From a virus, in IMG/VR virus record IMGVR_UViG_3300043411_002794, positions 1-64,000 of that record: a stretch of DNA of 64,000 bases; one strand, written 5' to 3'. Numbering within the stretch: the first letter of the stretch is position 1; the number at the start of each line of letters is the position of its first letter. Both the position numbers and the translations under genes were made by a program. Under the pieces are notes generated by a model, which did no database searches, had not been told where the DNA came from, and was given only the letters and a program-made list of their open reading frames with translations. Shown here in pieces: positions 1 through 64,000 of this stretch.

Positions 1-24
1 TAAACGTAGTAGTGCATCTGCCGC

Positions 25-498
25 CTAACTGTCAAAAACGGCCTGCAGGCGTTCCAGCGTGACCGTGTTCGTGGTCACCGGGAACGACCCGTGCTTCGGG
101 ATAGCGTACCACTCGATCTCGGCGGGCAGTGCTACGCCATCCTGCAGACCGGGAGGCAGACGGAGCAGCAGCTGATGACATTCCATCGAACGCAGTTGGG
201 GCTCGTATCGCTCCGGATCGAAGTCCGACAGCACGGCGGCATCGCCGGCGGCGGGCTCAGCATCCAGCTCGTTCAGCAGGTCGTAGCAGTAGTAGTCGAT
301 GAGCCCGCACCAGAAGTACGTTTCATAGACATCGGGCTCTGCTTGCTTCCACTTCCGCATACCCGCGATCAGGCGGGTCAGCTTGTCGAGCAGGGCCTGG
401 GTCACGGGCACAACGGCAACCCGCGACGGGCCCTCGGTGTCGTACTGCATGCTCGTGTCGAGCAGGAGATAGCGGACCTTCGTTGGTTGGTCGGTCAT
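25..498 (-). CDS. hypothetical protein (157 aa)
   Basis: Co-oriented ORF whose ATG overlaps the stop of 495..1538; normal globular composition. Confidence 0.7.
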   Translation of the reverse strand: MTDQPTKVRYLLLDTSMQYDTEGPSRVAVVPVTQALLDKLTRLIAGMRKWKQAEPDVYETYFWCGLIDYYCYDLLNELDAEPAAGDAAVLSDFDPERYEPQLRSMECHQLLLRLPPGLQDGVALPAEIEWYAIPKHGSFPVTTNTVTLERLQAVFDS

Positions 499-1538
499 TT
501 CTTCTTTGGCTTAATGAGTCGCGACGGGGTACTCGGCGGCGGCGGGAGATCCGGCCGCACGATCACGGGCGCCAAGAAGCGGACCTTCCGCTCCTGTCGT
601 CCCGGGCCGCACCAATAGGCATGGAAATGCCCGGTGCGGATGTGTTGGTGTCGCAGCTCGTACTGCTCGTCGGTCTCGCCCTCGATCCGCTCCGGCTTCT
701 GGGCCAGCACGTCGATAGCGTGGAACTTGCCGATCGTGAAGCCGCGGGAGCTGCGGCGACGGTCCGCCTTGTCTCCCAGCTTGGCGATCAGCTCCTGATC
801 GCCGTCGGTTAGAGCGGCCCGATACTTCTGCACGTCGTCGGACAGCACGTCACGGTTCACGAACTTGTATTCCCCGGTGGCAATGAACGCCACGGAGAGC
901 ACGAGCCGCAGCATGTCGCCGGTGGACTCGCACCAAGACTCGTCCGTCGGATCTCCGGGCCGCGAGAACGGCCTCACCGTACTGGATCGCTGGTGGTCGA
1001 TCGCATCTTCGACGGTCGCGCCGGGTCGCGTCTCCAGGATATGCGAGATGTTCAGCGTCACGGCCGAATCGACGCGGTTGCCCTCGTCGTTGAACATGTT
1101 GATCTGCAGGTAGAGCAACTTCTCCGTGCCATCCGCCATTGGATTCGCCGGCACGTTTCCTTCCGTGTGCCGTCGCAGCATGGCGCTACGCTCGGCGTCG
1201 GTCGAGAAGTACACGGAGATGGTCGCTGCCTTGCGGCCCAGCAAAATGATCGGATGCTCGACGGGCAACTGCAGCGTCCAGGCCGGGAACGGAAACCGCA
1301 ACGACGTCAGCGGGATGTTGTCCAGCCGCGTCTTGAGGAACATGTCCACGTACTCAGGCCAAACCTTGTAGTAGGTCCAGTTGCTCTCCGCCAGCGCTAG
1401 GCTGCTGTTGAGGATCATCACCATCGACATTCGCGCCACAGGCCCATCCTGGGCCGCCGGCATGAACGAAGTACGCCAGCCTTGGATGATCTCTCCCGGC
1501 TTACGCCCGAGGATCGGCACCGTGTTGTAGAACTGCAT
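495..1538 (-). CDS. phage protein with AcrVA2-like C-terminal motif
   Basis: C-terminal HIRTGHFHAYWCGPGRQERKVRFLAPVIV resembles the H-x-R-x-x-H-W/F...G...W/F-x-x-P motif of AcrVA2-family proteins; size (347 aa) similar. Confidence 0.5.
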   Translation of the reverse strand: MQFYNTVPILGRKPGEIIQGWRTSFMPAAQDGPVARMSMVMILNSSLALAESNWTYYKVWPEYVDMFLKTRLDNIPLTSLRFPFPAWTLQLPVEHPIILLGRKAATISVYFSTDAERSAMLRRHTEGNVPANPMADGTEKLLYLQINMFNDEGNRVDSAVTLNISHILETRPGATVEDAIDHQRSSTVRPFSRPGDPTDESWCESTGDMLRLVLSVAFIATGEYKFVNRDVLSDDVQKYRAALTDGDQELIAKLGDKADRRRSSRGFTIGKFHAIDVLAQKPERIEGETDEQYELRHQHIRTGHFHAYWCGPGRQERKVRFLAPVIVRPDLPPPPSTPSRLIKPKKK

Positions 1539-1577
1539 CAGGGTTTCCTTGTCGCCGGCAGCGGATCAGGTACGTCG

Positions 1578-1862
1578 TTAGTCGACTGGGTCATCAGACA
1601 GATCTCCGTTACCGGGAAACTCTACCGAGGGTAATTCAACGGCGTTCAAGAAGTATCGCAGCTTGGCCGCGTCTTCCGGGGAGATGAGCACACGGACGGA
1701 GATGTGCGCACTATCGTTCTCCCGGCTGCCTTTGAAAGACAGATAGACACCAGCATAGCCATCCATCCGCCCTTCCGTGATCTCCGCCGAGCCCCACTCA
1801 TCCAACCGGGCTACGTAGATGGAATCGCGGTACACGATTTTGGACTTCTCTTCGTCGGCCAT
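1578..1862 (-). CDS. hypothetical protein (94 aa)
   Basis: Start reassigned to MADEEKSKIV (ATG 1862), just after the stop of 1867..2418. Confidence 0.65.
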   Translation of the reverse strand: MADEEKSKIVYRDSIYVARLDEWGSAEITEGRMDGYAGVYLSFKGSRENDSAHISVRVLISPEDAAKLRYFLNAVELPSVEFPGNGDLSDDPVD

Positions 1863-1866
1863 GCGG

Positions 1867-2418
1867 TTATTCCTCGTCGAATTCTTCGTCATCGTCCTCG
1901 AAGTCGTCGTCCTCATCATCATGATCACCGACGACATTCCCGGAGCGGTCGAAGATGACGTCGGGCTGCTCGGTGCCGTCCTCGTTTCTCCACCGCAAGA
2001 CATGCGTAGTCATCTTCCAGCCGTCGTCCATGAAGGCCTGAATCGTCTCGATGCAGGTGGCCTTGTTGACGACAATCGGGTCATGGGGTGCCATACCCGG
2101 ATGCCGTTCGACCATGTCGGCATTGATCTCGTTGCGTTCCCGTTGCCACTTGGCCAGATCCAGCTCAAGTAGGCTCACGTGCAGATACGGTTCCTCGTCG
2201 TCCGGATCATCGACGCTAGCGACTTCTTTGACCCTAAACCCGTCGGGTCGCAGCATAACGGCACTGTCGCCGAGATCGACGTGCGCCTGTCCGACCATCG
2301 GCATGCCGGGCCAATTGAACCACTTCTCCAGCAAGAAATGCCCGTAAGAGCCGTCGTCGGCGTTGTAGACGACCTCCAGGAATAGGCAGCAGCGCGTGCA
2401 GGCAAACACAGTTCGCAT
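1867..2418 (-). CDS. hypothetical protein with N-terminal CxxC and acidic tail
   Basis: CTRC near N terminus; tail DDEDDDFEDDDEEFDEE. Confidence 0.7.
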   Translation of the reverse strand: MRTVFACTRCCLFLEVVYNADDGSYGHFLLEKWFNWPGMPMVGQAHVDLGDSAVMLRPDGFRVKEVASVDDPDDEEPYLHVSLLELDLAKWQRERNEINADMVERHPGMAPHDPIVVNKATCIETIQAFMDDGWKMTTHVLRWRNEDGTEQPDVIFDRSGNVVGDHDDEDDDFEDDDEEFDEE

Positions 2419-2449
2419 AGGTTACTGTTCCAGTTAAATGTTAAGGCTG

Positions 2450-2617
2450 TTAGTCCTCGTCGCGGTCCGCGAGCTCGACGACGACCAACGAATGTAACGT
2501 CGGATTTTGCCGCCGCAGCTCAGTGAGCTTTTTGCCGAGGCCCGGCTTTCTCAGGTTCTCGGCAACAAAGGCCCGAGCCTGCTGGATCAACTGCATGGGC
2601 GTAATGGGTTCGTTCAT
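2450..2617 (-). CDS. small hypothetical protein (55 aa)
   Basis: MNEPITPMQL start with AGGAG upstream; overlaps the stop of 2617..3444. Confidence 0.6.
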   Translation of the reverse strand: MNEPITPMQLIQQARAFVAENLRKPGLGKKLTELRRQNPTLHSLVVVELADRDED

Positions 2618-3444
2618 CATTCTCCTGCTTGTAAATCGATATTGCGCCGCGGGATCTCCGCCGGCGCGCCTCGTCTGCGTCGCAGCGGGGCGATCTCCGC
2701 CACTTCGAGCAGTCGCTGCATGATCTGCAGCATGCCCTGCGGCTTCCGGCTGACCCAACCGATCGTATAGTCGGCGATCATCGGGTCATTGTTCTGCTCG
2801 TCCTCGTACGACGACACGCGCACGTAGACGAACCCGTGCTTCCCGGGCTCCGGCGGATCAAACGAGATCTCCGGATCGTAGCCCAGTTCGGCAGCCTTGA
2901 GATAGCACTGCACCAGATGCTCATCATTCGCGGTCAGGCCGATATGCAGGTCCAGCAGCTCGTGCCTTGTCCGACGAACCGGGCCACGCGCAGGGGCCGT
3001 CTCAACGGCGACCCGGACAGCCTCGTGCGAGATCTCCGTCAGGATGTTGTAGACGTCGTTCAAGCGAGCTGCTGCCCGCTTACTGGCATCAGGCACCGGA
3101 TTACCGAGCGGGATCGCGTTCTTGTGTACCCGCAGCGTCTTCCGCAGATATGCCACGGCCGTCTGGGCGTAGCCGATCCCTTGCATCGCCCGGTTGATGT
3201 AGAACAGGAACTGGGCTTCGATCGGCAGGCTGCGGAACAGCGTGCGGGTGCGTCGCTGCAGGGTCGTCAACGGCTCGTGGAAGTCCACGTCGTTAAGTGG
3301 GCCGCGACTCTCCTCATGCGTTGTGCACTGGAACGGAGCCGGTGGTTCGTAGTCCGGCTCGACGACGCGAGCCATTTTGACCATCAACGCCAGCTGCAGC
3401 ATGTCGACGGGATCGGACGGCCAGGGATGTCGGTTGATCGACAT
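2617..3444 (-). CDS. hypothetical protein (275 aa)
   Basis: Long co-oriented ORF coupled to neighbours. Confidence 0.7.
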   Translation of the reverse strand: MSINRHPWPSDPVDMLQLALMVKMARVVEPDYEPPAPFQCTTHEESRGPLNDVDFHEPLTTLQRRTRTLFRSLPIEAQFLFYINRAMQGIGYAQTAVAYLRKTLRVHKNAIPLGNPVPDASKRAAARLNDVYNILTEISHEAVRVAVETAPARGPVRRTRHELLDLHIGLTANDEHLVQCYLKAAELGYDPEISFDPPEPGKHGFVYVRVSSYEDEQNNDPMIADYTIGWVSRKPQGMLQIMQRLLEVAEIAPLRRRRGAPAEIPRRNIDLQAGE

Positions 3445-4028
3445 TAGTCGGCGAGCTCCACGATCGGGTCTTCTTCAAACGGCACCCACGCGCCGATCTT
3501 CGCCATGATCCAGTTGAGATCTCGCCCGGTGTGCTTGATCACTTCGTTGAAGCGGACCTTCTGCTTCTCTTGATCGGCGGCGTACGCTGCCAGGGCGTCC
3601 TTCGCCGCCTCGTTGTCCTTGGTGATGTTCTGCGTCTCTTTCAACGCTTTGATGTCGAACATGTCGAACGGCAGCGTCTCACGGTAGTACGTGCGGGACG
3701 GCTCGCGCGTGGTGACCTCGATGTAATACGGCTCGGTGATCAGGCCCTGCGAAGCCTTCTTCACGAACTCCAGCAACGCTTCCTTGCTGTCCCAGGTCTC
3801 GAACCCGAACCAGCAGCCGCGGATGTCGGTGAAGTCCTTCAGATAGAAGTACTTCTGCGACTTGCTTACGATCATCGCCAGCGTTTCCGGGATCTCGCCC
3901 ACGAAGGGTCGCTTGATGCCAATCGACGACGAGTACGTTTCACTGGGCCTGTGCTCGGCGGCCAGCGTGAAGCCGTCATCCTTGATCAGCGTCACGGGGT
4001 CCAGACGGTAGATACGTTTCCGTGCCAT
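3444..4028 (-). CDS. hypothetical protein (~194 aa)
   Basis: Likely start MARKRIY (ATG 4028) with GGAG upstream, downstream of a predicted promoter. Confidence 0.7.
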   Translation of the reverse strand: MARKRIYRLDPVTLIKDDGFTLAAEHRPSETYSSSIGIKRPFVGEIPETLAMIVSKSQKYFYLKDFTDIRGCWFGFETWDSKEALLEFVKKASQGLITEPYYIEVTTREPSRTYYRETLPFDMFDIKALKETQNITKDNEAAKDALAAYAADQEKQKVRFNEVIKHTGRDLNWIMAKIGAWVPFEEDPIVELAD

Positions 4029-4065
4029 GTGGGGCTCCTGAGGAGAAGAGATGCGACGGGTGTTA

Positions 4066-4094
4066 AATATCCCGCCAAGCCTTGGAAGTGGCAA
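4066..4094 (-). promoter_or_regulatory. sigma70-like promoter
   Basis: Minus strand TTGCCA-N17-GATATT between a terminator and the 4028 start. Confidence 0.45.
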
Positions 4095-4123
4095 GCAGCC
4101 AGCTGCCGACTGCGTACTAGCGC

Positions 4124-4157
4124 AAAAAGAGCGGCGAGCCTGATGCGGGCCCGCCGC
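4124..4157 (-). terminator. Rho-independent terminator
   Basis: GCGGCGGGCC-cgcatca-GGCTCGCCGC stem followed by TCTTTTT on the minus strand. Confidence 0.75.
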
Positions 4158-4186
4158 CTGTATTCAATCGTGAAATAGAATACCGA

Positions 4187-4495
4187 TTAGTACGTCCAGT
4201 ACGCCGTATAGGGCGAGCCCCACGACGGCATCTCCGGCGGATTGATCGGCATCGGGTCGGGCGGAGCCGAACCCGGATTGAACGACGGACTCGAGCTGTA
4301 GTAGCCGATTCCGTTGACGTTGGCCACGAGATCGACACGGACTTCCGTGTTTTCGGGCACGTCGATTTCATACTGACTCATGGGACCGACCCCGTCCTGC
4401 GCGAACTGGAAGTTGTTGTTGAAGTAGACCTCCAACCGCAACGAACCTTGATCGCCCCAACTGTTGATCGGAATCACCACATGTGCGGACGGCAT
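4187..4495 (-). CDS. small beta-rich protein, possibly virion-associated
   Basis: ATG 4495 with AGGAGG 5 nt upstream; alternating beta-strand pattern with Pro-rich tail; function inferred only. Confidence 0.6.
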   Translation of the reverse strand: MPSAHVVIPINSWGDQGSLRLEVYFNNNFQFAQDGVGPMSQYEIDVPENTEVRVDLVANVNGIGYYSSSPSFNPGSAPPDPMPINPPEMPSWGSPYTAYWTY

Positions 4496-4520
4496 AGGCA
4501 CCTCCTGTGCTAACGTACCT

Positions 4521-4536
4521 GGGTTTCTAATTACCT
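4521..4536 (-). repeat. dispersed 14-16 bp motif, copy 1 (AGGTAATTAGAAACCC)
   Basis: Exact match seen in the intergenic gap after the giant ORF. Confidence 0.9.
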
Positions 4537-4545
4537 GACCAAGGC

Positions 4546-7500
4546 CTACACAGTACCAGAAGGCCCCGGATCGATCATCTTCATTATGCTTTCGGACGCA
4601 CGCGGGATCGCTGCCCGCACCAGACCCATCCCGGCACCCATGCCCGCGGCCTGCACCCGCTCGCGGTCGATCGTCTTCTGGGGCAGCTCGCGGCCGTAGT
4701 ACGTGTCGAGCAGATGCCGCATCACTTCGTTCATGGCCAGGCCGCCGACGGCGCCGATGGCCGGCTGCACGATGAAGGGAGCAGCAGGGTGCGTGACGAG
4801 CTCGTGGAGCCCGGCTTCCTTTCCGATGGTGCGGCGAACAGTTTCTCCCACATAATCCGGCATCATGTCAGCAATGACTTTGCTGGCGCTGAGTTGGCCG
4901 GCAACATGTGGAAGTTGGTGCAAAATCGGAGACAGCCATGTCCCGTTACGACGCATTTGCGGGGCATAGTTCCAGTTGCCGAAAAAGCGACCGAGTTCCA
5001 GCGCTTTACCCAATGTCGAGTGCGCCCCTGCAAGATGCGCTGCTGTTTCATCCAACAACGGTTCTGCTGTCCTCGCGATAAACGAACGACTCCGCCTTGC
5101 CTTAGATGCGAGTCTGGCCACGAGTGGAAGGCCGGCAGGATCGGCATTGTTAATAAGCCCGTGCATTACTTCATGCCGCCGCGTATTGATCGCCGAAAGG
5201 CTTGGCGGCGTACGAACAACACCAAGACCCATACCCGGATAATACGTACCGTCGGATTGGCTTCCCTTCATCGCATAATCCACGTCAGAAGAACGTACCG
5301 ACGTGCGACCACCAACAGCCCGTAGGTTAAACCCGCTCGGCGTATCCGGGTTGCCGATCTTGCTCGGCCGTACCATCGTGAACGTGCGGCGACCAGCAAG
5401 CATCTTCGGGATACTGGCAGCTTCCTTTTCGGACTCGTCTGCCCCGGCCGGCACGCCTGCCAAGGTCTTGGCGGCCTGTAGGCTGCGCGTTCCCACCGCG
5501 CGCAGGGCATTACCGAAGCCCGCTTCCTTGTCCTGCTCGCCGTCGGCGATTATCGCACCGCCTTCGCACCGTGCGATTTTTTTAGCTGTCAGAGCTCCGG
5601 TACCCGAGACGTCCATCCCCAGGGCTTCAAGCAAGTTCTGGACCTGCGGCTGAGACAGAAAGTCAGGGCTCAGCGGTACTTGCGGCTCTTTCTTCCACCG
5701 CGGCAGGGGCTCGACGCCCGCCTGCTTGGTTGCCTTTTCCTCATCCTGTCGTGTCGTTTTCGGTTTTTTGGACTGTAGTCCGCGATAAAGTCCATACCCG
5801 CCCAGCGATGTCGCCGCGCCGCCGAGCCCCAGCTTGGCGACAAGCACAGCAAGCTCCCGTTGCGACGGTTGCGACGGTTGCGACGGTTGCGACGGTTGCG
5901 ACGTCGCAGACTGTCCGCTGCGAATAACTTGCGGACTAGCCGGCGTACGGCGGGGGGCGGCGATGCGCCGCACCGTCGGCACCACTTTCTTGACAGCCGC
6001 CACGGCAGGGGCAACCGCATCTGCGGTCGGCAGCAATTTCGCCGGGTTGTAAAACGCGTGATCGAAGACAACTCCGCGACCGCCATCATTGCTGGGCGGC
6101 ATCATCCCGTGCATAAAACTTCGCAGCAGGTTCTGATTTTGCGTGTAAGAGGCTTCAGTGGGATAAGCAGCACGCTCCGCATCATTCAGCGCAAAATCCC
6201 ACAAATCCGTCAACCGCTCTTTGCCGTACGGCGTGATCTTGTGGCCGTAGCCTCCCCCCAACAATGCCGCATAATCACCCTTCAAAAAATCAAGCGACCC
6301 GCGAGGCTCCACCGTCCGATAATTCCCAGACGGTACGCCTTGCCCCTTGGCGGCTGTGAACCACTGTTCCCCGACATCCTTAAAATAAGATTTCGCGTCA
6401 TCCACCGGCAGCCCAAATGAACGACGCAGCAGCTCACGACGCATGTCGGTTGTGTCGGCCTCATACCAGCCGTGCGTCGTCGACTTAGCGCCCGGGCTTG
6501 AATTCAACGCACTCTGTAGCACCTTCTCTGCATCGTACCCAAACGGGTCTACCCGATCGATTACGTGCTCAAGTGCCTTGTCGGCGTACGGGAAATGTCG
6601 TGCAATTCTGCCGGCCGTTTCAGCGATATCCGGACCGTATTGCGTACTGAGCACGGCGTCGGCCCCCATGGTGGCGAGCAGCCCTTGATGGGCAGTACGC
6701 ACGACATTACCTGCCAACTGGCGCGTGCGATCTAATACCCGTGGCGGCCGAACCGCGCCCGTCGGCAGTTGTGGTCGATGTAGCCCCGGGATGCGCGGAG
6801 CTACCAAGAACTTAGCGGCCCTCCCCGCTGCAATTTCCATGGCATTCGGGGGCTTTGCTGTCGGTTTGAGCTTGCTCGCCAACGACCGCAACTGCAGCTT
6901 GAAACCAGCCTGCTTCGTGACCGAGTGCTCGGCCGCCGTGTCCGGCGAATCGGACTTGGCTTCCATCATTTGGTAGATGCTCTGGGGCATCAGCCCCAGC
7001 GTGGCCGGCCAATCGATCGCTCCGGCCTTCTTCTCGGTCTTCTGGCACTCGTGGCACAGCTCGGCCCGCTTCTCCCGGATCAGCTTCCCGCCGTGGCATC
7101 GGCAACCTTCGATGCGATGGCCGCAGGATCCCAGCACGCAGCCGTGTCCCATTGTGAGACCGTCCATCTGGTCGTCGGTCAGCGGACCGTTGTACGACTC
7201 CCAGAGGGAGCGATCATTTGCCATTTTTTCCGTCTTCGGTTTTTCTGGTCGTAACCAGCGATAGAGTCCGTAACCACCGGCCGCGGCCGCTGCACCACCA
7301 AGCCCCCACTTTGCTGCAGTCGGCATGTCAGCCCAAAACTGCGACATACGAGACACTCCGGACGACGCTGGCGGTGAAACAACTGGCGGTGAAGCGGCGG
7401 TCGGCGTCGCAGCCGCGGCATCGCTAGTTGCTGGTACAGTCTGCGTCGCTACAGCCGCAGACGGCGGCAAATTACGCGGCGCACCGCGCTGATTCAACAA

Positions 7501-9099
7501 ATACGCACCCGTACCTGCGGCAGCCGCAGCACCGCCAAGCACAACTGGTTTAAGTTTATTCGACGCATTCGTGACGTCGATTACGGCATCACGCACGGGC
7601 GAAAGTACCGCAGCCGGCGTCGCCCCGCCCGCCGGTTTACCAGGATAATATGCCGGGCTCGGCGTACGTAATGCTTCCTGCATCGCGAGACGGCCGCGCG
7701 TAGTAGAAAGCCACATACGGTTTGCAACAGCTTGCCCGCCAGGCAGCTGACTTAATTCACTAACAATCGGCGTAAAATGCTGGGATTGTGCGCCGGTACT
7801 CCGTGCGCGACCACGCAAGGCGTCCTCAATCACAGCCAGATCGCTGCTTGGTTGAATTCCGGCCCGTGCATTTCGCCATGTTTGTGCCAAAAAACTACGC
7901 GTAGCCGGAGCCGTTTTCGGTACAAGCGTGCCGAACAAGTTGAATTTACCGGCCTGCTTGAATAGCGACCCCGGCACCTGGTTGGCCGGCATGTGGATCC
8001 GGAAGTTGGTCGGGATGTGCGTTAGGCCCGCAAACCGACCTAGTTCGGAATCCACCCGGAACGCATCCGGAGTTTCTGCCAACAAGGCCTGCAGGATCCC
8101 GTGCTTGGCCGGATACTGCTTACGATCAGAGTGCTCCTTGGCCCGGAGCAACCTCGCGAGCGCGCTCTCCCCTTCATTCGGGATAGCCGCTCCGCTCTTT
8201 GCCGCTCCGCCCAATGCATTGTTGCGGGTGCCGAACGCAGCGTTCCCGTTGACGGTCCCCGGGGCGCCGAGACCGCTGTAGCTGGTGATCGGGTGAATGC
8301 TCGGGCTGTTACCCGGTCCCACAGACGTCCCGGTTCCCGGCTGGTCGCCGGTGGCGCCTGACTGGAAACCAATGGCCTGCTGGGCGCCGTCCGTTTGGTG
8401 GAAGCCTGGGGGCGGAGCGTCGGTCTTGGTCTTCTTTGCCAGCTCGGCTGCCTCTTCCGCCTGACGGGCCTGCAATGCGTGCAGGGCGGCCGCTGTGGGC
8501 GTTCGGAGGTGTCCCATGTGTGGAATGACCAGTTTCGCCTGGAGCGTCGTAACCGGCACAGGAGCCGCGGCACGCTTGGAAGCCGCATCCGCGAAGAATG
8601 ACCGGACCGGCCCGAAACGGCCATTATTCCTGGCCCCGAACTCTGCATTAACCCTGGCCAGATAAGGACTTACGCCCTCCAAATCCTCGTACTCATTGGC
8701 CGAAGATTTGGTTTCCAAGTCCACCATGCTTAACAAGCTTACCGGAATATGGTCCGCCTGGGCCGCTTTTGGCCGCATTTGGCAGGCATCCGCCTGGCTG
8801 GCCAGAGCTAGAAACCGGCTGAAGGGGCCGTCCGTGAGCCCTGCCAGAGCCATTTTGGTCCGGGCTAAGCCGTCCTGCAGACAGACAATCGGGGTTTGAC
8901 CCTCCGAAACCTCGCGATCAACGGCGCGGAGGCTGGGCAACTTATGGGCGAGTTCGATCGCCTCATTGAGGTTGGCCTGCTTGTGCTGCACGTGCTCAGG
9001 CAGGTGCTTGAGGTCCTTCGTATGCTCGGCCCAGCGGTGAGCCATCGCAGGGTGGTTCGCAAACATAAATTTGCGCTGGGCCTGAGACTTGAATGGCAT
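4546..9099 (-). CDS. giant modular protein (~1517 aa), putative virion polyprotein with K-x-A junctions
   Basis: Likely start MPFKSQAQRKFMFANHP (ATG 9099, AGGAGG upstream); recurrent KQAG/KEAG/KKAG; Gly/Ala hydrophobic segments, a Cys cluster and an HEVMH motif. Confidence 0.75.
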   Translation of the reverse strand: MPFKSQAQRKFMFANHPAMAHRWAEHTKDLKHLPEHVQHKQANLNEAIELAHKLPSLRAVDREVSEGQTPIVCLQDGLARTKMALAGLTDGPFSRFLALASQADACQMRPKAAQADHIPVSLLSMVDLETKSSANEYEDLEGVSPYLARVNAEFGARNNGRFGPVRSFFADAASKRAAAPVPVTTLQAKLVIPHMGHLRTPTAAALHALQARQAEEAAELAKKTKTDAPPPGFHQTDGAQQAIGFQSGATGDQPGTGTSVGPGNSPSIHPITSYSGLGAPGTVNGNAAFGTRNNALGGAAKSGAAIPNEGESALARLLRAKEHSDRKQYPAKHGILQALLAETPDAFRVDSELGRFAGLTHIPTNFRIHMPANQVPGSLFKQAGKFNLFGTLVPKTAPATRSFLAQTWRNARAGIQPSSDLAVIEDALRGRARSTGAQSQHFTPIVSELSQLPGGQAVANRMWLSTTRGRLAMQEALRTPSPAYYPGKPAGGATPAAVLSPVRDAVIDVTNASNKLKPVVLGGAAAAAGTGAYLLNQRGAPRNLPPSAAVATQTVPATSDAAAATPTAASPPVVSPPASSGVSRMSQFWADMPTAAKWGLGGAAAAAGGYGLYRWLRPEKPKTEKMANDRSLWESYNGPLTDDQMDGLTMGHGCVLGSCGHRIEGCRCHGGKLIREKRAELCHECQKTEKKAGAIDWPATLGLMPQSIYQMMEAKSDSPDTAAEHSVTKQAGFKLQLRSLASKLKPTAKPPNAMEIAAGRAAKFLVAPRIPGLHRPQLPTGAVRPPRVLDRTRQLAGNVVRTAHQGLLATMGADAVLSTQYGPDIAETAGRIARHFPYADKALEHVIDRVDPFGYDAEKVLQSALNSSPGAKSTTHGWYEADTTDMRRELLRRSFGLPVDDAKSYFKDVGEQWFTAAKGQGVPSGNYRTVEPRGSLDFLKGDYAALLGGGYGHKITPYGKERLTDLWDFALNDAERAAYPTEASYTQNQNLLRSFMHGMMPPSNDGGRGVVFDHAFYNPAKLLPTADAVAPAVAAVKKVVPTVRRIAAPRRTPASPQVIRSGQSATSQPSQPSQPSQPSQRELAVLVAKLGLGGAATSLGGYGLYRGLQSKKPKTTRQDEEKATKQAGVEPLPRWKKEPQVPLSPDFLSQPQVQNLLEALGMDVSGTGALTAKKIARCEGGAIIADGEQDKEAGFGNALRAVGTRSLQAAKTLAGVPAGADESEKEAASIPKMLAGRRTFTMVRPSKIGNPDTPSGFNLRAVGGRTSVRSSDVDYAMKGSQSDGTYYPGMGLGVVRTPPSLSAINTRRHEVMHGLINNADPAGLPLVARLASKARRSRSFIARTAEPLLDETAAHLAGAHSTLGKALELGRFFGNWNYAPQMRRNGTWLSPILHQLPHVAGQLSASKVIADMMPDYVGETVRRTIGKEAGLHELVTHPAAPFIVQPAIGAVGGLAMNEVMRHLLDTYYGRELPQKTIDRERVQAAGMGAGMGLVRAAIPRASESIMKMIDPGPSGTV
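5859..5903. repeat. tandem 9-bp repeat (GTTGCGACG x5) encoding an SQP linker
   Basis: Five perfect copies, in frame within the giant ORF. Confidence 0.9.
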
Positions 9100-9242
9100 G
9101 GCACGAGCCTCCTGCTCGCTGTGCATCGGGGCCGCGTAGGCGCCGATCTGAAAGAGAACGCAGACTGCTGCTAGGCAGCCCAAGGATACACGATAGGCTT
9201 GGTGGAACACTACGGAAACTCCTCAACAAACGGGGCTGGATC

Positions 9243-10544
9243 ATGACGCTGGTATGGAGCCTGAATAACTGCACGGTGCGAGAACTCGACAATGCATCGA
9301 CTGTGTCGGTCGAGCGGGTTTCCCGACCCGGATCGGCGGTGAACAGCGATATGGGGCACTACGAGGCCAATCAGATCATCGACAAATGCGAGACGGTTCA
9401 CTGCGTGCACGTCGGGTCGGATCTGGTCGGGCTAGTTACCAGGCTGGAGCACGGGCGCGTGATGTTGGACGCCATCGTGCGGACGGAATTGAAGTTCCTC
9501 GGCCAAGCGGAGCTGTGGTTGCGGTTTGGCTTGACCATGCGGCAGGAGTATCCGGAGGCCTGGGACGACGATCTGCTCTACCTCTGGATGCGGTGGCAAT
9601 ACCTCTGCGGGACGCCCTGTCAATTGCACGCTACAGGGCTTGTGAAGCTGTTCTACGCCCTGAACTGGTCCCAGGTGACGCAGCTCGGTGAAGCCCGTCG
9701 CAACATCCAGCTCGATGAAGAGGGCGGCGCGCAGCCCGTAGCCGAGATCACCGTGCAGGCGAGTTGGACGGCGGCCCAACGACGATTCCTCGAGGAATTG
9801 CACAACCCGTTACGAGCAGCTGCGCGACGAGAGGCAGAACCGCAGGCAGGCGGACCGCAGCCGGCCGAGGCTACGGATATGTCGCTGGAAGCGCAATGGC
9901 GGCGGGCACAAGTGCGAAGCACGATCCCGCCCGGCCCTATCGGTACAACAGGCATTCCCGGGCCGACAGGGCCGGTCGGCGACCCGGGACCAACAGGACC
10001 ACGGGGCGTCCAAGGATACACTGGAATCGCAGGTCCGGTCGGCGTACAGCATGCAACACGACGACCCGAAGCAAACGCCTACATCGCGTCCCGCCTCGAT
10101 CAGGATCGCGTACACGATCAGTTATTGACGTCAGTAGGGGTGCCGAATGAGATGCAGGCAGCTTACCGAGAAATGAGTGGCGCAGACGCACCAAGCACCG
10201 GCAGCAGCATTCTCGACGGCGTTACCGGCAACACGATCGAAGCGAACGGCGGCTCCGGAGGAAACGGCGGCTACCAGATCATGGAAACCGGTATGACCGT
10301 CGGCCTCGACACGTCGCGGTTTGATCGGATGGAGTCGGACATTCAGCGACTCACGGGCGTGCTGACGTCTTTGATTTCTCGTCTCATGCCGCACGACGGG
10401 ATGTTGCACCAAGACCCGCGGCTAAGCGACCAACGGGCTGCCGACAACCGCCTGATGGCGTTGCAACAGGCTGCCGCAGCTCGCCAAGCTGCCGCAGCGC
10501 CAACACGGACGCAGTATCCGCTACCGCGGAGCCAGGATTGCTAA
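9243..10544 (+). CDS. collagen-repeat-containing protein (~433 aa)
   Basis: Likely start MTLVWS (ATG 9243); about 12 G-X-Y triplets (GPIGTTGIPGPTGPVGDPGPTGPRGVQGYTGIAGPVG); fills the gap with no good minus-strand ORF. Confidence 0.75.
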   Translation: MTLVWSLNNCTVRELDNASTVSVERVSRPGSAVNSDMGHYEANQIIDKCETVHCVHVGSDLVGLVTRLEHGRVMLDAIVRTELKFLGQAELWLRFGLTMRQEYPEAWDDDLLYLWMRWQYLCGTPCQLHATGLVKLFYALNWSQVTQLGEARRNIQLDEEGGAQPVAEITVQASWTAAQRRFLEELHNPLRAAARREAEPQAGGPQPAEATDMSLEAQWRRAQVRSTIPPGPIGTTGIPGPTGPVGDPGPTGPRGVQGYTGIAGPVGVQHATRRPEANAYIASRLDQDRVHDQLLTSVGVPNEMQAAYREMSGADAPSTGSSILDGVTGNTIEANGGSGGNGGYQIMETGMTVGLDTSRFDRMESDIQRLTGVLTSLISRLMPHDGMLHQDPRLSDQRAADNRLMALQQAAAARQAAAAPTRTQYPLPRSQDC

Positions 10545-10810
10545 AAGCGAGGTTCGGCGAGCTGTACCAGGTTACCAGGATCGGATCGTATCCCGGTTAT
10601 GTTCGCGTTCGCGATGGAGGGCCGCAGCATCCTAAGTCGCAACAGGGCCCGGTACACGGAAGGTCTTTGCTGGATTTTCGCCGCTAATCTTCCACACAAT
10701 GCAGAGTGTCCGCGCGGTGCTGATCGACAGAGTTGTACCAGCGACACCGGCGTTTCACTCGCCAGAACCTCGCAGGGCGTAAGTATGCCCTGCGAGGAAA
10801 AACTCGGCAA
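10541..10810 (-). CDS. hypothetical protein (89 aa)
   Basis: Starts immediately after the stop of 10811..11329; convergent 4-nt overlap with the plus-strand gene. Confidence 0.5.
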   Translation of the reverse strand: MPSFSSQGILTPCEVLASETPVSLVQLCRSAPRGHSALCGRLAAKIQQRPSVYRALLRLRMLRPSIANANITGIRSDPGNLVQLAEPRF

Positions 10811-11329
10811 CTAGACCAAATCGATGCCGCGTCGCTTCTCCTGCACGGCCGGCACGGCGCCGGGCACGAAGTCATTGACCCAGGTCAAGCCGAGCTCGGC
10901 GAACTTGGTGGGCAACTGCAGGGCCAGTTGTTCGTGCCCCTGCACGCAGTGCCGATGACAATGCCAGGCCATCAACGGGGAGCAGTCGTTACGAGCGTCG
11001 ACGGACAGCGAAGACCACATCTGGTGATACATGTGCCCCTGCAGGATCACGCCGCTATTGGGCGTAATGCCGCTCAGAACGTCGTAGAACTGCATCACCT
11101 CGGTCGGGCCGATCGCCATGAGCAAGGCGCCCTTGGTGTCGCTGTTGGGCCCAGCGGCCGGGGGCATGATCCAAACACCCGTACCGACGCGTTCGGTGTG
11201 CGTCGGCCAGCGGCGAAAGAGTTCGTGGTGCGGCGGGAGATCCGACAAGCGGAGCGGGGCCGGTCGCAAGCGGCTCAGACAGCCGAGCGGGTGGAGATCG
11301 CCAATTACGTCTTCAACGAAAGTAGCCAT
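10811..11329 (-). CDS. hypothetical protein (172 aa)
   Basis: ATG 2 nt after motif copy 2. Confidence 0.7.
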   Translation of the reverse strand: MATFVEDVIGDLHPLGCLSRLRPAPLRLSDLPPHHELFRRWPTHTERVGTGVWIMPPAAGPNSDTKGALLMAIGPTEVMQFYDVLSGITPNSGVILQGHMYHQMWSSLSVDARNDCSPLMAWHCHRHCVQGHEQLALQLPTKFAELGLTWVNDFVPGAVPAVQEKRRGIDLV

Positions 11330-11331
11330 TT

Positions 11332-11347
11332 GGGTTTCTAATTACCT
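11332..11347 (-). repeat. dispersed motif, copy 2 (AGGTAATTAGAAACCC)
   Basis: Exact match filling nearly the whole gap between a TAG stop and the next ATG. Confidence 0.9.
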
Positions 11348-11633
11348 AAGTAGGGTCGTCGTACTCGCTGGTGTCGAACATCGCCCGGAACTCTTGGATG
11401 AGCTCGGTGAGGTCGGACGGCAGCGGTGCGTATTTCGTAATCGCCTGCAGCGCGGATCGCAGCATGGCGGACAGATCGGCGTCGGAGCAATGCACGACGT
11501 CGTCATTGGAATAACGCTGCACCGCGGCAACCAGATGCTCGTAAGCACGGTCGCCGCAGCCGGGATAACGCGAATCGAGAATGGCGGAGATCTCCCCGCA
11601 AATCGACTGAGCGATGACAAGTTCTCGGTACAT
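11346..11633 (-). CDS. hypothetical helical protein (95 aa)
   Basis: Co-oriented ORF tightly packed with neighbours. Confidence 0.6.
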   Translation of the reverse strand: MYRELVIAQSICGEISAILDSRYPGCGDRAYEHLVAAVQRYSNDDVVHCSDADLSAMLRSALQAITKYAPLPSDLTELIQEFRAMFDTSEYDDPT

Positions 11634-11640
11634 AGATCTC

Positions 11641-12789
11641 TCAGCGGAAATCGGCTAAAGCTACGCGGCGGTCGTCCATGATCGCGACACCGGGGCGGGA
11701 AGGGGCAGGTATAGATGACTGACGGTTCCACCGCTGTATATTGGGTTGCTGCATACGGTAAGGCAGCACTTCGTCCATTCCAATGGCCGCATTAAGCTGC
11801 TGCCGGGAGTAATGTACCTCGGCGTAAAACTCCTCGAATTCATCGCCGACGGCCACCCGTTGCACCGGAAACTCAGCTACGGTCACCATCTCGTGCGGCC
11901 ACCGGCCGGGTATGCGCGACACCCGTTTCCACGAAGAATCCATCAACGGATAGTCGGTCGTCGATTCCAACGCACCCCCTGCCAGCAAATCATGCAGCGG
12001 AAACATACTACGCGGAAACTGCGACTGATTCTGTGCTTCGCGTTTGTACAGGCGCTCGAACGGACTGCCAAGAAACGGATCGCTAGTGAAAGACAAGTGC
12101 AGATGCGAAAGCCGCGACCAATGCGGCAAGTACTTGCTCAGGTAATGCTGCAGCTCCTGCCAACCTAGCTGTCGCGTGGGATGCAAGAGATGTGCCGACA
12201 GCACGTGTTCGCGAACCATCACGTCGTCGCTGAACGGGAAGTCGTTACCTGCCCGCCGGACGGTCGCCGTGTCGGTGTAGAGGTATTCTCGCCGGGCCCA
12301 GCGTTTCATGGCTGCCCAGTGCTGCGGCGAGAACTTGTCGATCGTTGCTTGCCATGGATCCGGGCAGCTGCCGTTGATCCAGCGAAGCCAACGCCAACTG
12401 CTGCGAACACGACGGCGAGTGTCCGACGTACGCGTGAACCAAACGTGTCCTTGGTCATCAACACGCGCATCACCGGCGATGGTCGTCACGTACAGCCAAA
12501 CATAGGCGTTGTACGTTGTTTCGCTCGGCATACCGACCGGACCCGCGTCGCTTCGCTTCAGTTCCGGCAATTCATACAGCGACACGTGCCTGCGGCGCAT
12601 CGAATGAAGCGACGGAACCATATAACTCGGCTGCCTAAGCACAGCCACGGACTGGGCTGCGATCGTGCGCAGGGCAGACAAACGCGTGTGCGTGTAAAGC
12701 GCAATAGCAGATCGCGAGACACGACAGCGCACGCCCAGGGACCGCAACTCGCCGACGAGTCGCGATGCGTCGGGAGAAACAACAAGCAT
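11641..12789 (-). CDS. hypothetical protein (382 aa)
   Basis: Long co-oriented ORF, aromatic- and Arg-rich. Confidence 0.7.
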   Translation of the reverse strand: MLVVSPDASRLVGELRSLGVRCRVSRSAIALYTHTRLSALRTIAAQSVAVLRQPSYMVPSLHSMRRRHVSLYELPELKRSDAGPVGMPSETTYNAYVWLYVTTIAGDARVDDQGHVWFTRTSDTRRRVRSSWRWLRWINGSCPDPWQATIDKFSPQHWAAMKRWARREYLYTDTATVRRAGNDFPFSDDVMVREHVLSAHLLHPTRQLGWQELQHYLSKYLPHWSRLSHLHLSFTSDPFLGSPFERLYKREAQNQSQFPRSMFPLHDLLAGGALESTTDYPLMDSSWKRVSRIPGRWPHEMVTVAEFPVQRVAVGDEFEEFYAEVHYSRQQLNAAIGMDEVLPYRMQQPNIQRWNRQSSIPAPSRPGVAIMDDRRVALADFR

Positions 12790-12795
12790 GGCAGC

Positions 12796-13425
12796 TCAAT
12801 GAAAGCGAATTTCCGGAGTAATCGCCGACCGCCCTGGCGGCGGTGACGGAGGCGGCGGCGGATTCGGGGGACCCGACACCAACCCTGCCGAATATAACAA
12901 CCGTCCGCTGAGATCGCGAACTACGGCGCTGCGTCCCATGACGTTGGCGTGCATTCGTGCTCGGGCAATTGTGGCGAACGGGCTGGCCTGCGTGCCGTGG
13001 CCGTCTTCACGTCCCGTGGCACGATCAACATAAACGGTCAGCGGGGCGGCCGTGTTGACCACGGTGACGCCCATCCCCTGCAGGTGATCGGCCAGATTGG
13101 CTACCACGCGATCAATTGCAGCATCCGAGTCTTCTTGCGGCGGAATCGAAGAAGTGACGCTGGTCGCTACGTCCCCGTGTACCCGCGACGGGAGATTGAC
13201 GTTGAGCCCTTCCACCACGTGCCGCAGCTGCGGGCACGGATAGATGTTCGAGGCGTGCAGGATCTTATTGGCGGCCTCGACCATGGCCCGTACCACGGCG
13301 GCCCGCGAGGCGAGCGGCAACGGAGTCAGCGTAAAGGTCACCGTGCAGTCCGTGATCTCCCGCGCTGCGGCAGTCGGTAACGGGCCGTCATCCAGCCACA
13401 TACCGCGGGCGGGTTCGTCGCTCAT
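12796..13425 (-). CDS. hypothetical protein with DUF1565-like motif
   Basis: Start MSDEPARG in ATGA overlap; VYVDRATGREDGHGTQASPFATIARA motif; Pro-rich tail. Confidence 0.6.
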   Translation of the reverse strand: MSDEPARGMWLDDGPLPTAAAREITDCTVTFTLTPLPLASRAAVVRAMVEAANKILHASNIYPCPQLRHVVEGLNVNLPSRVHGDVATSVTSSIPPQEDSDAAIDRVVANLADHLQGMGVTVVNTAAPLTVYVDRATGREDGHGTQASPFATIARARMHANVMGRSAVVRDLSGRLLYSAGLVSGPPNPPPPPSPPPGRSAITPEIRFH

Positions 13426-13682
13426 AAAGGACTCGGTGTTACGCGGAACTCGATGGCATGGCCGCCGAGTGATACCCAGCAGCAACTGTTCTCGTTACTG
13501 CCGAGCGAGATCTCGATCCACTTGTCGTTGACCGTACGAGGCTCACCGCCGCCATAAAGCCGAATCCGCTCTAGTCGCCCGCATTCCCGGGTGTACTTAG
13601 CGACACGGAACAACACCTCGTCAGCCGGACAGCCGTCGACGTGCTTACGTAGCTCCGCTAAGAACGTCTGTATTGTGGCCAT
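13422..13682 (-). CDS. hypothetical protein (86 aa)
   Basis: MATIQTFL start; coupled to the next gene. Confidence 0.55.
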   Translation of the reverse strand: MATIQTFLAELRKHVDGCPADEVLFRVAKYTRECGRLERIRLYGGGEPRTVNDKWIEISLGSNENSCCWVSLGGHAIEFRVTPSPL

Positions 13683-13715
13683 CCGTGACCCTCGTACCAA
13701 AGTCGCATCGTACGA

Positions 13716-14387
13716 CTACGCGACGGCTGGAACCAGAGCTTTCTGATATCGCTCCGGCATATGTTGCCAAATATTACCGGCCACGACGTCCGGCAGGCGA
13801 TCACCGTTGATGGTATTGCAACGAGTGCCGGCCGTGAATTGCGCGTCGGGTTGGATGTAAATATTGAACGTCTGTCGGCGAGCTAGGATCATCGACGTCG
13901 GCATTGCCTCAAATCGATCGTGCTGATTCATCTGTCGCCGCTGAAACGCCGTCTCCGCGTCAACATCCAGCACGAGGTACAAATTCGGCTGGATCGTGCA
14001 GTGCCGAATCAAATCAAGTATCAGCGTGCGGGAAACCCCCGGCAAATTTCCTTGATACGCCAACAGGGAAAGCGTCCAACGATCAGCGACAACCACCTCG
14101 TCGTTAGCCATCCGCTCTTTGACGATATCCACCGTCTCGCGACGAGCCGCTGCAAACAGCAGGGCCTGTGTGTCGGGCAGCATCGGCAAATCCTTGTCGA
14201 GCAGCAACTCCCGCAGCTTTTTGCCTACGGGAGTTGTGCCCGGGTCTTGCACCAGGAACGCCGGATGCCCGCCGGCCTGCAGCGAATCGACCAAACGCTT
14301 TGCCTGGGTCGTCTTGCCGCAGCCGTCGATACCGTCGAGCGCGACGAAGTAGCCTTTACGCGTCTCGTTTTTGGGTTGCTCGGACAT
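13716..14387 (-). CDS. tmk: thymidylate kinase (dNMP kinase family)
   Basis: P-loop GIDGCGKTT, LFAAARRE, VVVADRW and HDRFE motifs. Confidence 0.9.
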   Translation of the reverse strand: MSEQPKNETRKGYFVALDGIDGCGKTTQAKRLVDSLQAGGHPAFLVQDPGTTPVGKKLRELLLDKDLPMLPDTQALLFAAARRETVDIVKERMANDEVVVADRWTLSLLAYQGNLPGVSRTLILDLIRHCTIQPNLYLVLDVDAETAFQRRQMNQHDRFEAMPTSMILARRQTFNIYIQPDAQFTAGTRCNTINGDRLPDVVAGNIWQHMPERYQKALVPAVA

Positions 14388-14745
14388 GTCTCAAATCCTT
14401 AGGGCCTGTGATGGGATAATCGCCCATCTGAATCGTACTGCTCTTGCTGCCTCGCGAGAGGTTGGCGCCCATCGCGTCAATGCCGCCGTTTTGATTCGGG
14501 GCGGCGATCGCCGGAATGAACGCCAGGTCGGTGCCGTCGGCCAGATGCAGCGCAATCCCGGCCTCCGTGTAGACCAGCGACTGCGGCGCCATCTTGGTCA
14601 GTTGATCACGAGCATGCGTGATGAACTTGTGGAGGAATGCATTCTCCGCCTCGCTCGGCGGTTCGCCGATATCCGCTACGGAGTCGTAGAATTGTTGGAG
14701 GAGATGGCCGAGGAGATCTTGGGTTTCGTTGTCGGTAGGGGGCAT
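14356..14745 (-). CDS. hypothetical protein (129 aa)
   Basis: Co-oriented ORF in the tmk cluster. Confidence 0.6.
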   Translation of the reverse strand: MPPTDNETQDLLGHLLQQFYDSVADIGEPPSEAENAFLHKFITHARDQLTKMAPQSLVYTEAGIALHLADGTDLAFIPAIAAPNQNGGIDAMGANLSRGSKSSTIQMGDYPITGPKDLRHVRATQKRDA

Positions 14746-15539
14746 TTCGGTACTCGCTTTCTGGTGGTCGGCGGAGCGTGGTTGTTGCGGGCCGTGGCCA
14801 TGTGCGGCCGCGTTCGTAATGCTTGTTTGAGGTAAGCTTCGACGCCGCCAAGATGATTGTCAACTTCACGGATCCATTGCCGGATCGGACCCCGCCGCGG
14901 AATCGCGTGCAGACAATCCAGCAGGGCATGCATGGCGGCGGTTTGACCTGAGACGACGCGAGCAGCCTCTTCAAGCTGTTCGCGTCGTACCAGTTTGTTC
15001 TCCACCAAACTCTTGATCCAATCGGTCTGGTTGGCGGCCGTCAGCGAGACATCGGCCAGGCTGATGAGCTGGGCGGCAATACCGCCCTCCGAAACACGTG
15101 CACGTAGATCAAGATCTCGCTTGGGTAACGGCAGCCGCGGATCGTAGGACACGGCTGCCAGCAGATCCGCTACGCTGACATTTGTGACGTCGTTGATCTC
15201 CTCGTAAGTACGGCCGAAGCGGCTCATCAGTGCGAACATGCGGCAGACGTGCCGCGAGTGTTCGATCATCTCCTGCCACTTGGGCAGAATAAAATCGATA
15301 TTCCGGAATTGTCGTCGCCACAGTTTCTCGGTTGCGGCCTGGAGATCGTCGGCGTAGCTGCAATACGCCTGGCCGGTGGGTAGGCGTGCATCGCCGTAAC
15401 ACCCGTCGGCGTAGACAGTAGTGGCCGTAAAATCGAGCGGTATCCGTACCACCAAACAGTACCTATTTGTACAAGGACTTCCTGACCAGGCTGCAATCGT
15501 AACCCGCGTTTCCGCGAATTGTAAAGCAACTAGGCACAA
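14676..15539 (-). CDS. HD-domain-like (RelA/SpoT-hydrolase-like) protein, HD motif apparently lost
   Basis: YGDARLPTGQAY, TYEEINDVTNVSVADLLAAVSYDPRL and AQLISLAD follow the SpoT/Mesh1 HD pattern; true start probably near 15455. Confidence 0.4.
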   Translation of the reverse strand: MCLVALQFAETRVTIAAWSGSPCTNRYCLVVRIPLDFTATTVYADGCYGDARLPTGQAYCSYADDLQAATEKLWRRQFRNIDFILPKWQEMIEHSRHVCRMFALMSRFGRTYEEINDVTNVSVADLLAAVSYDPRLPLPKRDLDLRARVSEGGIAAQLISLADVSLTAANQTDWIKSLVENKLVRREQLEEAARVVSGQTAAMHALLDCLHAIPRRGPIRQWIREVDNHLGGVEAYLKQALRTRPHMATARNNHAPPTTRKRVPKCPLPTTKPKISSAISSNNSTTP

Positions 15540-16561
15540 AGAACGCCGTTCCAGAAGGCGTCAAAGCAGGCCCGGCGGTCGAGTAAATAGTCCGGTTCGG
15601 TAGGCCGCATGGCGGGAATCATCAACGGATCGATGAGCACGCCGAGAAGGAACTGCAAATAGGTTGCGTAGTCCGGGACCACGGTCGGGATGCCCAGTGC
15701 GTTCTCTCGCAGCTTGCAGGGCACGACCACCGAATCCGTATTGGTGATCATGTTTTCGGCTACAGGCGAAGCGAACGCCAACACCGGCGTACCGACCGCT
15801 AACGAGTACATCGCCCCATAGGCCATGTTGTCCTGCAGGCAGGGCCAAAGCGTCAGATCATGCTGCTGGAACAACAAGGGCCGGTCGTGCTCCCGGATAC
15901 TCGGTAGCAGTGTCAAACGCCCGCCGCGGCTCAGCCCGCGTAACTGGGAAAGCTCGTCGCCCTGCCAGCGACTAGGTACGTAACTCACGGTGATCGTAGT
16001 GTCCGGACAGGTCATCAAAACCTGATCCAACATTGCCCCAATTTCCGGCGAGAACTGCGGGCAGAGCAAGTCCGTGGGCAACAGTACGCGAGGCGCAAGT
16101 ACCGGCGTCGTATCGTCCTGCGTCGTGATCGGTAGCCCGGCGTCCCAGTGGCATACTATGACATTAGTAAGCTTCCACCGTTTGCGGAGCACCGTGGCGA
16201 CGACCTTACTAGGGCAAAGCACCAACGAGGCCTGCTTGAGGGCCTTACGATCACACGTACGCAGCTCGTGCCAAAGCACCAAGACAACCGTCCGCTTGCC
16301 CTGCTTGGTCGCCCAGTGGATCTGCCCCTCGGGCGGCACGTGCGTCCAGAAGATGACGTTCTGTTTGGCGGCCCACTCGGTGAACTTGCCTGGGCCTGCG
16401 GCAATGACCGCCGAATCCCAGATCCTGCAGACGCGGGCCTGGTGGCGATCGTCCGTAAGCAAGCTGGCATCCCAGCCGCGTCGCTTCGCGTGCTCGGCTA
16501 CGCGGATTGCCGCGTAGGTTGCCTCGTGGCGATGGTATCGCGTATAGACGCCCAGCCGCAT
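15530..16561 (-). CDS. GT-B fold (GT4-like) glycosyltransferase
   Basis: C-terminal HDLTLWPCLQDNMAYGAMYSLAVGTPVLAF matches the D-x-x-x-x-P-S-x-x-E...G-x-P-V signature. Confidence 0.75.
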   Translation of the reverse strand: MRLGVYTRYHRHEATYAAIRVAEHAKRRGWDASLLTDDRHQARVCRIWDSAVIAAGPGKFTEWAAKQNVIFWTHVPPEGQIHWATKQGKRTVVLVLWHELRTCDRKALKQASLVLCPSKVVATVLRKRWKLTNVIVCHWDAGLPITTQDDTTPVLAPRVLLPTDLLCPQFSPEIGAMLDQVLMTCPDTTITVSYVPSRWQGDELSQLRGLSRGGRLTLLPSIREHDRPLLFQQHDLTLWPCLQDNMAYGAMYSLAVGTPVLAFASPVAENMITNTDSVVVPCKLRENALGIPTVVPDYATYLQFLLGVLIDPLMIPAMRPTEPDYLLDRRACFDAFWNGVLCA

Positions 16562-16788
16562 TAGTAGGCCTTATCCAGCGCGTCCAATTCATTCATAAGC
16601 CGCTTGTATCCCTGTTCGTCCAAGGGACACGCCGGATCGGCAAATTGGTTCGTGATCCGGGCACGTACGGCCGCAAATTGATCCGAGCGGAACAGGTAGA
16701 TGAAGTGCTGAGAGTCGTCGGTGGCAACTTCATCCGGACAATATTGAATAACGAATAAGTCCTTCTTGACGGCAATGCGATTTGCCAT
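16561..16788 (-). CDS. hypothetical protein (75 aa)
   Basis: Between portal and GT4, translationally coupled. Confidence 0.65.
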   Translation of the reverse strand: MANRIAVKKDLFVIQYCPDEVATDDSQHFIYLFRSDQFAAVRARITNQFADPACPLDEQGYKRLMNELDALDKAY

Positions 16789-16796
16789 GCATGCTC

Positions 16797-18740
16797 CTAC
16801 GCCGCTTGTGGTGGCGCCTGACCTTGTCCTTGCCCCTGCATTTGTGCACGAGCTTGCTGCGAAGCCTGCGAGTCGATCTGACGTCGCTTCTCATCCAGCA
16901 TGCTGTTCACAAGTTGGTGAATGGTTCTATCGCCTTTGCGGAGTTTCGCCAACTCCCCGCGGCGTTGAGCATCCGGACGTTGCAACAAGTCGTCGGAGAT
17001 GGCCTGCGCCTGGGCTTCCAACTCTTCGGGCGTCGTGAAGCCCTTCGGGTTGTTCATCTTGTTCTGCAGGAACTGATCGACGGCCGTCATGGCGCCGCCT
17101 GCAGGTGCCCCGCCAGGCGGAGCTCCGCCGCCGGGTGCACCGCCGCCCTGCGCACCGAGCTGCTGAATCATCTGCGTCGTCGGCGTGGGCGCCAGCATGT
17201 CCATGAGCTCGTCGGTCTGAGCCTTCTGTTCGAGCTCCTTCTGCTTCTTCTGCTGTTCTTCGCCCTCCATCTCCGCTTCGTCCAGCATGCGTCGCGTTTC
17301 GGTCCCGTGGTCGAGACCCACGGACTCGAGCCCGGTGGTCTTGCTGATCTGGTTACCCATCATCAGCTGCAGCTTGGCCATCTGGCGATTCAAGTCGTCG
17401 GCGTGGGTCACGCGAACCATTCGCGCCTTGACGGGCTCCCAGCGCAGGATCTTGGAGACCTGTTGCACCAGCTTGTTCACAAACACGTTCATCGCGTGCA
17501 CAAGATGCGACCAATTAGCCTCAAACAGCCGCAGGGCAGCCGGAGCTGATTGAACAGAGAGCGAACCCTTATAGAACTCGACCGGCACACCGATCGACGT
17601 GAGCAGCGTATCCAGGCCTTGGTCGATGAGATCCTTCGGGGCCAGCTCGTTCGCCTCGCCGCCCAGGGCCTGATATTTCAGAGCCATCGGCAAGACGTTC
17701 CACTTAGCCGGATCTCGTCGATGCTCCGCTAGGAGCTTGTTCACGCGGCCGACGAAGCCGCCCAGGTTGATCGAGTGCACCGGATCGCTGCTCTCGGGCG
17801 AGGCGCCGGGACGAGCATCCGGCGTCAGTACCCGGAACGGCACGACGTAATCGAGGGCAATGGCCTCGTTGTATCGCCACAGGAGCTGCAGGTACCACGC
17901 GATGCGGAAGTTGGTGAGCACGCGACTCAGGCCCCAGCCGCGGTTACGCATACCGGCCAGCGTGTACTCCCGCATGTGATAGATCACGTCGCGGTCGAAC
18001 AGCAGGTTCTGATTGTTCTTGACGGCCTGAATGACTTCCCAGCTGGCCCGCTCCAAATGGTGCAAATGGCCCTGCCGGATCAGCGTGCGGTACTCTTCAG
18101 GGATTTTCCAAACGTAGGAAACCTCGTCCGTGAACGGATCCCAGATCAGATCGATCTCGTGCGGGCTCCACCGCTTGACCTTGATCGCCCCTTCCTCTTG
18201 GCTGCGGCGATCAATATGCCGCCATTCGCCGACGTAGTTGCAGCAGGGGCAGGTCGCGTTGAAGGCGAAGTTACGCCACGAGAAGTTGAACTTCGGCGTG
18301 TTGTAGATCTTCTTGAGCGGAGCCTCGAAACCGCACTGCTTGCAACTCAGGTAGCGGCGGAAGGGCGTCAGCAAACTGGTGAAGCTGTTGCCGTACGTGA
18401 TGTAGTCGAGGGCGATCGAATGCAGCACCGTCTTGATGCCGATCGTATCTTCCAGAAAGGTTTGGTATTTCTGGTGCTCGTCGTGCCCGACTCGCTTGTC
18501 CTCTTGATCGCTGATCTCGATATCGGTGATGAAGTACGAGATCACCCGCTCGACGGCCTGCCGGTAGACGCCATTGCTGTTGAGCAGGTATTCGCACCAC
18601 CGCATGGCTTCCTGGATGCTCGTCGGCATCGCGGTGGAGGCCATGTCACAGAACGGGTCGGGCCAGCGATCATCGTGCCCGAGCGCATTTCGCGCGGGGC
18701 CGAAGTTACCGAGACTCTGTCCGTTGATCGTGGTCGTCAT
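16797..18740 (-). CDS. probable portal protein of a large phage
   Basis: Size (647 aa), WSPHEI, RGWGLS and YNEAIALDYVVPFRVL segments and a coiled-coil/Gly-Gln-rich tail recall portals of large uncultured phages; recognition only. Confidence 0.55.
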   Translation of the reverse strand: MTTTINGQSLGNFGPARNALGHDDRWPDPFCDMASTAMPTSIQEAMRWCEYLLNSNGVYRQAVERVISYFITDIEISDQEDKRVGHDEHQKYQTFLEDTIGIKTVLHSIALDYITYGNSFTSLLTPFRRYLSCKQCGFEAPLKKIYNTPKFNFSWRNFAFNATCPCCNYVGEWRHIDRRSQEEGAIKVKRWSPHEIDLIWDPFTDEVSYVWKIPEEYRTLIRQGHLHHLERASWEVIQAVKNNQNLLFDRDVIYHMREYTLAGMRNRGWGLSRVLTNFRIAWYLQLLWRYNEAIALDYVVPFRVLTPDARPGASPESSDPVHSINLGGFVGRVNKLLAEHRRDPAKWNVLPMALKYQALGGEANELAPKDLIDQGLDTLLTSIGVPVEFYKGSLSVQSAPAALRLFEANWSHLVHAMNVFVNKLVQQVSKILRWEPVKARMVRVTHADDLNRQMAKLQLMMGNQISKTTGLESVGLDHGTETRRMLDEAEMEGEEQQKKQKELEQKAQTDELMDMLAPTPTTQMIQQLGAQGGGAPGGGAPPGGAPAGGAMTAVDQFLQNKMNNPKGFTTPEELEAQAQAISDDLLQRPDAQRRGELAKLRKGDRTIHQLVNSMLDEKRRQIDSQASQQARAQMQGQGQGQAPPQAA

Positions 18741-18783
18741 TGGCTACCATCCCTGGTGACCTAAGCTGGCGTCTCAACGCGAC

Positions 18784-18960
18784 TTAGCGAGGCTTCTTAC
18801 TGCTGCCGTTTGCGGCGCGGTCGGCTAATCGCTTGTTAATGTCGTCGTCGAGCTCCCGTCGTGCCGCTTCCGTGTCAGCGGTCTTTTCCCGCGGCAGCTT
18901 CTGCTCCGTGTCGGGCGTGACGCCCGAACGAATATCCCCTGTCTTAATCATCTCATCCAT
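18784..18960 (-). CDS. 58-aa protein upstream of the portal (below track cut-off)
   Basis: Translated by hand: MDEMIKTGDIRSGVTPDTEQKLPREKTADTEAARRELDDDINKRLADRAANGSSKKPR; fills the gap. Confidence 0.65.
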   Translation of the reverse strand: MDEMIKTGDIRSGVTPDTEQKLPREKTADTEAARRELDDDINKRLADRAANGSSKKPR

Positions 18961-18971
18961 GGCGTCCTACC

Positions 18972-20117
18972 CTAGCCGCCTACGTCCAGCGGCCCGCTTT
19001 GTTTGATAACGAGCTGAATGAGCTCGAACCCTTGGAAAACGTAGCGGATAGGCATGGCCTGCACAAGATAAGCCACCGGTTGGTCGCCGATCTGAACGCC
19101 CACGTCAGGAGCGTTTTCACCGTCCGGCGGCAGCCAAACACCGGAGCCGGGCCGCGTGGCCAGCAGGATGCTACTGCGATCCTGGGAGAACTGCACGTCG
19201 TAAAAGTAGCTGTCCTGTTTGACGGCCACAGGTTGCTGCTGGTGATTGAACAGCTGCATCTCGAAGTGCACGAGGTGCTGCGGCGCCGCCGGTTGTTGCT
19301 GCAGGAGCTGAGCTGCCGGAGCGTCCATCTGCACAGGTGCTGCTTGAGCGCCCATTGCGGCCGCCGTCAACGAGCGTACGGCGCGGCCGGCACCTGGACG
19401 AATCGGAGCAGCCCGCTGGGACGCGGGTTGCGGGGCGGGCGGCGGAGAACCTGCAGTAGCCATCGGAATCGTTCCTCGCTTCTCGGTAGCACCATGGACA
19501 TGGACCTGGATCGCGGGCCGTGCCGGTGCTGCCTGAGAGCCTCCTTGCTCGCGTTCCTTAGCTGTCTGCCGGTAATCTTCGTCGTCGTACGTGACCGGCA
19601 TCTCCGGAACGACGTCACCCTCACGCTCAGCGCGGGCAATCAGGTGATAGGCGGTGGCTGCCCGGAACCGACGATCACGCGGAGAGGTCAGCGTAGGCAT
19701 CATGCGCATCGAGGCGTCGACGGCGGCCGCAGCGAAATTACGGGCCTGGCCCAACTCCAGCTCGGTGCTCTGATGCGGAATGTGCGGATCGATGACGATG
19801 TGCACGCCATCCAGAATGTTCGGCGAAACGCCGTAGGGTACGCCGCCTTCGTTGGCGGGCGGCACAATTACGGTCGGGGCAACGGTGTCACCCTTGAAGG
19901 ACGGCCGCAAGACGGACGACAACGGGCGACCTGCCAAGGCACCAAACATCTGATCGCCGCGCAGGCCTGCCGTAGCGAACGTATCCTCAGAAGGACTGCG
20001 ATAGCCGGCGGGCGCTGTGACTTGTTGCGGGATGTTGGTCGGTATACCGCCACGACCATAGGCGTCAGATCCGTCAAAGAACGGATCGTAAAATACGGGG
20101 CGCGACGCTGCGTTCAC
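18972..20117 (-). CDS. hypothetical protein (381 aa), Pro/Ala-rich linker
   Basis: GTG start with GGAGG; globular ends separated by a low-complexity linker. Confidence 0.7.
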   Translation of the reverse strand: MNAASRPVFYDPFFDGSDAYGRGGIPTNIPQQVTAPAGYRSPSEDTFATAGLRGDQMFGALAGRPLSSVLRPSFKGDTVAPTVIVPPANEGGVPYGVSPNILDGVHIVIDPHIPHQSTELELGQARNFAAAAVDASMRMMPTLTSPRDRRFRAATAYHLIARAEREGDVVPEMPVTYDDEDYRQTAKEREQGGSQAAPARPAIQVHVHGATEKRGTIPMATAGSPPPAPQPASQRAAPIRPGAGRAVRSLTAAAMGAQAAPVQMDAPAAQLLQQQPAAPQHLVHFEMQLFNHQQQPVAVKQDSYFYDVQFSQDRSSILLATRPGSGVWLPPDGENAPDVGVQIGDQPVAYLVQAMPIRYVFQGFELIQLVIKQSGPLDVGG

Positions 20118-20142
20118 AACAACCTCCCTGTCATAGCTAAGG

Positions 20143-20186
20143 AAAAAGCAATGGGCCCCGGGCGTTCTTCGCCTCGGGGCCCATTG
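20143..20186 (-). terminator. Rho-independent terminator
   Basis: Perfect 12-bp stem CAATGGGCCCCG/CGGGGCCCATTG followed by CTTTTT on the minus strand. Confidence 0.8.
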
Positions 20187-20202
20187 TAATCAGCTTTCGC
20201 CG

Positions 20203-20469
20203 TTATGTGAAACTACTCGGCTCCAGGCCGTCGACGTACTCGTAAAGAGTCGCCTTCGGGATTAGGAAGTACAGCCGATTAGGGCCGTATTGCGGATCGA
20301 CCTCGCGATCGAGCTCCACTGCCGAAGTAATCACATGAAAGCGTAGGCCTTTTCCCTTCTCTACCTGGACCAGAGCCAGACTACTGGACGAAGGCCATGT
20401 CGGGGCTACCGACGGGCTGCTGTCCAGCTTGTGTAGCCACGGCAGGTTCAGCGTTGGCGCTGGAACCAT
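20203..20469 (-). CDS. hypothetical protein (88 aa)
   Basis: Start MVPAPTLNLPW with AAGGAG upstream; overlaps the end of 20381..21727. Confidence 0.55.
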   Translation of the reverse strand: MVPAPTLNLPWLHKLDSSPSVAPTWPSSSSLALVQVEKGKGLRFHVITSAVELDREVDPQYGPNRLYFLIPKATLYEYVDGLEPSSFT

Positions 20470-21727
20470 GCTTCTCCTTTCGCGGACGCGGGCGAGCCGT
20501 ATCCGTTTCCAGTTCGGCGATAATACGGCGCCCGAGCAGTTCGGGCGTCCAGACGTTCGCTTCTTCAACCGGCACCGGTTCGAGCCGGATCACTTGCGGG
20601 CGACAGACCCGACTGAGCACCAACGGCCGATTGAGGTCGGCGGCGGCGATCAGCAAGTCTTCGTCGGTCGGGAGCTTGGCTTGGTCGTCCGGCATGTAAC
20701 TCCGCAGCAACCCAAGATAGGCGGTATCGCCAATCGCGAGCTGCAACGTCGTGCCGTCGGCCTTTACCGGCGCCCGGTCGTCGACCAGTGCTTCCACGAA
20801 GTCTTCATCGCTGAAGACTTCGTGGTGAACGCCGAGTACGCCCCGCATCTTCTTCACGGCTTCCGTCACCTGCCCTTCTTCCATCGCCGCCAAGTGCTGG
20901 TGACGGAAGCCGAGCGACTTCAAGGCGTCGCGACCGGCGTCGGCGATCCGACGACCCGGGTTCCAGACGTGCAGCCCGAGCAGATGCCGATAGTCTTCGA
21001 CAAACGCGCAGTTGTGCAAGTCGCCGACAAAGTAGTCGGTGCGAACCAAGAACCCGCCGGTCTTATTCTCCGGATGCTCCGGCCCGATGACCGCCTCGCG
21101 GAAGATAGTATGCAGGAGTTGTTCTCCCAGTTCCATCTTGCGCAATTCGGCTTCCGAGCAATGCAGGCGAGCACAAGCCTCGGCTACCAACGCCGGGGTT
21201 TCTTGATACTCGGGCATCTGCGGCATCACCGCGTAAAAGAATGGCAACCGCGGCACCGTCGGCAGCTTGATCTCAAACTCGTCCATCGCTCTCAATTCCG
21301 AACCGGTGGCCTTGTCCATCCCCAGGCACTTCAGCAACAAGTGCTCATGCCGATAGAGATCGAACACCTTGCCGCGGCCGCCGGGCATCGGGCGGCTCCC
21401 CATGTCCAACGTAAACTCGACGCCGCGGGTACCGCCGTAGCGGACCATTCCGTCGCCTTCCGCTTCCGCGGTGAAGCCGCGAACCGGCATCTGGCGAAGC
21501 AAGCGCGTCGAGATCTGTTGAAGGCGATACCACAGCACGGCCATGATACCGACGCCGATCTGCTGAATCGTATTTTCGAAACGATCCAAACCCCTTCCAG
21601 GGAAGAAGTTCACGACGGACAACCCGGTGCGGGCGTCGTACTGCTTGTCGGTATGGCGTTGGCGGTACCAACGACCCAGACCAACGGACTGACGACGAGC
21701 CGACTTCTTCGAATTCTGTGCGTTCAT
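20381..21727 (-). CDS. hypothetical protein (448 aa)
   Basis: Long ORF with GAGGAGG upstream. Confidence 0.75.
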   Translation of the reverse strand: MNAQNSKKSARRQSVGLGRWYRQRHTDKQYDARTGLSVVNFFPGRGLDRFENTIQQIGVGIMAVLWYRLQQISTRLLRQMPVRGFTAEAEGDGMVRYGGTRGVEFTLDMGSRPMPGGRGKVFDLYRHEHLLLKCLGMDKATGSELRAMDEFEIKLPTVPRLPFFYAVMPQMPEYQETPALVAEACARLHCSEAELRKMELGEQLLHTIFREAVIGPEHPENKTGGFLVRTDYFVGDLHNCAFVEDYRHLLGLHVWNPGRRIADAGRDALKSLGFRHQHLAAMEEGQVTEAVKKMRGVLGVHHEVFSDEDFVEALVDDRAPVKADGTTLQLAIGDTAYLGLLRSYMPDDQAKLPTDEDLLIAAADLNRPLVLSRVCRPQVIRLEPVPVEEANVWTPELLGRRIIAELETDTARPRPRKEKHGSSANAEPAVATQAGQQPVGSPDMAFVQ

Positions 21728-21784
21728 ACGGACCTCCTCGAGGACTGTAGCAACGATGAAAATAAACCAGCTGCGACTTGCTAC

Positions 21785-21967
21785 TTATCGCGTTGGTTTC
21801 TTTCTGAGAAACTGCTCTTTGCCGTGTGCTTTCCACTCGGCGTCGGAGATGGTGATGTACTCACCCCTTTCTCCGGGCGTGCTGCTCTTAATCTTCAAGA
21901 GCAAGCCAGCAGCGACATTACGTCGGCTAACTACTGTCCGGCCTTTGTAGGTTACGTGCAGAGGCAC
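21785..21967 (-). CDS. small basic protein (60 aa)
   Basis: GTG start with GGAGG 7 nt upstream. Confidence 0.55.
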   Translation of the reverse strand: MPLHVTYKGRTVVSRRNVAAGLLLKIKSSTPGERGEYITISDAEWKAHGKEQFLRKKPTR

Positions 21968-22068
21968 GTGGGACCCTCCGGGCGTATCGGTGTAGGGTCC
22001 TGGTGCACACCAAGACCAATTGCGACTAAGTCGCGGCTCACCTTATATGCCCGAAAAGAAGGCTGTTT

Positions 22069-22605
22069 TTAGATGACGCCTTCGTCCTCTTCCGGGAACT
22101 CGCCGCCTTCTTCATCCCCGGTTTGGTCGGCCGCATCGCCTTCCGGCGAGGCTGCTTCCTCGTCATCGTCGGAAGGTTGCTGCAGCTCGATCGGCGCAGT
22201 GAGCACGCGGTAGGTCGGGCCCACGAAACCTTCCGTATCCGGTACGAGATCCGCGGGAATGTCAAACAGCGGGATCGGCTGTTTGGTCGGCACCAGCAGA
22301 TATCGCATCAACGGCTGCGACGTGGATGCTGCCGACAACGGCAGCGGCACACCAACGAACGCCCGCAAGGAAACCTCTCGCCCGATGTAACCCACCAGCG
22401 TCGCACGCAGTTCTTCCAGCGTCGCGATCGTGAGCAACGAGAAACTACCGTTCTCGTCGAGCACGCAGAGCTGGTAGGCAGCCTGCGGATCAGTCGGCGC
22501 CTGCCGCTTCGCTGCAATGTCTTGCAGAAGCTTCTCGGCTTCCGTGACACTGACACGAGCGACGGGCGGCGGGGCATTACTGGGACGACGCGCGTTGGGT
22601 GGCAT
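22069..22605 (-). CDS. hypothetical protein with acidic tail
   Basis: Likely start MPPNARR; tail SDDDEEAASPEGDAADQTGDEEGGEFPEEDEG. Confidence 0.65.
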   Translation of the reverse strand: MPPNARRPSNAPPPVARVSVTEAEKLLQDIAAKRQAPTDPQAAYQLCVLDENGSFSLLTIATLEELRATLVGYIGREVSLRAFVGVPLPLSAASTSQPLMRYLLVPTKQPIPLFDIPADLVPDTEGFVGPTYRVLTAPIELQQPSDDDEEAASPEGDAADQTGDEEGGEFPEEDEGVI

Positions 22606-22894
22606 CCGTGCTTCGCGGCTCGTAGAGGTAAACGATAATGATGGTCTGACGCAGAATCTTGCCCTGCATTTCCATAGCCCGGTCAATCGCCGGAGCACTG
22701 GCAAACACCAAGCGGTTGCCGGTCTGTTGTACCCAATCGTTACATTGCTGGTCGATGGACCGCAAGTCATGCCCGCCTGCAGCGAGCTCTTCTACCGGGA
22801 TCAACACCCAGTCGTTAGGTGCGGCAGTCGGGCCGCGTCGATAGTACGCGGTCTCCATGAAAGTCTTACTTTTTTGCAGCGTGACGGGCGGCAT
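22577..22894 (-). CDS. hypothetical protein (105 aa)
   Basis: MPPVTL start right after the upstream stop. Confidence 0.55.
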   Translation of the reverse strand: MPPVTLQKSKTFMETAYYRRGPTAAPNDWVLIPVEELAAGGHDLRSIDQQCNDWVQQTGNRLVFASAPAIDRAMEMQGKILRQTIIIVYLYEPRSTDATQRASSQ

Positions 22895-22895
22895 C

Positions 22896-23522
22896 TTATC
22901 TCTGGCGGTCGGGTTTGAGGAGGGCAATCGCCATGGCGACCACGTCGCCCCGGGCTACCTCGCGAACCACGCGAGGCATCGTCCGCGGCGGATCGCCGGC
23001 CGGGGCGATGTAAAAGAATCCTCCGCTCGTAGAAGCGCACACGGCGTGCACGCGAACAAACGGCAGCTCCGTCAACGTGTGCGCGCCTTCCATCGAGAGC
23101 GGGTCGATGATCGGGAATTCGTTCCAGCCAAACTGCGTGTAACGCTTATTGGCGTGGTCGAGTAACGTGATGGAACCCAGGAAGGCGTTGCAGTCTTGCC
23201 AACCTTCCTTACGGACCATGTACAAGCGATGAGCCCAGCGAACCTCGACGCCCCCAATGATGGAGGCGCCGAGGTTGCCGAAAAACGGGCGTGGCGAATC
23301 AATCGCGACGGGCCGCAGCTCTTCCTTGACTTCACGTGTTGCAATGTATTCCGCTACCGGATCTTTGTTGAACATCCCGACCTGCAGGATTAGCGCAGGC
23401 GTGAAGAACACGAACTCGTCGGCTAAGTCGCAGAGCGTCTTGGGCTGCGGTTCTTCCGGTGCCGGGGGCGGCGTCGGATCGTGCTCATGCACGGAGGTCG
23501 GCGGTAGCGGTTTATCGAGCAT
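22896..23522 (-). CDS. hypothetical protein (208 aa)
   Basis: Co-oriented, tightly packed. Confidence 0.7.
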   Translation of the reverse strand: MLDKPLPPTSVHEHDPTPPPAPEEPQPKTLCDLADEFVFFTPALILQVGMFNKDPVAEYIATREVKEELRPVAIDSPRPFFGNLGASIIGGVEVRWAHRLYMVRKEGWQDCNAFLGSITLLDHANKRYTQFGWNEFPIIDPLSMEGAHTLTELPFVRVHAVCASTSGGFFYIAPAGDPPRTMPRVVREVARGDVVAMAIALLKPDRQR

Positions 23523-23524
23523 GG

Positions 23525-24163
23525 TTAGACCAGACCAATGGCCTTAGCGATGTTGAGTGCAACCTTCGCCTTGTCGAGCGCCGTGGTCGTTACGGGCGGG
23601 GCAATCCCCAGGGCCGTACACAAGACCGACAACGTCAACTGGCGTCGTTGCTCGGAAGGGATCACGTATTCGTAAACGTCGAAGACGCGGGACGGACCGT
23701 TGCTCGGCATCCGCCAGTGCGAGAACGAGCAGACCTCGCGAAGCTTCGGACCGGCGGCCAAGGCTGCGATCCGCAGCTCTTCCTTGATGTCGATGCCGAA
23801 CAACTGCGTCTGCCCTTCGCCGGGCGGCGTCGCCAGTCCGGCGGGAAACGCAGAAGCGAGCACGGCCAACAAGGCCGCATCGGGATGGCCGGCGACAAGC
23901 GTCGGGTTAGCGACCTGCATGCCGGTTTTGATTGCGGCGCCGAGGGCGTGAAAGACGATCTCACCCTGCGTATTCAACAACACGATCTCGTCGTGATAGG
24001 CCAAGATCGGTAGATCGATGAGCCCGGCGATGGCGGCGTCACGTGCCTCTTGGATCTTAACGGGATCCTTGAGATTCTTCGGGACGGCAACTTCGGGAAT
24101 GATGTCTTGCCAATCCGAGCGAAGCGTTCGCGTACAGCCAAGAAATAAATGGGAACTACTCAT
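23525..24163 (-). CDS. degenerate PolB-type 3'-5' exonuclease-like protein
   Basis: VPKNLKDPVKIQEAR...LPILAYHDEIVLL recalls the P-x-N-Y-K-D-P-x-K motif of phage exonucleases; no ExoI D-x-E visible. Confidence 0.35.
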   Translation of the reverse strand: MSSSHLFLGCTRTLRSDWQDIIPEVAVPKNLKDPVKIQEARDAAIAGLIDLPILAYHDEIVLLNTQGEIVFHALGAAIKTGMQVANPTLVAGHPDAALLAVLASAFPAGLATPPGEGQTQLFGIDIKEELRIAALAAGPKLREVCSFSHWRMPSNGPSRVFDVYEYVIPSEQRRQLTLSVLCTALGIAPPVTTTALDKAKVALNIAKAIGLV

Positions 24164-24737
24164 GCGGTTCAGTGGATTCCTGAGGGGCAACCACAACGGT
24201 CGCCGGTGCGGGTTCGGTAATTTCGCTGTCCAACAACTCACGCGCCCGACGAGGGCCAAGCAGTTGCGTGACGAGACGACAGATCTGCGCCGGATTATCG
24301 AATTGCGGCGGCTGCAGATCGAGAGCGATACGAGCATACTGCCGCAGGTTTCCGGAGATCCCGCGGCGTAAGAGATAGGCAGCCAGCACTTCTTCGGCCG
24401 GACCCGGGATCGCTTCGATCCCGTATTGGTCGTAGGCCTGCTCGGCAATCGACGTCAGCAACGCCAAAAGGCCCTGCAGCTGCTGACGCGCATACGGGTC
24501 CGTGATTTCCGTCAGCTGGCTGCGGAGATACGTCTGCTGGCTTTGCAGCGCGGCCCCGTCTACCAGCAAATCGTACAACTGTGGCGGCGGAAGCTGATCA
24601 CCACTAACCGCGTCGGCCGGATTTGCGTTTACGGGTACCGGGCTTGCCGAGGCCGCTGGACGCGCTGAATCGCTGGGCGCGGGAGTTGAGGACGGCTCTG
24701 AGGTCTGCGACGACGTCTCCGACGTTGGCATGCTCAT
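24156..24737 (-). CDS. hypothetical protein (193 aa)
   Basis: Ser/Pro-rich N terminus, helical core. Confidence 0.6.
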   Translation of the reverse strand: MSMPTSETSSQTSEPSSTPAPSDSARPAASASPVPVNANPADAVSGDQLPPPQLYDLLVDGAALQSQQTYLRSQLTEITDPYARQQLQGLLALLTSIAEQAYDQYGIEAIPGPAEEVLAAYLLRRGISGNLRQYARIALDLQPPQFDNPAQICRLVTQLLGPRRARELLDSEITEPAPATVVVAPQESTEPHE

Positions 24738-25113
24738 TTTCTTCGACCTTCTGCTGGAACATGGTGGCCGCCGCCAAGCCTTCGAAATAGGGCGGCACGA
24801 GCTCGATCGCCTCCGCTTCGAGATCCTTCACCGTGAACTTGCCGGTCTCCCGTAAAGCTCGCGATGTCTCCCGCACGATCCGCAACGCAATATCGGGATT
24901 GGACGTCCCGATCTTGAGCTGCCGGTCCACGGCGGAGAGGGCGATCATACTGAGTCGTCGGCAAAACAAACAGACAGCCAGGCTGTTTGCGACGATCGGA
25001 TCTTGCATCATCTCGGCAACTTCGTCGGCTACTTTGTTGACCAATTCCGGGTCAACCTCTAGTAGCTCCGACAGTGCCTTGCGATCCAGCGGCAGCACTT
25101 CGGGCTCGCTCAT
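24604..25113 (-). CDS. hypothetical helical protein (169 aa)
   Basis: Co-oriented; basic tail overlaps the next gene. Confidence 0.6.
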   Translation of the reverse strand: MSEPEVLPLDRKALSELLEVDPELVNKVADEVAEMMQDPIVANSLAVCLFCRRLSMIALSAVDRQLKIGTSNPDIALRIVRETSRALRETGKFTVKDLEAEAIELVPPYFEGLAAATMFQQKVEENEHANVGDVVADLRAVLNSRAQRFSASSGLGKPGTRKRKSGRRG

Positions 25114-25279
25114 CGGTAATCCTTTTCCAGTGCTTGAGGCAGTTGATACAGCACAAATCAGATACGGGCGGTGTTTCCTGAAACCACTGTGCCTGTCGAT
25201 TCACCGGTGACGGGACGAGCTTACCGCAAAAGGTCCGCGGGTCGCCCGGGTCGGCAATGTGAATCCGCGTCAGCGGCAT
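25052..25279 (-). CDS. small putative Zn-binding protein (75 aa)
   Basis: MPLTRIHIADPGDPRTFCG...LCCINCLKHW (H, C, CxxC); fills the gap; no clear RBS. Confidence 0.4.
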   Translation of the reverse strand: MPLTRIHIADPGDPRTFCGKLVPSPVNRQAQWFQETPPVSDLCCINCLKHWKRITDERARSAAAGSQGTVGATRG

Positions 25280-25328
25280 CAAAAGTCTAAGCGTTGCACC
25301 GCAAAGATGCCACTGCACGAAAAGGTAG

Positions 25329-26222
25329 TTATGCGCCAAGTGGTATCGCGCCGGCCAGCTCGTCGCCGACCTTGGCGGCCTCCAGCCGTTCTTGCGCAAT
25401 ACGGGCGTAGTCAACGGAGAGCTCCGTACCAGCCGCCTTGCGACCCAGCTTTTTCGCGGTAATCGCAAAAGAGCCTGAGCCCGAGCACGGATCAAACAGC
25501 AGGTTGCCTTCGTTGGAGCACATGTTGATGATGCGGCCCAGCAGCTGCTCGGGCATCTGGTTCGGTGTCCCGGCCCGCTCCTTGAACGTCCCGTTGATCC
25601 GCGGCACGTACCACGTATCTTGCGTTTGGTAGAAGCCCTCCTGACACCACTGCGGGCGAAGCACCCAGGTATCGTCGGGATTGCGGCCTTTCGCCTTGGC
25701 CCGCTTATCGCCGTACACAAGCTGGCGAGCGCTCGGCACACGCTGCGGATTGAAGGTGAACTTCTCTTTGTGCTTCGTGTAGTACAGCAAATGGGCGTGC
25801 GACCGGGTCAGCTTGTTCTCACAATTGACCCCGAAGGTGTAATGCCAGACGACCCAGCTGCGTCGATGGAAACCGATCTTCTTGGCGATGATGTCGAGCT
25901 CGCTGACTTGCTCATCGCCGATCGCCAGCCAGAACGTGCCCTGCGGCTCCAGCAGTTCATAGAGCCGCCGCATCCACGCCCCGACCATTCCTTCGTAGTC
26001 GGCCTGCTTCTTGCGATCGTGGTATTCGTCGTACTCGTAGCCGATGTTAAAGGGCGGATCCATGAACGCCAGGTCGAGCCCACCGTCGGCCATGCCCTTG
26101 GCAACTTCTAAGAAGTCACCCTGGAAGATCCGCTCCGCCATCACGTATCGATTGCCGTCTTTCAGCAGCGGCGACAGCGGCTGCTTACTCGTCAGCAGGC
26201 TCCTCTTTGGCTTTTTTGCCAT
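25329..26222 (-). CDS. N4-cytosine/N6-adenine DNA methyltransferase (beta class)
   Basis: DPPF catalytic motif precedes the LFDPCSGSGS SAM-binding motif; PEQLLGRII. Confidence 0.92.
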   Translation of the reverse strand: MAKKPKRSLLTSKQPLSPLLKDGNRYVMAERIFQGDFLEVAKGMADGGLDLAFMDPPFNIGYEYDEYHDRKKQADYEGMVGAWMRRLYELLEPQGTFWLAIGDEQVSELDIIAKKIGFHRRSWVVWHYTFGVNCENKLTRSHAHLLYYTKHKEKFTFNPQRVPSARQLVYGDKRAKAKGRNPDDTWVLRPQWCQEGFYQTQDTWYVPRINGTFKERAGTPNQMPEQLLGRIINMCSNEGNLLFDPCSGSGSFAITAKKLGRKAAGTELSVDYARIAQERLEAAKVGDELAGAIPLGA

Positions 26223-26919
26223 GCTTTTTCTTTCGTCGTGGTTTGGCTTCAGGTTCCTTCTCGTGCAGCACGAACGGCACGGACAGGCCCTCGGAATAAG
26301 TGGCGACGCCCAGCATCATGACGAATGCCGCGTCGCATAGATTGTCAGCCCCGGTCTTCTCGTACGTCTCCGGATCGAAGTCGGTCCCAAAGACCTTGTT
26401 GCAGGCCCGGATCATGTCTTCCTTGTTGGCCGTGCCCTTCTTGATCATCTCAGCTTTATGCAGGGCAAAAGCCTTGATCTCACGGATCCCGACACCCTGG
26501 CAGGGAACGTCGTTCTCCTGGCACCAATAGGCCACGGCGCCCTTGAGCACGCCGAAGAACTCCTGGGTCGAAGCAACGCGGGCAATGATCGCCTGAATCG
26601 GCTGCGGGCGGCCCGGCTCCTGAGGCGGCGTAAACCGCACGTCCTCGAACAACACGACGTCCGGATCGACAATCGCCAGGAACTGGCGTAGTCGCAAGAG
26701 TCGCATCATCGAGGTGTCGTACGGGCCGGTGGAGAGATCCCACAGTTCCAGGTAGCTCCGCACAGACTCCTGCGGCTGCCCGGGTACGATGTCGCAGAAA
26801 GCCGCCCCGCAGTTGGTGCCGAGATCGAGGCCCAGCACGCGACACGTGTCCGCACTCTTTCGGGCAACGCCCCGTTGATAGACGCGGGGATCTTTCTGCA
26901 TCGTGAAGATGGCGGTCAT
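26185..26919 (-). CDS. RuvC-like Holliday junction resolvase
   Basis: VLGLDLGT, VVLFED, IREIKAFA and DNLCDA give the D/E/D/D catalytic set. Confidence 0.8.
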   Translation of the reverse strand: MTAIFTMQKDPRVYQRGVARKSADTCRVLGLDLGTNCGAAFCDIVPGQPQESVRSYLELWDLSTGPYDTSMMRLLRLRQFLAIVDPDVVLFEDVRFTPPQEPGRPQPIQAIIARVASTQEFFGVLKGAVAYWCQENDVPCQGVGIREIKAFALHKAEMIKKGTANKEDMIRACNKVFGTDFDPETYEKTGADNLCDAAFVMMLGVATYSEGLSVPFVLHEKEPEAKPRRKKKHGKKAKEEPADE

Positions 26920-27788
26920 TACAACCAGAATCGCCCTGCGGCGACCTCCCGGAATGTTTCGTAGGTGCGATGAATGACGAGGCTGTCGTAAGCTCCGCCG
27001 TGGGCATTTATGTTATCGACGCCGTGCCGAATCGCTAGTCGGTACTTAGGCGTGATCCAGTTGTCGAGCGACCAGCGGACATTGTAAGGCGGCTTTGCGA
27101 TCCGCGTCTGCCAGCTGTAGAGCGAGTCCTCCGGGAACGGAGCAGAGTATTGCTGGACCGCTTTCTCCATCAGGCCGACGTCAAAGATCGTGGTATTGCT
27201 CCACGACAACGGACGACCGTAACGGTGCAAGAAGCCATCCAGCATGTACCGATCGAACTGGAACAGATTAGCGCCGACGGTGAGCCGGTGCTTGCCGAGC
27301 ATCTCGCTAAGAAACGCATGCAGCTGCTGCGTCGCCAGCTCGGCCGGAATGCCTTCGCGCTGCAGCCGCTCCGGGGTGAAATGGTACGTGCGACCCTTCT
27401 CCGCAAAGCGTTGCTGCAGGGCCGTCATCCGGCTGCAGACCCAGTCCCAGGAGACGAAGGGATGCCGGGACCAATCGAAAACGATGCTGCCGCAGTGTAC
27501 GACCTGCCGGTTTCTAATTACCGCCCAGCCGGCTTCCAGAACCAAGTCGACGAGAAAGTCCACGCCGGTCGTTTCTAGATCCAGCACAAAGTAGTCATCG
27601 GAATGGATACCCTGGGCCATCCAGTGCAGCATGTAATTCCGCAGATTCCACAGCTGTTGCTGCAGGTCCTGCGGATCTTCATACGGACGGACTAACTCCG
27701 CCGGAGCAGCTTCAACCAACCCCGCTTGATCGCCGAGCCCAGGCGGTACAGCGGACGACGCTTCAGGGAGAGAAGTTCGGCCAAACAT
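26919..27788 (-). CDS. DEDDh 3'-5' exonuclease (DnaQ-like)
   Basis: VLDLETTG, ANLFQFD and AHGGAYD motifs. Confidence 0.88.
   Translation of the reverse strand: MFGRTSLPEASSAVPPGLGDQAGLVEAAPAELVRPYEDPQDLQQQLWNLRNYMLHWMAQGIHSDDYFVLDLETTGVDFLVDLVLEAGWAVIRNRQVVHCGSIVFDWSRHPFVSWDWVCSRMTALQQRFAEKGRTYHFTPERLQREGIPAELATQQLHAFLSEMLGKHRLTVGANLFQFDRYMLDGFLHRYGRPLSWSNTTIFDVGLMEKAVQQYSAPFPEDSLYSWQTRIAKPPYNVRWSLDNWITPKYRLAIRHGVDNINAHGGAYDSLVIHRTYETFREVAAGRFWL
27509..27522 (-). repeat. dispersed motif, copy 3 (GGTAATTAGAAACC), intragenic
   Basis: Exact 14/14 match inside the exonuclease CDS (codons for A-V-I-R-N-R). Confidence 0.85.
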
Positions 27789-28390
27789 TCGTTGCGTTCT
27801 TTCGCGAGAGATCCGTTGCGAGCACGCTCAGCTTTAAGCTTGTGCAAGACCTCCGAGTGATAATTGCGTAAATGCCGTAGTTGCTCGGCAAGCACGGCTG
27901 CAGCCAGCTGCGGATCTTCCGGAGCTACCGGCACCGCTTCCTGTCGCAGGTTGGCGGCCACGGACAGAGCAGCGTAGTAGTACCGTGAGATGTCTTCCTG
28001 GTTGGCCGGAGCATCTTCGATATGGGTCGTATCACGGACGGCCTGAAACCAAGCTCCGAGCAGCACGCGGCCGAATGCCGCTAAGACGACGCCCTGGACG
28101 GTGCCGGGCAGGTCCAAGAAGCCGGCAGCCTGTAATGCGTCGTACGGCGATCGTACGTCGAGCGTGCCGACAAACAGCGTCTGGGCCTCGGCAACCGCGT
28201 TGATCGCCTTAGCCAGGTCTTCATCGGTCACGCCGTGCTGGTCCATATAGGCCCGCAACGACGGCAGAATATTGGGCGGATCCAACGACACGATCGCCGC
28301 CCGCAACAGCGTGGGGGCGATATAGGCAAGATCCCGTTCGGGGGCGTACATCGGCCCGGCAGCACCAGGCGGCCGCATATTAACCGGCAT
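27692..28390 (-). CDS. hypothetical protein with C-terminal coiled coil (232 aa)
   Basis: Co-oriented ORF. Confidence 0.65.
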   Translation of the reverse strand: MPVNMRPPGAAGPMYAPERDLAYIAPTLLRAAIVSLDPPNILPSLRAYMDQHGVTDEDLAKAINAVAEAQTLFVGTLDVRSPYDALQAAGFLDLPGTVQGVVLAAFGRVLLGAWFQAVRDTTHIEDAPANQEDISRYYYAALSVAANLRQEAVPVAPEDPQLAAAVLAEQLRHLRNYHSEVLHKLKAERARNGSLAKERNECLAELLSLKRRPLYRLGSAIKRGWLKLLRRS

Positions 28391-28913
28391 GAATGAATTC
28401 CTCTTGATAGCCCTGCAGCTTCAGCTCGTAAGCGAAGTTGGGCTTAGGGTGGTCCGGAGCCTTAACAAACTTGCAGCTGACCGGGTCAAGCTTGCCGGTG
28501 GCAACCTTGAGCATGTTGTTGGCGTCCACGCATTCCAGCACCGGCGTCATGCGTACGCCGCAGGCAATGAACGCCCCGGTGTTCACAACGCTGATGTCGG
28601 CCAAGGCGTCGATCATGCCGACCAACGACGGCTCACGGCCCTCAATGTTCACCAGCGCGTAGGTGCCGTCCGGAGCGACGAGATCGCTGATATAGCCGCG
28701 CTGCTGGGTCAACGTGACCCACTCGCCGTCGTGCATGATGCAGACGTCGACTGCGGACTCTTCGGCAAACTCCAGTACTTCTTCCAACAAGAACGCAACC
28801 CGTGCGGCACGTATCTCCTGAGACGGCATAGTCGGACAAGCGGGCACGTGTTGCCCGAAGCCCAGCATCATGGCCGCGACACGTCGCTCGTGGTCCGTTA
28901 CGGGAAACAGCAT
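28380..28913 (-). CDS. MazG-like/all-alpha NTP pyrophosphohydrolase
   Basis: FLLEEVLEF...DALADI...VDANNMLK...KFVKAPDHPKP matches the E-E-x-x-E...D-x-x-x-D pattern. Confidence 0.8.
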   Translation of the reverse strand: MLFPVTDHERRVAAMMLGFGQHVPACPTMPSQEIRAARVAFLLEEVLEFAEESAVDVCIMHDGEWVTLTQQRGYISDLVAPDGTYALVNIEGREPSLVGMIDALADISVVNTGAFIACGVRMTPVLECVDANNMLKVATGKLDPVSCKFVKAPDHPKPNFAYELKLQGYQEEFIHAG

Positions 28914-29383
28914 TACGATTCTTCTCCGGTTTGCCGACGGAGGAACTGCTGCACGACGGCGGTGTCCCGCGCGGCATGATGCGCCCGGAAGTCGGCCGGG
29001 GTGGTGAAAGCAAAATTGACGGCATTACGGGCCGCCAACGTCAGTTTGTAGAGCTGCTGCGGGAAGACACGACCATCGTCGCCATATTCCCGCTTGCTGT
29101 AATCGAAACCAATCCGCACGGCCCGCACGACGCGAAGCGTCCGGTAGGCCTGCCAGACGGAGATGGCGCCCATCAGCTCGATCTCCGGCAGCGGCGACAT
29201 CGGTGAATTCTGTCGCAAGATGGCCAAACTGTCGGGCGCAAAGCATTCTTCGACCAATGCGATCCACTCGCAAAGGCGAACCAGGGCGGCGTACAGCGCA
29301 CGGGCCGTGGTCTCTTCGGTCACAAACGGCGGCACCGGAACCGTACGCGGATCTCGTAGCGTCGCCTGGGTATCATCACTCAT
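28913..29383 (-). CDS. hypothetical protein (156 aa)
   Basis: Coupled to neighbours. Confidence 0.65.
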   Translation of the reverse strand: MSDDTQATLRDPRTVPVPPFVTEETTARALYAALVRLCEWIALVEECFAPDSLAILRQNSPMSPLPEIELMGAISVWQAYRTLRVVRAVRIGFDYSKREYGDDGRVFPQQLYKLTLAARNAVNFAFTTPADFRAHHAARDTAVVQQFLRRQTGEES

Positions 29384-30228
29384 GTGGTCCTCGCAAATAC
29401 CGCACGCTCAGTGCAGTGTACGCAGACGCCGGTATCGACCTCAGGGTCGAATGGTTGAGCCGAGTTACAGCCCTGGCAGATCTGCAGGATGAAATCTTTC
29501 AAATGCGTGCCGGCGGGACAATTCTCGTAGCCGACGGCACAACGGTGGCACTCGTGCGTCCAGTTGTTGGGGCACGGGATGATCTTAAAGCGACGCTTGA
29601 GAACTTCAAGATTGTAATCAACATACGACTTCGTGCACCCGACCTCGCTAAATACGGGCCGCTGTGTTGAAAGCTTTACGTCGAGCTTCACCATGAAGCG
29701 GAGATTGACGAACTGTTTGGCATCCCGAAACGGCCGCTGGCCCCACTTGGGCGTAAACCCAACACGGGCCGAGACCACACCGAACATGCCTCGCTTCCAG
29801 AACTTCGTCAGCCTCGTCGGACAGCAGCTGCCCGCCAGTACGAGCAACTGCAGGTTGTAACCGACGTCGTCGCGCTTACGGGCCATTTCGACGCGGGTCA
29901 CGTGCACGGGGACCCATTCATCCTCCCCCTGTGCCGTCCACGGTAAAGCCGGTCGGTGCTTCCGTAACGTATGAAGATTACCAGCGATGCGGGCAGCAAA
30001 GGTACGCGCAACGCCTTCTGTAATTTCGTGCCCGAGCAGCTGCCTCGCGGTTTCGTACACTACAGAGTAGCGAACGTCGCGAGGCAGCTCTCGGTGAAGA
30101 TCTGCAACCAACGACTCAAATGATGGACCAGCGGGTACGACGCATAGCCGCGGGTACATGACCCGTCGAAAGATGTCGTCTCGTAACGCGGAGATCCGTT
30201 TGAGGTTGTAAACAGGCAGATCAGACAC
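29380..30228 (-). CDS. hypothetical protein with C-terminal multi-Cys Zn domain
   Basis: CPNNWTHECHRC...CPAGTH...CQGC...CVHC. Confidence 0.7.
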   Translation of the reverse strand: MSDLPVYNLKRISALRDDIFRRVMYPRLCVVPAGPSFESLVADLHRELPRDVRYSVVYETARQLLGHEITEGVARTFAARIAGNLHTLRKHRPALPWTAQGEDEWVPVHVTRVEMARKRDDVGYNLQLLVLAGSCCPTRLTKFWKRGMFGVVSARVGFTPKWGQRPFRDAKQFVNLRFMVKLDVKLSTQRPVFSEVGCTKSYVDYNLEVLKRRFKIIPCPNNWTHECHRCAVGYENCPAGTHLKDFILQICQGCNSAQPFDPEVDTGVCVHCTERAVFARTT

Positions 30229-30235
30229 AAGGCAC

Positions 30236-30310
30236 CTACTTCGCCTTCTTCGCGGCCTTAGCCGGCTTCTTAGCCGATTTCTTGGCAGCGGACTTCTTGG
30301 CAGCAGCCAT
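30236..30310 (-). CDS. 24-aa Lys/Ala-rich histone-H1-like micropeptide
   Basis: ATG 30310 with AGAAGGAG 8 nt upstream; MAAAKKSAAKKSAKKPAKAAKKAK then TAG; fills the gap. Confidence 0.7.
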   Translation of the reverse strand: MAAAKKSAAKKSAKKPAKAAKKAK

Positions 30311-30324
30311 GGTAGTCACTCCTT

Positions 30325-30825
30325 CTAAAGTGTCAGACCCAGGTCATCGCCTTCGGTCATCTGTGCTTCTCGTCGCATTGCATCCTGTAGTTGATCAGGT
30401 GTGCAAATCTCGGAAAAGTTGTCTTCAACGACACACAGATAATTACCGTCAGGTAGCAGAAACGTCCGGGCATGGGTCTCTTCCGACTCGGACGCAACAA
30501 GCTCTGCATCGACAGTCGCCTGAATATGATTCCTGGCTATTTCTTCCAGGAGCAGGACGACGTCGGTAGTTCCTCCCTCATTGAAAAATCGTACGAACGC
30601 ACCAAGCAGTTTCTCCAGCCGGCGGAATTTTGGCAACTCCGCAGTCAGCATCGGCTTGTCACACTGCTTCTCCCATAGCATTCGTTTCCATTGCAGTTTG
30701 TTACCGTACAAGTAGTAAAGCTGCAAGCTAAGGAAGGCGCCTCCGTCGGGACGTTCGTCCGCCACGGAGTGGATCCGATAACCGTCGTAGTGCGATGTCG
30801 CCAATGCGGCCGGCATGTCGACCAC
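30325..30825 (-). CDS. hypothetical protein (166 aa)
   Basis: Co-oriented, coupled. Confidence 0.65.
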   Translation of the reverse strand: MVDMPAALATSHYDGYRIHSVADERPDGGAFLSLQLYYLYGNKLQWKRMLWEKQCDKPMLTAELPKFRRLEKLLGAFVRFFNEGGTTDVVLLLEEIARNHIQATVDAELVASESEETHARTFLLPDGNYLCVVEDNFSEICTPDQLQDAMRREAQMTEGDDLGLTL

Positions 30826-31157
30826 TAGGACGGCTCCGGTGGAGGCGGCGGGGCCGGGATCGCCGCCAGCGCCTGTTCGGCGGCTTTGAGCAAATCCGTC
30901 CAGGCGGCGTGCAGCGCAGCATTGAGATGCGCCCCGCTAGAAGCCAACAAGTTGATCAGCGTGTCCTTGTCGGGCAGAGGCAACTGCATCACGTCGCCGT
31001 CGACGGGCTGCAGGAACAACGTGCCGGTCGGGACTTCCCCGGCCTGCAGCTTTCCGTGCAACTCCCGCCCTTGTTTGTATTGGGCCTGGATTTGATCGAG
31101 CTGCTGCACGGCTTCCCGTGCCTGCTCGAAGCAAGTGACCAGCAAAGGTTTCGTCAT
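30825..31157 (-). CDS. hypothetical helical protein (110 aa)
   Basis: Likely start MTKPLL after the upstream stop; Pro-rich tail. Confidence 0.6.
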   Translation of the reverse strand: MTKPLLVTCFEQAREAVQQLDQIQAQYKQGRELHGKLQAGEVPTGTLFLQPVDGDVMQLPLPDKDTLINLLASSGAHLNAALHAAWTDLLKAAEQALAAIPAPPPPPEPS

Positions 31158-31162
31158 GACTT

Positions 31163-31555
31163 CTATCCCAGTAATAAGCCGAAGCCCAGCCAGTAGCGCA
31201 TCACGAGATCGCCCTGAGCTTCGGCAGGATCCACTTCTACGACCGGCACGCCGGTCACGATATGCAGCCGCTTCACCTGGCGGCGAACGTCGTACTGCAC
31301 GCACTTCAGTCCGAAGCCGAACATGGCGGCGAACGCGAGGTCCGGCTCCCTGTGCAGCAAATACGGATAGAGCGGCACATAAAACTGCTCCTCATCGGCA
31401 AACAGCGTGAAGTCCGTCCTTCCGGCCATGGTGACCGGAGACTGACAAACAACCCAGTGCTCGCCGGGCTTGCGGGGCACAACCAGCCCCGGATTATCTA
31501 CGCCTGCCGCGGCACTGCGTAGAAGATCGACGCGATTCCAGGTGAGATCCATCAA
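31163..31555 (-). CDS. hypothetical protein (130 aa)
   Basis: ATGA-coupled to GT2. Confidence 0.7.
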   Translation of the reverse strand: MMDLTWNRVDLLRSAAAGVDNPGLVVPRKPGEHWVVCQSPVTMAGRTDFTLFADEEQFYVPLYPYLLHREPDLAFAAMFGFGLKCVQYDVRRQVKRLHIVTGVPVVEVDPAEAQGDLVMRYWLGFGLLLG

Positions 31556-32385
31556 AGGTCCAAGGTGAAGGGCGTCGCCGCTACGGGCTTCTCCGGCGGC
31601 TGTCGTGGAGGCTCGCCGGCGGTTCGCCGGATCGCCGCTGAAACGTCCAACGGCAGTTGAGACGCGACACGACGGTGGTAGTTATAACCGACGGGCTGCT
31701 CATCGAAACCTCTTCGCGGAGATTTTGATCGCTGCCCTTTGTCGTCGGCATTGACGGCCACGCCCTGTGTGTCGGACACAAGCGATATGTCCTGTTGCCG
31801 ACACAGCTCGCCGAGCATGACATCGCCGCCGCGATGGCGGATGTCCGCTACCGGCCAGCCGTACTGATGAATGATGTCGGTATCGATGACCCAGCCGCCG
31901 CCGGTAGCAAACCGCACCCGATGGTTGTTCAACACCGGTTTATTGCCATACCAGGGTTGATCGCGAATCCAGTCGGCCTGCGACCCAGTCAGTCGTTGAA
32001 ACCAAATGTCGCCCCGCATCGATCGCGGGGTCATCCGCGACGCCACCTGAGCCCACTCGGCAGGCGACACGGTGATGTACGAATCATCGTCGAACCAGGC
32101 CGTATAAGGCGTCCTAATCGGGTACTCGATGTCGTGAAACATCCGCCGCATGGCCGGATACTTGTAGACGTTCTTCTCAGCTTCGTAGAGCACCGGAAAC
32201 AAGTCCGGCATCTTCGTCCGAAGCTCGTGCACGTAGTCCGTCGTCTCCGGGCTGCATTCGTTGAGGAATACGCGGATCTGATACGGGGCGTCGTGCTTGG
32301 CTAGTGACCCCAGGCAACGACGCGCCAAGGCCGGGAAGTCTCCGTAACACAGCACGAAGACGGTCAGCTTATGCGGTTCCGGCAT
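31552..32385 (-). CDS. GT2-family glycosyltransferase
   Basis: LTVFVLCY...RCLGSL...VFLNECS and WFDDD (DxD) motifs. Confidence 0.8.
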   Translation of the reverse strand: MPEPHKLTVFVLCYGDFPALARRCLGSLAKHDAPYQIRVFLNECSPETTDYVHELRTKMPDLFPVLYEAEKNVYKYPAMRRMFHDIEYPIRTPYTAWFDDDSYITVSPAEWAQVASRMTPRSMRGDIWFQRLTGSQADWIRDQPWYGNKPVLNNHRVRFATGGGWVIDTDIIHQYGWPVADIRHRGGDVMLGELCRQQDISLVSDTQGVAVNADDKGQRSKSPRRGFDEQPVGYNYHRRVASQLPLDVSAAIRRTAGEPPRQPPEKPVAATPFTLDL

Positions 32386-32935
32386 CAGGGATCACCACGT
32401 GAACGGATCGAACAGGAGTAGGCGACTGAGCTAAGATCATGATCAGCTCGGCCGCATCACGAGGAGACGGGTTATTCCCGTCACGTACGGCAGCCTGCAT
32501 CTTTTCCAGCAGGCTGAGATAACGACGGCGGGCGTGCTCGTCGTGGAAGGTATGTCGAATCGAAGGGAACAGCTCACGCAGGCCCGTCACTTCCTGGGCC
32601 AGTTCCACCTCGTCCAACCCGCGGGCCGAACGACTGAGCAAACGCGTGAGTTGCCCGGTATGCGAATAGGCTAACGCGATGGTGCAATCTCGGATGGCGA
32701 CATGATCACCAAAGATATGCGCCTCTTGAACCGTCCGTGTAAACGGTAACTCCGCAGCATCCACCAGTACGCGACAGAACTGCCGGTATTGTTTCCTTGA
32801 GCCGTCATCCATGCAGGCGTCAATGGACGGTGATGTTGGATCGATGCTAAGCGGGTATTGAGTCAGACGTGAGTTAGTCACAGTAGTCAGATTCCGTAAT
32901 AGTGACGGCACGAGGCATCCCGCCGACGCCGTCAT
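32369..32935 (-). CDS. hypothetical protein
   Basis: Co-oriented; true start may be MDDGSRK further in. Confidence 0.6.
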   Translation of the reverse strand: MTASAGCLVPSLLRNLTTVTNSRLTQYPLSIDPTSPSIDACMDDGSRKQYRQFCRVLVDAAELPFTRTVQEAHIFGDHVAIRDCTIALAYSHTGQLTRLLSRSARGLDEVELAQEVTGLRELFPSIRHTFHDEHARRRYLSLLEKMQAAVRDGNNPSPRDAAELIMILAQSPTPVRSVHVVIPDAGTA

Positions 32936-32953
32936 TAAAGTATCCCCGCGACG

Positions 32954-33919
32954 TTACCCGGCCGTCGCAGTCTTGCGCTTCGCCGCGTCTGCGGCGCGTG
33001 CAGCGGCCCGAGAAGCAGCCACTGGGGTCTTGGGAGGCGAAGCCTTCGCACCCTTGTCCTTAGTCTCCTTTTCAGGCGGCTTCGGTTTCTCGTCATCGGT
33101 CGCCCGATTGTCGAGAACCTGCTGCACATATTGTTGCGTTCGTGTGCAGGCTTGCAACTCATCATCGAGTGCTGCCCGCATATCGCCCAGCGACGCAGAT
33201 ACGTCGTTCAACGATTTTAACGTGTCCGGCGTAATTCCGGAGTCACCTTGCTGCATGACGTTTGTGTAGACGCTGTGGGCCTTCCCATTCCAGACGTCGG
33301 TGTGCCGCTTGATCCAGAGTCGCGACATCTCGCGGATCTGCTCCAGCTGCTTATCGACCGTCTTCGGGATCCCCAGCGGCCGGCCGCCGCCTGCCCGGGC
33401 GCCACCGTAGAACCGCACGATCGCGTTGTGCAGATCCTGTGGCGTCCACATGTTGGTAACGATGTCCCGCTCAAAGCGGAGGCGTGTCGGATCGTCTTCG
33501 ATCGACAGCAGGTAAATGATATGACCCCACAAGATGCGGAAGTCTTCGATCGTCTTACTCCGGTACCCGAGCAGGCGTTGCACGGCTTCCTTGTCATAGG
33601 TCGCCGCAAACTGCATCGCCTTCTTGAGCGTCTCGAAGCCTGCGCCGGCCGAGCTGGCACGCCGGATGAGATCCAGCGGATCCACTCCGTTATGCTTCTG
33701 CTTTTCGGTCAGAAAGTCTTCCGGGCGCTCCTTAATCTCCAGGGCTTGCGTCCCGAGATTATGCAGAAACAAAATCGTCGCCTGCGTGTGATGGACGAAG
33801 TCCACCTGCAGCTGCTTGAATTTCTGCCGAAGCGCCGGGCACATCTCTTTGATCGCGGCCTGGCTATCAGCCAAGGCCTGTGACCGCTGCAGCATCCCGA
33901 CGGCACTTGTACGTCCCAT
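32954..33919 (-). CDS. hypothetical helical protein with basic tail (321 aa)
   Basis: AGGAG upstream; long ORF. Confidence 0.75.
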   Translation of the reverse strand: MGRTSAVGMLQRSQALADSQAAIKEMCPALRQKFKQLQVDFVHHTQATILFLHNLGTQALEIKERPEDFLTEKQKHNGVDPLDLIRRASSAGAGFETLKKAMQFAATYDKEAVQRLLGYRSKTIEDFRILWGHIIYLLSIEDDPTRLRFERDIVTNMWTPQDLHNAIVRFYGGARAGGGRPLGIPKTVDKQLEQIREMSRLWIKRHTDVWNGKAHSVYTNVMQQGDSGITPDTLKSLNDVSASLGDMRAALDDELQACTRTQQYVQQVLDNRATDDEKPKPPEKETKDKGAKASPPKTPVAASRAAARAADAAKRKTATAG

Positions 33920-33927
33920 ACGTACTC

Positions 33928-35121
33928 CTAAAACTTGTGCTTTCCAATTAGTAGATCGAATGCCAGTCGATCAATAGCTTCACGACGACGGCCCAGGGAA
34001 ATGCTGGCCCGCAACGTCGCGGCAATGAGGTCAAACACAGTTCGCTTAGCGTTCATGCTGTAACTATCCTCGATACCTGACCGTTGCTCGGCATTGTTGC
34101 CGCCACGGACAATGGCGTCGCGAACGACGTCTCGAGTGATTTGCGGATGCCACTTGTCGCACCAGTCGGCCAGTTTCTTAGCCAAATAGTTACGACGCTC
34201 GTGCAGCTTTGCGACATCCTGCGGCAGCTCCAATGACCGCTTCGCTACGAACTCCGTACGAAACTTCCACCGCTCCACGTCCGGCTGTTTGGCGAAGACC
34301 GCCCGGAAGGCGGCGGCCGCACGCGCCGAGAAATGACGACCTAGATGCACTTCGCGACGGCCGTACTCTTTGAACGGGGCCAGACAGGCGCCCTTACGAA
34401 AGAACAACACGGCCGTACCGCGTAGACTGGTCGACGTCGCCTCCCCGTTACAGAAGTAGCAACCGGCATGAAACTGCTGCGGCTGCCCGTCAATGTTCGC
34501 GGTGAAGATCGGCTCTTGCGTGCGGTACCAAACCGTCAGCGTTCGCCCGTAGGCGACGCCCCCGTAGAACTCCATCGGCGTCCAGGCACTTTCAGCAGCC
34601 TCTTGGATTGCCGCGAAGATCACAGCACTTTCCATATGGGCGTACTGGGGCCCCACCATGCCGTCGAGCAGCTTCTGCTCTTCGTTCCGAATTAGTCGCC
34701 GCGAGGCCAGCCGATTAAAGCGAGCCTTGATCAAGTTGTTGAGGATGTTGATCGCATCCTGCAACTGGAACTCGGCGGGATCTCCGTCAGCAACACCATC
34801 AACGCCTGCCACGTCGGTAAGAAACGAAAAGCCGCGATGACTGATCGGCCGCATGACTTGCGACAACCCGGCCGACGTATAGCGATAGCCATGCAGTCGC
34901 GTCTTGCCGGAGGGTAAGAGCATCAACTCTTCCACCGAGGCGGGCGGGGACAGGCGGGTCGTTGCGTCCATCTTCGCCAGGTATGCGGCAAACTCGCCGA
35001 TATTGCCTTTGGCGAATTTGGCGCTGAGCGGCTCGACGTACAGCAACGGCCCACCTCCGCTGCTATTCCCGCCAGTCGCGACCGACGGCTGGGATGAAGG
35101 TTTTAAGAGTTTCGATGACAT
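33928..35121 (-). CDS. DUF932-like phage protein
   Basis: Likely start MSSKLLKP; LDGMVGPQYAHMES and GCYFCNGE...SLRGTAVLF resemble the DUF932 layout. Confidence 0.4.
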   Translation of the reverse strand: MSSKLLKPSSQPSVATGGNSSGGGPLLYVEPLSAKFAKGNIGEFAAYLAKMDATTRLSPPASVEELMLLPSGKTRLHGYRYTSAGLSQVMRPISHRGFSFLTDVAGVDGVADGDPAEFQLQDAINILNNLIKARFNRLASRRLIRNEEQKLLDGMVGPQYAHMESAVIFAAIQEAAESAWTPMEFYGGVAYGRTLTVWYRTQEPIFTANIDGQPQQFHAGCYFCNGEATSTSLRGTAVLFFRKGACLAPFKEYGRREVHLGRHFSARAAAAFRAVFAKQPDVERWKFRTEFVAKRSLELPQDVAKLHERRNYLAKKLADWCDKWHPQITRDVVRDAIVRGGNNAEQRSGIEDSYSMNAKRTVFDLIAATLRASISLGRRREAIDRLAFDLLIGKHKF

Positions 35122-35650
35122 AAGTGATCGGTGGTGCCCCGACGCTCCGCACAACCAGCGTACCGCCGTCGTAGAAGGAGTCATCGTTCCCGATTTGACT
35201 GTTGCGTCGCAAATTGTGCAAGACAACGGTCCCGATCCCCGGCCATTCAAAAATCAGCCCTGCGTTCCGGGTGCGAAGGTCGAGACCGTCCGCCCGCACC
35301 TTCTCTTCAAACACCGTCAGGAACTTGAGCTTAGTGAACCGCAGAAACAAGTCCGCAATGGTGACCTCGTGCACGTACCGCAATTTCTCGGCGTACAGGA
35401 CAACCGGAAACTGCGGATAACGTGAACGAAACCAAGCAAACGTCAACTGCGCCTCGCCGGTGTCCGCCTTGGCCTGGGCTTCTAATACGCCCCGACCGAG
35501 CCGCACACCGGCCTCCTGAAAGAACCGGAGGACGAACTTCGCCTCGTAGTTCTCCTGACGCTCCGCATCCTTCTCTTCGCGGATCTGCGTCGCGTCAGGC
35601 CCCTGCATTGCGCTGAAAAAGCTGTCGTTACGCTCCAGCGGGTTCGCCAT
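35063..35650 (-). CDS. hypothetical protein (~195 aa)
   Basis: Likely start MANPLERN overlapping the recA end. Confidence 0.65.
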   Translation of the reverse strand: MANPLERNDSFFSAMQGPDATQIREEKDAERQENYEAKFVLRFFQEAGVRLGRGVLEAQAKADTGEAQLTFAWFRSRYPQFPVVLYAEKLRYVHEVTIADLFLRFTKLKFLTVFEEKVRADGLDLRTRNAGLIFEWPGIGTVVLHNLRRNSQIGNDDSFYDGGTLVVRSVGAPPITYVIETLKTFIPAVGRDWRE

Positions 35651-37028
35651 TTTCTTCTCCCGTCGCAAGGTCGCCGTCACCGTCTTCGTCGGACGCTTCG
35701 GATTCGGCCACCACGGAGTCGGCAGCCAGGGCACGCGCCTGCTGCTGTTCGGCCCGCCGTGCGGCGGCCGCCTTGGCCCGCTCTTCCGCGGCCCGGTAGT
35801 CGATCCCCGGCGTGAACGGCACCCCAATGTTAATACCCAGCAACGGGTACAACTGGGAGAGCAGATCCGGACGGGACTCGAGCATTTCCCCTGCCACGCG
35901 ATACGGCACGTTCTCGCAGCCCAGGACGGGGCTACTCACGGTCTTGGTCGACCGCTTGGCGTCGAGCCGCAGAATCGCATTGAGGGCCTTGAAGAGGGTC
36001 TTCTTGCCGTCGATGTTCTCGAACCGAACCAACATGTCGATCGTAGCGGCGTGCCAGTCCCAGCCGTGTCGCTGGATAACCGTACGGCCGCGGCTGTCCG
36101 GAACGGCCAGCTGCTGCTGCCACCACAGGAAGTCGACCTCGATGTACTTACGGCTGGCCCCGGCCGAATTCTTCTGCAGCTTGAGCCGCAGCCGAACCCC
36201 GCCGACGTCCGCCAGATCGATATCGCAGATCCGCTTGTTCATGATGATGTAGGTCGCCATGAACGGGACTGCCTTACCACCGGGTACGTTATCGGTGGGA
36301 ATGCCGGTCATCGGATCGGTGGACGGCTTCAAGTGGTTGGTGCCAACCAGCGAGAAAGGATAGCCTCGGAAGTTACGGGCCATGCCCTGCCGCATGAAGC
36401 GGGAGATCAACATGGCGATCGTACCGAAGCCGCGGCTGGCGAAGCCGTCCTTCTGCGTCTTTTCGATTTCCTTCTGGCTGTCCACGGCCGTCAGCGAATC
36501 GACGCCGAACATCATCGGCACCGTACGTCCCGGACCGCCGTCAGCATCCATGATGCCACGAGCGACGTTGACGTTGACCGTCATGAACTGCTGCCACTCT
36601 TCCAGCGAATTGCACGGCCCGATCGTCAAACGGTTAAGCAACCGCTCGTCGTAATTGAGGATGGAGCTGCGAAGCTCGGCAGCATCTTTGTTTTCGGTCT
36701 CGGCGATAACACCGCCGCCGCCGAAGTGCATGTGCCACCGCAAGATCTCGTCGAGCAGGGCCGTCTTACACGTGCCCTCTTCGCCGATGATCTGCCAGAT
36801 ACGGCTGAGCGGGAATACGTCGCACTGGGCCAAATAGCGAAGGCATAGTGCGGGGAGCGGGAGACCGACGTTAAGCTCGTCGGCCCGCGAACCGACGACC
36901 AGGTCGGTTCGGTTGAGCGCGTCGGATGCGGCGTTACGCATCGACGCAAACATGGAATCAAGGCTCGACTCTCGCTGGGTGGTCCAAGCGTTGCGAACCT
37001 GCGGACTAGAACGGCGGCGTGCTGCCAC
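35628..37028 (-). CDS. RecA/UvsX-like recombinase
   Basis: Walker A GEEGTCKT, Walker B FGVDSLTAV, LVGTNHLK and PGGKAVPFMAT. Confidence 0.88.
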   Translation of the reverse strand: MAARRRSSPQVRNAWTTQRESSLDSMFASMRNAASDALNRTDLVVGSRADELNVGLPLPALCLRYLAQCDVFPLSRIWQIIGEEGTCKTALLDEILRWHMHFGGGGVIAETENKDAAELRSSILNYDERLLNRLTIGPCNSLEEWQQFMTVNVNVARGIMDADGGPGRTVPMMFGVDSLTAVDSQKEIEKTQKDGFASRGFGTIAMLISRFMRQGMARNFRGYPFSLVGTNHLKPSTDPMTGIPTDNVPGGKAVPFMATYIIMNKRICDIDLADVGGVRLRLKLQKNSAGASRKYIEVDFLWWQQQLAVPDSRGRTVIQRHGWDWHAATIDMLVRFENIDGKKTLFKALNAILRLDAKRSTKTVSSPVLGCENVPYRVAGEMLESRPDLLSQLYPLLGINIGVPFTPGIDYRAAEERAKAAAARRAEQQQARALAADSVVAESEASDEDGDGDLATGEENGEPAGA

Positions 37029-37040
37029 GTGTTGTCTCCG

Positions 37041-37079
37041 AAGAAAAGCTCACCCCGGCGATAGGCACCGGGGTGAGCT
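37041..37079 (-). terminator. Rho-independent terminator after the SSB gene
   Basis: Perfect 12-bp stem AGCTCACCCCGG/CCGGGGTGAGCT followed by TTTCTT on the minus strand. Confidence 0.8.
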
Positions 37080-37106
37080 GCAGGAATCATTACCGAACGA
37101 AACGAA

Positions 37107-38918
37107 CTACCGACCGAGAGCGCGACGAGCAGCTTCCAGCGGATCCAGCCCCGGCGCCCCGGCGGGCGGGGCGACCGATGCAACAGGCATCTGTTGCTGG
37201 ACCGGTTGCTGTTGCTGCGGCATCGTAAACGGTGCCGTAACAGTCTGCGGCATCGGAGCCGACGGCATGACCGGAGCCGGAGGCATGGTCATAGCCGGAA
37301 TGCTCCCGGACGGAATGCTGGCGTCGGGCGGCGGCGGTGCGAACACCGTCGCCGGCACGGTCTGACCGAGGGGCAACTGACCGGCTCCCGGCATGCCGGG
37401 AAATTGCATCTGCGCACCGGGTTGCTGTGCCTGCGGTTGACCGCCGAAACCGCCACCACCGAACCCGCCACCGACGAAGCCGCCCCCGCCGAAGCCGGTT
37501 TGCGGCTGTTGGACGGGAGGTTGCTGCGGGGCTGGTTGGAACTGCTGCGGGGCAGGTTGGAACTGCTGCTCGACCTGAGGCTGCTCGGGCTGCCCCGGCA
37601 TCATCACGTGCGGCATCGTGGTTGCGGGAATGCCGCCACCACCGAACCCACCGAAGCCGCCTTGCGGTTGCTCCGGAACCGGATTAGGTCCGCCGAACCC
37701 GGCGCCGAATTGCTGCGGAGCAACCATCGGCATGCCCGGCATCATCGGCATTCCGGGCATCATCGGCATACCCGGCATCATCTGACCGCCCATCATCGGC
37801 ATTTGCGGCATACCGGGCATACCCGGCATCGCCACCTGCGTGGCAGCAACGGCACGGCGACGGATGTCTTCCGTGATCCATTGCGGGTGATCACGCCACG
37901 CGTACATCAGCATGTCGCCGGGGAACCGCGGGGCGAGCATCGCAGCCTGCTCGTCGAACGTCGGTTGGTGCAGGATGTCGTCCCACAGCTGCGTGCGCTG
38001 CAGCACGTATTCCGGCGGCACCGGCAGCGTCGCCGGGACCGTGCCCATGAACGACTGCTCCCAAATGAAGTCGAACCCGATCTCTTCGCGACCGCCGCCG
38101 TTGTCGTTGCTCGGCATGCCGCCAGCAGGACCACCGAACGTCGAAACCGGTCCGGCCGCGGCTGCGTTAGCAGCCCGCGTACGGGGGTTACCGTCGGTCT
38201 TGCGGAAGATCGTCAAGAACCGCCCGTGCTGCAGCGACACCGGGTCGCCCGCTTCCATGCTGTTCTCGTAGTCGGCAGGGTCGCCGTTGAAGTTCGCCTT
38301 CACGCGATTCAGCGACTCCACGATCAGCTTGCCGAGCCCTTGGCTGAGCTCGTAGACGATGGCCTTTTCGTTCGGCCCGCTGCCCTTCCACGGCTGGAAC
38401 ATCTTCTGGCCGTTGGCGAGGATCGCCACCTGCACCAAGTAGATGCCGCCCGGCTTCGGCAAGTCGGCCGAACGCCCTTGCCCGCCACGGAGGTAGCCAC
38501 CCCAGCCGCGATCTTGCTTAGCCGCCACGGCGCGTTCGATGGCGTTGTAGAGCACGTGGGCCGGGCTCATCGCCAATTCGCTCGCTTCGCCGGAAGGCGT
38601 CGCAATGATGAACGTCGTCTTGTCGTTGCCCATGCCGAATTGACGGGCGGCAGGGTAGTAACGAATCCAGTCGCCGAAGTGGTTCGGCTTCTGCGAGGTC
38701 CGGTACGGCTCCAGGACGCTCGGGTTCTCCGGCGAAGGCGGAGGCAGGAAACGCACGGTCGAAACCGAGCCCTGCTGATACGACGGCTTCCAGTACTGTG
38801 CCGCACCCGGCTTCAATACGAAATTACCACGCTCGGAGTTACGATCTCCAGCTGCGGTGAGCGCGTCCGCAGTAGAGTAGGACCGGGCCGAACGGCCCGT
38901 CGTCGAAGGCATGCTCAT
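37107..38918 (-). CDS. gp32-like single-stranded DNA-binding protein with long low-complexity tail
   Basis: Start reassigned to MSMPS (GGGGGA upstream); TVRFLP and DPVSLQHGRFLTIFRK recall gp32-family SSBs; lies between polA and recA. Confidence 0.65.
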   Translation of the reverse strand: MSMPSTTGRSARSYSTADALTAAGDRNSERGNFVLKPGAAQYWKPSYQQGSVSTVRFLPPPSPENPSVLEPYRTSQKPNHFGDWIRYYPAARQFGMGNDKTTFIIATPSGEASELAMSPAHVLYNAIERAVAAKQDRGWGGYLRGGQGRSADLPKPGGIYLVQVAILANGQKMFQPWKGSGPNEKAIVYELSQGLGKLIVESLNRVKANFNGDPADYENSMEAGDPVSLQHGRFLTIFRKTDGNPRTRAANAAAAGPVSTFGGPAGGMPSNDNGGGREEIGFDFIWEQSFMGTVPATLPVPPEYVLQRTQLWDDILHQPTFDEQAAMLAPRFPGDMLMYAWRDHPQWITEDIRRRAVAATQVAMPGMPGMPQMPMMGGQMMPGMPMMPGMPMMPGMPMVAPQQFGAGFGGPNPVPEQPQGGFGGFGGGGIPATTMPHVMMPGQPEQPQVEQQFQPAPQQFQPAPQQPPVQQPQTGFGGGGFVGGGFGGGGFGGQPQAQQPGAQMQFPGMPGAGQLPLGQTVPATVFAPPPPDASIPSGSIPAMTMPPAPVMPSAPMPQTVTAPFTMPQQQQPVQQQMPVASVAPPAGAPGLDPLEAARRALGR

Positions 38919-39041
38919 ACATCCCCCAAAGCAAAAAAGAAAAACAGAAAAGTGAAAAACGAAGCAGAAAACAGTGAAGAAAAATAAAGTGCCATAAAGG
39001 CAATAAGGCGTCCAACATACCAGACGGATTGCAGCCGCCAA
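38919..39041 (-). promoter_or_regulatory. promoter plus U-rich 5' leader of the SSB gene
   Basis: TTGGCG-N16-TATGTT with extended -10 TG (39014..39041), then about 65 nt almost entirely T/C. Confidence 0.6.
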
Positions 39042-39042
39042 G

Positions 39043-39453
39043 TCAGTCGACATTTTGTGGCACGGCCGGTGTCGAACACTGTAGGTCGTAGGCCTTGTCG
39101 AGTTCCGAGTGATACAGGTGATGCTCGGCAAAATGTGGCGTAACGATACCCGGAAAGAGCATCACATAATCGCCCTCTTCGTTGAGCAGCCCCCATACCG
39201 GTACGCCCGGCGCACTACTGCGGGGTACTGCCTCCGGGTCGTACCAGTGGAGCCGTCGCAGTTCAAACTCAAACATGGTGTCCAGCAAATGTGCAACCCA
39301 TTCCGTGCAACCCGTGCCGGAGAGCAGCTCGCTGCGGTTGAACATCTGCTTGATCTGATCCGGAGTGGGCTCCGGGTCATAAAGCATGAAGTGTTGTTTA
39401 CCGAGGCCGCGAATGTGATCGCCAAACGTATACAGAGAAACGGGAGCGATCAT
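39043..39453 (-). CDS. hypothetical protein (136 aa)
   Basis: ATGA-coupled to the polymerase stop. Confidence 0.65.
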   Translation of the reverse strand: MIAPVSLYTFGDHIRGLGKQHFMLYDPEPTPDQIKQMFNRSELLSGTGCTEWVAHLLDTMFEFELRRLHWYDPEAVPRSSAPGVPVWGLLNEEGDYVMLFPGIVTPHFAEHHLYHSELDKAYDLQCSTPAVPQNVD

Positions 39454-42400
39454 GCGGCCATTGCCTCTTCATAGGTCTTGGGCGGATTCAACATCCACCG
39501 CGGAAGATTGCGCTCGGCAACTTCCTCTTCACTGATGTGCTCACCCCAGTGGATGAACATTTCTTTGTCGATGCCGAAGTAGTACGGCCCCGCATTCAGC
39601 GGCGTGCCGTCCAGGTCCCGTGGTTGGAACGGAACCGACGTCATGCAGCGGGCCATCGTGTCGTAATAAACACGGGCCGCATGCTCAACGGGCACCAACA
39701 GAATGATCGCATCGTGGATCTGCAGCATCAGATGGTAGTAGAACTCGCGGGGATCGAACTGTTTGCGGTAATCAACGAAGTTGAACAACATCTCGTTGAC
39801 CGCTTCGGCCACGCCGTTTTGAATCCCGAAGTTCTGGAACTGCCGCTGCTGCTCGCCGATCACTTGGCGGTCATTTGTGGACTGCAATCTTCGATAGCTA
39901 AGATACGCTCCGCTCATCCAGTGCTGGTTTACGGCCCGTTCACGACAGCGGGCCAGATAAGCATCAACGCCGGAATAGTCATGCAGGTAGCTATCGATCA
40001 TCGCCTGGCACTGATCAACGGTGACGTTCACGCCTTCTTCGGCACACTGCCGGGCGATGGCTTCCGCCGACCGCCCGTACGGGATACCGAAGTTCACGTT
40101 TTTGGCCGCCACATAAAGGCCCTTGTTGCCGGAGTCGCTAAGACCCTTCTTCGTCGGAGCGCACGACAACTGAAACGTGGAACAGGCCCGGCGGGCATGC
40201 ATACCGAAGTAGTCCGGATCGTCCTCTTCCAGATCATTACGCCGGACGTGTTCGATCATCAGCGTATCCTGGGCCTGCCAGGCCAATACGGCCAACTCGG
40301 CGCCCTTGATATCTGCTTCAATCCCGACGTAGCCCGGCGGCACGGTCAACACGGAGCGGATGGGATGGTGATACAACCGTTCGACGCGGAAGATGTCCTT
40401 GTAGGCGCCGTTCAGAATGCGGTTGTAATCGTCCTCGCGTCGCTTCGAGATGTTCTGCAAATTCGGCCTGCGACTGGCAAACCGACAGGTTTCGAGCGTC
40501 TGCAATAAGTGCGTCCGCACCCGGCCGTCGGTACACATGGAGCCGAGCAGGCCGGCGTCATACTCGAAGTTGCCGTCTTCGTCCCGGTTGAACTCTCCGG
40601 TCGATTCATCCTGCGTCGGTTTCCGCAGCACGGTCTTAACGACCTGCGTAAGAAACTTGAGGTCACGAAGCTGCCGCGCAAGCGGATTACGGTGGCCCAG
40701 GATGCCAAGCACTTCTTTGTCGACGGACGGGGCGAAGTTGCCGTCTTCGCGGCGATTGATCAAATCGACCCACAGCTTCTTCCGCTTGCCGGTACTCGTG
40801 ATCGGCTGCAGTCCCAGCGACACAGGTTCCGGATGACCCGGTTCCGGCGTCGGTCGGATCCGCACGAACTGCCCGGTCTGCTTGTCGCGCTTACGGGCAT
40901 ATTCGTCACCGAACAACATGGCGACGCATTGCGGATGGCTCTGATGATTGAAGTTCGGCCAGTTGAGTTTGGTGCGCAAGTCGGCCAGCAACACTTCGCT
41001 GGCCTGCAAGAACACCGAGGTCAGCTCGTCCGCCCGATCCTTATCGATCTGGAAGCCGCACCGTTCCATCTCCAACACCGCCGCAGAGGCTTTGTGATGG
41101 CGATGATACGCGGCCCAGCAGTTGTTACCGAACCGATCGGCGTCCAACAACCCGCCCGGCTTCGTGTGCTGCACGTGGATCCGCAGCGTCACGTCTACGT
41201 CGTAGCAGCCGTAGTGCGGGTTCGTGTCGCCCCGTCGCAACTTGTCAGGGCACAACACTTCCGCCGGACATTCGCCGTACCCTTCCAGGTCCTCGAACTT
41301 GAGATGGTTCACGCTGCAGAAGCGTTTCTTCCATTCGCTCAAAGCCGTGTCGTAGCGAGGACACGTCGTGAGCTTCATGGCCACTTCTTCCAGCTTGAGC
41401 CGTGCCGTCTCGTTAATCGAGTGATGCTCTAACGACGTATCCCAACCGCCCGCACGCGGGTCCGCAGGATCCGGGAAGTATTCGTCCCGTACGTCGAGCC
41501 CCTCGTTGACGAGCCACGGCATATCCGCCCGAAGGAAGTGCCCGCCAATCTTCACCCGACGCCCCGGCGTGCTCTTGCAAAGCCGCCGCATATGGAACAT
41601 CAGGCGTTCGATCGACGGAGAACAGGCCACGGCGCCGCCAGGATGCCGAAGCACCAAGCAGCGGGCCCACTTCTCCTTGTAGGTGAACTGGATCGTACGC
41701 ACGTAAGATCCGGGCTCGCCCGGCTGCTCTCCGTGCCACTCAGCGTCCAGCGCGATCGTGCTGTTCTGCTCCACCGGCAACGCCAAGATCTCGTCCACAA
41801 CGCGAGACAACTCCCGCTCGGTGTAGATGTTGCCGTGATCGACATCCTTCTCCTCGGCTCCGACCTCGCCTCCGTTGATCATGTGCCAGAACAGCCGCAG
41901 CTGCTCCATGAACGGATCTTCAAGCTCAGGTGTCCGGTGCACGGCAGCAGGATGCAGGGCCGCCATGACGCGGATCTTATGCATCTGCGGCTGCTCACCT
42001 TCCCGAGCTTGCAGCGGAACCTCAATATCGATCACCCGGCCGTGCATGTTCGTGACACCGAACGACGACCCGAGCACCGCCTTAGAGGCTTCGGAGCCGA
42101 GACAGAGCAGGTACTTCGGCCGCACGAGCCGCAGCTCTTCGTGGAGCAGCGGCAGGCAATTCTTGATCCACGTCGTCGGCATGCTGCCGAGATTCGGATC
42201 AAGGGCCCCGTGCTTCACGAGGTTGGTGACGTACCAGCTATTGGCGACGTCGGTCGGAATGCCGAGCTCGTACACCGCTTTGTGCAGCTCATCGCTTGCC
42301 GGGCCGATGAAGTTGCATCTGCGCGACAACTCATCCTGCCCGGGCTGCTTGCCGAGAATCATGACGTCCGACTGCATCGGGCCGCCGCCGAAGTTGTCTG

Positions 42401-42752
42401 TGGAATAGCCCCACAGATGCCCCGGCACAAACTGAGCCGGCAAGAGCCGACCCTTGAGATCCACCTGGATCATAAACGTCGGGTCATACAGAGCCCGGCG
42501 ATAGAGGTAGTGCAAACACGGACCAATGGATCGCAGGCGTTTATTGACGCCCGTGCCCATGAAGACCGTGTCGGTGTCGCCCATCAATTCTGCTTGCCGC
42601 AGGAAGTCGGGTCCCGGCAAGGGCATCCCGACGGCGTCCAGCGGATAGAACGGGAATTCGCGGTCGAGATGTTCGCTCGGTCGTCCCTGCAAAATCCCTG
42701 AAAAAGCTTCCAACGTCTGTTCGTAGCTCGTTGGAACGGCAGTTGTCGTCAT
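39450..42752 (-). CDS. polA: family A DNA polymerase with N-terminal uracil-DNA-glycosylase-like domain (SPO1-type)
   Basis: UDG4-like GKQPG...FIGPAS...TNLVKH...LHPAAV; Exo LDAEW; motif A DIKGAEL, motif B AAKNVNFGIPYG, motif C QIHDAI. Confidence 0.93.
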   Translation of the reverse strand: MTTTAVPTSYEQTLEAFSGILQGRPSEHLDREFPFYPLDAVGMPLPGPDFLRQAELMGDTDTVFMGTGVNKRLRSIGPCLHYLYRRALYDPTFMIQVDLKGRLLPAQFVPGHLWGYSTDNFGGGPMQSDVMILGKQPGQDELSRRCNFIGPASDELHKAVYELGIPTDVANSWYVTNLVKHGALDPNLGSMPTTWIKNCLPLLHEELRLVRPKYLLCLGSEASKAVLGSSFGVTNMHGRVIDIEVPLQAREGEQPQMHKIRVMAALHPAAVHRTPELEDPFMEQLRLFWHMINGGEVGAEEKDVDHGNIYTERELSRVVDEILALPVEQNSTIALDAEWHGEQPGEPGSYVRTIQFTYKEKWARCLVLRHPGGAVACSPSIERLMFHMRRLCKSTPGRRVKIGGHFLRADMPWLVNEGLDVRDEYFPDPADPRAGGWDTSLEHHSINETARLKLEEVAMKLTTCPRYDTALSEWKKRFCSVNHLKFEDLEGYGECPAEVLCPDKLRRGDTNPHYGCYDVDVTLRIHVQHTKPGGLLDADRFGNNCWAAYHRHHKASAAVLEMERCGFQIDKDRADELTSVFLQASEVLLADLRTKLNWPNFNHQSHPQCVAMLFGDEYARKRDKQTGQFVRIRPTPEPGHPEPVSLGLQPITSTGKRKKLWVDLINRREDGNFAPSVDKEVLGILGHRNPLARQLRDLKFLTQVVKTVLRKPTQDESTGEFNRDEDGNFEYDAGLLGSMCTDGRVRTHLLQTLETCRFASRRPNLQNISKRREDDYNRILNGAYKDIFRVERLYHHPIRSVLTVPPGYVGIEADIKGAELAVLAWQAQDTLMIEHVRRNDLEEDDPDYFGMHARRACSTFQLSCAPTKKGLSDSGNKGLYVAAKNVNFGIPYGRSAEAIARQCAEEGVNVTVDQCQAMIDSYLHDYSGVDAYLARCRERAVNQHWMSGAYLSYRRLQSTNDRQVIGEQQRQFQNFGIQNGVAEAVNEMLFNFVDYRKQFDPREFYYHLMLQIHDAIILLVPVEHAARVYYDTMARCMTSVPFQPRDLDGTPLNAGPYYFGIDKEMFIHWGEHISEEEVAERNLPRWMLNPPKTYEEAMAA

Positions 42753-42762
42753 AGGTGCTTTC

Positions 42763-42777
42763 GGTAATTAGAAACCC
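42763..42777 (+). repeat. dispersed motif, copy 4 (GGTAATTAGAAACCC), inverted
   Basis: Exact match on the plus strand in the 27-bp primase-polA gap. Confidence 0.9.
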
Positions 42778-42779
42778 GA

Positions 42780-43895
42780 CTACCAGGCAGGCAACGTGAT
42801 ATTGGCCTGGAAAGCCGCATTGCGAATCATTTGAACGTCGAGCTCGTGAGTGTAATCGCCCGGATCGAATTTGTCGGGCAAGCGCACCATTGCGACCGGG
42901 CTAGTGCCGAGTCGCTGTAGCTCGCGGAGGATCCCTTCCGATTGTTGAATGGCGTCATTGTCGAGCATGATGATGATCGGCTTGCCGGTCCACGTCCGCA
43001 GCAGCATCTGCTGCGGGCCGGTGAGAGTCTTGCCGAGCAACGCCACTGCCGGGCCGCCGATGCGCCACACGCTCGGAGCCCCTTCCACCACGACCACGAA
43101 GGGCCAGTCTTTGGCCGTATCGAAGTTGTAGAGCATCCGACTCTTCGGCATGCCCGGACGGCCGTAGTACTTGGGAATACCGCTGGTCTTCCAGTCCACG
43201 TCTTCCAGGTACCGTGTCTGCCAGCCGACGAGCTGGCCCTGCATCTTGATCGGGATGTACAACCGATCGCGGGCGGCCCAGAAGTCCCGCTCCGCTTCCA
43301 GCACATAACCGATATCGAAGGCCTGCTGCAAATATTCCGGCGTGTACTGACGACGCCCGATGTACTGCAAAGCCTTGTGACCCGGATACAGCTCACTAAG
43401 CCGCAGGATCGATCCCGGCGGGCGGACCTGAATCAGCGCGGAGGAGATATCCTCTCCCGGCAAGATGACGGCCTCGCGTCGCATATGGCGACCGATGCTG
43501 CGGAAGATCAGATCTTCCAATGCCCGCCGATTGCCGAAGGTGTCCATGCACGGCTCGTTGAAGCAGTGGGCGAGCCAATGCTGCGGAGCCCCGCGGTCAT
43601 CTTCTTGTCCGTACAAATAGTTGATCCACAGCCGCTGCCGTGAATCGTGACAGAACGGACAATTGACCCGGTAGTACTCGCCCCAGGTCAAGGGACGAGA
43701 CTGCCGACGACGGTTGTTAAACGGCCCCGCCGGCAATCCGGAAGATGCCCGACTGAAACTGTCGCCCGGCATCGTCATGGCCGTCGCCGTCGCCATCGCC
43801 GGAGCGCCGGACATCTGAATGCCCTCGTTGGCGATCATGACGTGTTTGAACTGCTGCACCAGCAAAGAGTAAAGCAGCGGGTTTAATCCTGGCAT
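42780..43895 (-). CDS. DNA primase (Zn-binding + TOPRIM)
   Basis: CPFCHD...HCFNEPC; VVVVEG and LDND; start MPGLNP in TAATG overlap with the DnaB stop. Confidence 0.88.
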   Translation of the reverse strand: MPGLNPLLYSLLVQQFKHVMIANEGIQMSGAPAMATATAMTMPGDSFSRASSGLPAGPFNNRRRQSRPLTWGEYYRVNCPFCHDSRQRLWINYLYGQEDDRGAPQHWLAHCFNEPCMDTFGNRRALEDLIFRSIGRHMRREAVILPGEDISSALIQVRPPGSILRLSELYPGHKALQYIGRRQYTPEYLQQAFDIGYVLEAERDFWAARDRLYIPIKMQGQLVGWQTRYLEDVDWKTSGIPKYYGRPGMPKSRMLYNFDTAKDWPFVVVVEGAPSVWRIGGPAVALLGKTLTGPQQMLLRTWTGKPIIIMLDNDAIQQSEGILRELQRLGTSPVAMVRLPDKFDPGDYTHELDVQMIRNAAFQANITLPAW

Positions 43896-45589
43896 TAGTC
43901 CACACCGATCCCGTAGTCTGACTGCGTAGTAGGTCCGACCGCCGGACGAAAGCCCGGCGGACCGTGGCCCGCAGGACCACGCGACACACCCTGAATCTGC
44001 ATCGCCGTCGACGAATCGATGAAGCGACCGCTGGCCAGGTCTAGTTGGTAATTGTTGGCAATCACCATCTGCGAATAGTCGTAATCGATGCGAAGCACGG
44101 CCGGTTGCTTGTTGGCGGCTTCGTGATAACGAACCTTCGACCAGTTGAGCAACAGACATCCCGTCTGTTTGTCCTTCACGCCGAGGCAGCCGCACGCCGC
44201 CAGATTTTCCGCAAACGCCTTCGATTCCGCGGCATCCGAGTGATGCAGCAGTGTCGTCGGAGCCCGCTTATTCTGGTCGCCGTTGAACTGGTGCGCGAGC
44301 CAAACCGTGGCCTGAAACTTCTCCGCCACCTGTTGTCGCAGCTGGTCGCCCAACCGACGTAAGTGATAACGGAGACGATCAGGATCTTCGTCACGAGCTT
44401 CCATGAACCGCGTACAGAGCAAACCGGCGTAGTCGATGTGGACCGTGCCGATCTCCTGCCCGCGTTCTTCTCGTAGCCGAGTCAGCAAACTGACGATCTC
44501 TGCCACGCCGCCGCGGCCTGCATTAGGGAAGCGCTCCGAGCCCGAAGCATCGAGCAGCACGAACGACTTGTTGACCCATTCGCAAGCCCGGGCGTATCGC
44601 TCCGACTCGCTCAGCACCATACCGCCGAACCGCCTCGCTTGCTCCGCACCAAGTTCCAGATCTGCAGGCGACAAATTGGCCTGCGTAGTGAGCTTGGTCC
44701 AGTCCATCTCTTCGATCGTACTGCGCTTGATCTTGGCGGCGTAGGACCAGATACGCGGCCGGATCTTACCCTCCGGTTCTTCGTACGAGATCAAAACCGC
44801 CAGCGGCGATGCAGTGTTGAATTGACGCGAACGCTCGAAATAGTTCTGCGCGTTCTGCAGTGCCAGGTGGCACAACTGCGTCGTCTTACCGCTGCCGAAC
44901 ACGCCCAGCAACCCATTACAGTCGCCCGGCCGCTGCCCCTTGATGTAATCGTCGAAGTGCGGGATCCCGGTCTTGTTGTACAACTGCGGCGGCGGCAACG
45001 GCGTGCCGAACAACGGCATCGCCTCGGCCACCGGCATGTCGCGCATCGCTTCGATCCGCATCATGCGATTCTGTGCATCTTCCAAGATGCCTTGCACATC
45101 GGAGACGTACGTCTGCTCGGCGCCCTGGGCTAACCGCGACTGCAGCGGGAACACCACCAAGCGCTCACGGAGGAAGCGTCGCAAGACGTCGCGGCCCTGA
45201 TCAGGCATCAACTCGGACGTTTTCGTGTTATAGATCGTCCAGATCAAACCGCCCTGCCCGTTGTACACGAGTTGCTGCAGGTCCTGCGGCAACAACGCCG
45301 TCGGGTCAGCGGCGACGCGTCGCTCAATCTCATAGATGAGCGCCATCACGGTCCAGTCCCGGTACTGATCGACCATCGTGGCGAACGTCGCCCACAAGAC
45401 GGCCCAGTGTGCCTCCGTTTGCTGCCGGAACAAATCCGGTCGCAACAGAGGGCGGGCCTCGGCGTAAATCGCCGGGCACCGCATGATGTACAAAAACATG
45501 CAGTAAATTTCTTGCTCGGAAACCGGCACCGTGTGTTCGGCCAGTTGAGTATCTAGTCGACGTTGCGTCCGTTCTGAACGATGCGACAT
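43895..45589 (-). CDS. DnaB-like replicative helicase
   Basis: Walker A GVFGSGKTT, ISYEE, HIDYAGL and WLAHQ. Confidence 0.88.
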   Translation of the reverse strand: MSHRSERTQRRLDTQLAEHTVPVSEQEIYCMFLYIMRCPAIYAEARPLLRPDLFRQQTEAHWAVLWATFATMVDQYRDWTVMALIYEIERRVAADPTALLPQDLQQLVYNGQGGLIWTIYNTKTSELMPDQGRDVLRRFLRERLVVFPLQSRLAQGAEQTYVSDVQGILEDAQNRMMRIEAMRDMPVAEAMPLFGTPLPPPQLYNKTGIPHFDDYIKGQRPGDCNGLLGVFGSGKTTQLCHLALQNAQNYFERSRQFNTASPLAVLISYEEPEGKIRPRIWSYAAKIKRSTIEEMDWTKLTTQANLSPADLELGAEQARRFGGMVLSESERYARACEWVNKSFVLLDASGSERFPNAGRGGVAEIVSLLTRLREERGQEIGTVHIDYAGLLCTRFMEARDEDPDRLRYHLRRLGDQLRQQVAEKFQATVWLAHQFNGDQNKRAPTTLLHHSDAAESKAFAENLAACGCLGVKDKQTGCLLLNWSKVRYHEAANKQPAVLRIDYDYSQMVIANNYQLDLASGRFIDSSTAMQIQGVSRGPAGHGPPGFRPAVGPTTQSDYGIGVD

Positions 45590-45591
45590 TG

Positions 45592-46281
45592 TTATCCTTT
45601 CGGGCTAGTCATTTCGCGCTGAATCTGCGTAGCTTCATCGCGAATAGGTTGCGGCAGCGTCGGTAGTAATCGGTCGTACGCAACGCGATTGAACAGGTAT
45701 TCCACGGCGGCCTGACGGAGAAAGTCCGCCGCCAATTCATGCAGACCAAACTCAGTTGCCATGCAGTACCGCAGCAGCGGTCCCGCCTGCACGCGGTGTC
45801 GGTCACAAATAGCCGTGACCTGAATGGCTCGATCCGTTTGGGCCGGATAGAGTCGTTTCAAAGCCCAGATCTCGGTCTGCACGACTTCCCGTTGTCGATG
45901 CCACGACTCGGCAATCTCTGAGCTGCGCTCGGCGGTGATCTGGTAATAGTGCGAAAGAATATCACCGTGTGTCAGCGTATTCGGGGCAGGCGGCGTACGC
46001 CCGCGACGAAGTGCAAACGCCGCCTGGATGTACACGATCGGATCGAGCTGGTGCTGCGTGAAGAAGTCGGCCAGCCGCGGCCAGATCGGCCGGTGGTTAC
46101 GACCAAACGAATCGCGACCGCCATCCCAGTGCGGGATCTCTTCATCGCCGTAGGTCAGCGCCGACGGACACGCACGACGATACTCGGCGCAGTAGATGCT
46201 CCGAATAAACGTCGGCAGTACCGCTTCGGTGATCTCTCCCAAACCTTCGCCGAGAGAGATTCCTCGTCTCGGGTCGGTCAT
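45592..46281 (-). CDS. hypothetical protein, possible helicase loader
   Basis: Between SF2 helicase and DnaB; helical, YIQAAF...PAPNTL; role inferred from position. Confidence 0.55.
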   Translation of the reverse strand: MTDPRRGISLGEGLGEITEAVLPTFIRSIYCAEYRRACPSALTYGDEEIPHWDGGRDSFGRNHRPIWPRLADFFTQHQLDPIVYIQAAFALRRGRTPPAPNTLTHGDILSHYYQITAERSSEIAESWHRQREVVQTEIWALKRLYPAQTDRAIQVTAICDRHRVQAGPLLRYCMATEFGLHELAADFLRQAAVEYLFNRVAYDRLLPTLPQPIRDEATQIQREMTSPKG

Positions 46282-47792
46282 AGGAAAGATCTCGTCATTT
46301 CGGCTTGGCCAATTTGTCGCTTACCCTGGTCCCAGTCCTGATCCCACTCCAGTTCCTTGTAGGTTCCATAGCGGGACTTGGAGCGACGCAAGAAGTCGTC
46401 GTCCCAGTAGTCGATCGTGTCGATCACCTGGCCGTACTCTTTGCCGTCGTGCAAACGAGAGGCACGACCAGGGCCCTGGGTATCCAGGATTTCCGAACTG
46501 CGGGCATCGGCCCGCACGACGGTCTGCAGGGCGGTGAAGTCGACGCCGGTCGCCCAGACGTCAGTGGCGATCACTCGCTTGAGCTGTTGCTGTTCGAACG
46601 CGAGCTGCATGTTGTAGCGCACTTCCGACGTCACATCGACGAAGTGCTGCGGCAACATTCCCGTCGCCTTGTAGTTGTTGAATTCCTCCGGCTTCATTTC
46701 CGCATAGCACAGCGCGAAGTCTTTCAACTCCTGCCACAGGTGCACGGCATGCTCAACGGTCTCGACCAACACGAGCACCTGCTCGTCGGCCGGGATCGTA
46801 CGAACCTCGTCGGCGATGATCCTGTTGCGGAACGCATTTCGCCAGATTCCCCATCGCTTCTGTGCCGTGTCCTTCTTGCCCTTCGCCGGATTCTTGTCCA
46901 TGCGAATCGGCAACCAACGTACGCGGATCGGAACGACCAACCCGAGACGCACGGCCTCGGCGTAGGACATCTCGAAAAGCAACGGGCCGAACAAACCTTC
47001 CAACCGGACTTCGGCTCCATCCATCCGACCGAACGGCGTGGCGGAGAACCCGAAGTTACGGCTAAACCGATAAATCTCGGCCAGCTTGTTGGCATAGTTG
47101 TCGGTCACCAGCTGGTGACATTCATCGCCAAAGAGGAAGTCGGCGTCGCCGTTGCTGCGATGCACGCTATCGGCCGTGATAACCATGACGCGCCCCCACT
47201 GGGCCTTTCCGCCGCCCAGCATCCCGACGCTCGGCAAGTACTTCCGCAGCTGCCGCATGATACGACTGGCCACGGCTACCTGCTTCACAACGATGTGGAT
47301 GTTGGCATACGGATAGCGAAGCGCCATGGCGCAGATCAGCGAGGTCTTACCGAAACCGGTCGGAGCCTTGATGACCCCGCCGCGGTGGCGATCCATCGTC
47401 TCCACGCACTCCTGCTGCCGTGCCCGGTACTGCAGCACCTGCTCGATGTTGTTGGCAAACAGCTGGAAGCGATTCGGTCGATGATGATCGGCCGTCAGAT
47501 CGAGCTCACGGACATGGTGCCCGAGCGAACGAAGCTTCTGTACGATCGACTGTGCGAAGCCGGCCGCACAAGTAAAGCGGCCTTCGTCCAAACGATAGAG
47601 CGTCCGTGTCTGCAGCGAGACGGGGCGGTAGACGCCCTCGGGGTTGGCGTACGCTGCGCGGCCGCGAAGAAAAGTTTTATGGGTGTAGGTCAGCCCTGGC
47701 GCCAGGGCCGAGACTATCTCGGGAGGAAGAGGATTCTTTCCGTCCGGCGAGACGTCGATGAGATTTGCGCTGCGACGAATAAGAATGTGCAT
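46278..47792 (-). CDS. superfamily 2 helicase (UvsW/XPB-like)
   Basis: APTGFGKT, DECH, GFSAT, ATDVWATGVD and QGPGRASR; start MHILIRR. Confidence 0.9.
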   Translation of the reverse strand: MHILIRRSANLIDVSPDGKNPLPPEIVSALAPGLTYTHKTFLRGRAAYANPEGVYRPVSLQTRTLYRLDEGRFTCAAGFAQSIVQKLRSLGHHVRELDLTADHHRPNRFQLFANNIEQVLQYRARQQECVETMDRHRGGVIKAPTGFGKTSLICAMALRYPYANIHIVVKQVAVASRIMRQLRKYLPSVGMLGGGKAQWGRVMVITADSVHRSNGDADFLFGDECHQLVTDNYANKLAEIYRFSRNFGFSATPFGRMDGAEVRLEGLFGPLLFEMSYAEAVRLGLVVPIRVRWLPIRMDKNPAKGKKDTAQKRWGIWRNAFRNRIIADEVRTIPADEQVLVLVETVEHAVHLWQELKDFALCYAEMKPEEFNNYKATGMLPQHFVDVTSEVRYNMQLAFEQQQLKRVIATDVWATGVDFTALQTVVRADARSSEILDTQGPGRASRLHDGKEYGQVIDTIDYWDDDFLRRSKSRYGTYKELEWDQDWDQGKRQIGQAEMTRSFL

Positions 47793-47846
47793 ACGTCCAC
47801 CGTATTTCGTATCCGGAAGACTTGCACACCCCAACAGCTTGCGCTA

Positions 47847-48407
47847 TCATTGTGAAGTCGTTCCATTGGTGCCAGCCGATTGGAAGCCACAGGGGTCTTG
47901 CGATGCCGGTCGCAAGACCCCATTTTTTATGCGCTGTTCTTCCGAGAAGACTCGGCGTCCCAACGCGGTAATTTCAAACGTACCGTACTTCTCCCGTTTG
48001 TCGTGATAGGGCGAGAAGCCTCGCTCTTTCCCGATAAACGTCAACAGTCGATGGAACGCCGGCAGCTCCATCTCCTCGGGCAACTTAGCGTGCACTTGAA
48101 TCGTGCTGCCGGGCTCGAACTGCTCATGAAACACAAAGGCCTGCGGACCAGCGGCCGTCTTTCTGCGATACGACTGCGTGGACGGAACCCCGTGAATCAC
48201 GAGATCCCAAGCAACGCGATCGACCATCCCTTGACAACTGTTCGTCGTCATGGCGGCGTACCGCAATAACGACTCCCACTGCTCAGGAAGAAAGATGATT
48301 TGCCGCTGCGCGTTGCGGAGAAAGCGAAACCAAGCCCCTTTGCCGCGGCGCTCTCGCACAGTCCCTAAACAAGGGAACGTGAATTCGAGCGTAGCGGTGA
48401 CTTCCAT
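47847..48407 (-). CDS. stand-alone Cas7/RAMP-like protein
   Basis: N-terminal strand MEVTATLEFTFPCLG and C-terminal Gly-loop LLTFIGKERGFSP...KYGTFEI fit the RAMP (RRM-fold) pattern. Confidence 0.55.
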   Translation of the reverse strand: MEVTATLEFTFPCLGTVRERRGKGAWFRFLRNAQRQIIFLPEQWESLLRYAAMTTNSCQGMVDRVAWDLVIHGVPSTQSYRRKTAAGPQAFVFHEQFEPGSTIQVHAKLPEEMELPAFHRLLTFIGKERGFSPYHDKREKYGTFEITALGRRVFSEEQRIKNGVLRPASQDPCGFQSAGTNGTTSQ

Positions 48408-48458
48408 TTCTCAACTCCGAGCGCGGTCGGCCATCCTAGCTTCGTGCCATATGGCGTG

Positions 48459-49388
48459 TCAAACAGTAGTCGCGAACTCCGCGAGGTGCGACTTATAAGC
48501 CGTGAGCTCATCATCAGTTTTGAAGATTCTAGTCGGATCAAAAACATCAACCTGCTGTCGATTGAGTCCCTGCAGCCAGGTGTAATTCAGGAACGACAAG
48601 AACATTTGTGAGGCCCGCAGATCACCCCGCGCGCCGCGTCCGGCAGCATGCCAGATGCGCCACAAGAAATGCCCGGGGATTTGCATCTCAGCCGCGGAAG
48701 GCGGTTCCCGGTGCTGCCATGCTGCTAGCACGCAGAAGTTGCGTCGCGACTGCGCATCAATCACCAGCGACGTTGACGACGAAACCTGGGCCTGTTGCTG
48801 CACGTCGAGCCCCATGAACCGCCGCAACTTGTTGGTACGGTAAGGAGTATCCGAAGCAACATACCAACGCGGATCGCGAATCGCCGCCACCACGTGTGCG
48901 ACGAAGTAGGGATGCAGATCCTGCAGAAAACACAGCGAGGACCATGCCGGATGCCGTCGCAAGAGCTCGAGTCCCGTGGCGTCCAAGTCACCCGCATTTT
49001 CACGTAATCGTTTTGCCAGGGCATAGGTCACGTAATCTCCGGCAGTCATCGTATGCCAGCCGCCTAGTGCCGGCGGCAACGAACACTGCCGCATCCGAAA
49101 CAAAGCAATCTGCGGATTCTGCAGCTCGCGACGCGTGCTGCAAAGCAACGGACTAGCCACCTCAAAACGAGCCACCGACTGACCCAACTGCTGGTAGAGG
49201 CCTACCAGCAGGTCCACGTTGCCCTCGGTGCCGAGCAGACGAATACTGCGCGGCCGGGTGAATAACGGCCCAGTCACAAAATTGTGTGACGGCATACGAG
49301 ACGAACACGGCGACCGCGTACCGTCGGAGTACCACACGATGCCGTCCGGCGCCGTGTGAATTTTAAGCGTAAGTTCTTCGGCAATCAC
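48459..49388 (-). CDS. IS110/Nop-domain-like protein, RuvC catalytic residues apparently lost
   Basis: HPAW...AHVVAAIRDPRWY...KLRRFMGL and RASQMFLSFLNYTW match the Transposase_20/Nop pattern; N-terminal LKIH where IS110 has GID. Confidence 0.55.
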   Translation of the reverse strand: MIAEELTLKIHTAPDGIVWYSDGTRSPCSSRMPSHNFVTGPLFTRPRSIRLLGTEGNVDLLVGLYQQLGQSVARFEVASPLLCSTRRELQNPQIALFRMRQCSLPPALGGWHTMTAGDYVTYALAKRLRENAGDLDATGLELLRRHPAWSSLCFLQDLHPYFVAHVVAAIRDPRWYVASDTPYRTNKLRRFMGLDVQQQAQVSSSTSLVIDAQSRRNFCVLAAWQHREPPSAAEMQIPGHFLWRIWHAAGRGARGDLRASQMFLSFLNYTWLQGLNRQQVDVFDPTRIFKTDDELTAYKSHLAEFATTV

Positions 49389-49406
49389 GGGTACGGCGCT
49401 CCGTAA

Positions 49407-51617
49407 TTACAGGGAGATGACGTGGTCGAACAGCGGCGCGAGTTCTTCTTCGTGCGTGACGATGATCACCTGCAGGCCGCGATCGGCCAGGATCCCGCGT
49501 AAACGGTCGAACACCGGGGCAAATGCGGCAATCGCCTTCTTGTCGAGATAGGCGGTTGGCTCGTCGAGGAACAGTACATCCAGATTCTCAGCGAACTGGA
49601 CGGCGGCAGCAATCCGGAACAACCAGGCAAGCAGGGTCTTCTGCCCGCCGGAAAGCCGTCGAGCACCCTGGCGGCGGCCGTCGTGAAAGAGGGCTGAGAA
49701 GTTCAGCGAGTCGTCGGCCATGACGGTAAACGGGGCGTCGCAGATCCGGAGCAAGTCGTTCAGCTCGCCCTCGGCCCGCTGCAAACGGGTCTGCAGCACG
49801 ATCTTTTGCGATTGCTTGAGGGCTTCCTGAACTTCCGTGCCTTCCTGGATCCAGTTACGCATCCGGTTCGCCTCAGCAATCCGCTGCGACATCCGTTGCG
49901 ACTCGGCCAGCAGCTGCTCGACCTGCGGCCGCAACCCGGCTACCCGCGTCGAGCAGGTCACGTGGAGCTGCTGCTGCGACGTACGCTGCATGATCCGCGT
50001 GGCGGCCGCCTGAGCCTCTTCCGGCTTCGGTGCGTTCAGCCAACGCTGCGTAAGGGCCTGCAGCTGCTCCTGCTTGGCCGCTATCGATCCTTCCGACTTG
50101 GCGACGCGTTCTTCGATCGTCGAGATCTTGGCCCGTACCTGAGTCAGCATCACCGATGCCTCGTCGTAGGTCTTGATCTTGGACTGCCACTCCACGGCGT
50201 TGCCGTCGACCGGCGTCAACGTCTGCGGCGACTGAAGTTGCGTCCGCAGCGTCTTGAGTTCGCTTTCACGCACGGCATTAGCCTGCGACCAAGCCGCGTG
50301 CGCCTGCTGTTGCTGTACCCGCTTCGCCCGGGCCTGCTGATAAGTCGTAGTAGCGGCTAGGTATTGATCTGCAGCCTGTTGAGCAACAGCCCGCAACTCC
50401 GTAAGCTCGGCCTGCAGAGTAGCCAGTTGCTGCGACTTACCCGGGATTCCGGCCTCCACCTTGGACACGGTGTCCGCGATGTTGGTCGTAGGAGTCCGGC
50501 ACGTCGGGCACTCGGCAATCCCGGTCAAACGAAACTGCGAAACATACGACTGATCCTTGAGGATCTCGGCAGTAATAGCCGCAATCGCATTGCCCAGCTC
50601 GGCGACGCGGGGATTCGTTTCCGGCGGCTTCGGCGCCTCCGGTTCGGCATCGACGGTCGGTTCGGGTGTACCGCTCCGCTCCAGCACGGCAACACGGTCC
50701 TGCCATTGCTGCCGCTGCTCCAGCACTTGCTGGTAATTGCGCAAGTTGATGATCGCCGCCCGAATCGCGTCCACGTTCTGGCGTTCCGCGGTGATCATGT
50801 TCTCCAGGCTAAGCGCCGCCGATCGCAGTTCAATCAGCGAGGACTTGTCCGGAAAGATCGCTGCGGTGAGCTGGCTGATCTCCATCGCCAAGGCGTCCTG
50901 CTGCCCGGTGGCGGCAAGATACCCGGCATAAGCATCTACGATCTTTTGATCGGCAGACTGGGCCGTCGCGAAGTCCGCGATCGAATCCACTACCGCCAGT
51001 TGCTGCTCGGCCTGCGCCAATTCAGCTTGCTTCTGCTGCAAATTAAGCAGCAGCGTATCGAGGTTGCCCTGCGTCTCCGCAGGCACCTGCAGCTTAGAAT
51101 CGTGGTCGGCGATCGCCTTGATGCAGCGGGCCGCGTGCGTCGTGTCGAACAGCTGCTGAAACAGCTTCAGCCGTACCTCGGGCTGCTCGGCCAAGAACCC
51201 GAAGATATCTTCCTGGGCCACGAGCATAAAACGATCCACGAGCTTCGGATCAAGCCCATACAACTCGGCCAGCTTAGCGGTGACCTTCGTCTCGCCGGCC
51301 GCCGCCAGGACGCCGTCGTACTGTAGCGTCGCTTGATCCGTGTCGGGACGGAGGCTGCGGTACAACTCGAAGTTGTGTCCGCGCTTGGTCATCTTCATCC
51401 GCGCGTTCGCCCGTTCGTGCGGCGGGGCGAGCTGGTAGATGTTTTCCTGCTTGGTCCCGAAGTTCGGGTTCAAGCCGGTCCACAGCCATTTCACCGCCGC
51501 CTGGATGTTTGACTTACCGGACCCGTTCGGCCCGATCAGGGCCGTGATTCCAGGCCCGAATTCAAGCACACGGTGACTGTGCTGGCACCAATTGACCAGC
51601 GTCAACTCCGTAATCAT
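49407..51617 (-). CDS. sbcC: SbcC/Rad50-like ABC ATPase (gp46-like)
   Basis: GPNGSGKS, coiled coils, CPTC Zn hook, LSGGQK, FLDEP and IIVTH. Confidence 0.93.
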   Translation of the reverse strand: MITELTLVNWCQHSHRVLEFGPGITALIGPNGSGKSNIQAAVKWLWTGLNPNFGTKQENIYQLAPPHERANARMKMTKRGHNFELYRSLRPDTDQATLQYDGVLAAAGETKVTAKLAELYGLDPKLVDRFMLVAQEDIFGFLAEQPEVRLKLFQQLFDTTHAARCIKAIADHDSKLQVPAETQGNLDTLLLNLQQKQAELAQAEQQLAVVDSIADFATAQSADQKIVDAYAGYLAATGQQDALAMEISQLTAAIFPDKSSLIELRSAALSLENMITAERQNVDAIRAAIINLRNYQQVLEQRQQWQDRVAVLERSGTPEPTVDAEPEAPKPPETNPRVAELGNAIAAITAEILKDQSYVSQFRLTGIAECPTCRTPTTNIADTVSKVEAGIPGKSQQLATLQAELTELRAVAQQAADQYLAATTTYQQARAKRVQQQQAHAAWSQANAVRESELKTLRTQLQSPQTLTPVDGNAVEWQSKIKTYDEASVMLTQVRAKISTIEERVAKSEGSIAAKQEQLQALTQRWLNAPKPEEAQAAATRIMQRTSQQQLHVTCSTRVAGLRPQVEQLLAESQRMSQRIAEANRMRNWIQEGTEVQEALKQSQKIVLQTRLQRAEGELNDLLRICDAPFTVMADDSLNFSALFHDGRRQGARRLSGGQKTLLAWLFRIAAAVQFAENLDVLFLDEPTAYLDKKAIAAFAPVFDRLRGILADRGLQVIIVTHEEELAPLFDHVISL

Positions 51618-52492
51618 CGAGTCTCCATGGAGATATTTCGTAAAGGTTTGTGATAACCGCCGACTTCACGTTCATCGACAGTCAGCGTTTTGACGCACCA
51701 TTCCTGCAACTGCATTGCACGCGCCCGCTGCGGATCGTATTCAAAGTTGTAGTCGCACTGCTCAGTAAGAAACACGGCGACCTTGCGGGGCAGCGCCGGT
51801 GCCGCCCCACTAAACAAAACCGACGGATCCGTACGCTGGAAACAACTTCGACACTGCCCGTCGACGTACCAACCGCCGCACCGACCGCAGAAAGAAAAGT
51901 TGATCCGCGGTAACTCGCAGTCAAGTTGCGCAGACTCTTCGTTGTACTTCACGAGAGTGACAATCGAATTATCCAGCACCTCGCAAAGCGGGTTGTGGTC
52001 GGCCATCGTCAAAATTGTGGCCCAGTTTTCGCGAAGCGCACCAAACACGGAACGGACGACGGCACCCTTCTCGCCCATCAAGCAGAAGTTGGCTGTCGAT
52101 CGATACCGGGGCGGCGGCTCGGTTGTCGGGCTGTACTCGTCGGCTGCCTTAGCCTGCGCATAATCCGGCGAGTTCGGCTGCAACAAAAAGTGCGAATCAC
52201 CAGGACCGGGCAAGGTATCCAACCAACGGGCGCCGGCGAAGTACATGCTGCGCATCTTCCAGTTCAGCGCTTCGCGAATGCAATACCGACAAACGACACC
52301 GCGGAACAATGTCCCCGGTCCGTAAAAATACGTCACCCGCCCGGTAGTCTTGCGAGTCTCCGGATCCAACAGACGAACAATCTCGTCGTCGGACAGCTGC
52401 GGTGCAATTCGCCGAATGTCCGCATGGCCCGGCCCATAAATTACGCCGGTACGTTCCGGCGGATTTAAGCTGTAGTCTGTGGTGTCTGGCAT
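51614..52492 (-). CDS. hypothetical Zn-binding protein
   Basis: CRYC and CGRC...CRSC; sits between sbcD and sbcC; start MPDTTD. Confidence 0.65.
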   Translation of the reverse strand: MPDTTDYSLNPPERTGVIYGPGHADIRRIAPQLSDDEIVRLLDPETRKTTGRVTYFYGPGTLFRGVVCRYCIREALNWKMRSMYFAGARWLDTLPGPGDSHFLLQPNSPDYAQAKAADEYSPTTEPPPRYRSTANFCLMGEKGAVVRSVFGALRENWATILTMADHNPLCEVLDNSIVTLVKYNEESAQLDCELPRINFSFCGRCGGWYVDGQCRSCFQRTDPSVLFSGAAPALPRKVAVFLTEQCDYNFEYDPQRARAMQLQEWCVKTLTVDEREVGGYHKPLRNISMETR

Positions 52493-53565
52493 GTGTCCCG
52501 TTCGTACTGCGCGTATTGTTCTTTCGTCTCGGCGTCCGGATCCGGTGACGCCAACAAACGGGCGCACCGCTCCTGCACGCGCGGGTTCAAGCTGACGACG
52601 CGCACGGCGGCCGCCAGTGACTCCGTCGTACTGGGCGGCAGTTCCCGTACGGCGATTTCCATCTCCATCTGACGCGGAATACGCTTCCAGAAAAGATGGC
52701 AGTTCCCGCTCGCAGCCTCGGTGAGCCGCGAGTACACATCCGGAACATCTTCATAGAAGATGATACGAACAAGCGGCAGCAGTTGCTGGTCGCAATGCTC
52801 AGAGATCGTCAGCCCGCTCCGCATGAACGTACAAAGCTGATCCAGTTCTGCGGCCGCACTAATCGTGAACTCGAAGTACGGCCGTGTACGCAAATAGATC
52901 GGCGTCGGATCGGTCATCGCCGTGTCGAGCAGGAACACGCACTTCTGCGGCGGCTCGGCAATGTTGCGCATATGCGTCGAGCCGGTGGAAAGAACCTTCA
53001 TCCGCTGCCCGGTCTTACCGACGGCTTCCTTGATGTAGGTGTCGTGATAGTCGCCAGTGAGTACCCAACCGGCGTACGGAACATCAACAAACGCTCCGTC
53101 CGTCTTACCGACGCCCATCACGTCCGACCACACCTCGTGGCAAAGCAGCACGGACGTATCCGGCGAGATCTCGTCGAGAGCTTGCTGCAACTCGATGCGC
53201 GGCAGCCAGTCCAGGCCGTACACGACGCTGTCGCCAAGCTGCTGGCTACGGCGATTCATATGCGTCGGATGCCCGTGCACCAACAACCACGGCGTCACGC
53301 GGTCCAGTTCGTGCTGACCCTGAATCACCAACACGGGCAGCCCTGCTTCCTGCATTCTGTCCATTTGCCGACAGAAGCATTCCACGGAGCGGGGGTCAGG
53401 ACGTCGCTTCTCGAAGACGTCGCCTAACAAGAACAGCGGCAACTGCATGCCGATCGCAATATCGACGACCTGTGCAAAAGCACGGTAAGCGTCCCCGTCA
53501 ATTTCCGGTCGATCGACCCAAGCACCTGGGGAAAGGTGCGGGTCGCCGCAAACGATTGCTCGCAT
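52465..53565 (-). CDS. sbcD: SbcD/Mre11-like metallophosphoesterase nuclease (gp47-like)
   Basis: GDPH, LGDVF, GQHE and GDYH motifs. Confidence 0.9.
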   Translation of the reverse strand: MRAIVCGDPHLSPGAWVDRPEIDGDAYRAFAQVVDIAIGMQLPLFLLGDVFEKRRPDPRSVECFCRQMDRMQEAGLPVLVIQGQHELDRVTPWLLVHGHPTHMNRRSQQLGDSVVYGLDWLPRIELQQALDEISPDTSVLLCHEVWSDVMGVGKTDGAFVDVPYAGWVLTGDYHDTYIKEAVGKTGQRMKVLSTGSTHMRNIAEPPQKCVFLLDTAMTDPTPIYLRTRPYFEFTISAAAELDQLCTFMRSGLTISEHCDQQLLPLVRIIFYEDVPDVYSRLTEAASGNCHLFWKRIPRQMEMEIAVRELPPSTTESLAAAVRVVSLNPRVQERCARLLASPDPDAETKEQYAQYERDTCQTPQTTA

Positions 53566-53581
53566 GGGTTTCTAATTACCT
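53566..53581 (-). repeat. dispersed motif, copy 5 (AGGTAATTAGAAACCC)
   Basis: Exact match forming the entire gap: TAG-GTAATTAGAAACCC-ATG(sbcD). Confidence 0.9.
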
Positions 53582-53921
53582 ATGGGTTGAAAAACCCCGC
53601 GATATACGCGGCAGTTTCCTTAGGACCAAACAGTTGGTAGCCCTCCGGGACAAATACTGCGTCAGGGCAGTCCGGATTATGGCAGAACGGGCACTGATGT
53701 CGCCCGCGTCGTACGCGGAGCCGCACGTCGTACGCCGTCTTGGTCAGCTTGGCGTCGAACTCCGCGAACAGCGGCTGCATGCCGTTGACGATGCGGACCC
53801 CGGTCGGCCAGGAGAACGTGTTCAGCTTGTCGGCACGGATCCGCCCGACCTGCCGCAGCAGCACGTGCATCCGTGCCTCGGCCTTCTTGTAGAGTTCGTC
53901 AAACAGTGCTTCCGCGTCCAC
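53580..53921 (-). CDS. hypothetical protein (113 aa) with CPFC-x3-C
   Basis: GTG 53921 with GAGGT upstream; overlaps the hldE end. Confidence 0.55.
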   Translation of the reverse strand: MDAEALFDELYKKAEARMHVLLRQVGRIRADKLNTFSWPTGVRIVNGMQPLFAEFDAKLTKTAYDVRLRVRRGRHQCPFCHNPDCPDAVFVPEGYQLFGPKETAAYIAGFFNP

Positions 53922-55347
53922 TGAGAACCTCAGCAATCTGCGTGGTACTAAAGTTGGGTAGCATCGGGATGAAGACGACTTCACCGCCGCGGGCCGCCAC
54001 GAAGTCGGCACCGACCACATTCTGGTCGATATACTCGTCGCCCTTGAACAAAAACTGCGGATGAATCGCTTTGATGATATCCAGCGGTGTGTCGTCGTCG
54101 AACTCGACGAGGGCATCCACCAGCGGCAACAACAAAGGGCGACGCAAAGAAGCGTCACCAACCGGACGACCGGGACCCTTCAACCGACTGATCGACGCAT
54201 CGGAATTGGCGGCGACGATCAGTACGTCGCAACGACTGCGGGCCTGTTGCAGTAAATACACGTGCCCTGGATGCATGAGATCGAAGCAGCCGTTGGTAAA
54301 GCCGATTCGCTTGCCCTTACGATGCTGCCGGGCCGCATACTTGGCGACCTCTGCGTCATTCATCAGCTTCCCGGCGTCGCCTTTGAGGCCCAGCACGAGA
54401 TCTTCTAACTCGTCGCCGCCGATAGTGACGGTGCCGTAACGAGAAACCGCCATAGCTCCTGCCAGCGTTGCCCGGCGGGCGGCTTCGCAAACACCATGAC
54501 CAGCCACGACTCCGGCGACAAGCGTCGCCAGAAACGTGTCACCGGCCCCGGTCACGTCCGCCACCTGGTGGTGCGACGCATCGGTGGACGAGTCCCGGTC
54601 GCCGGCCAGCAGCACGGATCCGGCGGCGCCCAGCGTCACGCACACGGCCGAGATCTGCGGATGTGTCCGCAGAATCTCCCGACCGTAAACGATCCCGTGC
54701 TGCACAGGATCATCCGTCTCCAGCGCCGGGTGCAACACCGGCCCGGCCATTGCTGCCGCTTCCCGCAGGTTCGGCTTCAACATGAACACCGAACCGTACT
54801 CCTTCAGGTACTCCGGCTTAGTGTCGACGTAGAGCGGTAACTTGTACGACTCGCACAAATTGCTGATGACATTGCGCAGGCCGTCCAGCGTACCCTTCCC
54901 GTAATCCGAGACAACGACGGCGGACGGCTGCTCGTGCAACAGGTGATGCAACGAACGAACGTACTCCGCCTGCACTTCCGGCGGATCGTAGAGCTTCGGA
55001 TACGTGGTATCGACGCGAAGCAACTGCTGCCCGGACGCGTAACGGTGCTTAACCTCCGGAGGAACCTTGCTGGCGTACCCTGCCCGCATATCGACACCAT
55101 GAATGGCCAACATGCGGCAGATCCGCTCGGAGTCAGGACAGTCATGACAATCAACACGCCGCCCGAAATACCGCGTACGGATCCCGAGCGAGCTCAGGTT
55201 CATCGCCACGTTCCCGGCGCCGCCCGGAGCTTCAATCGTCTGCGTGGCGACGAGCACCGGTACGGGCGCTTCCGGAGAGCAGCGAGACACGGTGCCGGTC
55301 GTCCACCGATCCAGAAACACGTCGCCGAGAACGAGGACCCAACTCAT
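53899..55347 (-). CDS. hldE: bifunctional heptose-7-phosphate kinase / heptose-1-phosphate nucleotidyltransferase
   Basis: LGDVFLD...SPEAPVPV, PGGAGNVA, DVTGAGDTF (PfkB kinase); FTNGCFDLMHPGH, NSDASISRLKGPGRP and FSTT (cytidylyltransferase-like). Confidence 0.93.
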   Translation of the reverse strand: MSWVLVLGDVFLDRWTTGTVSRCSPEAPVPVLVATQTIEAPGGAGNVAMNLSSLGIRTRYFGRRVDCHDCPDSERICRMLAIHGVDMRAGYASKVPPEVKHRYASGQQLLRVDTTYPKLYDPPEVQAEYVRSLHHLLHEQPSAVVVSDYGKGTLDGLRNVISNLCESYKLPLYVDTKPEYLKEYGSVFMLKPNLREAAAMAGPVLHPALETDDPVQHGIVYGREILRTHPQISAVCVTLGAAGSVLLAGDRDSSTDASHHQVADVTGAGDTFLATLVAGVVAGHGVCEAARRATLAGAMAVSRYGTVTIGGDELEDLVLGLKGDAGKLMNDAEVAKYAARQHRKGKRIGFTNGCFDLMHPGHVYLLQQARSRCDVLIVAANSDASISRLKGPGRPVGDASLRRPLLLPLVDALVEFDDDTPLDIIKAIHPQFLFKGDEYIDQNVVGADFVAARGGEVVFIPMLPNFSTTQIAEVLSGRGSTV

Positions 55348-55589
55348 GCCAACGCTCCGTTTTCGGTCAGGTAATGCTGCAGTTGCATATACACCTGCAT
55401 CGCAACAGCCGGATTCATGACGATTTGATTTCCGTCAATCTGAATCTCGGCGTTCGGGATAGTCTTCACCACGGCCGCAGGGGGCGTCGCGGGCGGCGGA
55501 GTCACAGGCGACGCAGCGACGGGCAGCTTCGCAGGAAGTCGCGAAATGTCGCCGAAGACGTCAAGCATAGTTCCGAGTGCTTGGCTCAT
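55344..55589 (-). CDS. hypothetical protein (81 aa)
   Basis: ATGA overlaps on both sides. Confidence 0.6.
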   Translation of the reverse strand: MSQALGTMLDVFGDISRLPAKLPVAASPVTPPPATPPAAVVKTIPNAEIQIDGNQIVMNPAVAMQVYMQLQHYLTENGALA

Positions 55590-56386
55590 TGCAGTTTGAT
55601 CTCGACCGCGATCGTGGCGTCCTTACCACGAAGCACGTAGTTGTTGAGGATGTCGGTACACAGCGTATCGACAGGCATGTCGGCGATCACTTCGCCGCCA
55701 CGTTCGAAATAGATGTCGACGGACGGCCGCGGCTCGCCGTTGACGACGTCGACATGCAACTTACCGCCGAAACAGTCGACGACCCAGTTGAGCAACGGAT
55801 CGCCGACGGCGACGCCGCCGACGGCACTACCGAGGTTCAGGTATTCGACGGCCTTGGCGCGTTCGGCCGGGCTGATGCCGACCTGCACTTGCGGGATCGT
55901 CGGATCGACGGGTGCAGCCGCAGGTGGCGGCTGTACGGGCTGCACAGGCTGCACGGGTGCCGGTGTTGCTGCTGCGGGCGGCAGAGGAGGCGGAGAAGGC
56001 GGAGTTGCAGCTGCAGCCGGAGCTGTCGGCGTCTCCGCGGGTGCTGCCCCGAGCACAGCCGCCATGAACGCATCGAACGAAATCGCAGACGCTCCGGTGG
56101 CGGTCGCGTAATCGATATACGTGGCCATGAACTTGACCCGCTCTTCGGGCGTGTGCTTGGAGCCCTTAGTCGGCATCCAGTGGTCGAGCGCGTCTTTCGG
56201 GAACAGGCGATTCTCGTCCGTCGCGCCGAGCAGGTTGTCGGAAGCGGTCAGATACTGGGCCAAGCTAATGGCCGGAAACAACAGCCGCACGACCAAGTAA
56301 CCGAGCAGCAGTTTGACCTGCTGGGCGGGTTTCAGCTCACGCGACTTCGAATGGGCGGAAAATTGAACTAAAGCAGATTCAGTCAT
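55586..56386 (-). CDS. two-domain hypothetical protein with Pro/Ala linker (266 aa)
   Basis: Globular ends separated by a PA/PQ-rich linker. Confidence 0.7.
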   Translation of the reverse strand: MTESALVQFSAHSKSRELKPAQQVKLLLGYLVVRLLFPAISLAQYLTASDNLLGATDENRLFPKDALDHWMPTKGSKHTPEERVKFMATYIDYATATGASAISFDAFMAAVLGAAPAETPTAPAAAATPPSPPPLPPAAATPAPVQPVQPVQPPPAAAPVDPTIPQVQVGISPAERAKAVEYLNLGSAVGGVAVGDPLLNWVVDCFGGKLHVDVVNGEPRPSVDIYFERGGEVIADMPVDTLCTDILNNYVLRGKDATIAVEIKLQ

Positions 56387-57320
56387 CTAGTGCTCGTTGT
56401 TGGCGAAGAGCGCCCGACGTTGCGTGCAAACGCAAACCGGCGGACGCCCGCAAAATGATACTGGTAAGTAACGGGTTCCCGCGGAACATTCCGGCGGGAT
56501 AACGACAAGTTGATGCCAGGGTCCGCAACAAGCAGGCCCGTGACAGATCCGTATGCCGAAAACAAACGCCGCGAGTCAGCTGCGGAAGCTGCAGCTCGAT
56601 GCGATCATCCGGCCGCACAAGAAACAATTGGCGAACACGCAGTCGCCATCCGGACACCCGCGGTTCAACCGTCATTTGAGAGTACGAACCGTAAGGACGC
56701 AACTTCTGCAGCATGTTGCTGCGAACCGTGATACGTTCTCGTAAGAACGTCCGCAAATGCTCGGTCATAGTTGCAAACATTTGGTCGTCGATCGTTTCCG
56801 TCGATCCAATTCCAAACGAGATATCCGCCATGTTTCGCCGCTCCACCAAGTGAAACGGCGAACTAGCCGGCGGCGTCTCTTCCAGCTGAATCGCCCGCAG
56901 CGGAACGTCGTCACCAAATGGGTCGGCAACGACGGGTGGCGGCAGGGCCGAAGTAAACAACGGCCACAGCTTGCCGATCCGCCTCGCGTAGCAAAACGGA
57001 CAGATCCGATCGTACTTGCACGTACGCGTCTCTTGTTTGAACCAATGAAACGCAGGCTGACAATTCTGGATGTACACCAGCGTATCGTCGTAGTTGCCGA
57101 ATTTGCGGGGCAGCGGCCAGCCATACTGACGCAAGGCCGCCACGCGATCCCGCCATTCGCAAATCATCCGGATAATCGCTCGCTTGGCCAGCTCCGAGTT
57201 CGGCGGTTTGCCGCGGACTGCAGGCATGAGCGCCCACAGCACGGCTCGCCGTTCTAACTCGGCGACGTAACTGCGAGACGGTTGCCCGTCCGTAAACACA
57301 AAGTTGGTCGGCGAGACCAT
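56379..57320 (-). CDS. Rep_1-like (rolling-circle Rep) protein, HUH motif apparently degenerate
   Basis: CKYDRICPFCYARR Zn motif; MTVEP...GWRLRVRQLFLV where Reps have W-x-x-H-x-H. Confidence 0.35.
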   Translation of the reverse strand: MVSPTNFVFTDGQPSRSYVAELERRAVLWALMPAVRGKPPNSELAKRAIIRMICEWRDRVAALRQYGWPLPRKFGNYDDTLVYIQNCQPAFHWFKQETRTCKYDRICPFCYARRIGKLWPLFTSALPPPVVADPFGDDVPLRAIQLEETPPASSPFHLVERRNMADISFGIGSTETIDDQMFATMTEHLRTFLRERITVRSNMLQKLRPYGSYSQMTVEPRVSGWRLRVRQLFLVRPDDRIELQLPQLTRGVCFRHTDLSRACLLRTLASTCRYPAGMFRGNPLLTSIILRASAGLRLHATSGALRQQRALDD

Positions 57321-57321
57321 G

Positions 57322-57555
57322 CTAACTTGCCGGGATTTGAGGTCGTACCGACGTCGGTAATTGCGACAACGCCGTTAATTGGCGATCGCGTTCCTCCGGA
57401 CTGACTTGATCACAGATGTTGTCGGCTAACACCTGGTTCCAGAATAACGCCGTGTCCGTGTCGGCGTGGCTGAACGGAGGGTTCGCCACGTTGAGCACGG
57501 AACGACGGGCCGCCGCCACGCGGAGGCAGGAAGTACATTTTCCGCAGCGATTCAT
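57322..57555 (-). CDS. small CxxCxxC protein (77 aa)
   Basis: MNRCGKCTSC; ATGA-coupled. Confidence 0.6.
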   Translation of the reverse strand: MNRCGKCTSCLRVAAARRSVLNVANPPFSHADTDTALFWNQVLADNICDQVSPEERDRQLTALSQLPTSVRPQIPAS

Positions 57556-59252
57556 CGCCGCACCGTCTGTTCTTTGACGCCGGCCACCTTTGTCGCCGCA
57601 GTCGTAACCTTGGTGACTCGATCGATCTGCCGGGCGTGATTCTTATTGTAAGCACCTTCGACGCCGCGCACGATGGACGGGAAATAGTGCAAGGCAGTAC
57701 CCACAAACTCATGAAGCGACTTCATCGTCCAGTCGTGGTACCGCTCGTAGAAATCCTGGCCGTGAATATGCGTCCCCTGGTCGGATTCGTCGTGACTCAG
57801 CTCGTGAATCATGACCTGCCCGTAGGAGATCCAGGCCTCCAGATCGATACCGGTCTTAGCGATGAACTTGCGGTCGATTGCAATGAATTGCTCGCCGTCG
57901 GTCCACGCGTGAGCACAGTCGGACTCCCCGATGTACAGCGCCCGAGTCGACCGACGGATTTCGTCATCAAACTCTTCGCTGTCCTGGGCCGCCCGGCGTT
58001 CGTACTGATAGCTCAGCAGCCGGTACATCGCCCGCCGGATCGTCTTGATGATGATCGTTTCCTGGACCGTCCAGTTGGCCTCAGGGATGATACGGTAGGT
58101 TTCCTTCATCTTGGCCGTCAGATCTTTGAACGGCACAATATTGAACTCGCGATGCGCATCAAACCGATGCGGGCAACTGCACAACACGTGGTAGAGCTCG
58201 TCAAGCGAATCAACGCGGAACTGCTCCAACATATGCTCGCTAAGCACAAAGCCGAGCTTCATTTGCATCAACCGATCGGCCTTCTGACTGCCGTGCTCGC
58301 CGATCGTGAGTTTGCCGTTGAACGCGTCCGGCCGCACCAAGCCGATTGCCCAGTGCCGTCCACAGGCGTCCGTCAACAGCTTCGCACTACTGGGGACGTC
58401 GAGATCTCCGGAGAGCAGCTGATCGATCAACCGCTGCCGAGAACCGTCATTGAGGGCAGGCGCCCGCGTGATCCGTTCCTTAGCCCGTTTGTCGACCAAC
58501 GGCTTGATCTTCTTCCAGACCGGACAGGTCGACATCACCTCGTTGCGGGCGAAGTTGACCGTCAACTGTTGCTTACTGACGACTTCACCGCCGCAGCCGA
58601 ACGTACGATTCGAGTGCGACGTGACCAGCACCCCGCGGTTGTAGACATACAGGTTGCCGGTGTCCCGCAACTTGACGTACGCCTCGTCGGTTTCCTGGTC
58701 CCACTTCTGCTTGGGCGCTTCGAGCGAGATCACCTTCTTGTTGAGCGTGATCTTCGCCGGGACGTACTTAATCCCGATCGGTAAGTCGCGAAGGATGTCG
58801 CAAATATCGGTTTCCCGAATCGGATCGTAGAGCTCGATCTGCACGTCGCAGCCCGGCTTCTCAGCCAGCTTTTCATGCAGATCGTACTCGAGCCCGCGAC
58901 CGCGGATATCGACGTCCATCTTGAACTGGGACGTTCGCCAAGTGTTCTTGCCGAACGCAAAAGCCTGCCCGCGTCCCATGCGAAACTGACCATAGGTCTT
59001 TTTCTCGTGCTCTTCGGGCGGCTGGCCAAACGTACGCCAGTACGTTTGGATGTGTTTCTTATCGGTCATACCGGTCCCGTCGTCGACGACGCGGACCGAC
59101 TTCGTATTGAGCGTGATCTCGATGTTCTCCGCCTTCGCGTCGACAGCATTCATCACCAGCTCAAAGATCGCTTTGATCAGCGTGCCCGCCTGACGACGAA
59201 TAACGTCGTACAGCATGTGCGGGTGCATCCGGAAATCGTGTTTTTCTGCCAT
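57552..59252 (-). CDS. GHKL (Hsp90/MutL/MORC-like) ATPase with C-terminal HExxH domain
   Basis: ELVMNAVDA, VVDDGTGM, GQFRMG; IHELSH at 57792..57806; start MAEKHDF. Confidence 0.8.
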   Translation of the reverse strand: MAEKHDFRMHPHMLYDVIRRQAGTLIKAIFELVMNAVDAKAENIEITLNTKSVRVVDDGTGMTDKKHIQTYWRTFGQPPEEHEKKTYGQFRMGRGQAFAFGKNTWRTSQFKMDVDIRGRGLEYDLHEKLAEKPGCDVQIELYDPIRETDICDILRDLPIGIKYVPAKITLNKKVISLEAPKQKWDQETDEAYVKLRDTGNLYVYNRGVLVTSHSNRTFGCGGEVVSKQQLTVNFARNEVMSTCPVWKKIKPLVDKRAKERITRAPALNDGSRQRLIDQLLSGDLDVPSSAKLLTDACGRHWAIGLVRPDAFNGKLTIGEHGSQKADRLMQMKLGFVLSEHMLEQFRVDSLDELYHVLCSCPHRFDAHREFNIVPFKDLTAKMKETYRIIPEANWTVQETIIIKTIRRAMYRLLSYQYERRAAQDSEEFDDEIRRSTRALYIGESDCAHAWTDGEQFIAIDRKFIAKTGIDLEAWISYGQVMIHELSHDESDQGTHIHGQDFYERYHDWTMKSLHEFVGTALHYFPSIVRGVEGAYNKNHARQIDRVTKVTTAATKVAGVKEQTVRR

Positions 59253-59278
59253 GGTTTCCTGTGTAAACGGAACGGCTC

Positions 59279-60433
59279 TTAGACGGCTTCGTGCACGCGT
59301 ATCGCAACCGGGAAGCGAGGGACAGGCGGAGTGGTCGTCGTCCATTCCTGGAACTTGACCGTCAACTTCCGCCCGAGCAACTGATCGCGTTGGTCGTAAA
59401 GCTCCCGCTTCTGTGCGTGCGTGCCGGGCGCCAAAACATCGAACGTCGCGTTGGTGGTCGGGACGACACAGGTGAAGATAGCCATCCCGGCGTGCGTACC
59501 GCGACCTTCGGTAACTGAGACGATCCCGAACTCCGCGTCCATGAACGTCTTAACCTTGAGAAGATCCCGTGAACGCTTACCGGCCTGATAGGCCTGCAGG
59601 CCGTGTCGCAGCATCGCACCTTCGTAGCCGTCGGCAACGCACGCGGCCTGAAACGACATCACTTCGTCCGGCGTCGCCACCTTAATGGTTTTGACCGGCA
59701 CGATGATGTCGCGAGGCAGCCGCCGCAGCCGCTCACAGGCCGACGAGTAGCGCGATCCGAACGGACCGGGCAACATCGCGTCGTACACGTGGTACTGGAT
59801 CCTGGTCGGATCCACGGCACCGGCCTTCTTCGAGTTACGGATGGCACTGGCGATCTGCTGGAACGTAATGTCGCCGTGCACGAACAGCTCGCCATCGAGC
59901 GTCTCGCCCGGCTGGATCGCGTTTCGCAGGACCTCTTGAATGTGCCCCATCGTCTCAATCAACGTACCCTTCCGCGAATAGAGCCGAATTTCTCCGTCTT
60001 CATTGCGGGCCAAGCAGCGGTGTCCATCGAGCTTGGGTTGCACGAAGGCCTGCTGCCAGTCGACGATGTTGACGTAGTCACCAAAGCTCTCTGCGAGCAT
60101 CGGCGCCAGTGCCCGGCTGGCAGCGGAATCGGCGACGTTGGTCGCGTAGTGGTGCCGCTGCGTCTGGGCCTTATACCGTGCCTCGGCCTCTTTCACGGCC
60201 TGCTGCAAGGGAGTGGTGGCATTCTTCTTGCCGGGGTTCTTGCCGACGGCGATATTGTCGCGGATGACCTGCTTCACACCGCCCTGCCGTCCGTGATGGA
60301 TGACAATGTCGGCCGTGCCGTTTTCCCGGGCTTCGACACGAATGTCCCATTCTTGGACCCCTTCATCCGCGGTCTGTTTCAACAGCGTATCGCCGCGGTA
60401 GGCGACTTCGCCTAATACCTGGTCGGAATTCAT
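59279..60433 (-). CDS. ATP-dependent DNA ligase
   Basis: QPKLDG (KxDG), LDGELF, EGAMLR, LLKVK and PRFP; WGR-like N-terminal domain. Confidence 0.93.
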   Translation of the reverse strand: MNSDQVLGEVAYRGDTLLKQTADEGVQEWDIRVEARENGTADIVIHHGRQGGVKQVIRDNIAVGKNPGKKNATTPLQQAVKEAEARYKAQTQRHHYATNVADSAASRALAPMLAESFGDYVNIVDWQQAFVQPKLDGHRCLARNEDGEIRLYSRKGTLIETMGHIQEVLRNAIQPGETLDGELFVHGDITFQQIASAIRNSKKAGAVDPTRIQYHVYDAMLPGPFGSRYSSACERLRRLPRDIIVPVKTIKVATPDEVMSFQAACVADGYEGAMLRHGLQAYQAGKRSRDLLKVKTFMDAEFGIVSVTEGRGTHAGMAIFTCVVPTTNATFDVLAPGTHAQKRELYDQRDQLLGRKLTVKFQEWTTTTPPVPRFPVAIRVHEAV

Positions 60434-60768
60434 TCCGTCTCCTGGATTGAGTGAAGTTGAAGACTCCCCTGCAAAATCTGCAGGGCAGCATCGTAAAAAT
60501 TGATTGTGCGTTTGCTCGGGCGCGTCGCGACGCAGCCGACCGTTACGGGCGTCGGATCCAGGCCGCGGGCTTCCATCGCACTGCGGAACTGCGGGTGGCT
60601 ATGGATGCTTCGATAGTCGCGAAGCACGCGGCGCGACACGGGTAATCCCTGCCCTGCCGCGGCGGCGACCGCGTTGGCATGACGCATCGCCTGGAACTTT
60701 CGTTCCCCGTGCGGGAATCGCTGCAACCACTCCGCCCGCGTGTACTCATGCTCGGATTTGTTCGGCAT
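60430..60768 (-). CDS. hypothetical protein (112 aa)
   Basis: Coupled to ligase. Confidence 0.55.
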   Translation of the reverse strand: MPNKSEHEYTRAEWLQRFPHGERKFQAMRHANAVAAAAGQGLPVSRRVLRDYRSIHSHPQFRSAMEARGLDPTPVTVGCVATRPSKRTINFYDAALQILQGSLQLHSIQETE

Positions 60769-61048
60769 CTTTTAAGTAATAGTTGACAGGATAGATGAAG
60801 TTGCTCGGCTGCGTCCCAATCGGCCTGCCGAGCTTGTTTTCCAGGGCGCCGGTGTCTTCCAGCGTCTTGAGCGTCCACTTCGGACCGACGGGCATATGCG
60901 ACGTACGCAGTTCGCCTGCGGGCCGCAGCTCCAGATTTTGATAGCAGACGCCGCCGGTCGTTTCCGGATCGTCGAGCTGCGACTGAATCTGCAAATGTAC
61001 GGACGGATCGAACTGCGCGAAGTACTCCTCGCGAGAAAGTTGCTTCAA
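60746..61048 (-). CDS. hypothetical protein (100 aa)
   Basis: Co-oriented, tightly packed. Confidence 0.6.
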   Translation of the reverse strand: MKQLSREEYFAQFDPSVHLQIQSQLDDPETTGGVCYQNLELRPAGELRTSHMPVGPKWTLKTLEDTGALENKLGRPIGTQPSNFIYPVNYYLKDAEQIRA

Positions 61049-61064
61049 AGGACGCTAGCTCCGG

Positions 61065-61334
61065 TTATTCTTCGTCTTCGTTGAGCGGGTGCCCGTCGAC
61101 ACCGACGACAAAGCGAGCACCACCCTCGCCGTCATGCTCGATACCGAGCGTCATGAACTCCAACTGCGGCCAGTGGTCGGGAGCGTAGTCGTGCCAGGTC
61201 GGGCCCAGCGTCATCGTGTCGGGCAGCCCGGCGATGGCTTGGCGGAGATGCCCCAGTGTCAGCAACTTCTGGCCGAGCCTGGGTTTGATAATCTGATGCC
61301 CGGCTTTAGGCGCAGCCGATTGCTTCTTGGCCAT
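61065..61334 (-). CDS. hypothetical protein (89 aa)
   Basis: MAKKQSAAPK start with AAAGG upstream. Confidence 0.6.
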   Translation of the reverse strand: MAKKQSAAPKAGHQIIKPRLGQKLLTLGHLRQAIAGLPDTMTLGPTWHDYAPDHWPQLEFMTLGIEHDGEGGARFVVGVDGHPLNEDEE

Positions 61335-61668
61335 GTAAAAGGCCTTTCTTTAATTTTGGATCAACGCATTCCGCGTGAAACAGTACCTGCCACGGTAATA
61401 ATTCCGCCAAGCGGTAGGCGACAGCGCACGCATGCCCGATCGCCGAGAGGCTCACCCGCAGCTCATCGCGATCGCTGCCGTAACGCCCATAGTGATGATC
61501 GAAGTCAGCGACGATCGTCGTGAACTGCGGGCCGTGAATGCAGACCCGGTAACTGGTCCAACCGGGCCGCGGACAGTGGTGTACCGTGATCGAATATTCA
61601 TTGCGATCACGCGTACCGACGTTCCGTGGAAAATCACGGACGACGTAATACGCGCTAACCTGGGTCAT
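61306..61668 (-). CDS. hypothetical protein (120 aa)
   Basis: Likely start MTQVSAY. Confidence 0.55.
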   Translation of the reverse strand: MTQVSAYYVVRDFPRNVGTRDRNEYSITVHHCPRPGWTSYRVCIHGPQFTTIVADFDHHYGRYGSDRDELRVSLSAIGHACAVAYRLAELLPWQVLFHAECVDPKLKKGLLHGQEAIGCA

Positions 61669-61960
61669 CGCGAATAGTTTCCAGTAGCCGCAAGGCGCCA
61701 ACCGTCGCCTCGTACTGCGCGTCGGTCAAATGCCGCATTAACCCACTGATCGTCACGCACTGTCGTGCCAAATCGTCTTTGCTGACATTCAAAAAGTAAT
61801 TGCGACCCGGTCGCTCCGGTGCCCGCTCCCACGTGCCGCCGCGCGGTAAGTGGTTGAAAAAGTCGTGTTCGTTATCAGTGAACCGAGTACAGAACGCCAG
61901 ATCCGTCCAACCGTGTTCGTTGGACCAGTAGAGCCCATTCTCGTCGACAATGACCCACAT
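61655..61960 (-). CDS. hypothetical protein (101 aa)
   Basis: MWVIVDENGLYW start in TAATG overlap with the methyltransferase stop. Confidence 0.6.
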   Translation of the reverse strand: MWVIVDENGLYWSNEHGWTDLAFCTRFTDNEHDFFNHLPRGGTWERAPERPGRNYFLNVSKDDLARQCVTISGLMRHLTDAQYEATVGALRLLETIRDDPG

Positions 61961-63987
61961 TACGCAGCCTGCATTTCGTGTTTCGGAATGTTGGCCTCGA
62001 CCAGAACCTGCGACATCACAGGACAAACCGAATTGCCGATCTTGGCAACCTGATTCGCGGTCGAGCCCGTCAGTTTGTACCCAGCCGCCAACTCCGGCGT
62101 GAACTGGGCGTTCAGCAGCTCTCGCGGCCGGAGCATCCGCATGCCGACGTCGCTGATCAGATACATCTGACCGTCAACCGTCAGAAGCGGCAGCTTGGCC
62201 TTCTTGCCCAGATGCTTCTTGAGAAAGCGATGCACGCGGCGGAAGCCGTCAAACGTCGCCTTGTCGACCTGTTGCTGCAGCTCCTTGTAGACCTGCTTAT
62301 GGTCAGTGAGATCGATCGCGGTCAGATCGGCGTTGACGAGCCCGTTGTGATCGACGGCCGTAACCGTCGAGAGAGGGTCCTCCGGATGCGATCCGACGAC
62401 GCCGCCATAGAACTTGGTAATATGGGCAGCGGAGACGCCCATCGCATGTGCGGCCCCTGCGGGCCTCGCAGCACCTTCGCCGGACGTGATGACGGGCAGC
62501 GGTGTCTCCGCGTCGGTGCCGACGCTGTCGCCCCGCATCTTGGTCACGTGGGCGGCGATCAGCCCAGTGTGCGGGATCTGCGTCTGGGCCGGGGCTGGTG
62601 CGTCCGCCGGCTGACCGATGCTCTGCCCGTTGAACTGAGTGAGGCCTGCCGCGATCTCAGTAATCACCGGCGTAACGACGGCCTGCCGGTTGTCCGTCTT
62701 GACGACGTTCAGCGGTTTATCGACCGGACGCGGCTTAGCGGCGTAGCCGCTGCCGCCAGTACCGACGATAAGCGGTACCGCCGTCGGCTGTACCACGGCT
62801 GTGCCGCGGTGCTGCGTCAACGTATGCAGCGGCCGCGTGACCGGCCCGCCGCGCATATGGTCGGAGCCGTGCTGCGGCTTCACCAAGTAGGCGGGTGTCA
62901 CGGCAAACCGATCCCGCGTCGGGATCGTGTGCAACGGTTCGTCGGCGGCCTGCAACTGCCCGCCCTCGCCGTAGAACTTGTTGATGACCGGAGCAACGAT
63001 CGCCTTGTCGTTGTTGCTGTGTACGACCGAAAGGGGCTGGTCGCACGGCTGCCCGCGAAAGGATCCGCCTTCACCGGACTTCTCACTAAAATGCCCGATC
63101 CGCACGATGAACGGCTTATTTGCCTCGATCACGTAACGGAGCAGCCCGTTGGCCATCCGCCACATGGTCTTGGGTGCCAGCGGTCGCTTGCACTCAATCC
63201 CGGTACGCTTGCGGAGCAACGCTGCTTGCCGCTTCGTGAGAAAGATGCTGGGGCACGGGATGTCCCAGTAGATGCACTCGGCAGCCGTCCGCCAGGGGTG
63301 CATGCCGTGCGGCGCGAGTCCGCTCTTGTCGGGTTTGCCGTGCGTCTGTTTCGGCCAGACGATCGGCTTCCCGTCCCGCCGAGCAATCACGAACAACCGC
63401 TTCCGCGCCGTCGGTACGCCGTAATCGGCCGCGTTGAGCACGCGGGACTCGACCACGTAGCCGAGATCTTCCAAGGCCCGCACCCACCGACGATAAATCT
63501 CGCCTTTACGGGAGTGGATCGGAATCATCTGCGGCTTGCCGTCTTTCTTGACGAGGCGACCGTTCTTCTTCAACAACGTCAACGGGCCCCAGTCTTGGAA
63601 CTCCATGACGTTTTCGAGCATGATCACGTCGGGCAGCACATCCTTCGCCCACTTGACCACGACCCAGGCGAGCATGCGAATCCGCTTCTCGACCGGCTTG
63701 GAGCCCTTGGCCCGCGAATGGTGCTTACAGTCAGGGCTAGCCCAGAACAGTTTCACCTTGCGGCCGAAGGTCGCATCACGGGGATCGACGTGCCAGACGT
63801 CCTCCGTGTAATGCCAAGTCTCCGGATGGTTCATGGCATGCATCTCGATCGCCGCGTAGTCGTGGTTGATCGCGATATGCGGGCTCATGCCCAGGGCCAG
63901 AGTAATCCCCAACGAAGCCCCGCCGCCGCCGGCAAAACTGTCGACGACGATCGGAGCGTTGTGGTTCAGCGTCAGTGTCGGGTTCAT
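61960..63987 (-). CDS. dcm: C5-cytosine DNA methyltransferase with repeat-expanded variable region
   Basis: FAGGGG, ASPDC (PC), ENV, RKRLF and IGNSVCP motifs. Confidence 0.93.
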   Translation of the reverse strand: MNPTLTLNHNAPIVVDSFAGGGGASLGITLALGMSPHIAINHDYAAIEMHAMNHPETWHYTEDVWHVDPRDATFGRKVKLFWASPDCKHHSRAKGSKPVEKRIRMLAWVVVKWAKDVLPDVIMLENVMEFQDWGPLTLLKKNGRLVKKDGKPQMIPIHSRKGEIYRRWVRALEDLGYVVESRVLNAADYGVPTARKRLFVIARRDGKPIVWPKQTHGKPDKSGLAPHGMHPWRTAAECIYWDIPCPSIFLTKRQAALLRKRTGIECKRPLAPKTMWRMANGLLRYVIEANKPFIVRIGHFSEKSGEGGSFRGQPCDQPLSVVHSNNDKAIVAPVINKFYGEGGQLQAADEPLHTIPTRDRFAVTPAYLVKPQHGSDHMRGGPVTRPLHTLTQHRGTAVVQPTAVPLIVGTGGSGYAAKPRPVDKPLNVVKTDNRQAVVTPVITEIAAGLTQFNGQSIGQPADAPAPAQTQIPHTGLIAAHVTKMRGDSVGTDAETPLPVITSGEGAARPAGAAHAMGVSAAHITKFYGGVVGSHPEDPLSTVTAVDHNGLVNADLTAIDLTDHKQVYKELQQQVDKATFDGFRRVHRFLKKHLGKKAKLPLLTVDGQMYLISDVGMRMLRPRELLNAQFTPELAAGYKLTGSTANQVAKIGNSVCPVMSQVLVEANIPKHEMQAA

Positions 63988-64000
63988 GCACCAAATTCCA

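Follow-up and report, generated by a model that had tools for sequence, protein, structure and literature searches.

A possible phage-specific promoter word dispersed along the one-way genomes of uncultured ~200-kb phages

Introduction

RNA polymerase-encoding jumbo phages carry an AT-rich, near-invariant and phage-specific motif of ~10 nt that can be found bioinformatically (PMC7598289, PMC5312081). Wherever it was tested, this motif was an early promoter, with the transcription start site (TSS) 6 nt downstream and strong effects of single changes (PMC7598289, PMC5312081). Early antisense RNAs over structural genes have been described in phage PAK_P3 (PMC4933390). Among other dispersed phage words, start-associated sequences (SAS) are described in Cluster K mycobacteriophages (PMC3203893, PMC12699233), and the known localized-nick systems have their sites on one strand only (PMC3517423).

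A clade of ~200-kb uncultured phages, abundant in metagenomes, encodes a cellular-type RNA polymerase. The window analysed here comprises positions 1 to 64,000 of a 192-kb virus record with 207 of 214 genes on the minus strand and a completeness of 93%. The clade is unrelated to cultured phages, the best match of polA among isolated phages being 22% identical; hundreds of polA homologues were found, many on 150-230-kb contigs.

Results

The window contains five exact copies of the word GGTAATTAGAAACC, four on the minus strand and one on the plus strand, at positions that the initial annotation had given correctly within 1-2 bases. As it had also described, four copies are intergenic and one (27509) lies in a coding sequence. 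It had put the chance expectation at ~1e-4 copies, and our calculation at 60.3% GC agrees, with ~1.5e-4. When up to two mismatches were allowed, no copy was found in the window beyond the five exact ones; dinucleotide shuffles of the window gave a mean of 0.14 matches at this tolerance, with at least five in 0 of 100. The copies, and the gene that follows the first, are as follows.

4522-4535, minus strand: motif copy 1, sense, within the 16-mer GGTAATTAGAAACCCA at 4520-4535
4129-4495, minus strand: 102-aa gene (4187-4495) and its terminator, a strong hairpin with a T-run at ~4124-4163
11333-11346, minus strand: motif copy 2, sense, base 1 overlapped by the TAG stop of an upstream 95-aa ORF
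27509-27522, minus strand: motif copy 3, sense, within a 266-aa DEDDh/PolIII-epsilon-like exonuclease gene (26919-27719)
42763-42776, plus strand: motif copy 4, antisense to genes, in the 27 nt that separate a primase-like gene from polA
53567-53580, minus strand: motif copy 5, sense, base 1 overlapped by the TAG stop of an upstream 113-aa ORF

Between copy 1 and the TAG stop (4546-4548) that ends an upstream 1554-aa gene there are 10 nt, and 26 nt separate the copy from the ATG (4493-4495) of the 102-aa gene, which has a Shine-Dalgarno sequence (SD), AGGAGG, at 4501-4506 and a downstream hairpin of -22.5 kcal/mol. The 102-aa protein has no family match. Together they look like a one-gene unit made of motif, SD, gene and terminator. 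The 16-mer is exact in a relative (L481) whose 102-aa protein is 76% identical, and both spacers differ in length there; that the word was kept while its surroundings changed length favours a promoter. The ATG of a 172-aa gene (10811-11329) lies 3 nt after copy 2 and that of an SbcD-like nuclease gene (52465-53565) 1 nt after copy 5, both without SD. Immediately upstream of copy 5, a weak hairpin with T5 is found at ~53589-53618. Copy 3 is read in the sole open frame (..G GTA ATT AGA AAC C..), and of its codons GTA, ATT and AGA the last makes up 1.3% of Arg codons. Copy 4 sits 10 nt before the ATG of polA, a UDG-PolA DNA polymerase gene (39450-42752), next to the primase-like gene (42780-43895).

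The initial annotation had called for a count of the motif in the full genome and its relatives. The whole record (192,194 bp, G000) contains 13 copies, 11 exact and two with one mismatch (AGTAATTAGAAACC), nine of them on the minus strand and four on the plus strand; a 98.7%-identical strain carries two extra copies past the left end of the record. The motif is the most over-represented 12-14-mer of the whole genome and its sole repeated intergenic word, the other candidates being collagen-like coding repeats and a hexamer array. Although non-coding DNA makes up 6.5% of the genome, 11 of the 13 copies are located in it (P 6e-12). No other contig in the whole of IMG/VR has more than one copy; exact-word scans of viral, metagenome and genome collections returned single chance copies only, and none of the loci retrieved in the metagenome and genome scans was akin to the phage. 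At seven of eight sense junction copies the word is better given as the 16-mer. It is sharply delimited: 42 of 43 sites have a base other than T at +15, A is enriched at +16, and no second box accompanies its 14-15 bp. The cross-lineage consensus is c-GGTA[A/C][A/T]TA[R][R]AACC followed by a non-T base.

Drifted versions (GGTAAATARGAACC, GGTACTTAGRAACC, AGTAATTAGAAACA) were found in four more distant genomes and show the same habits; the motif lineages besides G000 are G001, G004 and G006, and G002 and G003 are motif-less. The number of invariant sites per genome is 7-16. Copies 3 and 4 are exact in a relative defined by 89% polA identity (L191 13308 and L103 9977), as is copy 5, where only 18 of 60 upstream flank bases are identical. 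In a 63% relative, copy 3 is missing at that place, and in a 72% relative (L105) GGTAAATAGAAATC stands at the place of copy 4. Over the three orthologous sites compared with the 89% relative, 42 of 42 motif bases versus 261 of 360 flank bases are identical, which strongly supports the earlier description of the word as a selected element. The link to the RAMP/Nop pair raised at the same time found no support and was rejected, since the RAMP-like and Nop-like genes are equally present in G002 and G003. G002 has, in place of the 14-mer, a dispersed palindrome TCATTGATATCAATGA whose form is typical of a dimeric-regulator site. The motifs of G002 and G003 were rejected as positional equivalents of the 14-mer because the SbcD starts of these genomes have ordinary SDs.

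Over 45 copies from four genomes and one strain, 27 are sense and 18 antisense (~40%), so that no significant strand bias exists (P 0.23), and 11 are intragenic. An antisense copy is present in or beside polA in three genomes, inside the gene in G001 and G006. The antisense and intragenic fractions (18/45 and 11/45) argue against a simple mRNA promoter; to our knowledge, the known phage RNAP promoter classes face in the same direction as their genes. Among antisense junction copies, 5 of 10 abut a hairpin and therefore lie at unit ends. This holds for that class of copies only, as no general motif-hairpin association was significant over 36 sites (KS P 0.5-0.7).

Spacing is more even than chance in the four genomes (combined P 3.5e-4), at ~12-16 kb. 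Five relocations were observed between genomes, all with unchanged orientation; the relocated copies shift within ~2 kb, even into genes, and keep their approximate place. In both G000 and G001, the structural-block copies read + + - +. Given such regularity, the motif could be a polar site that organises the genome or is linked to replication, where, for example, proteins of replication or condensation load, pause or find a boundary. Even spacing and shifts of up to ~2 kb with place and orientation kept speak for it, but isolated strand flips (copies 42763 and 153763) break the strand blocks, unlike origin- or terminus-oriented sites, and in four genomes a sense copy is strictly tied to the start codon of SbcD (2-7 nt before the ATG in G001, G004 and G006), which points to gene expression. 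We regard this explanation as quite improbable. Even spacing is also what would be expected for the units of a long one-way genome, and the kept orientation likewise fits a promoter.

The ATG follows 1-7 nt after the motif, without SD, at 11 of 23 sense junction copies (four genomes), and 13-50 nt after it at the remaining ones; at four sense sites other than the 11, an SD and ATG follow 13-26 nt after the motif. Two frames (TAA, TAG) are closed by the motif when it is sense, and at five of eight sense junction copies of G000 it supplies or is overlapped by the upstream stop. These features would suit a start-associated sequence acting at the RNA level, either as an SAS-like stop-restart or ribosome-loading cassette or as the place where a protein binds or cuts the RNA. 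Moreover, the variant TAGGAACC of G001, G004 and G006 carries AGGA, which in G001 and G004 lies at SD distance, and this variant has GG..ATAGGA..CC in common with the SAS consensus GGGATAGGAGCCC. However, the G000 version has no SD core, the conserved antisense (18/45) and intragenic (11) copies and the sense copies at 13-50 nt do not fit, and the ATG found at 11 of 11 short-spaced copies is not significant against a background of 85%. An RNA-level role thus appears unlikely.

The reading that we favour, as a tentative one, is that the 14-mer is a phage-specific promoter whose mRNAs would be leaderless or have short leaders, and from which some antisense RNAs would also come. The sequences show that the motif is real and selected, how its copies are oriented, spaced and placed among genes, and that a polymerase is encoded; we infer the promoter role, the transcript start positions and what reads the motif as follows. 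The 14-mer would be the promoter core, recognized by the multisubunit RNA polymerase of the phage with a lineage-specific specificity factor, and transcription would start at a purine 1-2 nt past the motif (the A of CCCA). At sense copies, transcription would begin anew roughly every 15 kb of the near one-way genome. Where the ATG lies within 1-7 nt, mRNAs would be leaderless or have leaders of up to 6 nt; at other sense copies, the leaders would measure 12-25 nt and carry an ordinary SD. The copies that face against the genes, within or next to polA and in the structural block, would produce antisense RNAs, for which the early antisense RNAs over structural genes of PAK_P3 are a precedent (PMC4933390).

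Several observations argue for the promoter. The word is the top 12-14-mer, sharply bounded and under strong purifying selection, and the positions of the ATG (1-7 nt) or SD-ATG (13-26 nt) fit the geometry of a start site. Unit-like contexts occur at 4.5 kb (motif, gene, terminator) and at 184.4 kb (terminator, motif, gene). The copy at 92373 precedes a 354-aa gene, and the G004 orthologue of this gene starts with a terminator and a TATAAT-like box instead. Other observations argue against it. The motif-to-ATG distance of 1-7 nt is not fixed, and therefore strict 5'-AUG leaderless starts are impossible at all short-spaced sites together. Coupling to the upstream stop codon, often within the motif, would explain translation without a start site. 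At 184.4 kb, a sigma70-like TGACA-N17-TAGGCT immediately upstream would place the motif at ~+1 to +14.

The genome encodes one cellular-type RNA polymerase set, a beta-beta'N fusion with an intein (160199-165850) and beta'C (157277-159148); a second set was not found in the 93%-complete record. Neither sigma70 region 2 nor a sigma factor was found in G000, and an own polymerase in this setting is consistent with an own promoter. The 63% relative has a sigma70-region-4 protein (L192 15934-16593), with no counterpart in G000, G001 or G004. The polymerase core resembles that of motif-less relatives (60-63%) as much as that of a motif-bearing one (58-61%); being no closer to the motif-bearing side, it weakens the promoter reading. 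Furthermore, a second element (T-run+TAGCTATCAG), made of a hairpin, a T-run and TAGCTAT(Y)(R)G, is always sense and intergenic and occurs in all six genomes, including the two without the 14-mer. This element also looks promoter-like and would be the better match for a promoter of the conserved polymerase.

The main rival to the promoter is that a lineage-specific, sequence-specific DNA-binding protein, probably a monomer, binds the motif, which would tune or partition transcription as an operator, a roadblock or an architectural site and not as a start site; we hold this to be possible but doubtful. It would account for the presence and conservation of both orientations, the retention of intragenic copies, an invariant word bounded at 14-15 bp without a second box, and a motif whose presence does not track the polymerase core. 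The dimeric-regulator type of palindrome that replaces the motif in G002 is in line with it, as are the operator position after the sigma70-like promoter at 184.4 kb and the hairpins abutted by 5 of 10 antisense junction copies. Placement at stop/start junctions also recalls stoperators (PMC9283540; PMC3203893). On the other hand, a non-polar site leaves unexplained why orientation is kept on relocation (weak evidence, P ~0.04), a one-way roadblock does not explain the conservation of both orientations, and searches of the 93%-complete record for a tyrosine or serine integrase gave none. A candidate reader was not found either among the genes unique to the motif lineages. Seven genes are restricted to these lineages, all repair or methylation enzymes or unknowns, including a ligase, an RNase H-like protein, an exonuclease and methyltransferases; gene co-occurrence yielded no reader, and Atlas gave no DNA-binding lead among the lineage-specific genes. 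Structural genes were not named by PHROGs, and an Rfam search of the first 124 kb gave no match.

The ligase, ATP-dependent (59279-60433), was not detected in G002 or G003, which would suit a motif that is recognized by a site-specific nickase or endonuclease for localized nicking of virion DNA, of the kind seen in T5, tf and phiKMV-like phages. The 7-16 invariant, evenly dispersed and partly intragenic sites per genome, and an HNH gene 50 nt after the copy at 70517, go in the same direction. However, G001 and G004 lack an orthologue of the HNH gene, the strong preference for non-coding DNA (P 6e-12) is not expected of nick sites, and both strands are used in G000, G001, G004 and G006. We regard this function as very improbable.

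Finally, the motif may be a polar punctuation site with a lineage-specific monomeric reader, which would cut the 190-kb one-way genome into ~15-kb domains and act according to its orientation. Facing with transcription, it would allow restart or entry at gene starts; facing against, it would supply the U-tract of hairpin terminators and block or end units. Selection would then bear on approximate place and orientation, not on the neighbouring gene. We consider this rather unlikely.

Discussion

Among the functions proposed initially, the promoter remains the best single reading, still a tentative one, and the even spacing lends some support to a genome-organising site. The motif has too many copies to be a single packaging site, and a site read by base pairing is without support. 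The 14-mer and the clade-wide terminator+TAGCTAT element are two concrete candidates that can be cloned for binding tests and in vitro transcription. Among the phage motif classes described, conserved antisense copies (polA, structural gene) together with even spacing are unusual, and they would bear on the transcription and timing of very long one-way phage genomes.

Like the nick sites of T5, tf and phiKMV-like phages, the motif forms a handful to 14 invariant short sites that are dispersed and co-evolve in sequence per lineage. Known nick sites are one-stranded and not tied to gene junctions, whereas the motif is found on both strands in each of G000, G001, G004 and G006.

With the stoperators of Cluster A mycobacteriophages it shares an asymmetric 13-14-bp site in many copies, in short intergenic gaps (11 of 13 copies are non-coding) overlapping stops and starts. 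Stoperators all point the same way with respect to transcription, and their reader is the immunity repressor of temperate phages; the motif described here occurs in both orientations, and the 93%-complete record yielded no integrase.

The SAS of Cluster K is likewise a 13-14-bp asymmetric word with GG..CC ends, located a few bases before ATG, often with an upstream stop, and kept across sub-lineages before different genes at ~10-19 per genome. SAS lies 3-8 nt before starts that are mostly ATG, as compared with 1-7 nt at 11 of 23 sense junction copies here and 13-50 nt at the rest. It has an AGGAG core, nearly one orientation and a location outside the structural half, whereas the G000 word (TAGAAAC) lacks GGAG and AGGA, the latter being found only in the TAGGAACC variant, and 40% of copies are antisense, with antisense and intragenic copies conserved.

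The promoters of jumbo-phage RNA polymerases differ in that two polymerase sets exist in the classical cases versus one found here in the 93%-complete record, and ~30-40 copies versus 13-15. They stand upstream of early operons and face with them, whereas here 27 copies are sense and 18 antisense (~40%), a quarter (11) are intragenic, and the ATG is often 1-7 nt away. As in those phages, the word described here is AT-rich, near-invariant, phage-specific and detectable by over-representation alone; it occurs in a large phage with its own multisubunit polymerase, and a purine follows it within a few bases.

Motif copies are concentrated in intergenic DNA

We recounted the 14-mer GGTAATTAGAAACC in the window, where the initial annotation had reported five exact copies, and found all five:

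4522-4535, minus strand, exact copy
11333-11346, minus strand, exact copy
27509-27522, minus strand, exact copy
53567-53580, minus strand, exact copy
42763-42776, plus strand, exact copy

No further match at up to two mismatches was present in the window, and dinucleotide shuffles gave a mean of 0.14 such matches. At the window's GC content of 60%, chance alone would yield about 1.5e-4 exact copies, in line with the earlier estimate of about 1e-4. The whole IMG/VR virus record (192,194 bp, rated 93% complete), whose bases 1-64000 form the window, holds 11 exact copies and two of AGTAATTAGAAACC. Genes were called over the whole record with a codon-usage-based gene caller and, because 207 of 214 lie on the minus strand, minus-strand copies are termed sense (nine copies) and the others antisense (four). 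Non-coding DNA makes up 6.5% of the genome yet holds 11 of the 13 copies (binomial P 6e-12). GTAATTAGAAAC is the commonest 12-mer of the genome, and only its sub-words are truly enriched in intergenic DNA among 8-mers. The remaining repeated words turned out to be a hexamer array and collagen-like repeats in coding sequence. Two further sense copies, each 13-14 nt 5' of an SD-ATG, were found in a Logan contig (L477) of a 98.7%-identical strain.

The record is truncated on the left, and this strain runs at least 5.8 kb further, with about 15 more small genes. A 347-aa ORF (window 495-1538, minus) has a counterpart there with a precomputed Pfam match, PF26125 AcrVA2-like. Contig ends of two independent assemblies coincide at window 5888, within a 1554-aa gene.

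Stops, starts and hairpins around the copies

Seven of the eight sense copies at junctions are part of a longer word, GGTAATTAGAAACCCA. The stop codon of the upstream gene is often the motif's own TAA or TAG, or a TAG that shares the motif's first G. The next ATG lies 1, 1, 3, 4 or 5 nt downstream, without a Shine-Dalgarno, or 21-50 nt downstream, with an SD seen at 4522. Sense copies had no hairpin association, and five of ten antisense junction copies carried a strong hairpin directly before the motif in mRNA sense. Hairpin plus GGUUUCUAAUU at these copies resembles an intrinsic terminator.

At 27509 the copy is intragenic, and the sole open frame reads it with rare codons (in this phage, AGA accounts for 1.3% of Arg codons and GTA for 10% of Val codons). 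AGA is the codon that sense intragenic copies impose, and an 86-nt tRNA-Arg(TCT) decoding it is encoded at genome 168326-168411, minus (L101 8326-8411).

The motif is conserved in close relatives and drifts in distant ones

The replication block of the window contains methyltransferases and:

39450-42752, UDG-PolA polymerase
42780-43895, primase-like gene
49407-51617, SbcC
52465-53565, SbcD
59279-60433, ATP-dependent DNA ligase

The best polA match among cultured phages is 22% identical; in metagenomes its homologues number in the hundreds, many of them on contigs of 150-230 kb. In a relative with 89% polA identity, three orthologous sites carry the motif unaltered:

before polA, antisense
1 nt before SbcD, sense
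within an exonuclease gene

At these sites, 42/42 motif bases are identical between the two genomes, against 261/360 in the 60-nt flanks. Before a 102-aa gene, the 16-mer is kept in a relative with a 76%-identical protein, both spacers being altered in length. The polA junction of the 72% relative reads GGTAAATAGAAATC, and in the 63% relative AGTAATTAGAAACA occurs twice and TGTAATTAGAAATT once, at junctions other than this one. Three IMG/VR genomes with 49%-identical polA bear their own versions:

G001, GGTAAATARGAACC, 16 copies, its top 14-mer
G004, own version, 7 copies
G006, GGTACTTAGRAACC, 7 copies

The motif is absent from G002 and G003, which are as distant. Pooled over 43 sites, the logo reads c-GGTA[A/C][A/T]TA[R][R]AACC, then a non-T base and an A-rich position, with no conserved position outside it.

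Other repeated words were observed. A different AT-rich palindrome, TCATTGATATCAATGA, is dispersed in G002 (L222-L230), and its core TTGATATCAA occurs 20 times in 180 kb, about half intergenic; G003 has TTGATAACAA/TTGATATCAA variants. In G004 (L203-L210), GTCACAATGTACGAAGCCCACTGTAGG occurs about 20 times on one strand and may be a repeat array. In our genome, GGAAACTAATTAGGAG (minus, genome 154182-154194; L100 14182-14194), just 5' of an 847-aa gene's GTG start, is related to the motif in rearranged form. Three ~55-nt tandem repeats, each containing TATTATAGGCTAAAGTT (genome 70913-71048; L096 10913-11048), occupy a 226-nt gap between motif copies 71572 and 70517.

Position, polarity and spacing

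All four motif-bearing genomes have a sense copy 1-7 nt upstream of the SbcD ATG, despite SbcD identity of only 32%. The antisense polA copy lies 10 nt before the gene in our genome and within it, at two differing places, in G001 and G006. Likewise, the antisense copy inside a 522-aa structural-region gene is at residue 423 here versus residue 64 in G001 and G004. Orientations in the structural block follow + + - + in synteny order both here and in G001, and orientation was unchanged in five relocations (~P 0.04). In total, 27 copies are sense and 18 antisense, a bias that is not significant (P 0.23). Nick sites would be a very improbable reading, as known ones are confined to one strand (PMC3517423). 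Copies are more evenly spaced than random points or random junctions: in our genome the CV is 0.45-0.57 versus 0.9 expected, and G001, G004 and G006 give similar values (combined P 3.5e-4). That the motif is a polar organising or replication site is likewise very improbable.

A second element and the phage polymerase

One cellular-type RNA polymerase is encoded, outside the window:

genome 160199-165850, beta-beta'N fusion, intein-interrupted
genome 157277-159148, beta'C

No second RNA polymerase set, sigma70 region 2 or integrase was found in the record, rated 93% complete. An intein also interrupts an 864-aa protein (genome 148047-150641). The SF2 helicase (window 46278-47792) has 504 aa versus 880 aa in the 89% relative (L103 3832-6474), where Hint/intein hits occur; the gap is an intein presence/absence difference. 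The 63% relative encodes, beside an N6_N4 methyltransferase, a protein of 219 aa (L192 15934-16593) that matches sigma70 region 4 and has no counterpart in our genome, G001 or G004.

Strong sense terminators often directly precede a T-run and TAGCTAT(Y)(R)G or GCTAGG:

window, hairpin 20147-20186 with TAGCTAT 20133-20139
genome 181564, 140964 and 97772, further terminator and TAGCTAT sites
genome 184385, 144390 and 143490, GCTAGG variants
4128, terminator followed by CTAGTA

This candidate clade-wide terminator-promoter cassette is sense and intergenic every time in six of six genomes, including the two without the 14-mer. Since it occurs in all six and the polymerase core is 58-63% identical between our genome and all the others, it is at least as good a candidate promoter of the conserved polymerase as the 14-mer. 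Because motif and non-motif genomes share both, the reader of the 14-mer must be lineage-specific. The main rival to a promoter, a site for a lineage-specific DNA-binding regulator, is rather unlikely.

What the motif may do

We tentatively read the 14-mer as a phage-specific promoter giving leaderless or short-leader mRNAs. Several features favour this: the phage has its own polymerase; the motif ends sharply, with a purine downstream; an ATG or SD-ATG follows at short distance; the copies at 4.5 and 184.4 kb sit in unit-like contexts; and spacing is even and polarity kept. Precedent does so too: according to the literature, every jumbo phage that encodes an RNAP has a motif of its own, AT-rich and invariant, which always proved to be the early promoter with its TSS 6 nt downstream (PMC7598289, PMC5312081). 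Weighing against the promoter reading are the share of antisense copies, the copies inside genes, the varying motif-ATG distance, a sigma70-like box upstream of the 184.4-kb copy and the TAGCTAT element. The link to the RAMP/Nop gene pair raised in the initial annotation found no support. The closest look-alike in form is the start-associated sequences (SAS) of Cluster K mycobacteriophages, whose function is itself still unknown (PMC3203893, PMC12699233); an SAS-like action at the RNA level is improbable here. Under the promoter reading, antisense copies would produce antisense RNAs, like those of PAK_P3 over structural genes early in infection (PMC4933390).

Follow-up and report, generated by a model that had tools for sequence, protein, structure and literature searches.

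A predicted minimal RAMP protein kept in the replication operon of ~200-kb phages

What does a RAMP protein do in a phage genome that carries no CRISPR-Cas locus? Work of 2026 portrays viral RAMPs as array-guided silencers and proposes them as ancestors of CRISPR backbones: in VIPR systems, the phage RAMP Vipr polymerises on vrRNAs of 9-16 YNNGG repeats and silences matching DNA via a gapped code (bioRxiv 10.64898/2026.04.26.720920, 10.64898/2026.04.26.720927). A preliminary description of the DNA considered here (64,000 nucleotides in all, termed the window) had singled out a solo, minimal Cas7/RAMP-like protein that could polymerise on a non-CRISPR RNA, a concept which now has a published counterpart in VIPR systems. 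Here we ask whether this protein, which we term mini-RAMP, is a RAMP, whether a guide array accompanies it, and what purpose it could serve. The gene and its immediate features are the following, in window coordinates:

47847..48407, (-) strand: mini-RAMP gene, 186 aa (ORF, SD sequence, family, motifs, model and fold matches)
about 47943-48407, (-) strand: Cas7/Vipr-like conserved core of mini-RAMP, residues 1-~155
48433..48462, (-) strand: promoter-like site upstream of mini-RAMP, in the 51-nt gap (TTGACA-18-TAGGAT, 10/12, sigma-70 consensus scan)

The ORF starts with an ATG and has GGAG 8 bases upstream. The preliminary description had noted motifs at both ends of a 186-aa ORF, and all three motifs are present and conserved: F9-x-x-P12-x-L14-G15, a thumb-region motif (SYRRKTAAGPQAFVFHEQF, residues 79-97), and G126-x-x-R-G130-F-S132-P133 ... 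Y141-G142-x-F144. Searching 1.84 billion representatives exhaustively with phmmer yielded 126 homologous clusters at E <= 0.001, nearly all of 150-190 residues, with the match covering residues 2-150. When 100 homologues were aligned, H94, G130 and G142 were invariant, and F9, L14, G15, F39, R82, E95, G100, P110, G126, S132, P133 and F144 were conserved in at least 90% of sequences. Conservation across this alignment indicates that the motifs are selected and did not arise by chance. The family pattern reads EVTxRLRFTxPCLG, FLPxWW..AA, WDP and W/YxR; a basic stretch of variable length follows, and then HEAFxxG, LPxxI, G.Y.GISP[FY] and YGxFEV. The family core is basic, with a median pI of 9.4. 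The tail (the last ~30-36 residues, ~150-186) is unconserved and modelled with low confidence (pLDDT near 60), varies in length and content across the family, and is encoded by DNA that overlaps a terminator-like hairpin of the opposite strand. In the ESM Atlas, the clusters closest to mini-RAMP are 97-100% viral. The protein has no match in Pfam, PHROGs, NCBIfam or PADLOC, and no curated RAMP model (Pfam PF03787 and relatives) was found among the matches of 100 family members. Similarly, neither tblastn against deposited phages nor a scan of viral contigs with the mini-RAMP protein alone returned a match.

An AlphaFold2 model computed with the family alignment as input has a mean pLDDT of 91.5 and a pTM of 0.79, with residues 1-155 mostly above 90. 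Its elements (E2-9, H41-55, E80-94, E102-108, H115-128, E144-151) make up an RRM/ferredoxin-like core. The thumb is a predicted β-hairpin (E80-83/E91-94), located where the preliminary description had put it, with a tip that is basic and length-variable in the family. The G-loop, also at its proposed place, lies between helix 115-128 and strand 144-151, where G126, G130 and G142 are conserved or invariant. Foldseek against the PDB returned 113 chains at E <= 0.001 (best E 3.7e-6), and among the matches listed all are CRISPR RAMPs or effector complexes, namely type VII Cas7, Csm3, Cas7-11/gRAMP, Csf2 and Cmr1. VIA-align was run against 48,161 representative chains: ranks 1-25 are all RAMPs, led by Cmr-beta 6s6b_I (Z 11.9 over 146 residues, rmsd 3.0 Å), and the first non-RAMP appears at Z 7.1. 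A viral structure library gave few matches, which were likewise RAMP-like proteins. The RAMP identity originally proposed is thus borne out, as the structure searches returned RAMPs on top and not a non-RAMP fold. As modelled, mini-RAMP is a genuine minimal RAMP, built like Cas7 and Vipr from one RRM-like core, a basic β-hairpin thumb and a glycine-rich loop.

How close is it to Vipr? Searched against PDB sequences, the family profile produced one weak match, to SUSP1 Vipr (36pp; hmmsearch E 0.09), over the G-loop. When the family was compared with SUSP1 Vipr by hhalign, the probability was 80%; with a small Vipr profile it reached 92.8% (E 4e-7). Each alignment is limited to helix 2, the G-loop and strand 4 (37-39 columns), with the remaining protein unaligned. 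From these alignments, the mini-RAMP family appears to be a virus-associated, distantly related sister of Vipr, with homology seen over the G-loop segment only. In SUSP1 Vipr, GGY is read by H17, R138, D177, W178 and R179, of which D177 reads the first guanine (bioRxiv 10.64898/2026.04.26.720920, 10.64898/2026.04.26.720927). By HMM and hhalign alignment, the mini-RAMP family does not keep these residues: the invariant P133 stands in place of D177, the counterpart of W178 is aromatic (Y/F134), that of R179 varies, and no conserved His is seen in strand 1 of the family alignment. Since the G-loop reads G-I-S-P-[FY] in mini-RAMP and G-V-G-D-W in Vipr, the Asp that reads G1 in Vipr is replaced by an invariant Pro. 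Support for the term "ancestral-type" used in the preliminary description comes from the distant kinship of mini-RAMP with the Vipr RAMPs proposed to be ancestral (hhalign 92.8%), seen over the G-loop only.

Is there an array for mini-RAMP to read? We scanned the 64-kb window and then the whole virus record of 192,194 bp (93% complete). Runs of YNNGG, NNNGG or YNNNG (x4 units) did not exceed shuffled controls in either, nor did a 5-nt GG periodicity; the same script, applied to the SUSP1 locus as positive control, recovered 12 perfect units and the maximum score. TRF detected no CRISPR-like or TIGR-like array in the 192-kb genome, and no Rfam family was found in the window. An ORF-poor stretch at 60433-61960 was considered as a non-coding RNA region and rejected, being filled with small minus-strand ORFs. 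Overall, the window and genome scans found no repeat RNA associated with the mini-RAMP gene. The 192-kb genome is also devoid of cas genes, and the neighbours of mini-RAMP are replication and repair genes. The gene does therefore lie outside any CRISPR-Cas locus, as had been claimed, with no cas gene, CRISPR array or TIGR-like array in the 192-kb genome.

True guide systems do occur elsewhere in the lineage. One related locus, L033 (IMGVR_UViG_3300022752_005685), contains a complete canonical VIPR system at about 241-1891, inserted upstream of Mre11 and 7 kb upstream of its mini-RAMP. A Vipr 90% identical to that of L033 (P0132) is found on a contig of 200,670 bp. The genome from which the window derives has a six-base array and a second RAMP (together L055:2326-4237). 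The features of L033 and of the window's own genome are, respectively:

L033, 241-311: tRNA-Gln
L033, 315-810: YNNGG arrays, about 490 bp
L033, 828-1190: HNH gene
L033, 1187-1891: Vipr, 234 aa, 33% identical to SUSP1 Vipr (PDB E 1.5e-25)
own genome, 75,325-76,560 (11 kb beyond the window): YGRCNN six-base periodic tract of ~1.2 kb (periodicity scan)
own genome, 76,565-77,236: second RAMP gene, 223 aa, adjoining the six-base array, with a Vipr-like C-terminal G-loop VGVGACRKMGYGRGRV

BLAST of the 223-aa protein against Vipr showed no similarity, and hhalign against the mini-RAMP family gave a weak match (23% probability). We also inspected 15 mini-RAMP-carrying relatives that are 93-100% complete: none contains a homologue of the second RAMP, a six-base array or a Vipr (a positive control was run), and a pentamer-array scan of these 15 gave one match, which is the chance level. 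The VIPR system of L033, the six-base array of our genome and the 15 array-less relatives together indicate that guide systems come and go with their own RAMPs, and that mini-RAMP stays in the replication operon. Mini-RAMP is thus independent of the guide systems present in the lineage.

What, then, does mini-RAMP stay with? In the window, a co-oriented, tightly packed block comprises HldE-like, Mre11, a 317-aa ORF, Rad50/SbcC, a 309-aa ORF and mini-RAMP, followed by an SF2 helicase, a 229-aa ORF, DnaB, primase and a family-A polymerase with an N-terminal UDG domain. Members of the block referred to below are:

39450-42752, (-) strand: family-A DNA polymerase, 1100 aa (Pfam UDG residues 122-279, DNA_pol_A 736-1037)
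46278..47834, (-) strand: SF2 helicase (ResIII + Helicase_C), downstream of mini-RAMP (Pfam and PHROG)
48459..49388, (-) strand: TasR/IS110-like neighbour, 309 aa, upstream of mini-RAMP (model pLDDT 93.6)
53899-55347, (-) strand: HldE-like bifunctional heptose kinase/adenylyltransferase, full length (NCBIfam E 1e-94)

The N-terminal domain of the 1100-aa polymerase belongs to the uracil-DNA-glycosylase superfamily. The HldE-like gene stands at the head of the Mre11-Rad50 block and was detected in 10 of 52 related loci within 8 kb upstream of the RAMP gene. These 52 loci were obtained by a pattern scan of IMG/VR, many on contigs of 190-225 kb, and essentially all share the order Mre11, Rad50, 309-aa ORF, RAMP, helicase, 229-aa ORF, DnaB, primase and PolA. 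Median identity to the window protein is 37% for the RAMP, 35% for Mre11, 36% for the 309-aa ORF and 37% for the primase; judged by these values, mini-RAMP and the replication genes around it appear to diverge about equally fast. A search anchored on the 309-aa neighbour identified 57 loci, with the RAMP present in 48 and missing in 9 (9/57) that keep the TasR-like protein and the helicase; in one of these, L106, the 309-aa neighbour directly precedes the helicase. Being syntenic in 52 loci and missing from 9/57, mini-RAMP is widespread and positionally fixed, yet dispensable. It thus belongs to the replication/recombination operon of a lineage of ~200-kb phages, widely retained there though dispensable. 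The description "solo" calls for qualification, as mini-RAMP is tightly packed, at the level of translation, between its TasR-like and helicase neighbours and a second, unrelated RAMP lies 27 kb away in the same genome.

Two apparent spacers in related loci were examined as RNA candidates and discarded. In L004 and L005, the extra sequence that separates the RAMP from the TasR-like gene consists of inserted small genes, and what looks in five loci like a space between RAMP and helicase belongs to an enlarged helicase ORF and is not non-coding DNA. The XPB-like helicase ORFs of L004, L011, L018, L022 and L026 encode 887-919 aa, about 350-400 residues longer than elsewhere, a lengthening which suggests an intein or inserted domain.

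The two flanking proteins deserve closer description. The model of the 309-aa neighbour shows a RuvC-like N-terminal domain and a Nop-like C-terminal domain. In VIA it matches TIGR-TasR 9mty_B over its full length (Z 10.7, 230 residues), TasH (Z 8.9) and the IS110 protein ISCro4 (Z 6.7), and in Foldseek IS621 (E 0.013); Pfam has no match for it. TasR, TasH and IS110 proteins are RNA-guided DNA-binding proteins. On the other side, the closest solved relatives of the helicase are archaeal XPBII proteins (PDB E 2e-11). The helicase ORF as listed starts with TTG at 47834, and an ATG at 47792 has GGTGGA upstream. The latter is probably the true start, as the proteins of relatives start at the residue corresponding to M15; a start at 47792 leaves a 54-nt gap after the mini-RAMP stop.

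One candidate RNA abuts the gene on the opposite strand:

47892..47921: perfect 12-bp GC-rich hairpin in the tail-coding part of mini-RAMP, loop CCGGCA on the gene strand
47857..47931, (+) strand: candidate antisense small RNA, ~75 nt (promoter-like site 47823-47850 (+), terminator 47892-47931 (+))

On the gene strand, the hairpin at 47892-47921 is preceded by an A-tract; on the + strand, where ATTTTTTAT comes next, it resembles an intrinsic terminator. The hairpin with loop CCGGCA is unique in the 192-kb genome. An A-tract and hairpin occur at the same position in nine relatives (L053, L054, L094/L096, L095, L098, L101, L105, L110), with fully covarying stems and similar loops (CCGGCA twice, CTGGCA, CTGGTAA), and in three of them (L094, L098, L101) the opposite strand bears both a TTGACA-17-TAnnAT promoter-like site and a terminator. 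The ~40 loci of the main group, in which the RAMP stop directly adjoins the helicase start, lack the element here. The element is kept in L104 and L090, which lack the RAMP, and so it is not tied to mini-RAMP. The 5' part of the candidate small RNA has no trans targets above shuffled controls. We regard this RNA as a lead, not as an established partner of mini-RAMP.

Together, these observations are best accommodated by a reading that we favour tentatively and hold to have somewhat less than an even chance of being right, i.e. that mini-RAMP is an array-less single-stranded nucleic-acid clamp or subunit serving replication or recombination. It fits best because the core is basic, the G-loop and thumb are kept, the Csm3-type Asp is missing, the place in the operon is fixed, and the gene is independent of arrays. 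The palm, G-loop and thumb would clamp single-stranded nucleic acid, either RNA or possibly ssDNA, in a manner resembling how Cas7 and Vipr hold guides, and would do so without a dedicated repeat code; the protein would act together with its TasR-like and helicase neighbours in replication, repair or recombination. Programmable silencing is probably not its function. Synteny alone is, however, no proof of a replication role, and the absence of the RAMP from 9/57 loci means that it is not essential to the TasR-like/helicase core. The conserved antisense small-RNA-like element which abuts the gene here and in some relatives also sits uneasily with an array-less clamp, and G-loop homology to Vipr leaves room for a guide-type function with an unrecognised RNA. 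A bolder and unlikely, yet arguable, proposal is that the putatively nuclease-dead TasR-like protein, mini-RAMP and the XPB-like helicase form an array-less RNP machine in which ordinary RNA serves to mark or open the DNA that is to be replicated or recombined; candidates for this RNA are primers, transcripts of an origin or R-loop, and the antisense small RNA next to the gene.

This last RNA could instead be bound by mini-RAMP in a regulatory RNP controlling the helicase or its own mRNA. The promoter-like site and canonical terminator on the + strand, the presence of the element, its stem covarying and its loop much alike, in nine relatives, and the conserved promoter-like sites of L094, L098 and L101 speak for this arrangement, which we nevertheless judge rather improbable: the element is lacking at this position in ~40 main-group loci and persists in the RAMP-less L104 and L090, a covarying stem is expected of any terminator, and no trans target rises above chance. 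It is quite improbable, too, that mini-RAMP is a Vipr-type guide effector loading RNAs from elsewhere, be it from the six-base array of its own genome or from vrRNAs of other phages or satellites. Class 1 CRISPR effectors do combine several RAMPs on one RNA, mini-RAMP shares G-loop homology with Vipr, its genome carries the 1.2-kb YGRCNN array, and there is a description of solo vrRNAs by which the Vipr of another element is redirected (bioRxiv 10.64898/2026.10.15.759431). But that array has its own adjacent RAMP gene, weakly related to the mini-RAMP family; 15 near-complete relatives keep mini-RAMP without such an array or second RAMP; and the GGY-reading positions are lost (D177 -> P133, and no strand-1 His). 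Finally, mini-RAMP had been suggested to be a decoy for host crRNA, and one can extend this to an anti-defence protein that soaks up host crRNA or the vrRNA of rivals. A RAMP fold without the catalytic Asp of Csm3-type RNases would suit such a role, and VIPR-type conflicts do involve phages of this lineage. Counter-defence genes, however, usually reside in variable regions and turn over fast, whereas mini-RAMP holds one position in the replication operon across 52 loci and diverges at about the rate of the neighbouring replication genes; PADLOC, whose models cover defence and not anti-defence, gave no match. The decoy idea thus fits poorly, and we consider it very improbable.

The mini-RAMP family represents a second way in which phages keep RAMPs, array-less and beside a TasR-like protein and a helicase in a replication operon, in genomes shared with true guide systems, each of which comes with a RAMP of its own. 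If mini-RAMP binds RNA or ssDNA in replication or repair, the fold that holds guides also has a housekeeping use in viruses, and mini-RAMP would, if this is true, bear on which came first, a guide system or a nucleic-acid clamp. If the RNP machine proved real, it would signify an exaptation of guide-RNA systems (VIPR, TIGR-Tas) by core DNA metabolism, or a link between the two. As the protein is small and well-folded and has many diverse homologues, it is easily testable.

How does mini-RAMP compare with known systems? Its best structural matches are the Cas7-family backbones (Csm3, Cmr4, type VII Cas7, Csf2), with Z 9-11.9 over 130-152 aligned residues, yet sequence identity to them is only 5-17%, and mini-RAMP is smaller and has no extra domains. 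Unlike Cas7-family CRISPR effectors, it is not joined by a Cas5, Cas6 or Cas10 partner or by a CRISPR array, and unlike Csm3-type RNases it lacks the conserved catalytic Asp, the loop after strand 1 being PCLG. Among these proteins, type IV Csf2 also operates beside a helicase (DinG). The 309-aa neighbour differs from TIGR-Tas and IS110 systems in that it has neither a TIGR array nor a non-coding region of bridge-RNA size (the gaps are 18 and 51 nt), and the usual RuvC strand-1 Asp is not evident in its family consensus. With Vipr of Escherichia phage SUSP1 (PDB 36pp), mini-RAMP has in common that it is phage-encoded, of ~20 kDa, and built of a single RRM core, a thumb and a G-loop in the absence of cas genes; compared by eye, the strand that follows the thumb contains an R...H-[DE] motif in both. 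In contrast, the N-terminal helical extension of Vipr is missing from the mini-RAMP family, the genome has no YNNGG or related pentamer array, and the gene, with flanking gaps of 51 nt (upstream) and 12-54 nt (downstream), is neither bordered by long intergenic regions nor part of a two-gene vipr-vap operon. Vipr belongs to an accessory locus whereas mini-RAMP is fixed in a replication operon, and in L033 the two coexist.

Follow-up and report, generated by a model that had tools for sequence, protein, structure and literature searches.

The TIGR-Tas systems, which were defined by Faure et al. [quoted passage not shown] TasR proteins with a dead RuvC domain, and TasA, are RNA-guided repressors (Xu et al., bioRxiv 10.64898/2026.09.09.750476). 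Two of these TasRs show how the active site can be filled: CsTasR has R8 and V126 at the first two catalytic positions, and in PateTasR an arginine occupies the pocket. The same preprint, of September 2026, finds that stem-loop tigRNAs can have flexible or intragenic positions, and it describes a compact TasR ‘long branch’, found in dense viral genomes, that has neither arrays nor coiled coils. What this branch does is treated there as an open question, and an ‘alternative guide RNA source’ is left possible for it. The phage gene studied here, gene X, fits the array-less compact branch, by description only, the branch’s node table being unpublished.

The window is the whole stretch of DNA that was analysed, 64,000 nucleotides, and belongs to a phage genome of 192 kb that is estimated to be 93% complete. 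Gene X, its parts and its neighbours lie in the window as follows.

52465-53565, minus strand: SbcD/Mre11-like phosphoesterase (Pfam Metallophos, PHROG 100; also by synteny)
49407-51617, minus strand: SbcC/Rad50-like ATPase (Pfam SMC_N, AAA_23 and SbcC_Walker_B; PHROG 77)
49389-49406, minus strand: 18 nt that separate the GTG of gene X from the SbcC-like stop codon, with a GGAG ribosome-binding site among them
48459-49388, minus strand: gene X, 309 aa, GTG start, TGA stop, TasR-like protein
49053-49388, minus strand: N-terminal RNase H/RuvC-like domain of X, residues 1-112, pLDDT above 90, degenerate active site
48462-49052, minus strand: C-terminal Nop / IS110-Tnp-like helical domain of X, residues 113-309, domain model pLDDT 94.4
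49356-49358 (His11), 49239-49241 (Arg50), 49125-49127 (Glu88) and Asn91, minus strand: presumed active-site positions of X, from column counts
48408-48458, minus strand: 51-nt spacer between gene X and the start of the next gene, with a promoter-like match and a ribosome-binding site
47847-48407, minus strand: 186-aa protein, the downstream neighbour of gene X in 41 of 46 loci
46278-47834, minus strand: SF2 (ResIII/DEAD) DNA helicase (Pfam ResIII and Helicase_C; PHROG 16; also by synteny)

When the open reading frame was re-read, the coordinates 48459-49388 and the gaps of 18 nt upstream and 51 nt downstream, as first given, proved exact. The GGAG sequence stands 9 nt before the start of gene X. 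The 51-nt spacer carries a sigma-70-like TTGACA-18-TAGGAT that overlaps the stop codon of gene X; it holds no structured RNA, as its folding is no better than that of shuffled sequence (z 0.41), and there is no Rfam match within the whole window. The claim that gene X has no flanking non-coding room therefore stands, both gaps being short and the longer one being without an RNA gene.

What sort of protein is X? The AlphaFold2 model has a pLDDT of 93.6, nowhere falling below 50, and a pTM of 0.91. Its predicted secondary structure is β-β-β-α-β-α-β over residues 7-78, followed by an all-helical domain. A Foldseek search with the full-length model placed TIGR-TasR (9mty_B) first (probability 0.99), followed by IS621 (0.94) and ISCro4. 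VIA-align likewise gave TasR 9mty_B a Z of 11.0, with 231 aligned residues spanning residues 6-302, TasH a Z of 8.1 over residues 119-299, and ISCro4 a Z of 7.0 with 237 residues aligned. The N-domain matches RuvX/YqgF, RuvC, poxvirus resolvase and the RuvC domains of TnpB/Cas12 at Z 5-6.5, which bears out the RuvC-like strands that the original prediction had read at the N-terminus. The C-domain alone aligns with TasR (Z 10.2, 151 residues), TasH (Z 9.2, 147 residues), IS110 (Z 7.0), Nop5 (Z 4.9, two entries) and Prp31 (Z 4.4), the Nop5 and Prp31 alignments covering 117-120 residues. The six top matches are all of the Nop superfamily, and the background is at most 3.7; Foldseek gave no match with the C-domain alone, whereas VIA-align gave these. 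Thus a Nop/Transposase_20-like C-terminal half, as predicted, is upheld by structure, with faint support from sequence, and the structural comparison with IS621, TasR and Nop5 yields matches to all three, TasR being the best. The label IS110/Nop-like holds as far as the fold goes and misplaces the nearest structural relative, which is TasR and not IS110. Both the Nop-type domain and the N-terminal RuvC-fold domain of TIGR-Tas (TasR) are present in X, and we have little doubt that X belongs to the Tas/IS110 superfamily of RuvC+Nop proteins.

The model also suggests what X does not contain. Its longest helix has 24 residues, the first one beyond the RuvC domain has 15, and no long helix of the coiled-coil type is predicted in the model’s secondary structure. 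Since the last helix runs as far as residue 308 of 309, the 27-residue C-terminal Y/H loop with which dual-repeat Tas proteins process tigRNA cannot be accommodated. A homodimer prediction for X scored 0.00 and is used here neither for nor against dimerisation.

At the level of sequence the links to Tas and IS110 are fainter than those of fold. A Transposase_20 match occurs in three of 44 X homologues, at E 0.04. With six IS110 transposases taken from bacterial genomes as the comparison set, hhalign joins the X family to IS110 at E 2e-4 over residues 135-202, setting the DPRW of X opposite the IS110 GDxxRF, and G193-L-x-P of X opposite the IS110 GLxP; the N-domain has no sequence-level similarity to the IS110 profile (E 0.49). 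A further link is found in the TIGR HMM seed alignment of Faure et al. (2025, Data S1), where two segments of the entry AF-A0A3M1VGY1 match the X family profile with probabilities of 99% (E 7e-18) and 97% (E 1e-11). It follows that relatives of X have already been swept into the Tas set. X itself has no match in Pfam, PHROGs, NCBIfam or PADLOC, its sequence profile has none in the PDB, and a fold search of BFVD likewise gave none. An ESM Atlas score of 0.89 for LIC12162 came with a low count of shared features, and was taken as chance.

How does X compare with each of the described systems? TaTasR (PDB 9mty), an active nuclease of the dual-repeat kind, is the best structural match over both domains, at only 12-13% sequence identity; X shares neither its four conserved acidic residues, nor its coiled-coil dimer, nor its 36-nt tigRNA array. 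The dead enzymes PateTasR and CsTasR are nearer in character. Like X, they have an N-domain of RuvC fold with substituted catalytic positions, including an Arg in the pocket, and a Nop-type C-domain that lacks the C-terminal Y/H processing loop; unlike X, they contain a coiled-coil domain for dimerisation and come with cognate arrays of the stem-loop kind. TasA, which had been put forward as the analogue, shares with X a Nop-type RNA-binding fold and a lack of cleavage (in X, a presumed one), but has no RuvC-fold domain and does have stem-loop arrays, whereas X has a folded RuvC-like domain and no array that we could find. Because X keeps the RuvC-fold domain, a catalytically dead TasR is the closer analogue, and it replaces TasA in that role.

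The IS110 recombinases (IS621, PDB 8wt9; ISCro4, PDB 9t56) have the same order of domains as X, RuvC and then Tnp/Nop, and share its core motifs, GDxxRF and GLxP in IS110 corresponding to DPRW and GLxP in X. In contrast to IS110, X lacks the DEDD residues (PF01548), the catalytic Ser, a Tnp match at the Pfam level (PF02371), an upstream bridge RNA, and mobility. The likeness to Nop5, Nop56, Nop58 and Prp31 is limited to the core fold of the C-domain, and is much weaker (Z 4.4-4.9). X has neither the coiled coil nor the fibrillarin-binding N-domain of Nop5 and Nop56/58, and its own N-domain is RNase H-like. The RuvC resolvase is similar in fold (Z 5.2-5.7), and its D-E-D-D/H active site is missing in X.

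The state of the active site was followed over 189 members of the X family. We note that the mapping of the RuvC site onto the IS110 motifs vGiDvsK, mEatG and KtDxxDa is derived from secondary structure and motif spacing. Strand 1 of X ends in His11-Thr12, where RuvC-type enzymes have the first Asp. Position 11, at the end of that strand, is H in 134 members, T in 17, Y in 10, Q in 9 and C in 5, with 5 gaps; neither D nor E is among the six commonest states, which together account for 180 of the 189 rows. The first catalytic Asp is thus absent, as was originally claimed. R50 is found in 173 members, three residues before the conserved G53, and probably takes the place of the catalytic Glu of the IS110 motif mEatG, an exchange that has been reported for dead TasRs. 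X therefore does not have the full set of four conserved acidic RuvC residues of active TasR, H11 and R50 standing at the first two positions. Position 88 is E in 110 members and D in 16, and position 91 is D in 105 and N in 36, X itself having N91; E88-x-x-D91 resembles the IS110 motif KTDxxDA in its spacing, and is itself conserved in part only. His11, Asn57, Glu88 and Asp91 could form a non-canonical site.

In the C-domain, the column opposite the IS110 catalytic Ser is position 201 of X and is unconserved. The helix-hairpin-helix of Tas and IS110 proteins typically has a G-x-G turn, which 175 of 176 members of the X family lack. This Nop-like domain has motifs of its own, a near-invariant DPRW (48864-48875), G193-L-x-P and a G-D-L-R-A-S-Q helix, and its conserved basic and aromatic residues are retained. 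All considered, the RuvC site of X is likely inactive. The claim that X has neither nuclease nor recombinase activity is supported to this extent: the canonical residues are gone, with H11, R50 and the unconserved Ser column, and the loss of activity would follow from that pattern of residues.

X is a real and strongly conserved gene. By word-indexed search it has 44 homologues, 270-346 aa long and with E down to 1e-209, all labelled ‘hypothetical’ and none with a Pfam domain. An exhaustive HMMER search extended the family to 755 cluster representatives at 50% identity, 571 of them with E up to 1e-10, and the family alignment has 17 invariant columns. A profile search for distant or fused forms returned hypothetical proteins of the same family only and no longer fusions, which is weak evidence. 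The family is restricted to phages: it occurs in 44 IMG/VR contigs, many of them of 190-225 kb, and in two of 185,579 species-representative genomes, both occurrences being MAG contigs with the same phage gene order. Nothing similar to X was found in the GenBank phage collection by DNA or by protein, and so no cultured relative is known.

The surroundings of gene X are constant from locus to locus. When the neighbouring proteins of the window were compared by tblastn with the 44 IMG/VR and two MAG loci, the order SbcD, SbcC, X, 186-aa protein, SF2 helicase, 229-aa protein, DnaB, primase, PolA was found in 46 of 46 loci (44/44 IMG/VR loci and 2/2 MAG contigs), even though the identity of X is only 30-41%. 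The SbcC/Rad50-like gene lies directly upstream of gene X in all 45 loci that have upstream sequence. Of 43 related loci, 41 have an estimated distance between the two of about -14 to +23 nt; the median estimate is about -11 nt, so gene X appears often to overlap or abut sbcC, and between X and the gene that follows it is about 7 nt. Six loci have a larger gap after X, and extra same-strand ORFs fill it. The 186-aa neighbour has no match in Pfam, PHROGs, NCBIfam or PADLOC, and its Atlas relatives are viral hypothetical clusters only; the idea that it is RAMP-like was dropped, as no family matched and the RAMPs of the Atlas score 0.78, which is chance level.

Does anything suggest that X moves? 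It is present as a single copy in each of six genomes checked, the source genome and five relatives, at least three of these relatives being 100% complete by CheckV and two having terminal repeats; the source genome has no Transposase_20 match anywhere. The view that X is not mobile is thereby confirmed by its copy number and by its fixed position in all 46 loci, and mobile copies with an intact DEDD, which would have told against a domesticated protein, were not found: X has no DEDD and there is one copy per genome. Fixed synteny and single copy together make X a vertically inherited core gene of the replication/recombination operon. It is a core gene in a widespread lineage of phages of ~190-230 kb, and is neither a mobile gene nor an accessory gene of a defence system or island. 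This position beside sbcCD and the replisome genes, which is not reported for the array-less branch of the preprint, points at least equally to a housekeeping role in DNA metabolism. For a complex of X with SbcCD or with the helicase, gene order alone is weak evidence.

If X is guided, where is the guide? Both strands of the source genome (G000) and of three complete relatives (G001, G002 and G004) were scanned with simplified versions of both TIGRFinder sub-pipelines, by the rules of Xu et al. (bioRxiv 10.64898/2026.09.09.750476). The finder of dual-repeat chains took any box C with any box D, allowed 8-12 nt for a spacer and 2-9 nt for a gap, and required a minimum of four intervals. Its hits in the four genomes were all near-perfect repeats within coding sequence, with periods divisible by 3, and it had no hit in shuffled sequence; chains of box-C-N9-box-D coincide with those coding repeats and were discarded as arrays. 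Stem-loop units numbered 0-3 per genome, equal to shuffled sequence, and were unclustered; the three isolated ones in G000 are scattered and at the shuffled level, and so are not taken as guides. There is no tigRNA-like unit within 300 nt of gene X, even by relaxed rules, and no TIGR array at any of the 46 gene X loci. A scan for periodicity by TRF and autocorrelation found no array in the four genomes. Its periodic regions have periods that are multiples of 3, with one exception, a borderline 46-nt signal in G001 (18508-18702, 0.53 match).

Several particular candidates were also set aside. A 48-nt repeat (159842-160059 of the genome) codes for repeated Pro/Gly-rich protein sequence, an 82-nt segment conserved at the DNA level (146035-146116 of the genome) encodes the N-terminus of a gene on the minus strand and is not an RNA, and the larger gaps after X at six loci hold the ORFs mentioned above and not arrays. 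The original prediction held that X is RNA-guided, with its RNA encoded elsewhere. It found no backing in this search, there being no dual-repeat or stem-loop array in the 192-kb genome or the three complete relatives, within the reach of finders that rely on the published box C/D motifs and that a single, divergent, motif-less or intragenic guide would escape. Likewise, X has no predicted coiled coil, the kind of dimerisation domain on which the known mechanism with tandem spacers depends.

What, then, does X do? The explanation that we prefer, and to which we give an even chance, is that X is a compact relative of TasR, a non-cleaving nucleic-acid-binding protein at the core of the replication operon, with no array-fed targeting. 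On this proposal an N-domain of RNase H/RuvC fold would be joined directly to a helical domain of the Nop / IS110-Tnp type, and X would have lost its canonical acidic site together with the serine of IS110, the G-x-G turn, and the C-terminal Y/H loop for RNA processing, leaving what we infer to be a non-cleaving nucleic-acid-binding subunit. The Nop-like domain and the dead RuvC scaffold would hold RNA, an RNA-DNA structure or a branched DNA structure. X would work during replication, recombination or end processing of phage DNA, and would not serve as a programmable targeting system fed by an array. That X binds some RNA is rather likely, because every characterised protein of the Nop superfamily does so. 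Programmable RNA-guided DNA targeting is unlikely, given that no array supports it and no coiled coil is predicted to pair the Nop domains. It must be said against a guide-free role that TasR, TasH, TasA, IS110, Nop5 and Prp31 all work via bound RNA, so that X would be a departure from them.

One might think instead that X is an RNA-guided, non-cleaving DNA-binding protein, whose guide is encoded elsewhere in the genome, lies within a gene, or is drawn from transcripts of host or phage. X is closest in fold to TasR and TasH, and its Nop-like domain still has the conserved basic and aromatic residues; dead TasR and TasA are RNA-guided repressors, stem-loop tigRNAs can be flexibly placed or intragenic, and another guide source is envisaged for the array-less branch (bioRxiv 10.64898/2026.09.09.750476). 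Set against this are the four genomes, three of them complete, in which array units do not rise above the shuffled level, the lack of any unit in or near gene X, a model with no disordered insertion able to host an intragenic tigRNA, and the lack of a predicted coiled coil that could pair two Nop domains on a two-spacer RNA. The strictly syntenic core position is also unlike the accessory, variable TIGR loci. We regard this reading as doubtful, with perhaps one chance in several of being right. The thought that X is a decaying or recently inserted remnant of an IS110-family transposase draws on the faint Transposase_20 similarity (3/44, E 0.04) and the hhalign match (E 2e-4). It has next to no chance of being true: the proteins are full-length and strongly conserved over hundreds of clusters, the gene is single-copy with fixed synteny, and there is no DEDD, no catalytic Ser, no room for a bridge RNA and no IS110 Pfam match. 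Conservation and synteny by themselves effectively refute it.

A different proposal is that X cleaves after all. It would be a structure-specific nuclease whose RNase H-like site is non-canonical yet active, filling the place of a missing Holliday-junction resolvase or of Okazaki-primer removal. The genome has no Pfam match to RuvC (PF02075), RNase H or a FEN 5'-3' exonuclease, a finding that weighs less in that resolvases also include endonuclease VII and RusA and the search covered these three nuclease families only. The N-domain of the phage PolA is UDG-like, with no 5'-3' exonuclease domain detected in the protein; gene X lies between sbcCD and the SF2 helicase, H11, N57, E88 and D91 are conserved in the family, and RuvC, RuvX and the poxvirus resolvases are structural neighbours of the N-domain. 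Yet throughout the family His and Arg stand at two of the four positions for metal binding, position 91 is Asn in X and in 36 of 189 members, and the solved dead TasRs carry comparable substitutions (R8/V126 in CsTasR, the pocket Arg in PateTasR). We consider an active nuclease improbable. We give the same low standing to a bolder idea, that a TasR-type protein was recruited as an essential replication/recombination subunit acting with SbcCD, the 186-aa partner and the SF2 helicase, and recognises DNA via an RNA that comes from no array. Such an RNA might be a primer, an R-loop transcript or a single fixed phage RNA. If true, X would represent an offshoot of TIGR-Tas that scavenges its guides or has a fixed one, or else a surviving ancestral state from before arrays.

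Some of what is described here was known. The array-less compact TasR branch has been reported (bioRxiv 10.64898/2026.09.09.750476), and a relative of the X family stands in the seed alignment of Faure et al. (2025). Three things are new: the unvarying place of gene X in the replication operon, the finding that complete genomes searched from end to end hold no detectable array, and the pattern of residues. The X family comprises at least 755 clusters, in which the two-domain fold is kept without a detectable array, a predicted coiled coil or a canonical active site. The question raised by Xu et al. (2026) is thereby made concrete. Is there an unrecognised source of guides, or can the RuvC+Nop scaffold serve DNA metabolism with no programmable guide? 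Whichever is true, the answer touches on the way in which housekeeping nucleic-acid-binding proteins give rise to RNA-guided systems, or are what such systems decay into.

Among the repeats in the 192-kb genome of this phage (G000) are these two:

G000:C1:75300-76600, outside the window: low-complexity stretch of 1.3 kb with nested periods of 24, 30, 36, 60, 100 and 107 nt
G000:C1:191777-192180, right contig end: near-perfect tandem duplications of 108 and 135 nt

Is the first of these a TIGR array, the guide-RNA array of TIGR-Tas systems? It is not. On both strands several of its reading frames are open, and it probably encodes a Ser/Thr/Ala/Val-rich repeat protein. The duplications at the contig end could stem from faulty assembly or belong to a terminal repeat. 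The only tRNA gene of G000 is Arg-TCT (168326-168411). Two related genomes of about 205 kb, G001 and G002, have predicted tmRNA genes (G001:C1:23302-23661 and G002:C1:59467-59807, called by ARAGORN), in each case adjoining a tRNA cluster.

The operon that carries the TasR-like gene also contains the following features:

39450-42752, minus strand: family A DNA polymerase of 1100 aa with an N-terminal UDG-superfamily domain
47892-47921, plus strand: perfect 13-bp G+C-rich hairpin followed by ATTTTTT, within the 3' end of the minus-strand gene for the 186-aa protein
48433-48462, minus strand: sigma-70-like promoter match TTGACA-18-TAGGAT (10/12), overlapping the stop codon of the TasR-like gene
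51614-52567, minus strand: ORF of 317 aa between sbcD and sbcC

No 5'-3' exonuclease domain was detected in the polymerase, and across the whole of G000 there are zero Pfam matches to FEN, RNase H or RuvC.

The sbcD and sbcC genes directly adjoin each other in most related loci; in G000 some 850 nt (51618-52464 in the window) separate the two. The 317-aa ORF found there belongs to no known family, has a low coding score (GC3 0.64), and its frame runs about 100 nt into the end of sbcD. Possible readings are an inserted moron and a frame called in error.

The gene for the 186-aa protein (47847-48407, minus strand), which lies 3' of the TasR-like gene, is kept in 41 of the 46 loci, and its product has no family match in Pfam, PHROGs, NCBIfam or PADLOC. 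A RAMP reading of this protein was set aside, its sole trace being a chance-level Atlas score of 0.78. The hairpin in this gene is positioned shortly ahead of the helicase start, and could serve as a terminator, either antisense or bidirectional, or have a regulatory role. A 10-bp palindrome, GCCATATGGC, which occurs once in the genome, lies at 48446, inside the promoter-like match. This putative promoter could allow the 186-aa protein gene and the helicase gene to be transcribed separately from sbcCD and the TasR-like gene.
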